DNA from: Mytilus trossulus
Lineage: Eukaryota
Length of the DNA stretch: 64,000 bases
Assembly (NCBI RefSeq): GCF_036588685.1
Contig: NC_086373.1
Location: forward strand, 16,926,001 to 16,990,000
Direction of reading: 5' to 3'
Shown here: in pieces, positions 1-64,000 of the stretch
Layout of the letters: every line of letters begins with the position of its first letter
How positions within the stretch are numbered: the stretch's first letter is position 1
Notes under the pieces: model-generated
The model's input: only the letters and a program-made list of their open reading frames with translations
What the model was told of the DNA's origin: nothing
Databases searched by the model: none
Program-made: the position numbers and the translations under genes

Positions 1-1284
1 AAAAGTATGAGCTAAACCATTGAAGTAGAAGAACCGATTTTTTATCTGACAACCCAACCAGTCAGCACATCTTCAGCGGATTTTGTTTGAAAACGTCATG
101 GTTAGCTCTAGATACAAGACCTCGTGAAAATGACAAAAGTATTGACAGAATGTTAGATTGTCAAAGGTATACATATTTAGAAAAAGCATTCAATTGTTGA
201 AAATTGTATCATGGTTCAAACCGATAAAGTCATTACTGCAAACTTCAACTGAAAACATTCAAGTTATTATTCTGCAAAACTATCGTATTGTGTTTTCTGT
301 TTCTATGCATCGCTGTAAATATAACGAAATTGGATGAGACTGGCATACAAAGTGAGAGGTTTAGCGCTATAAAACCAGGTTTAATCCACCATTTTCTACA
401 TTTGAAAATGCCTGTATCAAGTCAGGAATGTGACAGTTGTTGTCCATTCGTTTTTGATGTGTTTGTCATTTGAATTTTGCCATGATTAGGGACTTTCCGA
501 TTAGATTTTTCTCTTGTATTTTTGTGATTTACTTTTTTCCTTCAAAAGATGATTATGTTTTCATGGTGCTACTGAGATGTACTTGTTGTAACGAAACAAC
601 AAAAATCTCCTTTTATTTATAATAAATTAATAGTTCCATAATTTCTATTGTGCTGTAGTAATTTCATGTTATATATACTTAAGTTTTAATACATTTAAAA
701 TGTCAAAATTAGGCATTAGTACTTTATAAGAATTATGTGTATGGGTTCATAATTTTTTTCAGTACATTATATCTCGTTTGAAGTTTGATTTGTTGTAAAG
801 AATGTCTATATTAATTCTTACTAGGTGTACATATTGTGCAATGTGGCGTACATAACAAAAACATAGTTTACGATCAATTTCATTTCGATACAATTTGAAA
901 TTACATTGTCGAAGGGCATGAAGACTAAGGAGTTGTAATCGTTTGAAGATTTGAAGAATTTTGAGAATTTCAGAATGCGAATACATCTTTAACCATTTAT
1001 AACGATGATCCAGGTTTCGAACATTAATATTAAGATTTAAAAGAAAATATTATACGTACAGACCATCTTCGAAGGTGTCAAATTGTAATACTTCATTTCG
1101 TTACAATTAGGCATTACCTTACCGCGTGGCATATGGACTAATTAGTATACGGGTAGGACTGCTGCAGATTAGTAATAAAGAGAGTTTTAGGAAATGTAAA
1201 TACATCTTTAATCATAATTCGTTTTTTAAATATATGATATATAACACTGATTCGGTTGATAGATGATTCAAAAACAATATTTAC

Positions 1285-2318
1285 CTGCAACAAGAATGTA
1301 ACATTCAGGTGATAATAACTCTGAACGCTTGAACTTTGATGTTTTTTCAACATCTGGAAATATGCTATTCAAATTTTGTTGGAAGTTGACTGGAAGGTCT
1401 TTATAAAAGTTTAAAACTTTGTCGTAAAGTTTCATTAATTTCTCTGTATTTCCTCTGTGATAAAGCAAATCTTGATGCAAAACTATACCACCCTGAAAAG
1501 TTAATGAAATGAATATGTTTAACTATAAATCTTAGCTAAAAACGTTATTCAAATCTCAATATAGATTCTTAGCATATGAATGTACATATTCAGTAAATGC
1601 TGCTTCATGCATAACATAGCACCTGGAAGTGATTTGGAATAATCTTTATGATCTACATTCATTGGTGTTAAACCAATTTTGCAACACATATCCATATTTA
1701 ACCCCATATACCTACATCAAAAATATATCATTCATATAAAATTTTGAATAAAGCGTATGTATTATAGGTTGTGCCTTTAGTTTCAAATTTTATTGCATTT
1801 GTCAGGACATAGTAATTTTTATCAGGACAGATATAACAAAAAGTAAAATCACAAAAAGTACCGAACTCCGAGAAAAATTCAAAACGGAAAGTCCCTACTC
1901 AAAACAATATTGGAATATTCTTCCTTAAAGTGAAACGTCTGCAATCGACATACAAGACCATAAATTGGTATTTTGCATTAGAACAAACCACTGTATTTAG
2001 GTAAGTCAAACGTTAAGTGGTGTAGTAGATTAAAATATCTGGATTTAAAACCTGTAATCAGATATTAATCTATTGAAGTAATGCAAAATACTTTAGTGGA
2101 TGCAATCAACATGTAACCGTTTAAGCACTCACCTCGTCATCCTCAGGCCTTTGATGTGTCTTGTCCCAATCAATCAACAACACTTTGATAATCTCATCCT
2201 TTGCTTTTATACCTTTAGTATTTAGTCCCCATGATCTTGCAAATCTTATACCTGTAGAAACATCAGGAATTTTGATTATATCGTCTCGACATTCAATATT
2301 ATACTCCTTAGAAGACAT
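1285..2318 (-). CDS. Gene A: 5' part (exons 1-2) of a dynamin-like GTPase-kinase paralogue; the rest lies left of the window
   Basis: Exon 1 2318-2133 (ATG, 186 nt, MSSKEYNIECRDD...PEDDE|gtgagt). Exon 2 1492-1285 (208 nt, GGIVLHQDLLYHRG...ILVAG|gtaaat). Exon sizes and phases match gene B, and the exon 2 protein is identical to B's. Confidence 0.8.
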
Positions 2319-2599
2319 TATTATATCATGTCGCTTGACGTAGTCAATAAATTTTCCATCTTGTATTTTTTTGTTACTCTTAATTTTCAGTTTTAGCAAG
2401 AGAATGCTTGTGATAGTAGCATATTATATTTTACATCCTTGCATATGCTTCTAGGTAGCTCAGTAAGAACAACAATTGCCCGATCGTTCATTACAGCTTT
2501 GGCATTTAAATTGATGTGGTATAGATATGTCATTAGCATGATAATCATTTGTTATTATAACAAATAACTACACAATGAGACCTCCAAACATAATTTTTA

Positions 2600-5500
2600 A
2601 ACAATTAATTAAGAGACTTGTTCTGTTGGGTAGGTAGAATAGAATATTCAATAAAAGAGGATCTGTGAGGGCTCAAAGAAGACTACGATTTTTTTTAAGC
2701 AAACAAGAAAAAAATATAAACTAAAGTATGATGAAACAATGGATGCGTTTTCACTTTTCTTCCTGTGCTTTTCAATTTTATAAACTCCTCAACGTTATTC
2801 TAGATTTACGATTTTAAAATATTTTGTTTTCTAGAATAATTTAAGAGACATGAAGTGTATCATATTTAATATAGGTCTGAACGATTACTGAAAGACTGAA
2901 CCAAACCTAATTATTTACAGTTCATTCTTAAAAGAGATAACCAGATCAAAATTAACGTTTCATTGCAAAATCAGTGTTCTACTGGTTTATTAACCATCGT
3001 TTCTATTAACATGTGAAGATATTTTGAGACCGAAATTGGGATACATGTTAATAGATTCATAATTTCAAAGCATTTGCATTTTATTTTAAGGAAAAAGACA
3101 TTAGGAAAAAAGTGATTTGCCTCTTCATTCGTCCACAATCTGTAAGTATATATAATATATACAGCAAGATTAAGTATATAAGAATGATAGGAAATAATAA
3201 AGAAAATTACAAAACAGAAGAAAGGGGTATACCCATTTGCATTTCTTTTATCTGGCATGAATTAATCCGGCTTTTGTGGTGGTATTAAGGAAATCATCCC
3301 CGCCGCTACATGTCTAGTCCATCATATAACTTACTTAGCAAATTGGGACTGAAAAAACTAGAAGAAGAGTTACGAAAGCACCCTTTTGGACGATACCAAG
3401 GCTGAGACGGTCAATTTTCTTAGAGTAAAATAGGTATTTGAAGTTTATACCTTAAATTTTTTCGGATGTGTTGTTCATGGTAACATCAGTCTTTGGTAAT
3501 TGTCGAATGGTATAATTACAAGAGGATTAACCACTTTGTAAAATAGGATATGCATGATACCAGATGGACAGTCAAACTCATAGATCGAAAATAAACTGAC
3601 AACTCCGGAGCACCTGAGATCACCCCTAGTTTTTGGTGGGGTTCGTGATGTTCATTCTTTAGTTTTCTATGTTGTGTAATGTGTACTATTGTTTTTCTGT
3701 TTGTCTTTTTCATTTTTAGCCATGACGTTATCAGTTTGTTTTAGATTTATGAGTTTGACCGTCCCTTTGGTATCTTTCGTCCCTCTTTTATGGCTAAAAT
3801 GAAAAAAGACAAACAGACAAATAATAGCACACATGACACAGCATAGAAAACCTTAAGACTAAGCTAAACGAACCCCACCTTTTCTAGTTCTTGTTCCGTT
3901 TCTGTGTGTGTTACATTTTAGTGTTATGTCGTTGTTCTCCTCTTATATTTAATAGGTTTCCCTCGGTTTTAGTTTGTTACCCCGATTTTGTTTTTTTTTG
4001 TCCATGAATTTATGAGTTTTGAACAGCGGTATACTACTGTTGCCTTTATTTGGAACCAATAATTGTGCTTAATTAATATCACACGGTTGACACAAAATGC
4101 GCCGGTCAAGTATTCTCTTTTTGTCGACTTGTTCCTTTTTTAAGTCAAGCTAAGTAAGGCGTCTCAAGAAAAATTCACATGACTCAGCTTTCTCTTATAA
4201 CTTTACATTTCGCTGCTGATCACTTGCAAAATCACAACTGCAGTGTATTGCTATTAAGATCCCAGATATAACATCGAAGTTGACATGAGTTATACTGTAT
4301 ACGACTTATCTTTAACTTGTTTGTAATTGTAATCAGTAACAAGGATTTTACACAAGCAAATATGCATTTTCATATCCAAACTGGTTTTACACAAGTAATT
4401 TTGGGGCCCTTTATAGCTTTTTGTTCGGTGTGAGCCAAGGCTCCGTGTTGAAGGCCGTACTTTAACCTATAATGGTTTACTTTTTAAATTGTTATTTGGA
4501 TGGAGAGTTGTCTCATTGGCACTCACACCACATCTTCCTATATCTATTGACTTACACGGTAGTAAAGAATGTTTAAGTATTCAAATTGAATATCTATTTT
4601 CATCAAAACACAAGGTTTAAATTTGTAAAACAACGTTATAAAAGTCAAAACGGGTAGTCTTTTATCGCAGCTGACCTCACCAAGTGAAACAAACTTATGT
4701 ATGATCGGAGCATTTACGAGCTTAATAATAAATTATATACCAGTTCCCCTATGTGAATTGTCTGTAATTATGTAGCGAAACTACACTCAGTTTCTGCAGA
4801 TTTGGGTCAAAAGAAATATTTATTTCTCAATTGGCAATATTAAAGGAACGGAAGTGGGTATTTACAACGAAGCTGTTGGGCCGTCACCTTTGCGTTCTTA
4901 GTAATTAAGTTAAAGTTATAAAATCAGAAGTTTTACTGATTTTAAAGATTTCATTAGACTTTATAGAATAACTCTGTAACACATACCAACGGATATGTTC
5001 TTCGTGTCGGAGATACAATTTCGTCCTCTTTTCTTTCTATATCATTCCATTAATGATTATGATTTATCTCTTGCAGCATGGCAGATATCACTATTTGAGT
5101 ATTGTACTCCTTGTGAGCACCTAGGCTCATACCTTTGTTTGGGGGTGATTTGATATTGCTCACTTTCCTGTGTTCAAATTATGATTTTATTTTTTGCCTT
5201 TATATTAAGCCATGGTGTTTGTCTTTCTTTGTTGTGTTTTTTTTTTAGAATCCTCCTCTTCTTCTGTATTTTCTGCCTTTCAGTTTTATAATTATTTTAT
5301 ATAAAGATTTATGTTTTCGACATTTTATATGTCAATAATGAAAGTATTGTTCACTTTTATTAATTTCAAATCTACATATTATGCATTTCAAAGTGTTTTA
5401 CTATTTATTTTATCAAAAGTGTCTATGCCCCTTTATATTGAGTTATGTACTGTATCAGCTCGTCAATAGTGTTTTCCCTTAAGCTATAGCAAACCACATG

Positions 5501-7419
5501 CCATAGTCACTACCTCCGCAAACAAAAAATAATTCAGAACAAATTGCAATTTTTATATCCTTGTACTAATGTCGTAGAAATTTTTCAAAAAATATTTTTA
5601 TATCTGTAGCTTCGGGTCTCAGATTTTGATCTTTAGCCCAGCATGCTTTTATTAGATTTTGCCAATTTTCATCTGGTTTATATTTCAATGATAACGATGG
5701 TCGCAGTCCTTCGTCCACTACCGCCCTTTCCAGGGAGGTATACAGTTGTTGTTGTATATGATCTGCTGCATCGATGCCATACCACATCTCCCAAAGCATT
5801 ATTCCGAGTGCATAAATATCTGCTCTTCTGTCATAAATTCCTTTCGGAACCAGTACTTCCGGTGCCATATACACAGGTGAACCTAGAATTGATCCACCAA
5901 TGTGATCCTCCCTCTTTGTCAACCCTACATCGGTAAGTTTGACTACGTCATGTCCATCTTTTTTCACCGTCTACAAGGACGATAGATAATGTAAAGTCAG
6001 TAAATGAATATTTGATTGCATTCACAGTTTGATAGAAGTGTATTTTAATGATTGTTAGGATATCTTTGTTCAAATTGAAATTTTAATATAATGGTTTCCT
6101 CTCTTTGTTTAATTACATGTGTAATAAAATGTTTCCACTATTTACTTTATTTAACTATATAAATTTCGTTGAACATTACTTTATTTACTGGCTCATAAAT
6201 ATACTTCAGATCTTAGTACTACTTTTATGGTAAATCTTGATACCATTTGTCGATTGTTGTATCAGTCACAAAGGTTCAACTACTAGTACTTAGAGCAAAG
6301 TATGGCCGTACGGTGACCTATAGCTGTTAATGTATGTGTCTTAGTCTTTTGAGGTGAGTTGTCTCACTAGAAATCATACCACATTTTCTTTTTAATATCC
6401 CATTTAGGAAGGTGACAAAATAAATGTCTTGGTCCAAGAATTGAGAATGGGTAACCACTTACATGAAACAACAAAATATTGCACAGAAAATAAAGGATTG
6501 ACCAACATGATCTTCACCAAAACTGGTGATAACAAAAAATGAGCTGTTAGTACTATGTGTATTGTTTAAAATTGCTCTTATATTAGTATTGTCAGTATTT
6601 TAAAGATTTCAATAAATTTACCAAAATGTTTTCTAATTTCATATCACGATGAACCATTTTCTTCTTATGGAGAAACTCTAGTCCTTCACATATCTGGGCA
6701 GCATATCTTGCAAGCTCCTCCATTTGTTCTAATTGTACAGAGTATATCTCCACTTTACCAGGGTTTTCGTAGTCTGGGTTAATAAATTTATTTTTCAGTG
6801 TGTCATCGCAGTATTCCATTATCATAATCCAATGAACCATTCTCCTGGTTTTACCGCTCTGTTGTAATGTGCATCCATAATATTGTATAATATTCGGATG
6901 CTGTAGTTCCCTGAAATTAAAATGTGTACATCTGTAACATTTTGTTCTTTTGACAATCGCCGTTGCTTGCCTCCTTTACGATTTAATTATCATTCATATC
7001 GTTTTCTAACAAACGAAAAAATAAAAAAAAGCAATATCATATATTCTCATTATTGAAGCGACGATTCAGTTTTCATAAAGATTCCTTTACGCGAATAGTT
7101 ATACTTCCCCTATAATGCTTTAAAATTATACAAAACAGAACTGAAATTGACATCAAAACCATATTTAGATTAAAACAACATCAAACTAATATTGTTTTTA
7201 TATTGGCTAAGCGACAATACCTTAATGTTCTATCTTCTAATAAAATGTCTGATATAACCTTCTCCGACAATGGATCTTTGCAATATTTCAGTGCAACATT
7301 TTCATTCTGGTTAGGTAGTTTAAGTTGACCTTTGAACACGTCTGCAAACGCTCCACTTCCTAAAAGATCATCTCTGTCCCATTCGACGTCACTTAATCTG
7401 TAGTCCATGTCCATGATGT
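2600..7419 (+). repeat. Near-identical duplicated block matching ~18870-26253 (kinase exons, introns, 3' flank and the next gene's upstream region)
   Basis: Direct comparison shows introns 8 and 9 and the flanks almost base-for-base identical. The second copy has an extra ~3 kb of retroelement sequence. Confidence 0.85.
4383..4547 (+). mobile_element. Short interspersed repeat insertion specific to the B 3' flank
   Basis: Absent at the equivalent site in the C flank (~23381). Ends in the common motif GAGAGTTGTCTCATTGGCA..CACCACATCTT, also seen at ~6355, ~25190 and ~44400. Confidence 0.6.
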
Positions 7420-10400
7420 GATATACGAAAAACAAGTCCAATTCACCCTGAATAGTCTGACCTGAGGAAATAAACTGTGGATACATCGTATGCAAGTTAT
7501 CGTCTGCCTTTCTTACACTGTGTGTCAGTTTTTCTAATAGCTGGCTATCTGCTTTAAGAAATTCAGGGATTTTCTTGGCAATCTCATCCACGCCTTTCAC
7601 CAGTTTCTTAAGATAGTGGGAAATTTTGTCTTGTAGTTCGTTTCCTTGTACAATTGATTTAATAAACAGGTCTGTTGCTTCAGCCATTTTCTTTGTACTA
7701 TTTTCTTTTTTGTAACTTTTAAATTTTTCTCTAAATTGTTTGTTGCCTGCTATTGCTGAACACACGACTGCTACAGCTCCGCCTAAGCCTTTGATCTCAT
7801 CTACATCATCTCTCTTTGCTTTTTTCCATATACTTTTGACAGGTGCTTGCTTCTTTATTGATTTGTAGAGGTCCCTAACAATCTTTTTATCATGTTCTCC
7901 AAGAAAAGTACCTTCAAACGAGAAAATTATTCAGCAACAATGCGAGTGTAGTTTCTTTAAGTAATATGCTGTGATAATTAGTTAGTTCGTCAACAACATT
8001 TGAGTTTGTATGTTTCACCTCTCTTTTGTTTAATTACCTATCATGACTTTTGGCATATATTTCGCGAAGATGTTACCTCAGAATGAATAAGACAACATTT
8101 GACTAAAAAAATGAAATATACAATAATGATGTGATGTTCATTACACGCACTTTTATAGATTCTCAATTACTCAACCACGTTGACAGGTCTCATTGACAAT
8201 CAAATCAAATTGCTATCTTTTCATAACGACTTCTTTAAAATTATCAGCCTCAAAAGAATTCAAAGTTAACCCACATACTAAAACAACAACAACAACCCCA
8301 AATCAATACATAAAAAAAAATTCTAGTCTCACTAGCACATGTGGATAAAGGGCATGCTTATAAATGTATGCTCATGGTTTTTAAGAATTAAAAATCTTGT
8401 TGGTTTTTTTTAGATGCGTTAATAATATTTCGATATCATTTAATTCCTTTTCACAAATACTTATTTATGACAATACACACTGATAAATAAAGGCAACAGT
8501 AGCAAACCGGTGTTCAAAATTCATAAATCGATTGAGAAAAAAACAAATCCGGGTTAAAAATCAAAACCGAGGTCATCGCATCAACTATAAGAGGAATACA
8601 CAGAATTAAAAGGAACACCGAAGTGCAACAAAAACAAATTCTAACAAAACTATTTGATACAAACTGCCATATACCTGACTTAAAGGACATTTTAAAAATG
8701 GTGGGTTGAACCTGGTTCATTGGTATGCCAAACCTCCCGCTTAATGACAATGCTAAACATGAAAACCGCAGAACAACGAACATATTTCATGAACGATAAA
8801 CACCATATGATATCAAAATTAGTGACGCGCATACGTAACTAACATGCAATCCCGAACCCAGAATGGTTTGAGATTGTAATAATTTGTAATAACATTATGG
8901 TACCAATTTGTGCTGCTCCAGATATGCATTTCGACAATGTCTGCTCAGTGATGATCGAAGCCATAATATATGAAAATCAATAACTATTGAAATGAATTAG
9001 AAAATGCCTTGTTTTTTATAGACATATATAACAAAGAGAAATCATGGTTTGTCAGAGACTTTACCTTCTATAGCTTCAATTTGGTCCTCTAGAAGGTCGC
9101 AATCTCGTTTGAATTTCTTTATCATTTTCTCTTTGAGTGAGTGGACAACTCGTTGCTCCTTTTCCCATTTATTAAGCTCTGCTGAAACTTTACTGGAAAT
9201 TTTGTCAGCTGCTTCCTTTGCTAACTTCTTATAATTACCAGGCCGTGGACATTCATCCTGTTTCCAGTCATTCAATATGCTTCGCATGCTCGGTGACCTT
9301 AAAACTTCACTTGTTGTTTTGTGCAACTGCATTATCTCATACTGTAGTTCCCTTCTGAGATCGTCAATGGTTTGTTTAGATTTCTCCCCCAAAGCGTGCA
9401 TATTTCGTTTGATTTCTGCCATCTGTTTCGTCATTTCTTGTTTGTCAACAGCGTCTATGGTCTTTGAAACTTTAAGGGTATAATTGGCTCTTTTAACTAT
9501 TTGAGACAACCAGCTAAAACCCAAAATTAAAGGAATGCGTTAATACCGCTCACAAACATGTTTATCCTCTCAACTTTTAATGTTTTTGTCTTAAGTCTTT
9601 AACATTTAAATTAGTGGTTGCGATTGTCCTTTATTTTTTTATTATTTTTCTTTACTATAATTACGAAAATTACGTCGTCGTTATCTTTTATGGAAGTGCT
9701 TTACCACAGCATTATCGTTATACAATCTACCAAAACACAATTTTGTTTACAGCGGAATGCATTGATTGTGTAGGTTAAGGTAGAATGTTTGGTTAGCTTG
9801 CTTGTTAGCTGAACTGCGAAGGCATTATTAGATTAGGTATACTGCCCTCTTTTCGGCGTAGTCAAGTACAGACAGAGATTAGTGACATGTTTAATGAGGG
9901 TAGTTTACCTAACACAATAATGACTTCACGGTTCAGCTAGCAAGCCAAATAAGCAAAGATATTACCTTTACCTAAGCATTCTGCTGTAAAGGATGAGCCA
10001 TACCGGCAAAACCTTAGGCAAAGTCGTTCAGTCATTTCGTTGACAGTGCCTTAAACCATAACTACTTCGTCGCATAATCTGTTCGGAAATAAATTTAGTC
10101 AACTAAAGCTGAGGCTATATATTCGCCAAACGGATAGATGCTAGATGATAAAAAGGGACCTAAATGAAATCCAAATGTATAATATTTCCCAGCCTTAGTT
10201 GGAATCTTTATGTCTTAAAAACAAATGGATAATTTTGCACGTGTTGCTGATATGCAACATTACTTTTGATTATCCTGTCGATTAACTTAAAAAAAAGTTA
10301 ATACCTTTGTAACTTTTAGAATATTGTTTTTGATAATGCTTTTAATTTTTCCTATTCAAAATCCACTTACACTATTTAGAAATGTCTGTCTTTAAATAAG

Positions 10401-13400
10401 ATAAAAGAAATAAGTATGCATTACCAGTAATGTGAATTGAGTTGTTGTCGTAAACTTGCAGGAAACAAATTCTGTAATCCTTTCGAAATAAAATCTTTAT
10501 GAGCAGGATCCATGGCTCCGTATTCCAATGCCCGTTTTGCCTATATGTAAGAAAAGCAATTGTAATGAATTCTACAAAATACATTAATACCATTATCAAC
10601 TCACTTTTTATGGACGAAACAGAACAACTCATTTAAGAAGAAAGATCAGAAGTTAGCAATATCCTATATATACTCTATATAGATGATGTTCTCTAACTAA
10701 ATAAAACAAAATTTGGTGACTTTGTTGAATGAATCTGTTCCATCATACTTGAGATAAAGAATATAACAGATACAGTTTATTCTGCATCATATTTTGACTT
10801 TTTTGTTTCTCAGTCTTTATTTTTCTATATTGTGTCTTTTGTACTATTATTTGTCTGTTTTTATTTTTATTTTTAGCCATGGCGTTGTCAGTTTATTTTC
10901 AATCTATAAGTTTGACTCTCCCTCTGGTATCTTTCGACCCTCTTTTCCTTTTAACAGTACATAAACATTAATTTAGAATTAATACTAAAGGACTAAATTG
11001 TTTTAAAGAATCTCAAAGGAGAAATTGTGTAGAAAATATAGCAATATAAACCAGCAATAAGTAAAAAATGCCATGGTTGAGACATATACAACATTTTGTA
11101 TCATCGAACACGTGAATAATGATGACAAGAATATCGACTATGACACGATCCTGAGAGTGACCAGAGAAGAGAAACCAACTATTTTGAAAATTGCAATTGC
11201 AAATTCAGAGACAACGTACGAAAATTATTCCTGAAAATCAAAAACCTTAACATCACAAGCAGAACTTGCCTGTAACACATGCCTAAAAATATATTGATAA
11301 CCAAAATAAACAGACCAAGTTTTAGCCAATTTTTTAATCATGTTCGTAGTTTTTCTCCTCCCCACTCATTTATAAATTTATATCGTTCGATTTGGTTTCA
11401 GTACTCAATCAAATGTAAAACAAATTAACACTTTGATATATACCTCTGTAGTTGAAAAGTAGAATATTTGTTCCTCTCGAAGTCCCTGAAAAATTGGCTC
11501 TAGTTTGTACAAAATATTTCGTTTTATTTCTTCTCGGTCCTTAATTGGCACGACATCCCATTTATTGCATACAAACAATGTTGAAGATGGGCTGAATTCT
11601 TCGTCTAAAGTATTTTCCACATTTCGCAGAAAATCTTTCAGCTAAAATACACAAAATAGATATAGGAAGATGTTGTGTGAGTGCCAATGAGACAACCCTT
11701 CATTCAAATAACAATTTAAAAAAGGAAACCATTATAGGTCAATGTATGTTTGTTATATCACAGTTTCAGTAAGTGTATCAAGCATATTTTCTTTTTCATT
11801 AAAGGAAAAGGCTTCGTATGATTTGAGATTACATTTTTCTAAGGATCATTTTATCAAACAAGAAAACTTCTGGGTGTAAAGATTGTGAGGAAGTGAAGTG
11901 TAGTTTAAAGTATAAAAATGCATAACTTTCAAACTGAATTTAAAGGACAATCAAAAGCATTTTATTCAAGACAACAACAAGTTTGTTTGTTTTAACATTT
12001 ACAAAAGTAAATGATGGTTGGTCCTCTCCTCTATGTCATCAACAGCTAATAGAACTTAAAACTTCTCTTCTACTTCTTTTGGCATTACAGGTTTTTTTAA
12101 TCGAGCGTCACTGATGAGTCGTTTGTAGACGACATGATCCAGGCGCGCAAATTATAAGCCTGGATTTTTTTTATTAGTTTTCTTACCCTCCCTCTCTGGA
12201 CGCCACCTGCATTTGATGTATTTACAACATAAATGAAGCCACATGACTTTGAAAGGTACTTTTGAAAAGACTGATGCATCTGGATTTCACCAAAACCAGG
12301 AGTGTCTATTATAACAAGACCTTCCTGAAAGAAAAAAAAGGAAACCAATTTAATACAAAACTATTTAAGCCTGCACTTCTGTTTTATTAATACATGTATA
12401 ATGTTTTATGGTTATAATGTTTTGTTCTTTCGTTATAATTTTTTTCTTAATTATTAAGTGCCGGAATGATTTTTTGAATGGTCGATGATTACAGTTTAAA
12501 TATAAGAAGATGTGGTATGAGTTCTAAAGAGACAAATATCAACTAGAGGAAAAAATGAGAACGTTAATAACATCAGGACACTTGACAGCCTTCAACACTT
12601 AGCAAAATACCCAGGGTATTGTAAGCGTTACAGGGCTCGTTATGTCAAATTTGAAAACAAATGTTGTTTAGTTCTTCCTTTAACTCTGGGGATCTGGGAT
12701 GGATGCCTATATGAATTGTCTTTTTCACGGTGCAATCATAATGTATAAATATACCATACCGACTTAAAAACAGGGAAACATCGGGTTCCTCTATGACTCT
12801 TTTTTGTTCATAACCATAAATTGAAAGAACTCTTTAAACATGCGCGTGTGGGCAGTTCTTAATAGAATTGTATGTTCAGCATTAGACAAATAAGTTTACA
12901 TGAAATGAAATGCTCTTCAACTTCGAATTTTATCCAGCCTTTTTAACATTTTTTTTATTTGTGCGTCACTGATGAGTCTTTTATAGACGAAAAGCGCATC
13001 TTGCGTAAATAAAAAATTTCAATCCTGGTATCTATGATGACCTTATAAACTTACATAAAACTAGGGTCTAAAAAAATTATCATCTAACAATATTTTTCGT
13101 TTAAACGTTCCAGCCACCCGATACACTCAGTCAAGAGTTCCTTTTTATGTGATTATCATGATTTCTGATTTCATAAGCAGTTTCTACATTTCCATAGAGC
13201 ATGAAATTTCATTAACCCATCGTATGATAATGATAACTTTAGTATTCCTCTATCACATTATAACATACCTCAATAATTTCAGTTGGCCAATATATTTCAA
13301 TTTTATCGAAAGGATTGTCACCAAAATTGTCTTCATAAGTAATGTTACTCTTTAACTTTTCTTGTCCATCCTTTGTACTCAGATCTAGTTTTACTTCCTT

Positions 13401-16400
13401 TCCGCCATTCGCCCCAAAGCAGATTGCCTTCTTTCGACCATCTTTGCTCTTTCGAATTTCGCAGACTGTTTGTGTGCATTTAATACCACTTGTAGGAAGA
13501 ATATCAGCTTCCAGCAATAAGTTTATAAGACTACTTTTTCCTGATGTTGCTTCACCTAAAAATGATGACGCATAATTAATGGAATTCATTTGTCAAATAT
13601 GAACTGCTTACCTTTACCAGTTAAGCACGCTACATGCAAACAGGGTGTTTAGTATGTTTGACACGGTGAAATTTTCGAGGCGCAGAACAAACGATCAAAG
13701 TAAGTACTAGTTTAGAATATTATTGTAAGTACCATTTACTAGCTGATCAAGTTTCTGTGTATTTTATTACACGAATTCATTTTGTCGTTTTTAAAGTTAA
13801 CAACAATACATTGCATACCCAATACATCCAGAGAGTACAGATAAGACATAATTGTAAAAAAAAAAAGACACAATACAATGATGACACAAACTATGAGTCA
13901 TCATATGACCTGAAATCTACTGATTTGTGCTAAAGTAATAATTATTAAGAAAAACAATCAGCAGCTAAATGAAGTCACGTACTGGACAAGCACATAAAGA
14001 TATGGCGATTTTAAACTAAACCCATTCCTTGGCAAAAAAGCTGCTGTACAATAACAAAATAAATCAGAGTGCGAATCATTTCACATACAACATGAACATG
14101 TAACTTACGATCAATTTTAGTCGTACGATTTTTTGTGAAAAGACCCCTTGGTACTTAACAAAAATATGTACTAAACGATTAAAGATAAAGAATCGATGTG
14201 TACCTACTTCAGTGATTACAAGTAAGTTCACAGCCCAATTTGAACTACCAATTTTACCATTTTTTTTTAAAGATTAGACAAACCAACGAATCAGCACATA
14301 TTCAGCAGATTTAGTTGAAAACGTCATGGTAAGCTCCAGATTGAAGACCTCGTGAAAATGACAAAATTAAGGTATCGAGATGATCATGATGATGTTAGAT
14401 TGTGAGAGCTGTACATATTTAGAAAAGTATTCAAATATGGAAAATTGTATCATTGTTCAAACCAACAAAAAACAAAACTTTACGACAAAAGAGATGATGC
14501 CAGCTTTCCAATTGTGAACTTTCTATTTCTAAGTAGCAACATTCCAGCTGCACCTGTATACGGGGTATATATCTCCCAATTGATACGATATTCCCGTGCT
14601 TCCATTCCCTATCATGATTTTCTTGATAGAGGTTACTGCTCACAAGGAAGCTATAAAACCAAGAGTTCCAAATGGTGCAGTTGAAATCATCCCTTAGTTA
14701 ATTTTACAAACGCCATCACGAGTTGGTTGACCGTTATGGAATAACCGTTTCACAAATGATATTTACATGATAAACCTTGACCGGTAGTGAACTATATTCT
14801 TACACGCAAGGATAAGGCGTGCTAAGAACTATAAAAACCGGATTTTGCGGATAACGAAACGAATTTAAACAGATCTAAAAAGATTCCAAGAGGTAATTTC
14901 GCATACACGAAAAACACATTCAAACGTTTTAGAATATTGTATTTCATTTACCTGTATTTATTATTATTAATAATAATAATCTCTGATACTTTTAAAAGTT
15001 GTTAAGTCATTATTTAATATCCAGAATTCAAAGATATTGTTTTTAAATTAAAGATTGGCAACAATCTTTACACTGGTTGCAGCAGAAGAGTACACAGGAG
15101 GAGAAAAGAACAGAAGAGGACACAGAAGAAGCAAAGAACAGAAGAGGACAAAAAGATACAAACCAATAATAGTGAAGTGGTTGGAAAAAGAAGACGTAGA
15201 AAATTCTAAAAAACATTTATTTATATTGAAAAGACATATAACTAGACATTTGTTGATATTTAGATGATTGTATATTGTTTTGTATGCCGTTGGTACAATT
15301 TTATCATTATTTATACGTGTCATAGATCGTGGTAGGTTATTCCAATTTTCTTAATTTTAATATTCTATTGAGACAGCAGGTGCTTGTTTAAATTTTCCTT
15401 GATTGTATACATTGATTTAATGTTTCGTAGTTATTTAAATTTCGAGACGAAATTCTATTTTGACGAAAGGCAGTGTTGTGAACGTTAAATATCGCGGCAG
15501 TACCTTTTAGTAAACGTAACGTCGTTCCCGGCAAATTTGACAGTTGCCGATTTAACGTTACGAAATTCCGCCAACATGTGGCGTTCGAATAATAACATCT
15601 TTCTAGCTTGTTATGAATCCTACATTTCTTTAGTTACTTGTATTTACATGCTTTATATTGTTGAATCGGTATCGGGACCTATGCCATCGTGCTTGCTTTC
15701 TTTTTAATTCATATTTCTGTACGTACTGACAGTTGTTTACATGATAAACCTTGACCGGTAGCGAACTATATTCTTACACGCAAGGATATTGGGTGCTAAG
15801 AACTATAAAAATTCTTACAAGCAGGATCTGCTTACCCTTCCGGAGCACCTGAGATCATCCCTAGTTTTTGGTGGGGTTCGTGTTGTTTATTCTTTGGTTT
15901 TCTATGTTGTGATATGTGTACTATTGCTTGTCTGTTTGTCTTTTTCATTTTTAGCTACGGCGTCGTCAGTTTGTTTTAGATTTATGAGTTTGACTGTCCC
16001 TTTGGTATCTTTCGTCCCCCTTTTACTGCATAGGTTAACTAACAGCATTCAAGTTATTTTTTTGCAACACTATGGTTTGGTGTTTTCTGTCTCTATTTTA
16101 TTCAAAAGACGATTATGTGTTCATGGTGCTGTTGCGTTGTATTTTTTGAACGAAACAATAAAATTCTACTGTAATTTATGATAACATAATAGTGTTATTG
16201 ATTTGTATTGTGTTGTAGTTATTTCATCTTTTATATAGTTAAGTTTAAATACATTTTAAATGTCAAAATGGGACCGAATTAGGACTTTTTAAGAATTATT
16301 TGTATGGGTTCAAGATTTTGTCAAGTACATTAAATCTCGTTTGAAGTTTTGTTTGTTGTAAAGTATGACTATATTTATTCTTACCAGGTGTGCATATTGT

Positions 16401-18590
16401 GCAATGTGGCGTAAATACTTAAAATTGATTTTTTTACGACCTAATTTATTTCAATCCAATTACATTGTCGAAGGGCATGAACACTTAGGAGTTGTATAGT
16501 ATGAAGATTGGAAGAATTTTAATAAAATCATAATGCGAATAAATCTTTAACCATTTATAATTAAAATTAATGGTATACAAATACGATTCAGTTTTCGAAC
16601 AATAATATTAAGATATGAAACAACTAATTATACATGTAGAACATCTTTGAAGGTGTAAAAATGGTAATACTTTATTTTATTACAGTTAAGCATTACCTTG
16701 CCAGATGGCATATTGACTAATTACTATATGGGTAGGTCTGCTGCATTTCAATAATAAAGAGAGTTTCAGGAAATGTAAATACATCTCTAATCATAAAACA
16801 TCTTTAAATAAATGATATACAACACTGAATCGGTTCATAAATGATTGAAAAACAATAGTTACCTGCAACAAGAATGTAACATTCAGGTGATAATAACTCT
16901 GAACGCTTGAACTTTGATGTTTTTTCAACATCTGGAAATATGCTGTTCAAGTTTTGTTGGAAGTTGACTGGCAGATCTTTATAAAAGTTTAAAACTTTGT
17001 CGTATAGTTTCATTAATTTCTCTGTATTTCCCCTGTGGTATAGCAAGTCTTGATGCAAAACTATTCCTCCCTGAAAATTTGATGAAATAAATGAGTTTAT
17101 CAATGAATCAACTATAAAGCGCGTTATTCAAATTACTATATGGGTTCTATGCATATGGATATAAATATTCAGTGGTTGCTAGGGAATTTAACTGATTTGA
17201 AATATTCTTTAGTGTCTGATCAAAAATTTGATGCAGCATGAGTAAGTAAAGAATGTCGCATCCTTTTTTCTAAAAAAAAAAAGAGAAATTCATCGGAAGG
17301 TACCAAGACCTTGTTGATAAATATTCCGTATCAACTTCACGAATAATACACGATGGTCTTGGAGTATAAAATCTGGGAACTGACCTTGTTTATCATCTCA
17401 ATAACCCGTTATAGTATACTTAAATTTGTCTTTAACTGTTTGAACTGTTTTGGCGATATTCATTTGACATGGATCTGTACTGATACATTCCGTAATTGTG
17501 TTATTGTTCTATGATAATATTTGTATCCTTGTCTTTCTTTTTTGAAAATATTCTTTGTCTATTTGCCATTTTTGTTTCTGTCCTATATATTGCCTGGTTT
17601 TGGACTCACAGAACAAAGAGGAAATCACTAATGCGCATCCTTATCATAATATGTAGATGACTATATTATTTCATGAATTGACGGGTTTGGCGGACTTATT
17701 TAGATTTACCTTCGTCAGGAAAGACCAAACCCAAACATTTTTAAGGAAACGAATGCATATGTAGGGAAAACGTAGGACTATATTACCAGATATCACATCA
17801 AAAGATGATTGTGGACGATTCAGGCACCTTAGGATATACAGGACAAATACTACCCTTTTCACGACGTAAACAAAATTTCGTGTTATTATTTAAGCTTCCA
17901 TTCATGTAGTTTAGTTGAAAAATTATCATATAATAAATTATATGCTGCAATTCCTAATAGTGAACTGTACTATCTACCTGCCTGGCTAAAGGACAATTAT
18001 CAATTGCAACTTTTTTTTCAAAGTCGATAAGCATTTGATTAATAAAAGGTGTTGATGAATATAGTCATTTGGATTAATAATATGCTGATGCGTTGCAAAT
18101 TCAAAAAATATGAGGAACGAAAACGCAAGCATATCCCACGTTGTCTTCGTGTTCTGCATTTTTAGAAAAAAAATACGAGAGTTGTCATTGTTTTGGTGAA
18201 CCTATTCATAACCATTATAACCGTCTACTTTATGGGATTTATCCTCAGAACTGATCATGCCTCGTCAATCAAAATGAATATATTTGTGATTCATGAAGTT
18301 GAAGAAGTGTTAAAACCTCGATTCCAAGTTGCCTTCAAGTCTCTTTTATGTGATGCTAAATAAATTAATGGATTTGATCAACATTCTACAATTTAATCAC
18401 TCACCCCGCCTCCACCAGGATGTTGATGTTTCTTGTCCCATTCAATCAACAACACTTTAATAATCTCATCCTTTACATCCATTCCTTTAATATTTATTCC
18501 CCACGATCTTGCACATTTCAACCCTGCAGATTCATCAGGAATACGGATAATATCGTCTCGACATTCAATTGTATACTCCTTAGAAGACAT
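5566..18590 (-). CDS. Gene B: dynamin-like GTPase + helical stalk + protein kinase (DSTYK-like architecture), 988 aa, intact
   Basis: Exons 18590-18405, 17070-16863, 13555-13269, 12324-12187, 11641-11444, 10540-10425, 9513-9065, 7911-7221, 6910-6622, 5970-5566. All are GT-AG with consistent phases and total 2967 nt. GTPase motifs: G1 GEATSGKS, G3 DTPG, G4 NKWD. Kinase motifs: GSGAFA, VALK, HRDMKLEN, DVG, YMAPE, DIYALG. Confidence 0.88.
9747..9990. mobile_element. Decayed inverted-repeat element (MITE-like) in B intron 6
   Basis: TTTACAGCGGAATGC...TTAGCTGAAC..GAAGGCATTATT at the left; AATAATGACTTC..GTTCAGCTAG...GCATTCTGCTGTAAA at the right. Confidence 0.55.
10634..10800 (+). mobile_element. 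Short RT fragment (YIDD region) of the same Penelope-like family
   Basis: aagaagaaagatcagaagttagcaatatcc...tat ata gat gat gtt (YIDDV); matches the RKKDK.AIS motif in the 20.4-kb remnant. Confidence 0.55.
12963..13006 (+). ncRNA. Degenerate minimal hammerhead motif
   Basis: gcgtca ctgatga gtcttttatagac gaaa agcgca tc ttgcgt. A more decayed copy lies at ~12105-12147. Confidence 0.6.
14470..14762 (+). mobile_element. Penelope-like RT C-terminal fragment
   Basis: KTKLYDKRDDASFPIVNFLFLSSNIPAAPVYGVYISQLIRY; related to the reverse complement of ~20110-20320. Confidence 0.7.
14762..15811 (+). repeat. ~75-bp direct repeats (14762-14837 and 15736-15811) bounding a ~0.9-kb insert in B intron 2
   Basis: TTTACATGATAAACCTTGACCGGTAG.GAACTATATTCTTACACGCAAGGATA...GCTAAGAACTATAAAAA occurs twice; the segment is missing from gene A intron 2 (~220-240). 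Confidence 0.6.
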
Positions 18591-20039
18591 TTTTATATAA
18601 TGTCGCTTAACGTCTAGAAATCTTCAATCTTGTATTCTTTAATTACTCAGAATGTTCCGATTCAGCAAGAGAATGCTAGTGATAATAGAAAATTATATTT
18701 TACATCCTTGTAAATGCTTCAATGAAGGTAAGTCAGAACGACAATTGTCCAATCGTTTATTACAGCTTTGGAATTTAAATCAATGTGGTATAGATATGTC
18801 ATTAACATAATTACCATTTGTTAGAATTACAAAGAACCACACAATGAGACCTCCAAACATTATTTTAAACAATTACTTTAGTGACTTGTTCTGTTGGGTT
18901 GGTAGAATAGAATATTCAATAAAAGAGGATCTGTGAGGGCTCAATGTAGTAGACTACGATTTTTTTAAGCAAACAAGATAAATTATAAACTACAGTATGA
19001 TGAAACAATGGATGCGTTTTGACTTTTCTTCCTGTGCTTTTCAATTTTATAAACTCCTCAACGTTATTTTAGATTTACGATTTTAAAATATTTTGTTTCT
19101 AGAATAACTTAAGAGACATCAAGTGTATCACATTTAATATAGGTCTGAACGATTACTGAAAGACTTAACCAAACCTAATTATTTACAGTTCATTCTTAAA
19201 AGAGATAACCAGATCAAAATGAACGTTTCATTGCAAAATCAGTGTTCTACTGGTTTATTAACCATCGTTTCTATTAACATGTGAAGATATTTTGAGACCG
19301 AAATTGGGATACATGTTAATAGATTCATAATTTCAAAGCATTTGCATTTTATTTTAAGGAAAAAAACATTAGGAAAAAAGTGATTTGTCTCTTCATTCGT
19401 CCACAATCTGTAAGTATATATTATATATACAGCAAGATTAAGTAAATTAGAATAATAGGATATAATAAAGAAAATTACAAAACAGAAAAAAGGGGTATAC
19501 CCATTTGCATTTCTTTCATCTGGCATGAATTAATCCGGATTCTGTGGTGGTATTAAGGAAATCATCCCCGCCGCTACATGTCTAGTCCATCATATGACAT
19601 ACTTAGCAAATTGGGACTGAACAAACTAGAAGAAGAGTTACGAAAGCACCCTCTTGGAAAATACCACGGCTGAGACGGTAAATTTTCTTAGAGTAAATTA
19701 CGTATTTGAAGTTTATATCTTAAACTTTTTGGTATGTGTTGTTCATGATAACATCAGTGTTTGGTAATTGTCGCATGTATAATTACAAGAGGATTAACCA
19801 CTTTGTAAAATAGGGTATGCATGATACCAAAGGGACAGTCAAGCTCATAGATCGAAAAAAAAAACTGAAAACGTTATGGCTAAAAATGAAAAAAGACAAA
19901 CAGACAAATAATAGCACACTTGACACAGCATAGAAAACCTAAGGACTAAGCAAAAAAACTGGGGGTGGTCGAAAGTGCTCTTGATGGGTAAGCAGAACTT
20001 GCTCCACATATAGCACACAGCACACGTCGTGTTGCTCAT

Positions 20040-22050
20040 GTTATTACAAACTCGGTAAATAGTCTAATAGGTCATATTCATGAAAAGGGAAGGGGATTGC
20101 AGTTACGGCGTAAGGAACATATCCGATATCATCTGTAAAACGATTATTCCATAACGGTCAAAACCAACTCGTGACGGCGTCCGTAAAATTTACGAAGGGA
20201 TAATTTCAACTGCACCATTTTGAAACTCTTGGTTTAATAGCTTCCTTGTGAGCAGCAATCCTCTATCAAGGAAATGAGGATTTGAAATACAAGCACGGGA
20301 ATATCATATCAATTGGGAGACATAGTCACAACATTTTAAATTATTAAGTGCGAGAACATCATCTATAAAGCGGAAGTAAAGTTAAAGGATATTGCTATCT
20401 TATCTTTCTTCCTAAGAAGTTGCTGTATGAAGTCAGCCTCGTAATAATAAAGAAACAAGTCGTTAAGAAGAGGGGCACGATTGGTTCCCATTGAAATGCC
20501 GACAGTCTGTTGAAAAACACGTCCTCCAAACGTAACAAATATGTTGTCAATCAAGTAATCAAGCATCTTTAAAATGTCAGTTTCAGAGAATTTTTTTTAT
20601 CCTTTGCATAATTGGGATTTATCCCTTCCAAAGACAAGAAACTTGTTTCTTCTTTGGCCATTCTTTCTTGTGAAATAAAGCAGTACCAACTCGTTCAATT
20701 TGAATTTTAGTTTGGAATGTGAAATACTTGTGTAAAGTGTAAAAAAGTTAAATATTTTAATACTGTTGCAAGATAAAAGAGTCTTAGATTGTATGTACCC
20801 TAAAAGATCTCTTGATTTTTTAAGTATTCACAACTGATTCACGCCACTGCTAGAAAAGGCAGTTTCACAATAACTTTGAAGCCCGGCTTTGATTGATGAT
20901 AAAATAGATGTTAATAATTTAGAAAGAGGTTTTGTGGTGCGCTTGGAGCACAGCAATATACTGTTGTTTGTAAGGACAGTGTTGTTTAGGTATCCAATAC
21001 AGAGATGGAAGGTCCAGTTCTTCATCTTTGGTTGAAATCCCAAAGGAACAAAGAACAAACCTATGGTTATCCAGGATTTCCTCTTTGGTACGTGTCGTAA
21101 GGTATATTTTGAGTTTCCAAGTGAATTATCAATACCTAATTCATTTTTAAAGCAGTTGATTTAATGAGTTCTGCAAACAAAAACGATGTTGTTTGGGGAT
21201 TAATCTGCGGAGACAACCTATATTTCATAGAGGTAGGACAAGTGATTTGTAACATTTGGGTCTTTAAGGATTGACGAAGCATGGGTTTTGATAGACCCAT
21301 TCTGTTTCTTAATTCAGATTTGCATCAACGACAATACAGCATTAACCCGTTCGGAAAAGTATCTACGTCTTCCTTTTCGCGACTAGTCCATTGCCTGGCA
21401 TAGTCCTCGACTGAAGTTATCAGTATTTTGAAGTTGTATTTCCAATTGATGGATTAAGGCTCACGGTATTTCGGACCATTGGATAACACATTTCGCAGGT
21501 GAAATGATATTGACATTGTTGAGGTCACCGGTAAAAACGTGACCAGCCGGATTATATGGGAACTAGCACAAGTGCAATCAGGAGGATTCAGAAAAACGTG
21601 TTTGTAATTGAACATTTTTATTGATATTGGTTTGGTATAGGTATAAAAAACGATTGGTACAGATTGATCTTTGAAATAAGGAGGTATTTTCGACTGAACT
21701 AATTTAAGATGAAGGATATTGCCTAAGTTGACGCCATCAAGACCGTTGTTGATTGGAAAGATTAAGAAAAAGTCTTATCTCGTTTTTATCTTTTCCAGTG
21801 ACTTGCAATATCCGAAATGATAGCTGTAAGTTTTGATTGGTTTGAATGAGGGTTTGTAACAGTGGTTTCCAAGCATAAATTGAACAGAGAATGAAAGTTT
21901 GAAAGGGGTAATGAATAAAGTTTTGAGCGAATGTGATGAATAACTAACGGCTTTTGCATAAATGGAAGAAAGTCATTAATAAAGACATCATGAAGAGTTG
22001 GTGATACATAATGACGATGACCATGACTGTGTCTACGTCAAGGTAGAGTT
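20040..22050 (-). mobile_element. Decayed Penelope-like retroelement (reverse transcriptase remnant)
   Basis: Translated pieces LIDNIFVTFGGRVFQQTVGISMGTNRAPLLNDLFLYYYE and TTKPLSKLLTSILSSIKAGLQSYC, broken by stops and frameshifts. Absent from the duplicated block near 3.9-4.06 kb. Confidence 0.75.
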
Positions 22051-24396
22051 GAAAAAATAAAGGCAACAGTAGTATACCGCTGTTCAAAACTCGTAAATCG
22101 ATGGACAAAAAACAAAATTTGGGTTACAAACTAAAACTGAGGGAAACGCATTAAATATATTTCATAACATTCATCACATTCACCGAGCTACACGAAGGAC
22201 TAGACCCTTCAGTTTTTCCAATATTTCCGTTTGATTTTTTCAAGATGATGCCCACACTTCTGTTGTTTCTATAGCGATTGGTGGTGTAATGGGCTGCACG
22301 ACGCTGGACCATTTTAACCCTTTTAACCTTTTATTGTATAGGTACAACACTGTTGCACATTATTATAAGTTGGATATGACCATTGTAACATGTGAGTTTT
22401 CTTGGTTACTCTATTGAACTGTCAAATTGGCATATGTTTAAAGAGAATTTTTGTAGAATTAATTCATCGCATATTTAGCTGGTTATACTGCATTGTTTTC
22501 ACACGCTATACAATAGAAATAGCACTGATGATTTCGTGCAATGTTCTGGATATGTCATTATTATGAATGTGCAGCCTTAACATTCGAAAGTCAGAAATGA
22601 ATTTTAAAATACGTAGACACGTTAGAATGTATATGACTAAAAGAAACTCCAAAAGAGTAGCTCAACTTTGACTGGGTAAGTTTAACCTTAGTTTTTAAAA
22701 AGTTTCTTAATTTTTTAACGAGATTAGAATGAGTGTTAATGTTATAAATCTTGTCACTACCAAGCACTGACCACATATTTATTGAGACCATTGATGACAA
22801 AATATCCGTCAACCACGGTATTAACTCAGGGTAAGTAAAAGAAAATAAGACTTTATAAGTATCGTGTCTCTGACGCGCTTTTCTAGATTTAGGTTTCATA
22901 CCGAGTAAGAATTAGATATCGCTTGATATCAACATGAATTATTTGGGTAAACAACTGTGCCTTTGCCGAGTTTATTATTATTGGTGAACCTTAAGAATGA
23001 AATGAATCGTTTTCTAGATCTTGTTCTTTTTTTAACCAATAATTGTACTAAATTAATATCACATGGTTGACACAAAATGCGCCGGATATATCTGGTCAAG
23101 TATTCTCTTTTTGTCGACTTGTTCCTTTCTTTAGTCAAGCTAAGTTACCGGTATGCGTCTCATGAAGAATTCACATGACTCAGCTTTCTCTTATAACTTT
23201 ACATTTCGCTGCATATCAGTTTTGCAATGTCAAAACTGCAGTGTCTTGCTATTTAGATCCCAGATATAACATCGAAGTTGACATACATGATACTGTATAC
23301 GACTTATCTTTTACTTGTTTGTAATTGGCTACCAGTAACAAGGATTTTACACAAGCAAATATGCATTTTCATATCCAAACTTGACTTACACGGTAGTAAA
23401 GAATGTTTAAGTATTCAAATTGAATATATAATTTCATCAAAACACAAGGTTTAAATTTGTAAAACAACGTTATAAAAGTCAAAACGGGTAGTCTTTTATC
23501 GCAGCTGACCTCACCAAGTGAAACAAACTTATGTATGATCGGAGCATTTACGAGCTTAATAATTAATTATATACCAGTTCCCCTAAGTGAATTGTCTGTA
23601 ATTATGTAGCGAAACTACACTCAGTATCTGCAGATTTGGGCCAAAGAAATATCTATCTCTCAATTGGCAATATTAAAGGACCGGAAGTGGGTATTTACAA
23701 CGAAGCTGTTGGTCCGTCACCTTTGCGTTCTTAGCAATTAAGTTGAAGTAATAAAATCAGAAGTTTTACTGATTTTAAAGATTTCATTAGACTTTATAGA
23801 ATAACTCTGTAACAGATACCAACGGATATGTTCTTCGTGTCGGAGATACAATTTCGTCCTCTTTTCTTTCTATATCATTCCATTAATGATTATGATTTAT
23901 CTCTTGCAGCATGGCGGGTATCACTATCTGAGTACTGTACTCCTTGTGTGCACCTAGGCTCATACCTTTGTTTGGGGGTGATTTGATATTGCTCACTTTC
24001 CTGTGTTCAAGTTATGATTTTATTTTTGCCTTTATATTAAGCCATGGTGTTTGTCTTTCTTTGTTGTGTTTTTTTTCAGAATCCTCCTCTTCTTCTGTAT
24101 TTTCTGCTTTTCAGTTTTACAATTATTTTATATAAAGATTTATGTTTTCGACATTTTATATGTCAATAATGAAAGTATTGTTCATATTTATTAATTTCAA
24201 ATCTACATATTATGCATTTCAAAGTGTTTTACTATTTATTTTATCAAAAGTGTCTATGCCCCTTTATATTGAGTTATGTACTGTATCAGCTCGTTAATAG
24301 TGTTTTCCCTTAAGCTATAGCAAACCACATGCCATAGTCACTACCTCTGCAAACAAAAAATAATTCAGAACTAATTGCAATGTTTATATCCTTGTA

Positions 24397-27300
24397 CTAA
24401 TGTCGTAGAAATTTTTCAAAAAATATTTTTATATCTGTAGCTTCGGGTCTCAGATTTTGATCTTTAGCCCAGCATGTTTTTATTAGATTTTGCCAATTTT
24501 CATCTGGTTTATATTTCAATGATAACGATGGTCGCAGTCCTTCGTCCACTACCGCCCTTTCCAGGGAGGTATACAGTTGTTGTTGTATATGATCTGCTGC
24601 ATCGATGCCATACCACATCTCCCAAAGCATTATTCCGAGTGCATAAATATCTGCTCTTCTGTCATAAATTCCTTTCGGAACCAGTACTTCCGGTGCCATA
24701 TACACAGGTGAACCTAGAATTGATCCACCAATGTGATCCTCCCTCTTTGTCAACCCTACATCGGTAAGTTTGACTACGTCATGTCCATCTTTTTTCACCG
24801 TCTACAAGGACGATAGATAATGTAAAGTCAGTAAATGAATATTTGATTGCATTCACAGTTCGATAGAAGTGTATTTTAATGATTGTTAAGATATCTTTGT
24901 TCAAATTGAAATCTTAATATAATGGTTTCCTCTCTTTGTTTAATACATGTGTAATAAAATGTTTCCACTACTAGTATTCACTTTATTTAATTATATAAAT
25001 TTCGTTGAACATTACTTTATTTACTGGCTCATAAATATACTTCAAATCTTAGTACTACTTTTATGGTAAATCTTGATACCATTTGTCGATTGTTGTATCA
25101 GTCACAAAGGTTCAACTACTAGTACTTAGAGCAAAATATGTCCGTACGGTGACCTATAGCTGTTAATGTATGTGTCTTAGTCTTTTGAGGTGAGTTGTCT
25201 CACTAGAAATCATACCACATCTTCTTTTTTATATCCCATTTAGGAAGGCGACAAAATAAATGTTTTGGTCCAATAATTGAGAATGGGTAACCACTTACAT
25301 GAAACAACAAAATATTGCACAGAAAATAAAGGATTGTCCAACATGACCTTCACCAAAACTGGTGATAACAAAAATGAGCTGTTAGTACTATGTGTATTGT
25401 TTAAAATTGCTCTTATATGAGTATTGTCAGTATTTTAAAGATTTCAATAAATTTACCAAAATGTTTTCTAATTTCATATCACGATGAACCATTTTCTTCT
25501 TGTGGAGAAACTCTAGTCCTTCACATATCTGGGCAGCATATCTTGCAAGCTCCTCCATTTGTTCTATCTGTACAGAGTATATCTCCACTTTACCAGGGTT
25601 TTCGTATTCTGGGTTAATAAATTTATTTTTCAGTGTGTCATCGCAGTATTCCATTATCATGATCCAATGAACCATTCTCCTGGTTTTACCGCTCTGTTGT
25701 AATGTGCATCCATAATATTGTATAATATTCGGATGCTGCAGTTCCCTGAAATTAAAATGTGTACATCTGTAACATTTTGTTCTTTTGACAATCGCCGTTG
25801 CTCTCCTTCTTTACGATTTAATTATCATTCATATCGTTTTCTAACAAACGAAAAAATAAAAAAAGCAATATCATATATTCTAATTATTGAAGCGACGATT
25901 CAGTTTTCATAAAGATTCCTTTACGCGAATAGTTATACTTCCCCTATAATGCTTTAAATTTATACAAAACAGAACTGAAATTGACATCAAAACCATATTT
26001 AGATTAAAACAACATCAAACTAATATTGTTTTTATATTGGCTAAGCGACAATACCTTAATGTTCTATCTTCTAATAAAATGTCTGATATAACCTTCTCCG
26101 ACAATGGATCTTTGCAATATTTCAGTGCAACATTTTCATTCTGGTTAGGTAGTTTAAGTTGACCTTTGAACACGTCTGCAAACGCTCCACTTCCTAAAAG
26201 ATCATCTCTGTCCCATTCGACGTCACTTAATCTGTAGTCCATGTCCATGATGTAATAAACGTAAAAGAGATCCAGTTCACCTTGAATTGTGTGACCTGAG
26301 GAAATTAGTTGTGGATACATCTTTCTCATCTTGTCGTCTGTATCTCTAACACTGTGTGTGATTTTTTCAAGAAGCTGACTGTCTGCTTTGAGAAATTCTG
26401 GTATTTTCTTGGCAATTTCGTCCACACCTTTTACCAATTTTCCAAGATAGTTTGAAATTTTGTCTTGTAGTTCATTTCCTTGAAAAAGGGACTCGATAAA
26501 CATCACTGTTGCCTCTGCCATTTTCTTTGTATTGTTATCTTTCTTGTAACCTTTGAATATTTCCCTAAATTTTTTGTTACTTGCTATTACTGAACCGACA
26601 GCCCCTACCGCTCCTCCTAGTCCTCTGACGTCATCATCAGCACCATCTCGTTTTGCTTTTCTCCATAAGGCTTTTACTGGTGCTTGCTTCTTCATTGATT
26701 TGTGGAGGTCGTTTATTATCTTTTTATCCTGCTCTCCCAGAAGAGTACCTTTTTTAAAATGAATGAAAATTTGTTCATTAATATGTATTACTTATACGTT
26801 CATTCATTCATGAGAAAAGTTTTTTTTGAAAAATTAAATCAACTATCGTATCAAATTAGATAGTGTTTACTGAATTTGGAATCTCAACAATTTAAACTTT
26901 TTCTGTGGTTTATCTTTTAATAATTATACAAGCACGATTATTTTCGAACTCGTTCATTGTGTATATTCTATTACGTTTTCAAGAAAATAAGATTATTAAG
27001 GGGTATGTATAACAAAACTAAAAACACAAAATTTTCTTTGATTACTGAAAACCCAAAGACGATAGACATAGTTGAGAGATCTTAGATCTTTTACAGACGT
27101 GAAGTCCCAAATTTCTTATTTTTAATATCATCTGATGTGTATTTGTTCTACTCTAATAATTTGTTTGAAAATCTCGAAACCATCAAAAACAATCTCCGGC
27201 GTACAAGGTTATAAGCCTGGTATCTTTATCAATATATAAAACAAATCGTGACTTTAAAAGAGACTTTACCTTCTATTGTTATGATTTGGTCCTCTAGTAG

Positions 27301-30300
27301 TTCGCAATCTCGTTTGAATTTCTTGATCATTTTCTCTTTGAGTGAATGTATAATTCGTTGCTCCTTTTCCCATCTATTTAACTCCGCTGCAACTTTACTG
27401 GCAATTCTTTCAGCTGCTTCCTTTGCCAACTTCTTAGAATCATCAGGAGGTGGACATTCAACCTGGTTCCAGTCAGTTAATGTACTGAGCATGTTTCGTG
27501 ACCTTAACACGTCAGCTGTTGTTTTATGCAAATCGGTTATCTCATATTGTAGTCCTTTTCTCAGATCGTCAATCGTTTGTCTTGATTTAGCCTCTAAGGC
27601 GTCCATATTTCGTTTTATTCCGTCCATCTTTTTGGTCATTTCTTCTTTGTCTACAGCATCCAATGTCTTAGATACTTTAAGGGTGTAATTAGCTCTTTTA
27701 AGGATCTGCGACAACCACCTAAAATTTGGAATAAAATTCATGATAATCAAATAATAACATTCGGTCTCGTACAAGTTATGATAAAATAACTGGATGATGA
27801 CACAATGTACAAACTAATTGTAAACGTGTGCGTTTTCTCGTCAACCAATTCTAAAGCAAATGAATTTAATTATGCTAGTGTGCATATTTATGGAACTATC
27901 TTTATTTTTAAAGTAGTAACCTCTCCTTTTACTAATAGCGAATACGTTAAGATGTAGGATGTAAACCAATGAGAGAATATTACAGGGTTCCTTAGTTTGA
28001 GCAGTTGTTTCGCCACTTTCTCAGTTTGGCATGCTTAACTCCACCCAAAGTTACACAATATTTAAACTATAATTACCGATAATGTGAATTGAGTTGTTGA
28101 CGTAAACTGGCTGGAAACAATCGCTGCAGTCCATTCGAGATAAAATCTTCATGACCAGAGTTTATGGTTCCGAATTCTATTGCACGTTTGGCCTAAATAT
28201 AAGAAAGAACATTTTAATATCACCTACCAAAACGAGTTTAATGACTAGGCCTACATCTTCTACGAAATACATATACAAATGATATGTCTGATGTAACTTT
28301 TCGATCAAATTCATCCCAAATAAACCTTGGCCAAAGCTTTGCTGATGTGAAAACCGATTAAATGGTACTACTGATAATTGAAATAAGGTGAATAATAAGC
28401 TTCCAATAATGACGAATTGATGGACTAAATAAAACATACTGCCACTATATTGTGTCTTTAAAGTGAATCAGTAACTAATATTGGGTAGGGAAAATCTTCA
28501 TATCATATACAACAATCCCTTTTAAATTTCTATTTGAACTTTGCTATAAAAATTCCAAGAAATTTAATATTGAAAGCAAATTTCTTGTATTGATTTAAAA
28601 TCTTTGAGTAATTACCTCTGTTGTTGAAAAGTAAAATATTTGATCTTGTCGGAGTCCCTGAAATATTTGTTCCAATCGGTACACAATTCCCCGTTTTATT
28701 TCTTCTCTGTCTTTCGGAGGTACGACATCCCATTTATTACAAATAAATAAAGTGGATGAGGGACTGAAATCTTCCTCTGAAGAGTTGACTATATTTCTGA
28801 GAAAATCTTTCAACTAGAATATACAAGATATGAATAATTACAGAACATTTCAACAATTGGTTTGTGCAACCGTGTACAACAAATTGTGTCTACCGTTCCA
28901 AAAATGATTGTAATACGATAGATTTTTATTAAGTGTACAGAGTATTTTGATATCTTTTTCATATTTCATCTGCAAAACCGAAATGTGTGAAGTACAATCG
29001 ACAAATTTTGGGTTTTGCAAAACTATAAATCATCTTCAAATCTTCTTGTTGGCTGTGAACTGAATAGTCGGCTACAAAAGGCAACGACATGAAAAATTCG
29101 AAACATTTCAATTTGGAAGATAAACGGCCTAAGACGCCTGTCTATTGCTGAAGACGTTGTGTTTACCCTAAGAAATCTTGTTTTTTCGTGTATTTTTTTT
29201 TTTTTACTTTCTTTGTTGTGAATTTTCATTAAGTTATGTCCAACGTTTCCTTTTGTACATTAAAGAAAACCTGATAGGTATTATATATACACTTGATTGA
29301 CATTAATAAGTTCTCAGCCATTTCTTACCCGTCCTCTCTGAACACCGCCTGCATTAGCAGTATTCACAACATAAATGAAGCCACATGACTTTGAAAGGTA
29401 CTTTTTAAGTGATTTGTGCATCTGGTTGTCACCAAATCCAGGAGTATCTATAATCACCAGACCTTCCTGAAAAAAAAACCCAGTAAATTGGAAAATGTGT
29501 AACATTACGTAATACAATATAATACTGTGTACAATCAAAACAGTATAGGCCTGCAGTAAAGCAAAATTTTGTAAACGGCCATTTATCAAATATGACATGT
29601 GATCATCCATGATCGTTGTAATATACCCAAACGCTCTCTTTTCCCTTAAACAGCAACGCTGACATTGCAATTTAAATTTTGAAAAAGAAAAACAAATCGC
29701 TTTAATTGTAAATATTTAAACATTACATAGACTCTTAAAGGCCGGTTCAATTCAAATATTCTAATATCATGTAGTTATAAATCACATCTAGTAATTAAAT
29801 CACCGTGAAGTGGATAAAAAATGGTGCTCAATATTTTCCTATCTTATGAAATCAAAAGTCAACAAGAACGTTCATTTTTTTAGTTAAAATAAGCTGCAAC
29901 TGCAGCTATACTAATCTTACACTGAACTGTATAAAAGTCATCCAGTAATACTTATTTGTTAAATTAAAATTGGCAACCCAACGACTTAATTATACTACAG
30001 CCACAAAAACAAATATGACAGACAGCAGTCAATTAAAACTTTAGTAGTTGTATTCCTGCAGAAGTGGTATACCAAATAAGTAGACGAAAATTGAAGACAT
30101 TATATTTTTTTGAAACAGAGAAAGTTTAAATACGCCGCAGTTGACTTGGAAACGTTCACATTTTTTTCTTCATAATTCAGTGAAAAATGTCACTGATATG
30201 TAACGAGACAATACACTCCAGTGAATAAAAGATGGACGTCTATTTTGATAAACACGAAATTGTAACTGAAATAGTGTATATCATACCTCAATTACGTCAG

Positions 30301-33300
30301 TGGGCCAATATATTTCTATTTTTTCGTATGGATTGTCACCATAATCATCTTCGTATACTATTTCTCTCCTTAACCTTTCTTGTCCTTCCTTGGTACTTAG
30401 ATCTATCTCGGATCTCTGTCCGCCATTAGCCCCAAAGCAGATTGCCTTCTTTCGACCATCTTTGCTCTTTCGAATTTCGCAGACTGTTTGTGTGCATTTA
30501 ATACCACTAGTAGGAAGAATGTCAGCTTCAAGCAATAAGTTTATAAGACTACTTTTTCCTGATGTTGCCTCACCTAGAAAAAGATTATTTAGAGTTTATT
30601 GCCGTGCCAAAATGAGGCATCAGGTGTGTCCAAGTAATCACTTAATCACTTTTTTGCTTTAATAATCATTATACTCACATAATCATTTATTTTTTTTAAA
30701 AGCAAGATAATCAACAATACAGTCATAGATTATCAAATCATCGACAAAATCATGAAGTATTTGGTCTAGTAATAAAAAAAAAAAAAAAAATATCCATGAG
30801 AAGGCTCGAAAATATTTTGAAATTTTCAAGATAAAAAAATTAATTTAGCAACTGTTTCAATGTCTTAAGAAAAGAAAAAAAAACAGCACTTGGTGCAAAT
30901 GCGTTAATCATTATTCTCGTGTATTTTGAGAAATTAGAACTTCATCATAGGCCTAGTGTTGATCACACCTCAAAACAAAACATGTTAGCAAGGTCAAAAC
31001 CGACCGAAGCGTCTACGAAAACGATATCATTTTATATTATAATTGGTGTTTAACTTCATACGTAATTGAAGAAATATCACAAGAGTAACCAATGTATTGC
31101 ACTTATGAGATTTCACCACGATTTTCAATTTGAATGAAGCTTGATATCAGAAAAAATCTAAACAAAATAAGTCCTTAATGGCCATGATCACTAGTTTTAT
31201 TTTGTAAATAATATCGTGCTGAAAATTTGATCTGCAGTGATATATGGTAATGCTTTCTTGTACATATTGTAAGTTTATTTTTTGTTGAACAATGTGCCAT
31301 TGATGTTCGTTGTCTGTTTTCGTGAATTTACCGTATTATTTTATCGAAATGCATTGTACAGGTTTTTTTTCTAAAATGAAACCGTATTTATACCTGCGAC
31401 AAGAATGTTACATTCCGGTGAGGACAATTCAGATCGCTTGGAATGGGCATTCTTCTCGATGTCTGGAAAGATACTGTTCAAATCTTGTTGGAAGTTTGGA
31501 GGTAGTTCTCTATAAAAGTTCACGACTTTGTCATAAAGTGACATTAATTTCTCTCTATTTCCTCTGTGATATTGCAATGCTTCTTGTAAAACTGTTCCTC
31601 CCTGAAATTTAGAAGACAGTATAAAAATAAGAAAGTTATGTATGATGTCATACCATCTTTTTTTTAGAAAATAATTGGTAACACAGTCTTCTTCGTGTGA
31701 TTATTTTGTGCAATATTAATGGATAGTTGTTCATATACGTATTACATAATTTCCAATCTTTGAATAGGTATAAAGGTGGTAGACCTTGGTTCAGGGAGAT
31801 AACTCTTTGAATAAGTAATGCGTTTGTTAAAGTCAAGTTTCATCAAAGTATTTTTAGCATTTACATGAAACAGATTGGAAATAATCTATGTAACCTAGAC
31901 GTTTAGAATATATCTATGAAAATGGTTGACACAAACGTACTGATGATTTTAAGAGTTATTTCCCTTAACCAAGGCCTGCCTCCTTAAATAGCTAAATAAA
32001 ACCCGCTTGTACGTATTACAATTCATATACAACAGCAAAAACTTTACACAAACATTACAGAACATTCGTTGTTTAAAAATACAATAGAATTTGTGATGAT
32101 AATATCAGTTACATCGAAGAATCTGTACGCAGCAAGGAAACTAAAAAAACGTGTGCAAATGCACCTGTTACGTGATTGGTTGTTGATTGCCTAATGTCCA
32201 GTGGCAAATATTGCATGCGAATTCGGGACGACATATTTCATGCGTAGTGTCAATTCTTTATACAAAAAGCTTCCTTACTATTTGATGCAGCTAATGATGA
32301 TTGTCTGTCCGGATTAACTTTTTAGTGATACTAATACTCATCTGATGTAGAGTGTTTAACGAGACAATCACTAACCAGTATACCTGTTCTAAGTCATAAC
32401 AACTTCAGACAACCACAGTATAAATGTAACAAGTCCCTACAACTTAAGACAACCCCTAACCTGTATACATGTACCAAGTCACTACAACTTGGACAACCAC
32501 TGACCTATAAACATGTATGGTCACTACAACTCTAGACAACCACTAGCTTGTTAACATGTTCCAAGTCACTAAAACTTTAGATAAGCACTTACTGTATACA
32601 TATGCAAAGTCACTACATTTCTACAATCCCTGACTTGTATATATGTATCAAGTCACTACAAATTTGGACAAACAATGCCCTGTATACATGTACCAAATCA
32701 CTACCACTTTAGACAACCCCTGACTTGTATATATGTACTAAATTACTAAGACTTTGGACAAATTATGCCCTGTATACATGTACCAAGTCACTACCTCTTT
32801 TGACGACCACTGTCTTGCGAATATGTACCAAGTCACTAGAACTTTGGAAAAACAGTGCCCTGTATACATGTACCAAGTCACTAGAACTTAAGGCAACCAA
32901 TGACCCGTATACCCATGACCTGTCTCATTAGAACTTAAGATAACTATTGGCCAATATATTTGTACTATAGCAGTAGACAAATATTGACTGCATCAATATT
33001 ACAAATTTAGTTGAATTTAAGAGAACAATTGAAAAGAATGCCTCTACAAGATCAACTATGACATCACCCGTAAGTCATTGGAAGCACAGACAACTATGAC
33101 CAGTATACTTGGACCATATAAAAAAAATAAGGAGATGGGCATGAATGCAAATGAGACAACTATCCACCAAAGATCAAACGAAATGGACATCAGCAATGCA
33201 TTCTTATCGTCTATGTTATACTCACACTTTGCTTATATATAGAATGCATGAAAATGAAAATACGAATAGATAAAAAAAATAATTATAATAATAAATAGGC

Positions 33301-34425
33301 GCAAAGTCATTAAAAAGGTTTTAAAAAAATAAATATCATAGACTCAGTGTCATTAAAAAGTTAAAATAACGAAAATATCAGTTGCAAATAAGGAACATCA
33401 CGAAAATATGCAGTGCATACGAAATGTGTGCGTCTGCATTTCATATTTCATCTCTATTGAATTTATAAAGTAAAATTGGTAAACGTTAGGCTGAAATTTA
33501 GAAAAAATGGTTAAAGAAATCAATATCGGAATGCATGTAAGTGCGAAAAGTATACATGTTTAATCAAATGAAGCATAGCCAATTTAAAATTCACATGTGG
33601 GTACTTCAGAATTATTTTCAATGATCAGTAGAGTGTCAGTCATAAATTTAAATTTCTTAAAAGCGATGAACTAACACTTTTTTCGAACAATTAGTCTGGG
33701 ACTTTCCCCAAATAATTTGATCAGATACTTTATACAATGTAATATAGTAACGATGAAAAGGCGAAATAGTCTCAATGTTCCGAACGACTGATTCTTTTGA
33801 AAACGGTTAAAACATAAACTGGTATCGTGTTGCAGTGATTGTTATTTGTCGTGTCACTGAGTTATTCGCCTACATAGATTACACAAAAATAAAAAAATAC
33901 TGCATGCATAATTTATCATTTTAAATATATCACTGATTAATATTGATAAGATATTATACTAGTCTCCTCTATTTCTTTAGTATTGATATTCAACAAGATT
34001 CGATCAAGATTCAAATATAGACTAAAAGCAGACCAATTAATCAATAAAATCTTTAGTTTGCCAGTTTACAGAATATGTTCCTGTTTCAAATATTAAAGCA
34101 CTATCGTATTTTTCCTTTTGCATTTTCAAAACCAATTAAAAAGCCGGTGACAATTTTAAGCATACATTCATAAGACTATGGATTTATATACTGTATGCAT
34201 AAAAGATAAAGGTCGAAAACCGATAAAACAAAATCTTACCGTTTTTCTGTCTTTGGGTGCGACAGCTCCATTTTCCTTATAAAATTTTACTAGTTCTGAT
34301 ACGAAAATATCTTTATTTGCAGTTTTTGGTGCTTTAATTCCCCACTGTTTAAAAAGTTTCATCATGGACTGTATATCTTTCAGTTGTAAAATATCTTCTA
34401 CTTTGTTGATTTGTATTTCTGCCAT
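24397..34425 (-). CDS. Gene C: dynamin-like GTPase + helical stalk + protein kinase, 989 aa, intact
   Basis: Exons 34425-34240, 31601-31394, 30573-30287, 29466-29329, 28813-28616, 28192-28077, 27718-27270, 26748-26055, 25745-25457, 24801-24397, total 2970 nt. Same intron phases and motifs as B. Confidence 0.88.
32375..32945. repeat. ~44-bp minisatellite (degenerate) in C intron 1
   Basis: Unit approximately GACAACCACTGACCTGTATACATGTACCAAGTCACTACAACTT, about 13 copies. Confidence 0.85.
33698..33707 (+). promoter_or_regulatory. Canonical NF-kB consensus GGGACTTTCC in intron 1 of C
   Basis: Exact 10-mer, retained at 60862-60871 in the duplicate, about 0.7 kb from the C ATG. Function is untested. 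Confidence 0.35.
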
Positions 34426-34860
34426 TTTGTCTTGTCAGTGATCAACAATTTCTTTCACGTATGCTGTAATAGGGAAGCCTTGAGATTCCTTATAATTCCT
34501 CCATGATCCGATTCCGTGAAAAAGGGTGCAATTTTGGTCACAGTGGTTGAATCCAACTTCCTTATTGTAAAAAAGTAGAATTATTTATAACAAATGTAAA
34601 AACCTATGCGCAGTCGCTGTTACTAGTTAAATGGTATTTAAGTTGTTGTCTGTAATTTTAACCTCACAAAACCCGTTTAAAACTACAATACTATATTTGT
34701 TTTGAATATACGGATCAGTTATGAAGATCAACAAAAATGAGTGTATAATATTCTGTTGACTTTTAACACGTGTCATCGAAATTTAAACAAAAATATTAGC
34801 TAATTGGCTTGTATCTATAAACTTTATTCAATATAAATCGTTGTTAAACATTTATACGAA
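34426..34860. promoter_or_regulatory. Putative bidirectional promoter / 5'UTRs between C and D
   Basis: 435 bp separate the divergent ATGs, and the segment is nearly identical in the duplicate at 61565-61997. Transcription starts cannot be seen from sequence. Confidence 0.6.
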
Positions 34861-37800
34861 ATGGCGGGTACATTAGAAGGAAGCAGTGAACAGCCTATAG
34901 ATATATCCTTCAAAAAAATAAAAGAAATTGATGACTTTTTCGATGCATTTGACATTGCGGAAAATTTAGGCGTCGGCCTTGATGGGCTTGAAGATCTGGA
35001 AGAAATGAAAGAAAGATTGATGATGGAATTCCAGAAATGTCAGCCTGGATTTATAAATTATAAAGAAAAGGTCGGTAAAATGAAAATATGTGGTCGCATC
35101 TATGCCATGCAATGTCTTCTGTGGCACTATTGGTTTTGCAATACTGTATTTCAAGTGAAGTTTATTCTTTATTTCTTGAGATTTGTTTCAGCACTAACAA
35201 CTTTGTAACATCCATATAAATGATTTTCTTACTTTTTAGCTCACCTGGCCAAAAGGGCCAAGTGAGCTTTTCCCATTACTTGGCGTCCGTCGTCCGTCGT
35301 CCGTCGTCCGTCGTCGTCGTCCGTCGTCGTTTACTTTTATATCTAGTTTAAAAAATGTGTGGCGTGACCCGCCAAACCATCGAAGATGGCCGCCATGGCT
35401 AAAAATAGAACATAGGGGTTAAATGCAGTTTTTGGCTAATAACTCTGAAACCAAAGCATTGAAGGCAAATCTAACATGGGATGAAATTGTTAATCAGGTC
35501 AATATCTATCTGCCCTAAAATTTTAAGATGAATCGGACAATCCGTTGTTGGGTTGCTGCCCCTGAATTAGTAATTTTAGGGAAATTTTGCTGTTTTTGGT
35601 TATTATCTTGAATATTATTATAGATAGAGATAAACTGTGAACAGCAATAATGTTCAGCAAAATAAGTTTACAAATAAGTCAACATGACCAAAATGGTCAG
35701 TTGACCCCTTTAGGAGTTATTTCCCTTTAAATTAAATTTTTAACCATTTTTCGTAAATCAAATATATCTTTTACAAAAATCTTCTCCTCTGAAACTAATA
35801 GGCTAAATTAATCCAAACTTGGCCACAATCATCATTGGGGTATCTCGTTGAGAAAATGTGTGGCGTGACCCGCCAAACCAACCAAGATGGCCACCATGGC
35901 TAAAAATAGAACATAGGGGTAAAATGCAGTTTTTGGCTTATAACTCAAAAACCAAAGCATTTCGGGTAAATCTGACAGGTGTAAAATTGTTAACCAGGTC
36001 AAAATTTATCTGTCCTGAAATTTAAAGATGAATCAGACAACCCGTTGTTGGGTTGCTGCCCCTGAATTAGTAATATTAGGGAAATTTTGCTGTTTTTGGT
36101 TATTATCTTGAATATTATTATAGATAGAGATAAACCATAAACAGCAATAATGTTCAGCAAAGTAAGATCTACAAATAAGTCAACATAACCAAAATGGTCA
36201 GTTGACCCCTTTAGGAGTTATTGCCCTTTATAGTCAATTTTTAACAATTTTCATAAAATTTGTAATTTTTTACTAAATTTTCCACTGAAATTACTGGGCT
36301 AAGTTTATTATCTATAGAAATAATTGTTAGCAGCAAGAATGTTCAGTAAAGTAAGATGTACAAACACATTACCATCACCAAAACACAAAGTTGTCATGAA
36401 TCCATCTGCGTCCTTTGTTTAATATTCACATACACTAAGGTGAGCGACACAGGCTCTTTAGAGCCTCTAGTTTAGTCTTCTCGGCGGGGTTTGATTGAGT
36501 CGGCCGTCGTCGTTAACTTTTACAAAAATCTCCTCCTCTGAAACTACTGGGCCAAATTTAACCAAACTTGGCCACAATCATCATTGGGGTATTTAGTTTC
36601 AAAAATGTGTCCGGTGACCCGGCCAACCATCCAAGATGGCCGCCATGGCTAAATATAGAACATAGGGGTAAAATGCAGTTTTTGGCTTATAACTCAAAAA
36701 CCAAAGCATTTAGAGCAAATCTGACATGGGGTAAAATTGTTTATCAGGTCAAAATCTATCTGTTCTATAATTTAAAGATGAATCAGACAACCCGTTGTTG
36801 GGTTGCTGCCCCTGAATTAGTAATATTAGGGAAATTTTGCTGTTTTTGGTTATAATCTTGAATATTATAATAGATAGAGATAAACTGTAAACAGCAATAA
36901 TGTTCAGTAAAGTAAGATTTACAAATAAGTCAACATGACCAAAATGGTCAAGTGACCCTTTTAGGAGTTATTGCCCTTTATAGTCAATTTTTAACCATAT
37001 TTCGTAAATCCGATGTCCCGGCAATTCAACCTAGATAGCCGCTACGGCTTAAAATAGAACATAGGTGTTAAATACAGTTTTTGGTTTATAACTCAAAAAC
37101 CAAAGCATTTAGAGCAAATATGGCTTATGACAATTGTTTATCAGGTTGAGATCTATCTGCCGTGGAATTTTCAGATGGATCGGACAACCTGTTGTTAGGT
37201 TGCTACCCCTGAATTGGTAATTTTAAGGAAATTTTGCCGTTTTTGGTTATTATTTTGAATACTATTATAGATAGAGATAAACTGTAAACAGCAATAATGT
37301 ACAGCAAAGTGATACCTTAATATAAGTTCACATGACAAAAATGGTCAATTGACCCCCTAAGGAGTTATTGTCCTTTATAGTCAACTTTTAACAATTTTCA
37401 TAAAATTTGTAAATTTTTACTAACATTTTCCACAAAAACTACTGGGCCAAGTTCATTATAGATAGAGATAATTGTTAGCAGCAAGAATGTACAGTAAAGT
37501 AAGATGTACAAACACATTACCATCACCAAAACACAAAGTTGTCATGAATCCATCTGCGTCCTTTGTTTAATATTCACATACACCAAGGTGAGCGACACAG
37601 GCTCTTTAGAGCCTCTAGTTTAGCCTTCTCGGCAGTTTGATTGAGTTCTTCAACTCATTTAATATGTGCTATATAATTTTATGTTCATTGGTTTTTACCT
37701 ACGTCTTGTGTCCGTATGCTTTTAGTGTTAGTAATATTATTGTAAATGGTTTCGGAAATTCTCAAATCATGTAACAGTGATACAACGATGCAGAAAACTA

Positions 37801-40800
37801 AAAGATATTATAAAAGTGTTCAATGGAAAACTGAATGTACACATTTAATGTGTGAATAATAACGATAAATATAACGATCATCTCTTGAATAAATCATAAG
37901 TATAATACTAATAAGAAGAATACTTTATTAGTATTAACTTGAATTTGCATTGTCAGGAATTGGTAGACGAAAAGTTTCTCTAGAGGCTTAAGGAGGCTCG
38001 TGGGTACAAAAAAAAACAGCAAATATTTAAACATTTATTTTCCATAACAAATTTTATTCATAACATTATTAGTTGTAACATTATGATATGGTTAAAAAAT
38101 CAACCCCAAAAAATCAAGGCGTTTTAGCCCCAAATGATTTTTAAAATTTTGATATCACTGAAAAAGGTCCAAATTTTCTCCCTTTGGTGAAAAAATGTCG
38201 CATTCAAATTGAAATGTCTTTTTAAACTCATCGGTGACCTATATTTTTTATTAGTTTTTTCAAATAAGCTGCACTTAAACTAAACAATTGTAAAGTTTAA
38301 GCAATTTCTAATATTAGGTTCTTTTTTAATTTCGATTTTACCTTTTTTTCTCCTATTAGTTCAACAGAAAAAAACACCTAGTAAACAAAAATGCATGCTT
38401 TTTTCGATGGCAGATTGTGAGCTAATATGAAAGGTGACCCCATATTTTTATTTTATCTTTCTATTAAGTATAGGATAAAGTTTATTTAGAGAAAAATAAA
38501 GCGAAATCCTATATTAGAAAAAAAAAAATTTATACCCAGGAGCCCCCTTAATACAACATGTTCTGTAAAATATTACCGCATTTATTAAATTTCCAACTAC
38601 TCATCATTTTAATATATTTACTTGGTTCTTAGAAAAAGATGCTGAAAAAAAAGTAAAACTGATTTTTCGGGTGAGACGGCTACTGCAGTTTTCAGTTAGC
38701 GTATTTTAATGTTTTCAAAATTCTTCATCTTTGAGGGAGTAATTAAAATTGACAAGCAACACCAACTTCATTTCGTTTATATTTTTCACAAAAGGTTTCG
38801 TTTGACGCTTTATATTAGTTAAACTAAATCTTTGCATTGTCAAGCATATGTAGATGAATTATTCCTAGAATTTTCAAAATAAAATATTACTTCATTGAAT
38901 GAATTTTTCAACGATAATCTTCATTATAGACCTACTTGTTTGCTACATATTTCATTGATTTATTTATTATATAACACAGTCTGATTTGATATCTTATATA
39001 AAAAAAAAAGGCTTGCAAGCGAGTGGAATTCTTTTTTAAAGCTAAATTAATGTATTATGGGAGTATAAATTAAAAATGATAGAACTTGTTTGTACTTTGT
39101 TTGCTCCTTTTTAATTTTTTTTTTAATTCGAGCGTCACTGATGTAATGAGTCTTTTGTAGACGAAACGCGCATCTGGCGTAAATACAAAACTCTATCCTG
39201 GAATATATGATGAGTTTGTTTACAACCATAGGGTCGATTTCACTCCAGGGGGAGTTTTAATTCCCTCGAGGGTATCGTCAGCCTAATAGTCTAGTCAGCA
39301 CGTGAATTATCATTTTTATGGTCATATTCATAAATTAACTGCTTACAAACTATAAAATTTTGGAAATACTAAGGCTTTTTACTTCAGGTAAAGATTACCT
39401 TAGCTGTATATGTCAAAACTTTTAAGAATATTTGGTTCTCAATGCTCTCCAACTTCTTACTTTATTTGTCCTTTTTAACTTTTTTTATTCGAGCGTCACT
39501 TATGAGTTTTTTGTAGACGAAACGCGCGTCTGGCGTATAGATAAGATAAGATAAGATAAATGTACACACAATTATAAAATATCTATTCATGACTGCTTCA
39601 AAATAATAATATAGAACTTACTAATAAAAATCAACAATAAATACAAAAGAGGTATAATTACAGTTTAGTTCGCTTAAAAACGCCACTAGGGTAAAGGTTA
39701 AATAAATAAATAAAAAAAAAAAAAAATCAGTAAGAATTCAGTTATAGTTCAGTAAAACTTTTAGTAAAAATTACAGTAAAACTTTTAGTAAAAATTACAT
39801 TAAAACTTTTAGTAAAAATTGCAGTAAAACTTTTAGTAAATTACAGTAAAAATTTAACGATTAATTCAAAATAAATTCGTCAAGTAAAGATTTACAAAGT
39901 AAAAATACAAAAAAGGAAATTTAAATCAATACATTTAGTTTAAACAATATTATATAAATCTTTTACGTCTCATAAAACATTTATGGAGTGTATTAGCCAA
40001 AAGTGGTTGGATTTCATCACATTTCATTAAAGATGTAAACTTGTGTGCAGTAGTTAATATTTCAAAATTGTCAATTAACTGTTTAGCATTTTGAAAAAGT
40101 TCAAATCTAATGTCTGAATACATGGAATAAAGCGGACAGTTCATCATGAAGTGTATTTCATTTTCTACGGTTGAATGGTCACATAGTTTACATAATCGTT
40201 CATTCAAGGGTATCTGCGGTCTGGAATATCGTCCCGTTTCAATAGCCAATGACAACGCTCCACTTCTAAAAAGTGTCATTGTTCGTCTTACGGAACGTGG
40301 GACGTATATACAACACTTAATTCTGGTATATATGATGAGTTTATTGCCAAAGCGAAGTATATATATAGTGATATGTTCAAAAATATAATAAAAATGGCAG
40401 GTCACCGAACATTTTCTCAATCAACGGGTGTCACATGTGAAGCAAATTCTACTTACCCTTCTGGAGCGCTTGGAATCACCCCCTTTTTTTTGGTGGGTTC
40501 GTGTTACTCAGTCTTCAGTTTTTGATGTTGTTTATTGTGTATGCAGTATTTTTTTGTCTGTTTTTTTTTATTTTCGATTTATGAGTTTGACTGTTCCTCT
40601 GGTATCTTTCTCCCTTCTTTTGTGATACTTTGTATATGGTGCATACAGGGGAAAACAACAGTATGTGATAAAAAGCTTAACTAAATTATAGAATTGTAAA
40701 ATAAAATACGAGAAGGTTGCGATTAGAAAATGCTTTGAGAAGTCAAAAGAAAAGATAGTGTAACTGTATGTTTTTTTTCCCGGCAAAAAGTTAAATAGCA

Positions 40801-43800
40801 AAATTTCATGTTGTTTCCTTCAGAAAATGCACTGTTTCAGAGTTTCCTCCCCTTAAAATGACAATTTAAAAAACATTGAAAGTTATTAATCTACGCTTGT
40901 AAAATTAATGATATGTATCTTGAATTTTTTTTCTTTTATATGAAATGCACATTAGTTTTCTGCAAGGCTCATCAAATTTTGCTATTTTGATTAAAAATCT
41001 GGATCTTAGAGTCTCTGTTATATACAATCCAAGATGGCGGAAGACAACCATTAAACTTCTTCTAAAGCGCTACCGACCGTGCGAGGGCTGTATAGCCAGC
41101 CAAGGTCGTTAAACACTTTTCAAAAGCTCATTTTAAGCAACATGTTGCTTAATAGCAAACAACAATAAATCTATCTGAAGGTTGATATAGACTGAATTGA
41201 TATTTTAACTTGAAAAGTGTATTTCATTAAAATACAACATAATACTTTTGAGAGAGATATCCAAAAACTACTATATACCATCTCACTTCTCTTTAAAATT
41301 TGACACGTAGCTTTGTATTAAAATTAAGCTTTGTATAAGTTATTTGATAAGAATTATCGTGTTGTTAAATCAAGGTTTGCAATTAATTGACCCTGTCATC
41401 TTGTATTTCGGAGAACTCCAATTCAAATTGGAAATTTTCAAATTCAAAAAATTGAGAATGAAAATGGGGAATGTGTCAAAGAGACAACAACCCGACCAAA
41501 TAAAAAAACAACAGCAGAAGGTCACCAACAGGTCTTCAATGTAGCGAGAAATTCCCGCACCCGGACACGTCCTTCAGTTGGCTCCTAAACAAATATATAC
41601 TAGTTCAATGATAATGAACGCCATACTAATTTCCAAATTGTACACAAGAAACTAAAATTAAAATAATACGAGACTTACAAAGGCCAGATGCTCCTGACTA
41701 GGGACAGGCGCAAAAATGCGGCGGGGTTAAATATGTTGTGAGATCTCAATTCTCCCCTATACCTCTAACCAATGTAGAAAAGTAAATGCATAACAATACG
41801 CACATTAAAATTCAGTTCAAGAGAAGTCTGACTAAGTACTTTACACACTGTTAATTATAGCAACCTTTTAAAACAGTTATTGTCGAATTTTAAAAATAGA
41901 TTTTGATTCTTTAAGTTCAATATCATAAATCTTAAGTAATGGGGAGAGGGGGTCTTCGGCAGCAACCATTTGATTTCGGGGGGGGGGGGGGGGGGGGGGC
42001 TATGGATTTTTTTTGGGAAAAAATGTTTGCTTCCAGTTTTTGGAGAACAAAATAATTTGTTTTTGACCCTGAGAAAAAAATTTGTTTGTTTCACCCTAAG
42101 CTGCCACCATATATGCTAAAATTGAAAGAAAAAAACTGTTTTCGACTTGTCGCCAAAAAAAATAGATTGTCCAGAAAAAAGTCCATAGCCCCCATTGAGA
42201 AAATCAAATGGTTGCTGCCTTAATTATTTCTGTGTAATTTATTCACAGCACAATTCATAAATCTTCATAGCTCGAATTATTTTATACACATCTGTATATT
42301 GTTGTATTATATCTTTAATTTAATACAATTCAATGATATGTGGAAAGCCTAATCTCGTACGACTTTATGCACACACCACAATACTAACGGTTTTTAATTC
42401 TTTGGTTCGGTAAAATATGTGCATTCAGGTAACGGTTTGATGATTACCTACCAGACAAGAGTATTGACATTAGGCATTTAAATTAATTAAAAAAAAATTA
42501 GCATTGACAGAACACTTTGTATGTCAACAATTGATTATATTTAAATGTTTTTATTCAAATCTTTGGTCCATATACCAACAAGGAACAATATTATCTCTAC
42601 TTTGAAGACCATCGTCCTATATTTTGATGTGACTACTAGCATGATGTGCAATAGTGGTCCTTTTTTTCTTTATATATATGTAATTGACTTTCAAGCTCAG
42701 TTGGCTCACATGATAGTATGATTAGCATAATACTATTGAATCCTCTCATGTGATATATACATGCACTTGGGGACTTGTTTTTTTTCTTTTCCTTTATGAG
42801 TTCTTGTTTTTATTCATACAACTTTACAATAACAGAAGTTTATACATGCTATCTATCAGTTCTTATTTTCATGTTCTCCTTTTTTTTAAATTTATATGAA
42901 CTAGTCAATAAAATAAACTTTTCAAATTTCGATATCTAAACTTTCACCTTGAAAATTAAAAGTGTGAACTTATTCTCAAAAATATGAATACTAAATTAAC
43001 ATATTCGATATTTGGTACCAAATTATGAAATCTTTCTCAGGTGTAATAATACCTTTGAATAATACCTGTACGGTATTTTCTCACTTTCCGACTTGGTCGA
43101 ATTTTTTTACCATGTTTTGCAAATGAAATTTGTAATTAAAAGTTTTTCCAATTTATGATAATATATTAGAAATTCTAGTACATAGTATATGTCGTCACTT
43201 TTGTTGGCCTCTATATTTACATCTTCCGCTGCTTTTACAATAGGAACGTGTATTCTTATGGTTCTCGTTGCCCAAAATAGACAAACGTTATGTCGACTCT
43301 CTCAACGACGAAAAAAATGTGTCCTGTACACTGAAAGCTGTTTTATTCGAACATTTCACACTTTTGTCATATATGGGAAATGGAAATTAAGAATTAAAAC
43401 TTTGTAAACCCAACAAACTTAGAAAGCAGGAGCACTTAAAACACACGTTTCTCTTTTTTTATAAGAGCCCCGAATCTGAAACGAAAAAAAAATTGATTTT
43501 AGTTCAAAACATCTTGTACATCGCATATATAGCCTCCTTGTTCAAATAATAGGGGATTGGATTTTCTGTCAAGTTGGAGCTGATCATTATACTAGCAAAT
43601 CCTAATGCGTTTCATATGTTGTTTTAACTTACTTGGGGTTTTGTCATTCAAGAATGGTATACTTGATATTTCTTTTAAATGTGATTTCTCAATACTTTCA
43701 GATAAGTCGAGAAATGAAAGATTATAAAAGAGATGACAATAACAAAAGAGGAAAACTTCATGACTTATTAACCCAAACCAAAACAAAGTTCTCAATAGAA

Positions 43801-46800
43801 GATGCCAATTCTTCCGAAGGAATTTCTGTAATAGAGAAGGCTCTCAAAACAGAAGGATTTGTAAAAAATCTTGGTGAAGAGTTCTGCATCAGACAGGAAA
43901 CCATTAAGAAAGGGGAGTGTTGTATCGTTGTTGCAGGTGTGAAGGCATTGTAGAATATTTTTAAAACATAGTTAAGTCAAAGATTTTATTGATATAAAAT
44001 CAAAAATCAAAATCAGAACCAATCGTTGACAAATGAATATGTTCGTTTCCTTCAGTGTTTTTTTTAAAACTGTGGTCAATGAGATTTATGTTAAACTTAA
44101 ATATCTTAAACCCGCAGTCATAATTCAATTCCTTTTAGTTTCATAGACCACATTCAAATCAGCAAAACAAAGCTCAATTACTTAAAAAAAGATATAAAGG
44201 TTTATTGCAAACATTCACATCAAAATCTACTTGTATTTGTTTTTCATTTATTTGTTTTGTACATAAATCCGACCGTCAGTTCTCTCTATCGTCTAAATTG
44301 ATTAACATTTATCATTTCGAGGACTTTTATATTTTGTGTTTTGCTCATGTTCGAAGGCGAATGGGGACGTCTATTTGCTTATTTCATTTAGTCTCAAGTG
44401 GAGAGTTGTCTTATTGGCAATCATACCACATCTTCTATTTTTAAATGAAATACCAAAGATTCTTTTTATTATTTTGCAGGCGAAACGGCAGCTGGAAAAA
44501 CTCTATTCTTAAACCTGATATTGGGTGAAGACATAATGACGTCAAAACATTGGTCTTGTAGTGTTATCACCCGTTTGTCATATGGCAAGACAAAACATGC
44601 TAGAATTGTCTATCATGACAAAAACAGACCAGATGATATATATGATAATATTGATAATGGCAAACTCCATAAACTAGTGTACGAAGAAAACCTAGACAAG
44701 AGGGAAAACCTTTCTGATATAAAGGAAGTCCAGATATATCTTCCAGCTAAACTATTAGAGGTAAAACTTTTTAACTATTAATTGTTTGACGAAGCAATAT
44801 ACAAGTTAAATTTGTTTTTTTTTTCTAAACAATTTTGTTAATTATTTATTACGATCGGATGATTTTTTTTTTTATAAAAGTTAAAGCCACAGTAAAGCAC
44901 AGAAGGGTAACGTCTTCAAAATAAATCAACGAACAGAAGAAAAGGCAAAAAAACAAAAGCTGCTCATTTCTTACGCCTTGCGTCCACATTGAATAAGAAA
45001 AAAAGGCAAATAAAAGATGATATGTGGAGTATTCATAATTGACAAGCAAAATAAAACGAAACAAAGATATCTTAACGAAAAATACATGGTTTTCGACAAA
45101 ACGAAAACGTTCATTCGATAGGTCAAGCTCTTAATTGTCGTGAGTAAGGAAGTTAAACAAAGAAGTACCATCGATACAAAATTCCTTAATTTAATTTTAA
45201 TCGGAAAGACATCCACTGGTTCGGGGAAGGCCCATCACTCTTACGTTTCCAGAGAAAAAAACTACCTTCCGTGAAAGCAACTTTTAACATTCTTATTATT
45301 TATTCAGATATGTAAATTATCATTCAGTAATCCTTGTTATCGTATGGGTCTAATTTAAAATTATTTTGCCTTTATTTAGAGTGGTATAGTTCTGATAGAT
45401 ACACCTGGTATAGGAAAAAACGATGATATCGACGTTGTGGTAGAAAAATTTGTTGACGAAAATCAAGTGACTGGATTTATTTACATGATTAAATCTGATA
45501 ACCCCGGAGGTGTGGATGAAGACAGTGTACTTATTTATTTTGTTATTTTCATCATGGCTTATTTATTACATCGCATATTATTTCACATGAACAAAACGAA
45601 AAATCAGATAACAACGTTAATTAAATGATATGAGCAAAAAACAGCCCCAATACGGATAAATCATCCTGTGCAATAGAGATGACGTTCTACTGTCGATATA
45701 AATCAAGAGTTAATATTGCTTTTCGAACAGGGCCAATACTGAAAAAATAGAAAAGCCCGGAGAGAAGCCGTATTGGCCTATGGGCTAATATGGGAAATTC
45801 ACTTCCGGTTATATTTTTCTTACGCCTTATTTAACCTTTAATCATTAAATGAAAGTGTTATAGACTTACTGTATCGGTATTGGCCCTATTAATGATTATC
45901 GGTCAGCTGTGTTTGCCCTCGACTCTTTGTTCAATATTATAGTGTTATTAACTGGCTGTTTCTGTATTGGCACTGGTATAGATTCAAGGTTTGCTGTATT
46001 GGCCTCGAGACCCGCAGAAAAACCTGCATTTATTTATTTATTTATTTATTTTTTTAATTTAATTTTAATATTTTACACAATATACTTTCCAGTATTCAAA
46101 TAATTGATTTGTACACTATTTTGTAATGGTTTTCACTGAAAACGTAGCATTGAGGTGTATTTTCCGGGATTTGCCGAGTATCACCGGAACGCCATGTGAT
46201 AAAGTTACGGAAAGGCATGTGATAACAATCGAGCATGTGATAAACTTTTCATATCAGCCCGCTAAGCACCAATTCGAAAAATATGGAAAATACTTTAATT
46301 TAATGCTATTATCATACGGTAAAAATCATATGTTATTTAGTCTTAGTATAGGATAACACGTTTTAAATGATTATAAGAGAATTAAAAACCGGAAGTAAAC
46401 GTCTCGTATTAGCCCATGGGCCAATACAGCTTTCTTGCCGCTATTTTCTGAAATGGCCCTGTTTTTTCCGTTTCAAAACTTTAAGACGTTACAAAACATT
46501 GCACATCATTTAACCAGTTTATTTTATGACTTTAATTAAAAAAATATTATACAAATGTTTTTATGCATAACGATACTTCCAAAGTTAAGTAATGGCGTAA
46601 GAAAATTGAAAACCGGAAGTGAATGTTCTGTATTAGCTAATACGGCTTTTTTCCCGCTTTTTTCTGTATTGGCCCTGGTTTTTTTCGTATTGGCCCTGTT
46701 CAATTATATTAAATCTTGATTTATATCGACAGTGGAACGTTTTTGGTATTGCACATGCTGATTAGGGCTTATTTGCTCATATCATTTAATAAATCTATCT

Positions 46801-49786
46801 ACAATCTATAACAGGGCCAGTACAGAAACAGCAAGTTAATATCACTATAATATTTACCATATAAACGTAAATGGGCAACCATTATTAATACTATACCTAA
46901 CTTAAAATCCTGTGTTACGAAAATATAAACAAACAGCAAAAGTAAGATGAACAAAATTTGCTTAAATTAGAAACAGGATCGACTGCTGAACAATGAACTT
47001 TATATGTTATTCAGGTCTCAGACAGGGTATATACTGTGACATTCCCGGCTTAGAGTTTATATCCCCTGAGCCGTGAATATCACAGTATATACCCTTTCTG
47101 AAACATGAATTACACATATATTACGGATAACCCCTGACTTAATGTTATTTCCAGTGCAGGTATTTGTTGACAACACATATATATTGAAAATCCCAACCTG
47201 ATATGTTCGGCATACGTGAAGGATTTTCTAATTTGCTGTGAACATAATTTTATCGTGTATGTAGTAATTTATAATAACACTTTCAACATTAAATTTAAGT
47301 ATTAAAAGTGTAATTTTGCATGATTTTGTTTGAAAAAATGTATTATTGACTGAAGGACGTCATTATTTTCTCTCTGTGAGCCTCTGACAGTCTGATAGAA
47401 CTGACTACGTCACATAGTAACCGGTGTTATGATGACGTTTTTAAGGTTCCAATTGGGGATAGAAACGTCGTATATACCCCGGCAGTTTCCTGAATATATA
47501 CTGACATCTCTGTGCTGTTATCCAATCACAAACCTCGACACATTTGTAATCCGTCATATAAATTGTTTTTACCTAACTCTTAACTCTAATTCATAGTTTC
47601 CTATATTTTGTTGTATATGCCATTTAGTTTTGGTATTAACAATTTTTTTATGTGGAACTTTTTGTCTCAAATAAGATTTTGTGAATTGTTTTCTTCCGAA
47701 ACACATATCTTGCTGACTGAAATATGTGCCATTTGTTTATATTGATAAACGCCATTCTTGTACCAACTACTCATGTACTAGTCTCTAACTTATCCAGTAT
47801 CACCTACTAAGTAATACTGACCATCAAAGTACCTGTCGTTAGTAATAACATGTAAAATAAACGTACCAAATGCTTAATTGCTTAATGTTAATAATGTAAT
47901 TGGTGATTACAAGAGTTCTGGTACTTTCAGTTAGTTAAATTGATGAAGATAATTCTACAAAAGGAAAAGACAAAAGGAGAAAAGGGCACATTTAGATTTG
48001 ATCCTAGCTGTGCAATGTTCATTTGTAATCGTTGGGATAATGTATGTGAAAAAGATAAAGTATATAAATACATAGTTGACAGGCTTCATAAAATTTGGCC
48101 TAAGTTCGACGAAGAGAAAGTAAAGACATTTTCATCATACAAAGCCAAAAACGAAATGGAGACAGATCAAGATTATATAACATCAGACTTTCAAGATGTA
48201 TTAAATATACTGAGAAATATTTACAGCCAAGCTTTGAATGAACGAGTGAAGGTCACTTACAAGTAAGTTAATTACAAATTGGTGTCAAATATGGGAAATA
48301 ACAAAGATATTAAACGACAACCCTCTTCGTCATTAGTTAAAATTTCAAAACCTAAATTATGAGATCGATTTTTCACCAAGCGAAGGTTTGACAGTAAAAT
48401 GAGCTGTGCCTTTATAGTTTGATTTCAAAACACATACTTCTTTCTACTTGTTGAAGGAGGGACAATAATGCAATAACAAGACTCAATAGTATTGAGTTTC
48501 TATTTCTGATTTTGATTTATAGTTCATGACTTGCAGTGAGTTTAGCGTTGTTGTTTTTTTCCATGTTGAATGCCTCATTGTGCTTTATAGATGAAAAACA
48601 GCAACAACAAAAAACCGCTGTTCCTTTGCTTTTTATGCTGTTATTTTGTGTCGAAGATGGATACTCGATATCCTTTGTTATTTTGTTGGTAACATGCTGA
48701 AATATTAACGTTTATATTAGGTGGATGAAAACTCTTTTACTGCGATCAGTACATCACATGAAAACAATGGTTAAACAACTCAACTGTTCGGATGATGAAA
48801 TGATAAACAAAATGAAAGAAGCGAATAAAAATTTGGAAAAGCTAAACAATGAATCAGTTGACGTCATAACATCTTTAAGAGATATGATTAACACCAAGTC
48901 TCATCAAATTTGCGGTTTATTTCGAGAGAACCTGAAGCTACCTGTGGTGCGGATGGCTATAACTCAGTGGATAGAAGAAGAACTTCCAAGCGAGTTCATT
49001 CTATATCAGTATGGAATGCCTAAAGCAGTCAAGAAAGAATGGATGGATCTTAAAACGGAAATTGATGCTTTAATCATTGAAAGGATCGGTATTGAACTGG
49101 GCAAATGGGAAGAAATATACGGTACCATTGATATTCTTGAAACATTGGTTATTAACGAAATTCAGAAAAAGGTTTTGGGACTAACCAATGAGGTGACAAA
49201 AGTAGAGACAGAATTGCATTCATCAACAGCATCCAGAGATTTGACCGCATCAATTCCAAAACCCGCGCATCGAAGAGATAGCAGACGTGAAACTGTTTGT
49301 GCTACCTATTCTGGCAAAATGCAACTAGAGGATAATCAGTACTATCTCAGTGCCCTTGCAAGAAATAAAATGTTCCAGCCGATGAAGAAAGTTATACGAA
49401 TATTTCCGGGTGCTAATAAGTGGACGGTTTACGCGAGTAACAAATGCGCATATGCAAAGGGTCGATCTGAAAAACTTCTGAAAACATTTACCGAGCCATG
49501 CCAAAATGAGGACGATCCGCTGAAAATTGTCATTGACTTTTTTATGGAAGGAGCTAAGGAAACATTAGATAAATCCATTCTTGAGATTCAAAATTTGATC
49601 AAATCAAACCAGGACATTTTTAGTCACGTGTCAACGTGTAAACGTGATGTTGCCAAACATCTTCGAGTATATGAGGAAATGATGAAAGAACTAGAAGTTC
49701 TCAAACGTCTTCTAGCAGATTATGGTGAGGGATATATATTTATTGAAGATTTTAAACCAAATGAGTTACAGATTATTGATCAATAA
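34861..49786 (+). CDS. Gene D, open 5' part: N-terminal domain + dynamin-like GTPase + stalk (756 aa up to an insertion-created stop)
   Basis: Exons 34861-35070, 43702-43936, 44480-44760, 45380-45526 (weak donor T|gtactt), 47931-48262 and 48721-49786 (TAA). G1 GETAAGKT, G3 DTPG, G4 NRWD. Intron positions are shared with B/C. Confidence 0.75.
35233..37621 (+). mobile_element. Helentron/HINE-like non-autonomous elements, two tandem units (35233-36473 and ~36503-37621)
   Basis: 5' AGCTCACCT with a nearby inverted copy AGTGAGCT, a (CGTC/CGT)n microsatellite, long internal repeats, 3' AGGTGAGC plus hairpin AGGCTCTTTAGAGCCT, and T-rich flanks. Absent from the duplicate near 62.36-62.40 kb. Confidence 0.75.
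37992..38547. mobile_element. MITE with TTAA flanks (Kolobok-like GG..CC termini)
   Basis: TTAA|GGAGGCTCGTGGGTACAAA ... TTTATACCCAGGAGCCCCC|TTAA; absent from the duplicate at ~62750. Confidence 0.7.
39130..39539 (+). ncRNA. Two tandem degenerate minimal type I hammerhead ribozyme motifs (retrozyme / Penelope pLTR-like, ~361-nt monomer)
   Basis: Consensus GCGTCA-CTGATGA-GTC(loop)GAC-GAAA-CGCGCG-TC-TGGCGT. The copy at ~39132-39180 has a 5-nt insertion in the core. The copy at ~39493-39537 has CTTATGA. Confidence 0.7.
39540..40302 (-). mobile_element. 5'-truncated non-LTR retrotransposon (LINE 3' end)
   Basis: ORF end LAIETGRY...ERLCKLC...ENEIHFMMNCPLY (CCHC knuckle), a 3'UTR with ~24-bp tandem repeats, a (TCTTA)n tail at 39540-39560, and an apparent TSD CGTATA at 39534-39539 and 40303-40308. 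Confidence 0.8.
41958..42220. mobile_element. MITE with ~20-bp TIRs and an internal poly-G run
   Basis: GGCAGCAACCATTTGATTT ... AAATCAAATGGTTGCTGCC. Confidence 0.65.
45620..46790. mobile_element. Foldback/MITE with long imperfect TIRs
   Basis: ATTAAATGATATGAGCAAA...CTGTCGATATAAATCAAGA at the left; the reverse complements TCTTGATTTATATCGACAG...TTTGCTCATATCATTTAAT at the right. Confidence 0.7.
47003..47560. mobile_element. Element with a ~115-bp terminal hairpin plus a body bounded by short inverted repeats
   Basis: CAGACAGGGTATATACTGTGACATTCCCGGCT ... AGCCGTGAATATCACAGTATATACCCTTTCTG, followed by TATATTACGGAT ... ATCCGTCATATA. Confidence 0.55.
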
Positions 49787-51143
49787 AGGCAAAAGTAGTA
49801 TACCACTGTTCAAAATTCATTAATCCATGGACAAAAAACAAAAACGGGGTAACAAACCAAAACCGAGGGAAACGCATTAAATATAAGAGGAGAACAACGA
49901 CACAACACCGAAACACAACACACACAGAAAAGGACCAAGCATCAGACAAAACACCACGAGAATAACAAATATAACATGAAAACCAAATACATGAATTTGG
50001 GATAGACAAGTACCGTGCCACGTCTTATCTCAATATCTCAAAAATAAGAGAAAACACAAACGACTCAACGTTAAAATGCAACACACACAGAAACGAACAA
50101 TAATATAACAATGGCCATCTTCCTGACTTGGTACAGGACACTTTTAAAGGGGAATAAAAGTGGTGGGTTGAACCTGGTTTTGTGGCATGCCAAACCTCGC
50201 ACTTTAATGGCAAAGTTAAATATAACATTGAAATGACAACATAATATTACAGGACTACAATACAAATAAATTGGAGATCATATTAGACAAAGCAAAACAT
50301 GATTAATAGATAACAAAAAGCATCAGGTTTAAATTCAATACGCCAAAAACGCGCCTTGTCCACACAAGACTCACCAATGACACCCAGATATAAAAGATCG
50401 AAAGTGAAAAAAGTACAAAGTTGTACAGCACTGAAGATCAAAAGTTGAAAAGGTTTCGCCAAATACGGCATTGTTTTTATGCCCGGGATAAGAACATTCT
50501 TATTATATAGAACAATTCACGCTATTGCAAACAGTACATTTTATCAAATGAATATGAAAGAGATATACATAAAGAAACTGAGGTATTAACAAATTACAGA
50601 AAACTAAACCCGAATACATAACGCCCAGATATAAAAGATCGAAAGTGAAAAAGGTACAAAGTTGTACAGCACTGAAGATCAAAAGTTGAAAAGGTTTTGC
50701 CAAATACGGCATTGTTTTTATGCACGGGATAAGAACATCCTTATTATATAGAACACTTAATGCTATTGCAAACAGTAAATTTTAACAATTGAATATGAAA
50801 GAGATATACATAATGAAACTGAAGTATTAACTAATTACAGAAAACTAAACCCGAATACATAATGCTAAGTTTATCACAAAATAGACACACCCGAATCAGT
50901 CCAGGCGTCAACGTAATTAAAAAAAATTAAAAATGTGACGTCACATACGATGGCGAAAAGGCACAAATGTTATGCCACATTTGAACTTATGAAATTTAGA
51001 AACATCATGACGTCACATATGAAAAACTATCATTCAAAAGTGAGATAGAATTAGGATTGATTTAAGATTGTATTAGAACTATACTGATAATCCATTCCAA
51101 CAAAATGCATATTGCAATACATATTAATAGCAATTAACTGTAA
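49784..51143. mobile_element. ~1.36-kb composite insertion inside D exon 6
   Basis: Begins with the repeat end AATAAAGGCAA(C/A)AGTAGTATACC, also seen at ~8486, ~22057 and, reversed, ~4050. Contains a ~239-bp tandem duplication (50384-50861) and a decayed hammerhead-like motif on the minus strand (~50340-50385). The coding frame resumes after it. Confidence 0.75.
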
Positions 51144-51145
51144 TA

Positions 51146-52794
51146 TATATATGTGTCCAGTTTGATATGAATCCAAATTCAAACGTAAATAATCGTACAA
51201 AATTTAATATTATTAATAATAACGCAACAGGAAGGTCAACGACCCCTTTCAAAATATCAGAATTCTTGATGAACATGTCAAGTTCACAAACTAGCACGAT
51301 CCAACAATGCCCCAGGGGTTTGTGGACAGCACACCAGAAAGGACTACTGAAACATGAAAATAGCGAAGAAAAGGTTACCATTAAAATATACCTTCCTTCA
51401 TGCAACACAGACAGATGCTATTCCAAAATTGCAAAGCTGAGGTTAGTTCACTATTTTTATTTAACTTAATGTTAATAGTAAAAAAATATCAAGCGCGTGT
51501 TTAAGTATCTTAAAACTAAAATGTGTTTTTCAATCGTTTTTGACGTGTTTTGTCATTTGAATTTACCATGTGATAAGGGACTATCCAATTGAATTTTCCT
51601 CGGAGTTCAGTATTTTTGTGAATTTACCTTTTAAAGCAAAAGTAAAATTTTGTGCTTCTTTTTTTATTTCAAATTTTATCATTTTTGAAAATAAAGTTCT
51701 ATAGATAAACTCATATCTGTTAAATTTATTTGATGGAACTATCCAATGTCGCATCATAACAACGATATTTTAATTGTATTTCAGATTATTAGAACATAGC
51801 AATGTTGCAGAATTCTTGGGAATAAAAAATTCAGAATCGTATTTTCCTGCAATTGTATACAACAAACCTATGAGGATACTTCGACATCAATACGAGAAAC
51901 ATTCTGGACATTTATATATCTCCAACTTACTCCAGGAGGTTACAATGGGGTTACAATACCTTCATAGACATGGGATGGTCCATATGGAACTTAATATGAA
52001 TACTGTTATGGTAGATATATTTTTCAGTTATTTTAAAATAAAATGGATAAAATTTGAAATAAAAAATATCTTATAAATTTTTTGTTAGACAGTACATTAA
52101 ATTATTTTTGTCGTTACTTTAAGATTAACAGAAGTCTCAATAGCACACTATATGTTTCTGTAGTCTAAAGATTGTGGAATCGGATAGTCGAATCGCATTT
52201 TTGCGCATGAAAATAGTAGAACAAAAGTCGTACTTATTTAAAAAAAATTTAGAGAAATCTAGAAAGTCATGCTTTGTTACAAATATAATATATTCTATTA
52301 ATTAATTTATTAGCACAAAATGGGCGAAAATAAAATAATTTTTACTTTTGTGTCTTGTTTGTAGTTGGATTCAGCGGGAAACATTCGTCTAACTGGTTTT
52401 TATCTTCCTCGTAAAGCAGATCTTCCAGGAAACCAAGAGCAACATATAAGTGGAGATTTTGTCTATTAGGCACCGGAAGTTTTGAGAGGAGATCTGTACA
52501 CCGCAAGTGCAGATGTCTATGCGTTTGGCCGTCTGATGTTTGACATGATGTCGAAAAATATCGCTAGATCTGTTTATTAAAAGAATAAATCCTAGAGAAA
52601 TGATAAGTCTCGAAACTGATGTGCCTGATGATGCAATTGACATTATACTTCGGTGCTTAGAAATATCAGAGGAATCGAGACCAACACTTTTAAATTTACA
52701 AGAACAAGTAAAGGTCCTCAAAACTGACCAACATGCCAAAGAACCCAAGCAAAATGAAGTAACTTACCGGGGACATAAACATGGAAGGGACTAG
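51146..52794 (+). pseudogene. Gene D, 3' part: disrupted pseudokinase domain
   Basis: Exon remainder ~51146-51441 (VTIK lysine motif), exon 51785-52010 (LQYLHRHGMVHMELNMNTVM) and exon 52365-52794 (IRLTGFY...DFVY*APEVL...DVYAFG). In-frame TAG at 52467-52469, and a frameshift before the C-terminal ...LRCLEISEESRPT segment. Confidence 0.8.
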
Positions 52795-55504
52795 AAAATG
52801 GATTGTTTCCCTTTTACATGTGTTTAGACTGCTTGGTTGATTGATTAATTGTATTTTCGATTCGGTATGCATTTCGACTGTTTCTTTTAGACAGTGCAAT
52901 AGTTGTGATTGCCAATTTATATATAGATCGGTGTATGCCTGTCTAGATTGCTTATATATATAGACAGTATTTAATTTTATTTCCTTTTTTGAAATAACAT
53001 GATGGCTTCAGTTGATTTTGAATATGTTTGCAATGTATTTATCATTCATTCATCTGTTTAAATTACGGACACCATTTTCCCCAATTTGTTTATATGAATT
53101 AGATTATTTGCTTAGATTACAGGAACAGATGGGAAGTGTATAAACTACTTCTTTAGCTTTATTTATATACACATGCTTTAAAAATAAATTAAGGAAATTA
53201 TGTATTCATCTACGTCCTCATTTTTGCTGTGTTTAGTCTTTGATGTATTATATTATTATAAAACTTCCCTGGTTTAACAATGGTCTATTTCAATTGTCCT
53301 CAAATTCATTATTTGTATTGTCAGGTTTTGTATGTGTTTACCTGTAGATTATTTTTCTGTTTTTGGTGTTAGGTGTTTGCGTAGTGTACGATATAGTCCA
53401 TAGTAAACTTATTCCAGTTGACGGGTTTGTTATGGTGCAATACTACATGTTTAAATGTATATGAATAATGTAACTGTCTGTCTTTGTAGTAACAAAGTTT
53501 ATATTTCTGTTGCTATGTTCGACCAGACAAAGGTAAAATAAATTAACTTGAGATATAGTTTTGGCTTATCTTGTGAATGCTTTGTCATTTTTGTTTTTCG
53601 CATCTATATTAAAGTTCATGGAAGCTGAATCTAGCAAACAAAATGGTCTTCCGAATCCCTGTACACCAGCCTTAGCACAGTGATATTGAGTAGGCAATTG
53701 TTTCTCACTGATAAGAATACAAAATTATTAAAAATAAGGAAACATAAAAATCATAACCTGTATTTTATTCAGATTGCTACTTCTTTACAATGCTTTCTGA
53801 ATTAGAGGCAACAGTATTTCACATTTCTATCAAGAACATGCATTCTATAAAGGAACAAAAATGAGGATATGACTCCAAAAAAGGATCGAGATTTTCTATT
53901 GACAGAACAAGTATATCGATAATTATTTTGGAATCTTAACGAATGTGGTGTTTTGAAATGCACAACAAAAGCGCTATTTATGTGAATAAAAGGAAATGTT
54001 GGGTTTATGTTAATACAAAGGCAAAAATAGTATACCGCTGTTCGAAAATTGAAACAGTGTTTCAATTTAAACAATATAGAGAGCCTCGTGGCATCTACAT
54101 CTAGGCCAATACGGAAATGAACAATGGGAAAGTTTCAACATAAAGTCTCATCTTCTTAGGCAAAGATATTTCAATTTTTGAATTTGAAATCAAAATATAT
54201 TATCTAGAGGGCACAACAGTTTTCTATGAATAAATATGTGTCTTTTCTAAAATGATCAAATATTTTGTAATTTAATCTTACATACACTGCTTGGATGAAT
54301 TAACCCTCCACGCTAACAAGCAGTTCGGACCGAGAACGATGTTTCTTCCAGTTTTTGGCAAATCAAAATTACAACTAAATAGCTTTAAGTCCAGAAAACA
54401 AATGAAAGGTCTATTGTGGTATGATTGCCAATTAGAAGGCTCTCTACCAGGTAGCAATAGACTCAAATATAAATAACTATGGAACAGCATACGGTCCATA
54501 AAGGCGAGAGCAGACCCGTGCCTTGTATAATGCTTTAAAAGGCAAATATATGCCAATATATACATAAAAGACATACGTTTTAGGACTTAGAAAAGCAAGA
54601 CTCATAACATAATAATTTTTCATTCACTTTTTTTTTTTTTAATTCCAATTTATAAAAGTAACGCATTCTATACTTTTGGATTCAATATCTAAATGTTTAG
54701 TTTGTTATCTAGTGGGTAGCTTTCTTATTGGCCATCATACCACATGTTCTTATTTCTATATCGAAACCTTCTTGAAATGCAGTCAAAACTATTGAATAAT
54801 AAGTGCAAATATAACATATATATTAAATACAATGTTATAAAATCATTCATCTGTTTAAATTACGGACACCATTTTCCCCGATATGTTTATTCAAGAAACT
54901 GATATACAATGTAGGTGATAAGTCCGATAAAGCAAAATACATCATACTTTGATTTATTCATGAGGTTGTCATTTTGAAAAACTCAAAAGAACTCAAACAA
55001 TCATAGCACATTTATTGCCAGAGACGGAAAAAACTAAACAGAATCGATTGTTATAATTATCCTTAAAAAACTTTATTTATTTTATTATTTGTTCGTACTT
55101 TTCACATTTATTTAAAATGCTTGTTGCTGATTGTATTTGTTTATTCGATGTTTGTTTTGCAGGTTTCCTTTAGACCGAATTGTCTCATATGATTTGACAT
55201 CGTATGTTTATATAGTCTCATTTTAAGGCTGTTACGGACTAGGCAATATTTATTTATTGCGGTTATTCGTTGTAAAGTCTTTTTCGATAACTGCACTTGA
55301 ATTATTTCCTTTAATATGTTGAAGTAACTCTATGATTGGCTACCACTACAGGATATACAACACTACTTCCTTTCAAAACAATTGGTTGTGCAACTGTGTA
55401 CAACAGATTTTGTCTACCGTTTCTTTAATTAAATTTTGATATGTTTTGCCTATTGCATCTGCGACCGATAGTCGATATGTGAAGTACAGTCGACAATTTT
55501 CTAC

Positions 55505-55707
55505 GCCTTCTTTTACTTTAAGGGTCCCTATACTTTAGAGTTAGGGTACGTTCATGGTTATGGTTAGGTATGATTATGTTCTAGGTTATGGTTAGTTTTT
55601 AGTTTAGAGCTAGTGTGAGGTTTAGGTATTGGTTATGTTAAGATTTGGTGTTAAGGATAGTTTAGTATAGCTCTATATGGGTTGGGACTCCTAAAGTAAA
55701 AGAAGGC
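55505..55707. mobile_element. MITE with ~24-bp TIRs enclosing degenerate TTAGGG-like repeats
   Basis: GCCTTCTTTTACTTTAAGGGTCCC ... GGGACTCCTAAAGTAAAAGAAGGC. The flank CGACAA(A)TTTT is duplicated. Absent from C intron 4 (~29000). Confidence 0.7.
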
Positions 55708-57699
55708 CGACAAATTTTGGGTTTGGCAAAACTGTCTATCATTCTCAAATCGTCTTGTTGGTTGCGAACTTAATAGTCGGCTACAAAAAGGCAAAGACAT
55801 GAGTAATATGAAACAATTCAATTTGGAAAATAAATGTCCAAAGCCGCCTGTCTATAGTTGAAGTCCTTGTGTTTCACTAGATATCTTGTTTTATATATAT
55901 ATATATTACTTTCATTGGTATGTGTTTCATTAGATTATGTACAACGTCTCCTTTTATTCATTAAAAACATGATAAGTACAATATAAATATTTTTTGTAGT
56001 TTAAAATCAGTCACAAACGCATGATGTACATTTATGATCAACCATTTCTAACCCGTCCTCTCTGCACACCGCCTGCGTAGCAGTATTTACAACATAAATG
56101 AAGACACATGACTTTGAAAGGTATTTTTTAAGTGATTTGTGCATCTGGTTGTCACCAAATCCAGGAGTATCTATTATCACCAGACCTTCCTGCAGAAGAA
56201 AAAACAGTAAATTAGAAATTTTGTAACCCTACGTAATACAATATAGTTTTTCTTTGTACAATAAATATACAGTAAAGCACAATTTGGTAAACGGCAATTA
56301 TAAAATATGCCGACATTTGATCATCCATAACTGTTGTAATAAACCCACATGCTCTCGTTTCCCTTAAACGACAACGCTGTTAAACATTGCCATTTAAATT
56401 TTGAAAAAAGAAAAAGAAATTGCGTTACAAAACTTTAATTGCTAATATTTAAACAAATTACATAGACTCATAAAGGCCCGCTCAATGCAAACATTTTAAT
56501 AACATGTAGTCATAAACCACTTAAATCACCATAGTGGGTAATACATTGTGCGCAATATTTTCCTATCGTCTGAAATAAAAAATCAACAAGAACGTTCACT
56601 TTTAGTTAAGAGCAATTCTTTGTAACCACCAACCATTTTATATAGGGGGTCCGGCACGCATAGTCACCAATTTTCACGAAACTTAGCCATAACATGTGAT
56701 CATGTAAAAAAGTAAAGAGAAAAGTCAATTGCAACTTCAGGTATACGCATCTTGTAACTGTAGAAAAGTCATCCAGTAATAAGTATTACGTATTTGTTAA
56801 ATTAAAATAGGAAACGAAATTACTTTATAGTAAACAATTTGAAGATAAAAGTCATAATTTTCAATGAAACACAGACTTCTTAATTTTATGAAATATAACT
56901 CGACTTGATGCTTGATACACCTAGCAAAGTTTAAATACGCCACATTTGACTTTTTCGTAATTCATAGAAAAATTACACTGAAATGTCGCGAGAAAACACT
57001 TGAGTGAATAAAAGATGAAAAACGTCTTTCTTGATAAACTAGAAGTTGTAAATGGAACAGTGTATATATCACATTATAACATACCTCAATTACGTCAGTG
57101 GGCCAATATTTTTCTATTTTTTTTCGTATGGATTGTCACCATAATCATCTTCGTATACTATTTCTCTCCTTAACCTTTCTTGTCCTTCCTTGGTACTTAG
57201 ATCTATCTCGGATCTCTGTCCGCCATTAGTCCCAAAGCAGATTGCCTTCTTTCGACCATCTTTGCTCTTTCGAATTTCGCAGACTGTTTGTGTACATTTA
57301 ATACCACTTGTAGGAAGAATGTCAGCTTCCAGTAATAAGTTTATAAGACTACTTTTTCCTGATGTTGCTTCACCTAAAAAAAAGATGATTTAGAGCTCAT
57401 TGTCGTGCGAAAATCAGGCTCTCATAGGCGTGTCGAAGTAATCACAAAATCACATTTTATTGTCATTACAATCACATAATCATTAAAAAAATGTATACAA
57501 GATAATAAAAAAAAACAGTCCTATATATATTATCAAACGATCATGAAATATTTTGTCTGGTAATCAAATAATCACTATAAAAACGGCCAAGTAATCACAT
57601 AATCAAAACCCCAACAGGAGGCTCGAAAATATATTGATATTTAAAATAATTAAGTCTTGTTTTTAAAAGATAAAGAAATCAATGGCGGAACTATTACAA

Positions 57700-58393
57700 T
57701 TTATCATAAACTTAGCATTGATATGATAGCTTTTGTATATGTGTAATGAGCGGAAGTACACAAGCCATAATTTTTCACCCAGGCTGATAACCCATAATAT
57801 TCAGCCCGGGCTGATAACCGATATCAGGGGCGTCTCGTGCAAAAACCCATATCAGTGCTTCTCGTGCAAGTTACTTCCGGTATTTCTGGTATCGATTGTT
57901 AATTTTTCCATTGTGACGTCAGATATTTTTTATGACGACGTCAAAATTTATGGGAACTTTTGTGGGGAAAGTTTAGTACTTGATAACAAATGCCATTGAC
58001 AATAAAGAATCTTTTTATAGTACAACAAACATGGAGGAATAATGATCATAAAACTCTTCTAAATTTTCAATGTTTCAAAATGCCTCTATAGTAAATGTTA
58101 CCATACATATGGAGATAGTGATGCTGTTGTTGGACAATTATAGTGTAGTTGATTCATAATTTAACTTCTTTATAAAGTTTTTGACTGTTTTAGTTATTGC
58201 ATTTGTTTATTTGCCTTACATAAAACTATTGTCGGAAGTATATGATAAAGCGATTAATACATGGCCTTTTCCATATCAGCCTGGGTATCATCCCTCGACC
58301 CATATCAGCGCCTCGACTCCGTCTCGGGCTGATATGGGGGTCTCGGGATGATACCCAGGCTGATATGGAAAAGGCCATGTATTAATCTCTATG
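57700..58393. mobile_element. Insertion in E intron 2 ending in a 134-bp near-perfect hairpin (58253-58386)
   Basis: ATTAATACATGGCCTTTTCCATATCAGCCTGGGTATCATCCC ... GGGATGATACCCAGGCTGATATGGAAAAGGCCATGTATTAAT; absent from C at ~30858. Confidence 0.75.
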
Positions 58394-59654
58394 TAATGTC
58401 ATAAGAAAGGAAAGAACGTCACTTGGATGCATATGCATTACACATATATCCACAGCGCTTTTAATACTGGTCAATCGTCACAGCAAAGTATGTAAGCATA
58501 GTCAAAACAGACCCAAGCGTCTACTACAATGATACTGTTTGATATTATAATCGTTATTAACTTCATACAGTTTTGAAGCAATCCTTGCAAGAGTTACCAC
58601 TGAATTGCACTGATGGGGTATTACCACGTTTTGAATGAAGTTTATTATCAGAAAAAAATAAACAAAAAAGGTACTTTAACAGCATGACCACTGGCTTTAT
58701 TTTGTCATTAGTATCTAATAGTTTTGACTTACAGTGATGTATGGTAGTGTTTTCTTGGAATCTGTACGTATTGTAAGTTTAGTTGTATTTGTTGCTGAAC
58801 AATGCGCCATTTATGTTCATTGTCTGTTTTCATGTATTATCGAATTATTCTGTAAATATTTTTTTTCTAAAATGAAAGTTTTTTGTACCTGCGACAAGAA
58901 TGTTACATTCAGGTGACGACAGCTCAGATCGCTTGGAATGAGCATTCTTCTCAATGTCTGGAAAGATACTGTTTAAATCTTGTTGGAAGTTTGGAGGTAG
59001 TTCTCTATAAAAGTTCACGACTTTGTCATAAAGTTTCATTAATTTCTCTCTATTTCCTCTGTGATATTGCAATGCTTCTTGTAAAACTGTTCCTCCCTGA
59101 AATTTAAAAAGAAAGTATAAAAATAAGAAAGTTATATATGATGTCATACCAATTTTTTTAGAAAATAATTGGTAACACAGTCTTCTCAATGTGATTATTT
59201 TGTGCAATATTAATGGATAAAAATTAATTGTTCATACGTATAACATAATTTCAAATCTTTGAATAGGTATTAAATAGCTAAATAAAATCAGCTTGTACGT
59301 ATTACAATTCATATACAAAAACAAAATCTTTACACAAACATTACAGAACATTCGTTGTTTAAGTTTAAAAATACAATATAATTTGTGATGATAATATTAG
59401 TTACATCGAAGAATCTGTACGCAGCAAGGAAACTCAAAAACGTGTGCAAATGCACCTGTTATGTGATTGATTGTTGATTGCCTAACGTCCAGTGGCAAAT
59501 ATTGCATGCGAATTCGGGACGACATGTTGCATGCGTAGTGTCAATTCTTTTTACAAAAAGCTTACTTTCTATTAGTTGCATCGAATGATGATTGTCTGTT
59601 CGTATTGATTTTTTATTGATACTAATACACATCTGATGTGTAACGGGACAATCA

Positions 59655-60182
59655 CTGACCAGTTTACCTGTTCTAAGTCATTACAACTTCAGACAACCAC
59701 TGTGTACATGCAACTCCTGACCTGTATACATGTACAAGTCATTACAACATAGTCCAACCACTGACCTGTATACATGTACAAGTCACTACAACTTAGACAA
59801 CCACTGACCTGTATACATGTAAAAGTCACTACAACTTAGACAACCACTGACCTGTATATATGTACAAGTCACTACAACTTATACAACCACTGACCTGTAT
59901 ACATGTACAAGTCACTACAACTTAGCAACACTGACCTGTATACATGTACAAATCACTACAACTTAGACAACCACTGACCTGTATACATGTAAAAGTCACT
60001 ACAACTTAGACAACCACTGACCTGAATACATGTACAAGTCACTACAACTTATACAACCACTGACCTGTGTACATGTAACAAGTCCCTACAACTTAAGACA
60101 ACTCCTGACCTGTATACATGTACAAGTCATTACAACATAGTCAAACCACTGACCTGTATACATGTACAAGTCACTACAACTT
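59655..60182. repeat. 43-bp minisatellite (more homogeneous) in E intron 1
   Basis: Unit GACAACCACTGACCTGTATACATGTACAAGTCACTACAACTTA with period 43 (e.g. 59761 to 59804), about 12 copies. Confidence 0.9.
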
Positions 60183-61564
60183 TTGTACTAAAGCAGTAGA
60201 ACAAAAGACAAGTATTGACTGCATCAATATTACAAATTTAGTTGAATTTAAGAGAACAATTGAAAAGAATGCCTATACAAGGTTAACTAAGACATCACCC
60301 GTAAGTCATTGGAAGCAAAGACAACTATGTCCAGTATACTTGGACCATATAAAAAAAATAAGGAGATGTGGTATGATTGCAAATGATACAACTATCCACC
60401 AAAGATCAAATGGGGTGAATGTCAACAATGAATTCTTATCTTCTATGTTATACTTACACTTTGCTTATATATAGAATGCATGAAAACGAAAATAAGAATA
60501 GATAAAAAAAAATAATAATACATAGGCGCAAGTTCATTAAAAAGGTTTTAAAAAAGGAACATCACAAAAATATGCAGTGCCTACGAAAGGTGTGCGTCTG
60601 CTTTTCATATTTCATCTCTATTGAATTTATAAAGTACAATTGGTAAACGTGTGGCTGAAATTTAGAAAAAGTGGTGAAGAAATCAATATCGCAATGTATG
60701 TAAGTGCGAAAAGTATACATGTTTAATCAAATGAAGCATAGCCTATTTAAAATTCACATGTTGTATACTTCAGAATTATTTTCAATGATCAGTAGAGTGT
60801 CAGTCATAAATTTAAATTTCTTAAAAGCGATGAACTAACACTTTTTTTTAACAATTAGTCTGGGACTTTCCCCAAATAATTTGATCAGATACTTTATACA
60901 ATGTAATATAGTAACGATGAAAAGGCGAAATAGTCTCAATGTTCCGAACGACTGATTCTTTTGAAAACGGTTAAAACATAAACTGGTATCGTGTTGCAGT
61001 GATTGTTATTTGTCGTGTCATTGAGTTATTCGCCTACATAGATTACACAAAAATAAAAAATAGTGCATGCATAATTTATCATTTTAAATATATCACTGAT
61101 TATTATTGATAAGATAAGTATTGATATTCAACAATATTCGATCAAGATTCAAATATAGACTAATAACAGACGAATTCATCAATAAAATCTTTAATTTGCC
61201 AGTTTGCAGAATATGTTCCTGTTTCATGTATTAAAGCACTATCGTATTTTTCATTTTGCAATTTCAAAACCAATTAAAAAGCCGGTGACAATTTTAAGCA
61301 TACATTCATAAGACTATGGATTTAATATACTGTATGCATAAAAGATAAAGATCGACAACCGATAAAACAAAATCTTACCGTTTTTCTGTCTTTGGGTGCG
61401 ACAGCTCCATTTTCCTTATAAAATTTTACTAGTTCTGATACGAAAATGTCTTTATTTGCAGTTTTTGGTGCTTTTATTCCCCACTGTTTAAAAAGTTTCA
61501 TCATGGACTGTATATCTTTCAGTTGTAAAATATCTTCTACTTTGTTAATTTGTATTTCTGCCAT

Positions 61565-61997
61565 TTTGTCTTGTCAGTGGTCAACAATTTCTTTCACGTA
61601 TGCTGTAATTAGGAAGCCTTGAGATTCCTTATAATTGCTCCATAATCCGATTCCGTGTAAAGGGTGCAATTTTCGTCACAGTGGTTGAATCCAACTTCCT
61701 TATTGTAAAAAAGTAGAATTATTTATAACAAATGTAAAAACCTATGCGCAGTCGCTGTTACCACTCAAATGGTATTTAAGTTCTTGTCTGTAATTTTACC
61801 CTCACAAACCCGTTTAAAACTACAATACTATATTTGTTTTGAATATACGGATCAGTTATGAAGATCAACAAAAATGAGTGTATAATATTCTGTTGACTTT
61901 TAACACGTGTCATCGACATTTAAACTAAAATATTAGCTAATTGGCGTGTATCTATAAACTATATTCCATATAAATCGTTGTTAAACATTTATACGAA
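61565..61997. promoter_or_regulatory. Duplicate of the putative bidirectional promoter (E/F)
   Basis: 433 bp between divergent ATGs; near-identical to 34426-34860. Confidence 0.55.
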
Positions 61998-62207
61998 ATG
62001 GCGGGTACATTAGAAGGAAGCAGTGAACAGCCTATAGATATATCCTCCAAAAAAATAAAAGAAATTGATGACTTTTCTGATGCATTTGGCATTGCAGAAA
62101 ATTTAGACGTCGACCTTGGTGGGCTTGACGATTTGGAAGATATAAAAGAACGACTGATGATGGAATTCCAGAAATGTCAGCCTGGATTTATAAATTATAA
62201 AGAAAAG
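61998..62207 (+). CDS. Gene F: exon 1 of a duplicate of gene D; the rest is expected right of the window
   Basis: MAGTLEGSSEQPIDISSKKIKEIDD...YKEK|gtcggt, near-identical to D exon 1, in the same head-to-head position relative to E. Confidence 0.75.
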
Positions 62208-64000
62208 GTCGGTAAAATGAAATAAGTGGTCGCCTCTATGCCATGCAATGTCTTCTGTGGCACTATTGGTTTTGCAATACTGTATTTCAAGTGTTTTTTT
62301 CTTTATTTCTTGAGATTTGTTTCAGCACTAACAAGTTTGTTAAATCCATATAAATGATTTTGTAATAGTTTTTTTTTTATTTACACACAATATGGTTTTG
62401 AGCCTTCTCGGCGAGATTTGCTTGAGTTGTTCAACATATTGTATGCGCTAAAAAAATTACGTTTATTGGTTTTTATCTACGTCGTAGGTCCGTATGCTTT
62501 AAGTTTTACTTTAGGAAAGGGTTTAGGAAAATCTAAAATTCTAAAGGTGCTACAAAGATGCAGCAAACTAAAAGATATTATAAAGATGTTGAATGGAAAA
62601 AAACGGACCGTATACATTTATTGTGTTTATGATAACAATAAGTATAACCCTTTTCTTTTGAATAAATCATAATGATATTTCAAATAAGAAAAATAGTATT
62701 CACCTGAATTTGCATTGTCGGGTATTGGTAGATTAAAAGTATCTATACAGGCGATAAACAATAAACTCTTTGAAATATTACATACTTATAATTTCCATCT
62801 ACTTATCGTTTAAAAAATATACTTGTTTCTTGGGAAGAAACATTAATAAAATGGTAAAACTGTTTTTTCTGGGAAAGACGTTTAATGCAGTTTACAGTCT
62901 AGCGCAGTTTTAATGTTAAGTTCTTCATCTTAGAGGGAATGGGAGTAGGTAAAATGACAAGCAACCCTATCTTAATTTTGTTTATATTTTTCAAAAAGTA
63001 CCGTTTGAAGCTTGATATTGGTTAACTTAATTTTGCATTGTCGAGCATTAGATTAAACCTGGTTCTATAGCGCTAACCCTCTCACTTTAATGACAGTCTT
63101 ATCAAATTCCGTTATATTTACATTTACAACAATAATGCAGGTTGCTGTTGAATAGATGTTTTCATATTAAAATATTATTTTTTTCATTTGAGCAAATGAT
63201 ATGTCACTTACTTTTTGTCAAATATAGATTTTTGGAGTTTTTATCTTAGAGAGGCTTTTTAAATGTGCATTACCTACGATATTGAAAAAAAGAATAAAAA
63301 ATGTTCAATCATTAAAGGAAGTGAAGTAGTGAAATAATAATTCAATTCTAGAAGCCAGTATAATAGAACTTGGTCCAAATAAGCTAAGAAACATCACTGA
63401 CGAGTAATTAAAATGCAATGCGATGTGTTGCGCATGTATTTGGCGATCAAAAGAAAAAGAATTTCAAAACTGAAAGTGAAGCAATGATGAACCATTTGGT
63501 TGATTGATTTGATCCACAAAAATAATTCTCATACTGGTAAACATTATTTTCATCCTATAATATGAAACCAAACAGACCTTGAAAAATCAAATTGCACGTG
63601 GTCGCTATCTATTGACGTTTATATTTATGTTTTTATCTGGTTATGACCGTCGGCAGTCTTCGGAGGTTAACTTGAAGGATAATTAGATGCCGTCTAGATA
63701 AAAATACATATGCAATGCTCAATTGTTTTTTTCTTTACTTATTTTAATTTGTATATACTCTTCGGTATGTTATAAATCAAATATAAGATTTGGAGTCAAA
63801 TCGATGATAATGAAATTGACAGCTAATGTCCTTTTTAAAATTGGTACGAAAGAAAACAAATATCAAAAACAATGCATGAAAAAAATATCATGTTAAACTT
63901 TTGACACGTAAAAGTACAGTCGATTTATCCGACATTACTGTATAATTACCTCTCTCTAAAAGTATAAAATAGCCTTCAGTTTCAGTGGCGGATCCAGAAA

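What the first reader, a model, noticed from the sequence alone, without database searches (positions are those of the whole stretch)
24397..52794. Head-to-head pair: dynamin-like GTPase-kinase plus dynamin-like GTPase-pseudokinase (candidate two-component defence system)
Seen: C (minus strand, all kinase catalytic motifs present) and D (plus strand, same domain order and 7 shared intron positions, but very diverged and catalytically degenerate) start 435 bp apart. The arrangement recurs as E/F. Known: bacterial dynamin-like proteins often act as co-encoded hetero-pairs (Campylobacter DLP1/DLP2, mycobacterial IniA/IniC). Kinase/pseudokinase partners (RIPK3/MLKL) and head-to-head plant NLR pairs are immune designs. 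DSTYK has a comparable long N-terminus plus kinase but is normally single-copy. Inference: the two genes are co-regulated and form a hetero-oligomer in which GTP-dependent assembly couples an active kinase to a pseudokinase regulator, decoy or effector. I do not know of a description of this pairing.
Basis: partly seen in the sequence, partly recalled or inferred. Interest (0 to 1): 0.88.

Follow-up and report, generated by a model that had tools for sequence, protein, structure and literature searches.

The report
Dynamin-like GTPase kinase/pseudokinase gene cluster
This mussel locus is where two oppositely oriented arrays of an undescribed animal gene family meet: bacterial-type dynamin GTPases fused to a kinase on one strand and to an ancient dead kinase on the other. 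In each of the two head-to-head "pairs", however, one partner is a broken gene.

Summary
C (minus strand, 24397-34425) is an intact 10-exon gene for a 989-aa protein: a BDLP/mitofusin-type dynamin-like GTPase, a helical trunk and an active-looking kinase. D (plus strand, 34861-52794) starts 435 bp away, has the same domain order and shares all 7 of its intron positions and phases with C.

D's clade is a real, old pseudokinase clade. All 35 representatives, including amphioxus, have HMEL-type motifs instead of HRD, no DFG and no glycine loop, but keep intact GTPase motifs.

This is not a working pair. D carries a 1,434-bp repeat insertion in exon 6 with an immediate stop, a nonsense codon and a 26-bp deletion. 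E/F is a segmental duplicate: E is a 4-exon relic with two frameshifts, and F is intact (Mytilus trossulus LOC134717044).

The genome holds 7 C-like and 3 D-like genes, arranged as two divergent tandem arrays rather than 1:1 pairs.

The two clades also look adjacent in Tegillarca and probably Mercenaria, judged from locus tags only. The scan's earlier notes on this family are all on this same window.

The parts
24397..34425 (-). Gene C: intact dynamin-like GTPase-kinase, 989 aa. Ten exons: 34240-34425, 31394-31601, 30287-30573, 29329-29466, 28616-28813, 28077-28192, 27270-27718, 26055-26748, 25457-25745, 24397-24801 (stop included).
   Evidence: Pfam Dynamin_N and Pkinase. GT-AG model with an open frame. 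33% identity over 949 aa to the Argonauta protein P0094. Exon 1 is homologous to the N-terminus of Pinctada P0129.
34426..34860 (.). 435-bp spacer between the divergent start codons of C and D (candidate bidirectional promoter). It is duplicated between E and F at 61565-61997.
   Evidence: Promoter activity was not tested.
34861..52794 (+). Gene D: disabled dynamin-like GTPase-pseudokinase. Exons: 34861-35070, 43702-43936, 44480-44760, 45380-45526, 47931-48262, 48721-49781 plus 51216-51441 (one exon split by an insertion), 51785-52010, 52365-52794.
   Evidence: Exon-by-exon alignment to the exact F model shows all splice sites kept. The 755 codons before the insertion are open.
49782..51215 (+). 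1,434-bp A-rich repeated element inserted in D exon 6. It places a TAA stop, inside an AATAAA, directly after ...LQIIDQ. It contains a 241-bp internal tandem duplication at 50377-50858.
   Evidence: F is continuous across this point. Copies at about 95% identity lie elsewhere in the 250-kb region.
52467..52469 (+). TAG nonsense codon in D's last exon. It replaces the Leu of the YLAPE motif seen in F.
52552..52553 (+). Site of a 26-bp deletion in D's last exon relative to F, which shifts the frame.
56053..61564 (-). E: relic of a C-like gene with exons 1-4 only (about 61379-61564, 58889-59096, 57085-57373, 56053-56189). Exon 3 has a 2-bp insertion and exon 4 a 1-bp deletion. Exons 5-10 are absent.
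61998..62207 (+). Exon 1 of F, the intact D-like gene. Its other 7 exons lie beyond the window, up to genome position C1:16999950. The product is exactly P0079 (LOC134717044, 1058 aa).
5569..17070 (-). Gene B, a C-like tandem paralogue. Its last exons and 3' flank (4547-7914) are 95% identical to C's 23381-26751, while upstream exons are 73-82% identical at protein level.
1280..1492 (-). Exon 2 of gene A, the next C-like tandem paralogue. The rest of A lies upstream of the window.

Best explanation
The span is the meeting point of two divergently transcribed tandem arrays of one old animal gene family. Each member encodes a complete bacterial-dynamin/mitofusin-type module (large GTPase, neck and trunk helices) fused to a C-terminal protein-kinase fold.

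The minus-strand array has six genes on this chromosome, C being the last, and there is one more copy on contig C7. This array belongs to the catalytically competent clade. The plus-strand array (D, F, G) belongs to a sister clade whose kinase fold has been a pseudokinase since before bivalves diversified, while its GTPase motifs stayed intact.

A block holding the C 5' end, the spacer and a D-like gene was duplicated. One gene in each copy then decayed: D by a repeat insertion, a nonsense codon and a 26-bp deletion; E by truncation and two frameshifts. Today C and F are the intact genes. The head-to-head geometry is a legacy of family birth-and-death, not a working 1:1 pair.

Inferred mechanism, not shown: GTP-driven self-assembly of the dynamin-like module on a membrane brings the kinase domains together for trans-activation. 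Pseudokinase-clade members may co-assemble in trans as regulators or scaffolds.
For: **Domains and fold**
- Pfam finds the domains on exons and on full-length relatives.
- AF2 models: F has pLDDT 80.9 and the Pinctada C-like protein 74.2.
- The top Foldseek hit for both is BDLP 2j69 over about 735 columns (E 2e-17 and 7e-15). For the F model this is followed by IniA, Campylobacter DLP1/2, SynDLP and mitofusins among the dynamin-type hits. The C-terminus matches BRAF/JAK2/FGFR/RET kinases.

**Clades**
- Motif table.
- The tree shows one change of the HRD label, with 100% support.

**Cluster map**
- Six C-like genes lie on the minus strand, then D, E, F and G.

**State of each gene**
- C is intact.
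- F is exact, with 8 exons.
- D lesions.
- E lesions.
- D has about twice as many lineage-specific replacements as F: 30 vs 11, 27 vs 15 and 44 vs 26 against three outgroups.

**Range of the family**
- The family is present in many bivalves, cephalopods, a gastropod and amphioxus, and Atlas clusters are commonest in Mollusca and Cnidaria.
Against: - D-versus-F dN/dS is 0.28 before and 0.33 after the insertion, and 755 codons upstream of it are still open. D was therefore constrained until recently and could still make a kinase-less GTPase.
- The two clades are linked in this genome, in Tegillarca and probably in Mercenaria. This could reflect selection for co-regulation rather than inertia.
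- No RNA, population or interaction data could be obtained.
- The tree used FastTree with midpoint rooting, and long branches (amphioxus) may be misplaced.
Confidence: 0.7

Rival explanations
1. One reading: C-like and D-like genes are an obligate, co-regulated two-component (defence) system. They are driven from a shared bidirectional promoter and act as a GTP-dependent kinase/pseudokinase hetero-oligomer.
For: - The pseudokinase clade is conserved, with its GTPase intact.
- Both start codons lie 435 bp apart, and the spacer is kept at 94% in the duplicate.
- The clades are adjacent by locus tag in Tegillarca and have near-consecutive gene IDs in Mercenaria.
- The family shows tandem expansion and gene decay, as many immune families do.
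Against: - In both junctions one partner is dead.
- There are 7 C-like but only 3 D-like genes.
- Most copies, including the C7 copy and G, have no head-to-head partner.
- There is no evidence of any kind for induction by infection or for binding.
Confidence: 0.12
2. D is still functional as a truncated, kinase-less dynamin-like GTPase of about 756 aa. Its transcript would end at the stop/AATAAA supplied by the insertion, and only the downstream pseudokinase exons are decaying.
For: - 755 open codons, intact G1/G3/G4 motifs and all splice sites kept.
- dN/dS is 0.28 upstream of the insertion.
- The stop overlaps an AATAAA at the junction.
- Shorter Dynamin_N-only relatives are annotated in other bivalves (P0088, P0092, P0095, P0097).
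Against: - dN/dS is no lower upstream (0.28) than downstream (0.33) of the insertion.
- D accumulates about twice as many replacements as F.
- There is no transcript evidence.
Confidence: 0.15
3. The D lesions are specific to this haplotype or are assembly errors, and D is an intact GTPase-pseudokinase in most Mytilus trossulus genomes.
For: - The overall dN/dS is low and the splice sites are intact.
- Repeat insertions are often polymorphic in mussels (general knowledge).
Against: - Three independent lesions of different kinds lie in two exons.
- The database held a protein identical to F but none identical to D.
Confidence: 0.1

Closest known systems
Bacterial dynamin-like proteins (Nostoc BDLP, M. 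smegmatis IniA, Campylobacter DLP1/DLP2, SynDLP) and mitofusins
   Same: The G domain with G1-G4 motifs and the neck and trunk helical bundles are shared. BDLP 2j69 is the top structural match over about 735 aligned columns for both clades. Atlas neighbours of the N-terminal 690 aa are bacterial Dynamin_N proteins and mitofusin-2.
   Different: - These are animal, intron-rich genes.
- A protein-kinase fold is fused to the C-terminus.
- No transmembrane segment is evident.
- The trunk-tip loop is a short Gly/Ala/Val-rich segment in the C-like clade and a Ser-rich RRxS/T loop in the D-like clade.
- Bacterial pairs are co-oriented in operons, whereas these genes are divergent and not paired 1:1.
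DSTYK (dusty kinase)
   Same: The length is similar (about 930-1000 aa) and the kinase sits at the C-terminus after a long N-terminal region. NCBI names the Argonauta C-clade protein P0094 'DSTYK-like'. Chordate DSTYK clusters are the next-nearest Atlas neighbours after the Dynamin_N+Pkinase clusters (score 0.94).
   Different: DSTYK clusters carry no Pfam Dynamin_N hit, and molluscs have a separate DSTYK-like cluster. No alignment of the N-terminal regions could be made here, so homology beyond the kinase domain is a lead and not a result. A review treats DSTYK as a divergent kinase of poorly known function (PMC10492769).
ROCO proteins (LRRK1/2, DAPK1)
   Same: A GTPase and a kinase sit in one polypeptide, with GTPase-controlled kinase signalling as the presumed logic (established knowledge).
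   Different: The GTPase here is a large dynamin-superfamily domain with a BDLP trunk, not a Ras-like Roc-COR module. There are no LRR, ankyrin or WD40 repeats.
Kinase/pseudokinase partners (RIPK3/MLKL, RAF/KSR) and head-to-head NLR pairs
   Same: An active and a dead paralogous kinase fold coexist. One junction is head-to-head with a short spacer.
   Different: There is no evidence of binding or of co-expression. One partner is broken in each junction, and copy numbers are unequal. The kinase fold's nearest solved structures are generic TK/TKL kinases, not RIPK or MLKL.

Membership tests
Dynamin superfamily, BDLP/mitofusin class | Large GTPase domain with G1 (GxxxxGKS/T), G2 Thr, G3 (DxxG) and G4 (N/TKxD) motifs | tested here: met
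   C has GEATSGKS, DTPG and NKWD. D has GETAAGKT, DTPG and NRWD. The motifs are conserved in 44 relatives. Dynamin_N scores above the Pfam cut-off in six full-length relatives and on the C P-loop exon (42.3 bits against a cut-off of 27).
Dynamin superfamily, BDLP/mitofusin class | Helical neck and trunk bundles formed by segments before and after the G domain | tested here: met
   AF2 models match BDLP 2j69 over 739 and 734 columns (E 2e-17 and 7e-15). The F model also matches IniA, DLP1/2, SynDLP and MFN1/2.
Dynamin superfamily, BDLP/mitofusin class | Membrane-binding paddle or transmembrane segment at the trunk tip | tested here: inconclusive
   The tip loop is modelled with low confidence (F residues 571-607, Pinctada 562-583). 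It is a Gly/Ala/Val-rich segment flanked by Lys in the C-like clade and polar with RRxS/T in the D-like clade.
Dynamin superfamily, BDLP/mitofusin class | GTP-dependent self-assembly and membrane remodelling | not testable with these tools
   This needs biochemistry.
Active eukaryotic protein kinase (gene C) | Gly-rich loop, beta3 Lys, alphaC Glu, HRD Asp with catalytic Asn, DFG Asp, APE | tested here: met
   C has GSGAFA, VALK, HRDMKLEN and APE, with DVG instead of DFG. The Asp is kept, and the Phe-to-Val change is shared by all 9 clade members, including cephalopods. Pkinase is found on the exons. Catalytic activity itself was not tested.
Pseudokinase (gene D and its clade) | Kinase fold that lacks at least one of the catalytic Lys, HRD Asp or DFG Asp | tested here: met
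   HMEL-type motifs replace HRD (SFEL in amphioxus; HPEV and HAVL in two unnamed sequences), TG[GA]C.PR replaces DFG in most, and RGLWT replaces the Gly loop, across 35 representatives. Pkinase is still above the cut-off. The fold is confirmed in the F model.
DSTYK | Orthology to the dusty kinase over the kinase domain and the N-terminal region | tested here: inconclusive
   The only evidence is a source name on P0094 and Atlas feature similarity of 0.94.
Co-encoded dynamin-like hetero-pair / head-to-head two-component system | Two intact partner genes adjacent in a fixed orientation | tested here: not met
   C is intact and D disabled; E is a relic and F intact. The other 6 C-like genes and G lack a head-to-head partner.
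Co-encoded dynamin-like hetero-pair / head-to-head two-component system | The arrangement is conserved in other genomes | tested here: inconclusive
Co-encoded dynamin-like hetero-pair / head-to-head two-component system | Co-expression and physical interaction of the partners | not testable with these tools

The most novel reading that the evidence does not exclude
Animals possess an undescribed signalling module made of two ancient sister families of BDLP-type dynamin GTPases. One is fused to an active kinase and the other to a pseudokinase, and they have stayed genomically linked in bivalves. They would co-assemble in a GTP-dependent way on membranes. The conserved RRxS/T loop at the pseudokinase clade's trunk tip would serve as a phospho-switch. 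Vertebrate DSTYK would be a descendant that lost a recognisable GTPase. In mussels the module would be expanded for stress or immune signalling.
Probability: 0.15. Interest if true: 0.8.

Novelty: new variant of a known kind. Interest (0 to 1): 0.5.

Why it matters
A complete bacterial-dynamin/mitofusin-type module fused to a kinase is an unstudied way of coupling GTP-driven membrane assembly to phosphorylation. It is comparable in logic to LRRK2 but built from different parts.

Database proteins with this architecture exist in molluscs, amphioxus and apparently cnidarians, all unnamed. None of the six library searches found a paper describing them.

The conserved pseudokinase sister clade offers a natural kinase/pseudokinase contrast.

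If DSTYK, a human disease gene with an unexplained N-terminus, proves to descend from this family, these genes would point to its function.

For this particular locus the lesson is more modest. The apparent two-gene system is the edge of a birth-and-death gene cluster, with one dead partner in each pair.

Tried and rejected

**Searches of limited use**
- The profile search with the mixed alignment A2 was noisy, because MAFFT misplaced exon fragments. It returned only 9 C-clade proteins.
- The IQ-TREE run did not finish, so FastTree was used.
- Six library searches and one in-paper search found no description of this family. PMC4277547 is not held.

**Ideas rejected**
- RIPK3/MLKL-type kinship is rejected: the nearest solved kinases are generic TK/TKL kinases.
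- E/F as independent evidence of pairing is rejected, because it is a segmental duplicate.

**Handling of spliced models**
- The spliced C model was never sent to a search tool. Exons were searched by reference.
- Joined models were built only inside local scripts from window.fa.
Full report
**Setting**

The window is AT-rich (about 32% GC) and intron-rich. It is C1:16926001-16990000 of a 1.30-Gb assembly. Contig C1 has the same length (113,486,924 bp) as the contig that carries Mytilus trossulus LOC134717044 (P0079). The genome encodes P0079 exactly, so the organism is M. trossulus.

**Gene C**

- Pfam finds Dynamin_N and Pkinase on minus-strand reading frames.
- Reading the splice sites gives ten GT-AG exons and an open 989-aa frame from the ATG at 34425 to the stop at 24397.
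- GTPase motifs: G1 GEATSGKS, G3 DTPG, G4 NKWD.
- Kinase motifs: GSGAFA, VALK, HRDMKLEN, DVG, APE. The DVG variant of DFG is shared by every member of its clade, down to cephalopods.
- C is 33% identical over 949 residues to an Argonauta protein that NCBI calls DSTYK-like.
- Its exon 1 peptide is homologous to the N-terminus of the Pinctada relative.
- I sent C to search tools only exon by exon, by reference. The joined model was built and used only in local scripts.

**Gene D and its clade**

- D's 361-aa exon found 47 representatives among 1.84 billion proteins. They include full-length proteins of about 1,050-1,075 aa from Argopecten, Pinctada, Sinanodonta, Saccostrea and Mya.
- A profile search added Pecten, Mizuhopecten, Ylistrum, Tegillarca, Potamilus, Mercenaria, Mytilus and two amphioxus proteins.
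- The six full-length members scanned all carry Dynamin_N and Pkinase above Pfam's thresholds.
- In all 35 representatives the GTPase motifs are kept, but the kinase motifs are gone:
  - HMEL-type motifs replace HRD (SFEL in amphioxus, HPEV and HAVL in two unnamed sequences);
  - TG[GA]C.PR replaces DFG in most;
  - RGLWT replaces the glycine loop.
The pseudokinase is an old, conserved state.
- A tree of 44 proteins separates the 9 HRD-bearing proteins from the rest on one fully supported branch. This used FastTree with a midpoint root, and long branches were flagged.

**Shared introns**

An exact 8-exon model of the paralogue F reproduces P0079 with intron phases 0,1,0,0,2,2,0. All seven introns coincide in position and phase with introns of C, which has two more. 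D keeps AG and GT at each of these sites. The 435-bp spacing between the C and D start codons is correct.

**Fold**

| Model | Mean pLDDT | Best Foldseek hit | Aligned columns | E-value |
|---|---|---|---|---|
| F | 80.9 | BDLP 2j69 | 739 | 2e-17 |
| Pinctada C-clade protein | 74.2 | BDLP 2j69 | 734 | 7e-15 |

For the F model, the further dynamin-type hits are IniA, the Campylobacter DLP1/DLP2 pair, SynDLP and mitofusins. The C-terminus of each model superposes on BRAF, JAK2, FGFR or RET kinase domains. The architecture is therefore a whole BDLP-type module fused to a kinase or pseudokinase.

**What the "pair" is**

Whole-genome searches find only three D-like genes, all in this cluster. They find seven C-like genes: six in tandem on the minus strand here and one on contig C7. 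Mapping a 250-kb region gives the order c1, c2, c3, A, B, C (all minus strand), then D (plus), E (minus), F (plus) and G (plus). Only C and E face a D-like gene.

Lesions in D relative to F:
- A 1,434-bp A-rich repeated element sits in exon 6. F is continuous across this point, and copies at about 95% identity lie nearby. The element supplies a TAA, inside an AATAAA, directly after ...LQIIDQ.
- A TAG codon replaces the Leu of YLAPE at 52467.
- A 26-bp deletion lies at 52552/52553.

E has only exons 1-4, with a 2-bp insertion and a 1-bp deletion. Because 33386-35227 matches 60550-62361 at 94%, E/F is a segmental duplicate of the C-5'/D block and not an independent recurrence. After the duplication each copy lost one gene, so C and F are the survivors.

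Evidence on how recently D decayed:
- D-versus-F dN/dS is 0.28 upstream and 0.33 downstream of the insertion.
- The 755 upstream codons are open.
- D has about twice as many lineage-specific replacements as F.

Together these indicate that the decay is recent. A truncated kinase-less product cannot be excluded.

**Linkage elsewhere**

- In Tegillarca, the C-like fragment KUTeg_020047 (P0010) and the D-like KUTeg_020048 (P0070) carry consecutive locus tags on one contig.
- In Mercenaria, the C-like LOC123529922 (P0126) and the D-like LOC123529918 (P0087) lie on one chromosome with near-consecutive gene IDs.

This suggests long-standing linkage of the two clades. It says nothing about orientation.

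**Function**

What is shown is the architecture, the motif states, the clade structure and the state of each gene. The rest is inferred. By analogy with BDLPs and mitofusins, GTP-dependent assembly on membranes would cluster the kinase domains, and the pseudokinase clade may join such assemblies.

Two features fit a division of labour. At the trunk tip, where BDLP has its paddle:
- the C-like clade has a short Gly/Ala/Val-rich segment flanked by lysines;
- most D-like proteins, including amphioxus, have a Ser-rich disordered loop with an RRxS/T motif that looks like a phospho-acceptor site.

A defence role is only suggested by the tandem expansion and turnover.

**Comparison and novelty**

- The nearest known kinds are BDLP/mitofusin-class dynamins for the N-terminal 740 residues and generic TK/TKL kinases for the C-terminus.
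- The overall logic recalls ROCO proteins, but the GTPase is of a different kind.
- DSTYK is a lead. Atlas neighbours of P0094 are first Dynamin_N+Pkinase clusters (commonest in Mollusca, then Cnidaria) and then chordate DSTYK clusters without Dynamin_N. The N-terminal 690 residues alone resemble bacterial dynamins and mitofusin-2. I could not align a DSTYK sequence.
- Six library searches and one in-paper search found no paper describing a dynamin-kinase fusion family. A review calls DSTYK a divergent kinase of little-known function (PMC10492769).

**Verdict**

The pseudokinase idea is right and applies to the whole clade. The specific two-component reading of C/D and E/F is not supported here, because each junction has a dead partner and the family is not organised in pairs. 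The family itself is an undescribed variant of GTPase-kinase fusion and is worth following up.

Noticed in passing
window 4547-7914 vs 23381-26751: Gene B's last exons and 3' flank are 95% identical to C's, while B's upstream exons are only 73-82% identical at protein level. This indicates gene conversion or a partial duplication with a breakpoint near the stalk/kinase boundary.
   Followed up: partly
proteins of alignments A3 and A4 (trunk-tip loop; C residues about 565-600; D exon 6, window about 49250-49330): At the position of the BDLP paddle, most D-like proteins (amphioxus included) have a Ser-rich disordered loop with an RRxS/T motif. C-like proteins have a Gly/Ala/Val-rich segment flanked by lysines. 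The first is a possible phospho-switch and the second a possible membrane paddle.
   Followed up: partly
window 49782-51215 (internal repeat 50377-50858): The element inserted in D is a multi-copy, A-rich, apparently non-coding repeat with a 241-bp internal tandem duplication. Several copies or fragments at 94-95% identity lie within the surrounding 250 kb. Its class was not determined.
   Followed up: partly
window 35340-37646; 32362-32911; 59708-60182: Long tandem repeat arrays lie in D intron 1 (units of roughly 400-750 bp, 83-91% alike) and in intron 1 of C and of E (short-period arrays).
   Followed up: no
protein P0085 (Mytilus galloprovincialis LOC143066878): The M. galloprovincialis relative of D/F has a degenerate P-loop (GETAAGKY) and G3 motif (YTPG). 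This lineage may be losing GTPase competence as well.
   Followed up: no
G000 C2:8166390-8166761, C2:25582794-25583165, C2:38105130-38105507, C6:43603377-43603955, C3:38696341-38696607: Further matches to the C-clade kinase region lie outside the cluster (E about 1e-18 to 1e-28). They may include the true DSTYK orthologue or more distant family members.
   Followed up: no
window 2078-3595 vs 18350-19862; 541-1594 vs 16101-17173: Intergenic and exon-2 segments recur between the A/B and B/C units at 82-90% identity. This marks the tandem duplication unit of the C-like array, about 16-19 kb.
   Followed up: no

Follow-up and report, generated by a model that had tools for sequence, protein, structure and literature searches.

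A kinase-like sequence at positions 51,146 to 52,794 of a 64,000-nucleotide stretch of the Mytilus trossulus genome (NC_086373.1, 16,926,001 to 16,990,000, forward strand; hereafter the window, whose numbering is used unless stated otherwise) raises the question of how a kinase domain came to lose its catalytic residues. A preliminary description placed it in a damaged gene, here called gene D, read it as a pseudokinase with an MLKL-like motif pattern, and proposed that its degeneracy is older than the damage. Here, we ask whether the losses reflect the decay of one copy or an older lineage and, if the latter, of what kind.

Gene D is a broken copy of an intact neighbor

Gene D was delimited by tblastn of the protein P0001, by DNA alignments to a second copy, gene F, and by AG/GT exon ends. 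Its lesions were read from the alignment to F.

34861..52794, plus strand: gene D, a broken copy of a dynamin-like GTPase-pseudokinase gene
34861-35070, 43702-43936, 44480-44760, 45380-45526 and 47931-48262, plus strand: gene D exons 1 to 5
48721-51441 (split by a repeat), 51785-52010 and 52365-52794, plus strand: gene D exons 6 to 8
44558..44559, plus strand: 3-bp deletion by which the GTPase loses its G2 (switch I) Thr
49779..51219, no strand assigned: 1.44-kb high-copy repeat inside exon 6, absent from F
52467..52469, plus strand: nonsense TAG (TTG in F)
52552..52553, plus strand: frameshifting 26-bp deletion after 52552
61998..62207, plus strand: first exon of F, D's intact twin gene, which continues beyond the window to about 16,999,950 of G000:C1

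The eight exons of F translate exactly to P0001 (1,058 amino acids; M. trossulus LOC134717044), and F is 92% identical to D (tblastn of P0001). D differs from F by four clear lesions (the 3-bp deletion, the repeat insertion, the TAG, and the 26-bp deletion), which bears out the nonsense and frameshift damage described earlier; the G2 Thr lost in D is present in 35/36 family rows. The repeat, whose start is given as 49779/83, brings an in-frame stop into D at once after the insertion point (49784-49786), and two further lesions stand besides the repeat, however it is spliced. Gene D is itself an ordinary recent pseudogene, the broken duplicate of a gene found across molluscs.

Splicing of the repeat out of D was considered and rejected: the in-frame stop precedes the first GT within the repeat, and splicing from the GT at 49765 to the AG at 51160 would not keep the phase. 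Searches with the two repeat ends gave 3,617 and 1,401 first-look candidates in the genome (40 scored each, 86 to 97% identity), and one genomic copy covers 49779-51219 at 94% identity. The repeat contains two tandem copies of ∼245 bp (50377-50620 and 50621-50865); it looks like a non-autonomous element of the Helitron/Helentron type. An intron of D also holds a 156-amino-acid open frame (39950-40420, minus strand), which resembles the C-terminal part of a retroelement protein.

Public run contigs, of run kinds that we guessed and used for splice joints only, lack both kinase-domain introns of F, with joints at GT..AG, in 4/4 runs, and one 3,603-nt contig differs from three F exons by one letter. 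Contigs of 4/4 runs aligned to D carry the F letters GGC and TTG, and no contig with D's own lesions was found among the matches listed in the four runs, although contigs cannot show absence. Residue changes in the pseudokinase domain fall mainly on D (16 private to D, 3 to F, 4 ambiguous; P = 0.004), as polarized with P0007, P0008, and P0002, outgroups that may be closer to F. The changes private to D include E827K in alphaC and G919F/C920Y (GGC to GFY). One of these outgroups, P0002 (M. galloprovincialis LOC143066878), is an open model with GKY for GKS and YTPG for DTPG; given these motif changes its GTPase looks degraded, and it may likewise be a second copy in decay.

A second genome search found three pseudokinase copies as a lower bound, D, F, and a gene G at about 17,020,200 to 17,042,000 of G000:C1. 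Gene G is 37 to 45% identical to F, has Arg at the beta3 position, and is open in its last three exons.

Catalytic losses are shared by an intact pseudokinase family

Motifs were counted in G and 45 database proteins, 46 rows in all, which were selected by their score against the domain of F, so that the counts below are somewhat inflated by the pseudokinase query and by four near-identical Mytilus rows. Most rows have N-terminal homology too; D, B and C (genes of the active type, see below) and P0116 were excluded, the last as outside the family because it has no N-terminal homology. Full-length relatives occur in scallops, oysters, clams, unionids, abalone, limpet, whelk, land snail, cephalopods, and amphioxus.

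51221..51310, plus strand: insert before the Gly-rich loop, 28 residues relative to active kinases (hhalign, pseudokinase versus active)
51311..51328, plus strand: degenerate Gly-rich loop PRGLWT (family G-L-W; W in 40/46 rows)
51374..51385, plus strand: beta3 VTIK (family K in 22, R in 24 of 46)
51425..51427, plus strand: alphaC Glu-to-Lys change private to D (Glu in F and 45/46 rows)
51981..52004, plus strand: catalytic loop HMELNMNT for HRDxKxxN, a family signature (M in 43, E in 44, terminal Asn in 1 of 46)
52386..52403, plus strand: RLTGFY; the Gly for DFG-Asp is old, and the Phe and Tyr occur in D alone, where gene F has GGC

The motifs of D were as first described for the Gly-rich loop, the retained beta3 lysine, the catalytic loop, and the kept APE and DVYAFG. 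Two others proved to be of mixed origin: the alphaC string YSKIAKLR and the string RLTGFY are both present in D, but their Lys and their Phe and Tyr, respectively, belong to D and not to the family.

By one definition, a pseudokinase is without one or more of the beta3 Lys, HRD-Asp, and DFG-Asp (PMC4718504, excerpt). In the family DFG-Asp is missing from 46/46 rows (Gly in 39), HRD-Asp from 45/46, and the beta3 Lys from 24/46, in agreement with the pseudokinase status claimed for D. HRD-Arg is lost from all 46 rows, and the catalytic-loop Lys and Asn from 45 each. The alphaC Glu, in contrast with its loss in D, is otherwise nearly universal, the alphaF Asp is present in 46/46, and a basic beta3 residue is present in 46/46. 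What replaces the lost residues is itself conserved: the family has a new signature, HMEL and GxC-PR, with Cys two places after the DFG-Asp position in 43/46 rows and near-invariant residues E900, C920, P922, R923, W793, and Y815. Both kinase lobes are more conserved than the stalk that precedes them (0.52 and 0.50 versus 0.38). Judged from these alignments, the conserved replacement pattern fits selection for a non-catalytic role.

Intact homologues do not retain HRD and DFG: F and the family rows share the losses, so the degeneracy is older than D's damage, as the preliminary description had proposed. Over the domain, dN/dS between F and D was 0.23 (271 codons), and it was 0.29 over 1,045 codons (Nei-Gojobori). 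The kinase fold is kept in the intact, spliced gene F, whose model matches JAK2 over residues 745-1040 (Z 24.1, rmsd 3.0, 257 aligned). Pfam kinase similarity is slight for the pieces of D (E values of 2e-4 to 5e-4) and strong for its twin F (5e-25). The domain does not begin at 51146, as had been thought, since its first strand sits upstream of the repeat and the model aligns to kinases from residue ∼743. Similarly, of the Asn/Ser/Thr-rich insert of ∼45 amino acids reported before the N-lobe, about 17 codons (Met 51167 to ∼51219, 7 of them Asn) are the tail of the repeat, and the 28-residue remainder is genuine. This remainder has a fixed length and a variable sequence, with a helix at 770-778 predicted in the model; the spacer before the Gly-rich loop measures 40 to 56 amino acids in complete mollusc rows versus 19 in B and C.

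A quick IQ-TREE analysis of 40 full-length rows split 30 pseudokinase from 10 active rows (SH-aLRT 100); the pseudokinase branch follows the cephalopod, gastropod, and bivalve lines in a tree that is unrooted and has a long amphioxus branch. The Branchiostoma protein P0180 has the same architecture with a kinase of intermediate kind, which keeps HLD and has lost DFG-Asp and the alphaC Glu; its stalk tip is more hydrophobic, and its source label, FGFR4, looks wrong. An Atlas search with the kinase domain alone led to generic kinases, and NCBIfam gave only generic kinase and dynamin matches, below cut-off.

A dynamin-like GTPase and stalk precede the pseudokinase

Pfam detects Dynamin_N in 35/36 full-length rows (2.5e-19 in the F protein), and the GTPase motifs are largely present: GK(S/T) in 34/36, the G2 Thr as above, DxxG in 33/36, and the G4 N..D in 35/36. 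The AlphaFold2 model of the F protein (pLDDT 80, pTM 0.74) had as its top Foldseek matches BDLP (8.8e-17), IniA, and the 5oxf/5owv dynamin pair, and mitofusin-1 aligned to residues 70-745 (Z 27.9, rmsd 4.8, 333 aligned). The N-terminus is therefore predicted from these model matches to be a GTPase and stalk of the mitofusin/BDLP type, with neck and trunk helical bundles. Over residues 70-745 the predicted fold, with G1 to G4, is like that of BDLP (2j68/2j69), IniA (6j72), 5owv/5oxf, SynDLP (7zw6), and mitofusin/Fzo1. Unlike the bacterial dynamin-like proteins and mitofusin, the family carries a C-terminal kinase or pseudokinase domain and has no clear transmembrane hairpin, the 17-residue hydropathy maximum of the stalk tip being less than 1.6 in 34/36 pseudokinase rows. 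The tip is a short amphipathic, often basic stretch in the pseudokinases and a small-residue hydrophobic stretch (hydropathy 0.6 to 1.7) in the active type.

The pseudokinase and active types are homologous over their whole length (hhalign 100%, 943 columns) and have the same two kinase-domain intron positions. Three short helices make up the first ∼60 residues of either type (window 34861-35070, 34240-34425, and 2133-2318), in a pattern similar to a SAP/HeH-type module; Pfam gave no significant match for the first 60 to 70 residues.

In the Atlas, unnamed mollusc and cnidarian kinase+Dynamin_N clusters scored 0.97 against P0001. By language-model features, without alignment, the named clusters nearest to full-length P0001 were DSTYK-like (Mollusca; 0.94, 227/256 features) and DSTYK (dual serine/threonine and tyrosine protein kinase; Chordata; 0.94, 224 features), whose members are of similar length (927 to 972 amino acids). 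DSTYK ("RIPK5") has retained 9 of the 12 residues critical to a kinase (PMC9573974, excerpt), whereas the family pseudokinases are without the canonical catalytic residues, and the DSTYK clusters have no Dynamin_N in Pfam, unlike the family. We treat a relation to DSTYK as a lead suggested by sequence features.

Pseudokinase and active-type genes stand head to head in the window

The window also holds genes of the active type, two of which face D and F.

5566..18590, minus strand: gene B, a further active-type paralogue, used as a reference in the preliminary description
24397..34425, minus strand: gene C, encoding a dynamin-like GTPase whose kinase motifs are canonical, with no internal stop in any of its 11 exons, facing D
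34426..34860, no strand: C-D spacer between start codons (435 bp), a candidate shared two-way promoter
56044..61564, minus strand: gene E, a truncated, frameshifted copy of C (only codons ∼1 to 265 found), facing F
61565..61997, no strand: E-F spacer between start codons (433 bp)

The start codons face each other at 34425 (C) and 34861 (D) and at 61564 (E) and 61998 (F), and the two spacers are identical in 428/447 alignment columns; the head-to-head unit is thus present in two copies, E-F being the duplicate of C-D. The frame of E breaks, with a stop near codon 265. Each type has therefore kept a single intact copy after the duplication, C for the active type and F for the pseudokinase, and their counterparts E and D are broken. 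Because there is one duplicated unit in one genome, the two head-to-head pairs count as a single observation.

Canonical catalytic residues are kept in 9/10 active-type rows. At least 6 active-type genes lie in one cluster on C1 (16.856 to 16.951 Mb) and five related genes on C7, C2, and C9; those inspected keep HRD or DxG where seen. The kinase exons of B (5566-7400) and C (24397-26350) encode near-identical protein, and their upstream exons are markedly different, which suggests gene conversion or exon shuffling between paralogues.

Elsewhere, the two types have neighboring locus numbers in Mercenaria (LOC123529920/LOC123529922) and are at 009095, 009099/009104 in Potamilus, on contigs of equal listed size; in Pinctada their locus numbers are far apart. 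The Mercenaria and Potamilus numbers point to linkage in two clam lineages that are distant from each other. Two further proteins, one per type, share a longest contig of 7,422 nt, a weak hint in the same direction. Linkage is also expected as a leftover of tandem duplication.

We consider it probable that the mollusc-wide GTPase-pseudokinase, intact in F, is a non-catalytic partner of the active-looking GTPase-kinase encoded head to head with it, a partnership that we infer from the gene layout. The spacer of ∼435 bp would drive both facing genes together, and the two proteins would assemble together on membranes by way of the GTPase and stalk that each carries, like paired bacterial dynamin-like proteins. 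One such pair, 5owv/5oxf, is titled in PDB as an oligomerized dynamin pair, and we take it to be a heteromer of the products of two neighboring genes. The pseudokinase could then be a module for docking or conformational control, either tuning the partner kinase or taking signals from it; the Lys/Arg-Glu bridge and the C-lobe are kept in this putative module, and metal-binding and catalytic residues are swapped for fixed new ones. The Trp and the insert at the Gly-rich loop possibly cover the ATP site and may block binding. Since both metal ligands are gone, any ATP binding would be cation-free. A complex prediction for the active kinase domain (P0261 692-989) with the pseudokinase domain (P0001 740-1038), run without alignments and with controls not folded, scored 0.00 in two runs and counts neither for nor against the partnership.

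Active and inactive homologues acting side by side are familiar from JAK JH1-JH2, EGFR-HER3, LKB1-STRAD, and plant immune receptors paired head to head. Unlike those kinase-pseudokinase partners, both proteins here carry a dynamin-like GTPase, and their partnership is drawn from layout alone. A receptor pair of NLR and MLKL has also been described (10.64898/2026.08.07.743466, abstract).

It is less likely that the pseudokinase works alone, either within its own protein, as a scaffold or intramolecular brake for the GTPase, or as a decoy against enzymes of pathogens, with the layout left over from an old inverted duplication. No active-type gene was found facing G, and genome searches found no facing pseudokinase for the at least 6 other active-type cluster genes; Sinanodonta pseudokinases have expanded by themselves (ACJMK2_017072, 017075, and 017076). 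Against such independence, the spacer of ∼435 bp is 96% identical between units with a coding dS of about 0.2, the duplication left one intact copy per type, and locus numbers are neighboring in the two clam lineages.

The partnership may extend to a role in cell-autonomous defence, a tentative guess from the rapid gain and loss of copies. Broader still, and doubtful as a whole, is an ancient animal two-gene system in which dynamin-like GTPases with an active kinase and with a pseudokinase would be co-transcribed head to head and co-assemble, phosphorylation would gate GTP-driven membrane remodelling, and molluscs would use the system as an effector of defence or lytic death.

The family departs from MLKL

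MLKL, which consists of a four-helix bundle, a brace, and a pseudokinase, went undetected in Mollusca (PMC11476962, excerpt). Its motifs are GFE, VAIK, and HGK, with T357/S358 adjacent (PMC6013482, excerpt), and it binds ATP without cations (PMC4718504, excerpt). An MLKL-like mechanism would have the pseudokinase restrain a membrane-damaging N-terminal module that is freed by phosphorylation from the neighboring kinase, as a necroptosis-like mollusc effector. This reading, which we regard as improbable, draws on a membrane-active domain joined to a pseudokinase with a linked active kinase, and on the failure to detect MLKL itself in the mollusc survey just cited. As in MLKL, the pseudokinase lies behind a membrane-related N-terminal part, the Gly-rich loop and HRD are degenerate, and Gly stands for DFG-Asp in 39/46 rows (PMC4718504 and PMC6013482, excerpts).

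That Asp-to-Gly change is the only part of MLKL's GFE that the family shares. The place after it is Phe in 0/46 rows and the third place Glu in 0/46, so that the family has GxC where MLKL has GFE, and HME where it has HGK. The resemblance to GFE arose by chance as D decayed, since GFY is private to D and F has GGC. The activation loop runs on after GxC in columns L-P-R-x-A and, unlike that of MLKL, has no fixed Ser/Thr, its best column reaching 17/46. The beta3 Lys required for ATP binding by murine MLKL (PMC4718504, excerpt) is conserved in MLKL, whereas the family has Lys in D and F and Arg in 24/46 rows, G included; the alphaC Glu, replaced in D, is kept in 45/46. Residues 70-745 are a GTPase and stalk instead of a four-helix bundle and brace. 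The MLKL-like pattern first reported for D thus does not hold for the family. Neither the best 60 PDB sequence matches nor the fold matches listed included MLKL, which does not exclude it.

Still less probable is an atypical, metal-free active kinase with Glu in place of the catalytic Asp. Its appeal lies in the near-fixed Glu at the catalytic position (44/46), the alphaC Glu (45/46), and the basic beta3 residue (46/46), but the metal-binding residues are gone (DFG-Asp from 46/46, catalytic-loop Asn from 45/46), as is the catalytic-loop Lys (45/46), and more than half of the rows have a beta3 Arg. That every substitution is decay after D became a pseudogene has next to no likelihood and, on the aligned sequences, is already refuted for the core motifs: the four lesions and excess private changes of D account for GFY and the alphaC Lys, but HMEL and Gly for Asp are shared by G, by the intact F, and by full-length proteins from three classes of molluscs.

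An apparently undescribed mollusc lineage

We found no publication on the GTPase-pseudokinase family in a search whose scope left out subscription journals and supplements; kinome or pseudokinome tables could list it. The excerpt of PMC9573974, on DSTYK, makes no mention of molluscs or dynamin, and kinase, BDLP, mollusc, and DSTYK are absent from the text of PMC11789081.

In place of a false MLKL lead stands a real lineage of pseudokinases, apparently undescribed, that bivalves, gastropods, and cephalopods have retained. Joined to a dynamin-like GTPase that is intact, and with an active homologue opposite, it offers a compact model for the control of membrane remodelling by a kinase and a dead kinase, and it opens a way into the N-terminal part of DSTYK-type kinases, which is poorly understood. 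Both F and C, as natural genes that are intact, lend themselves to direct expression and testing.
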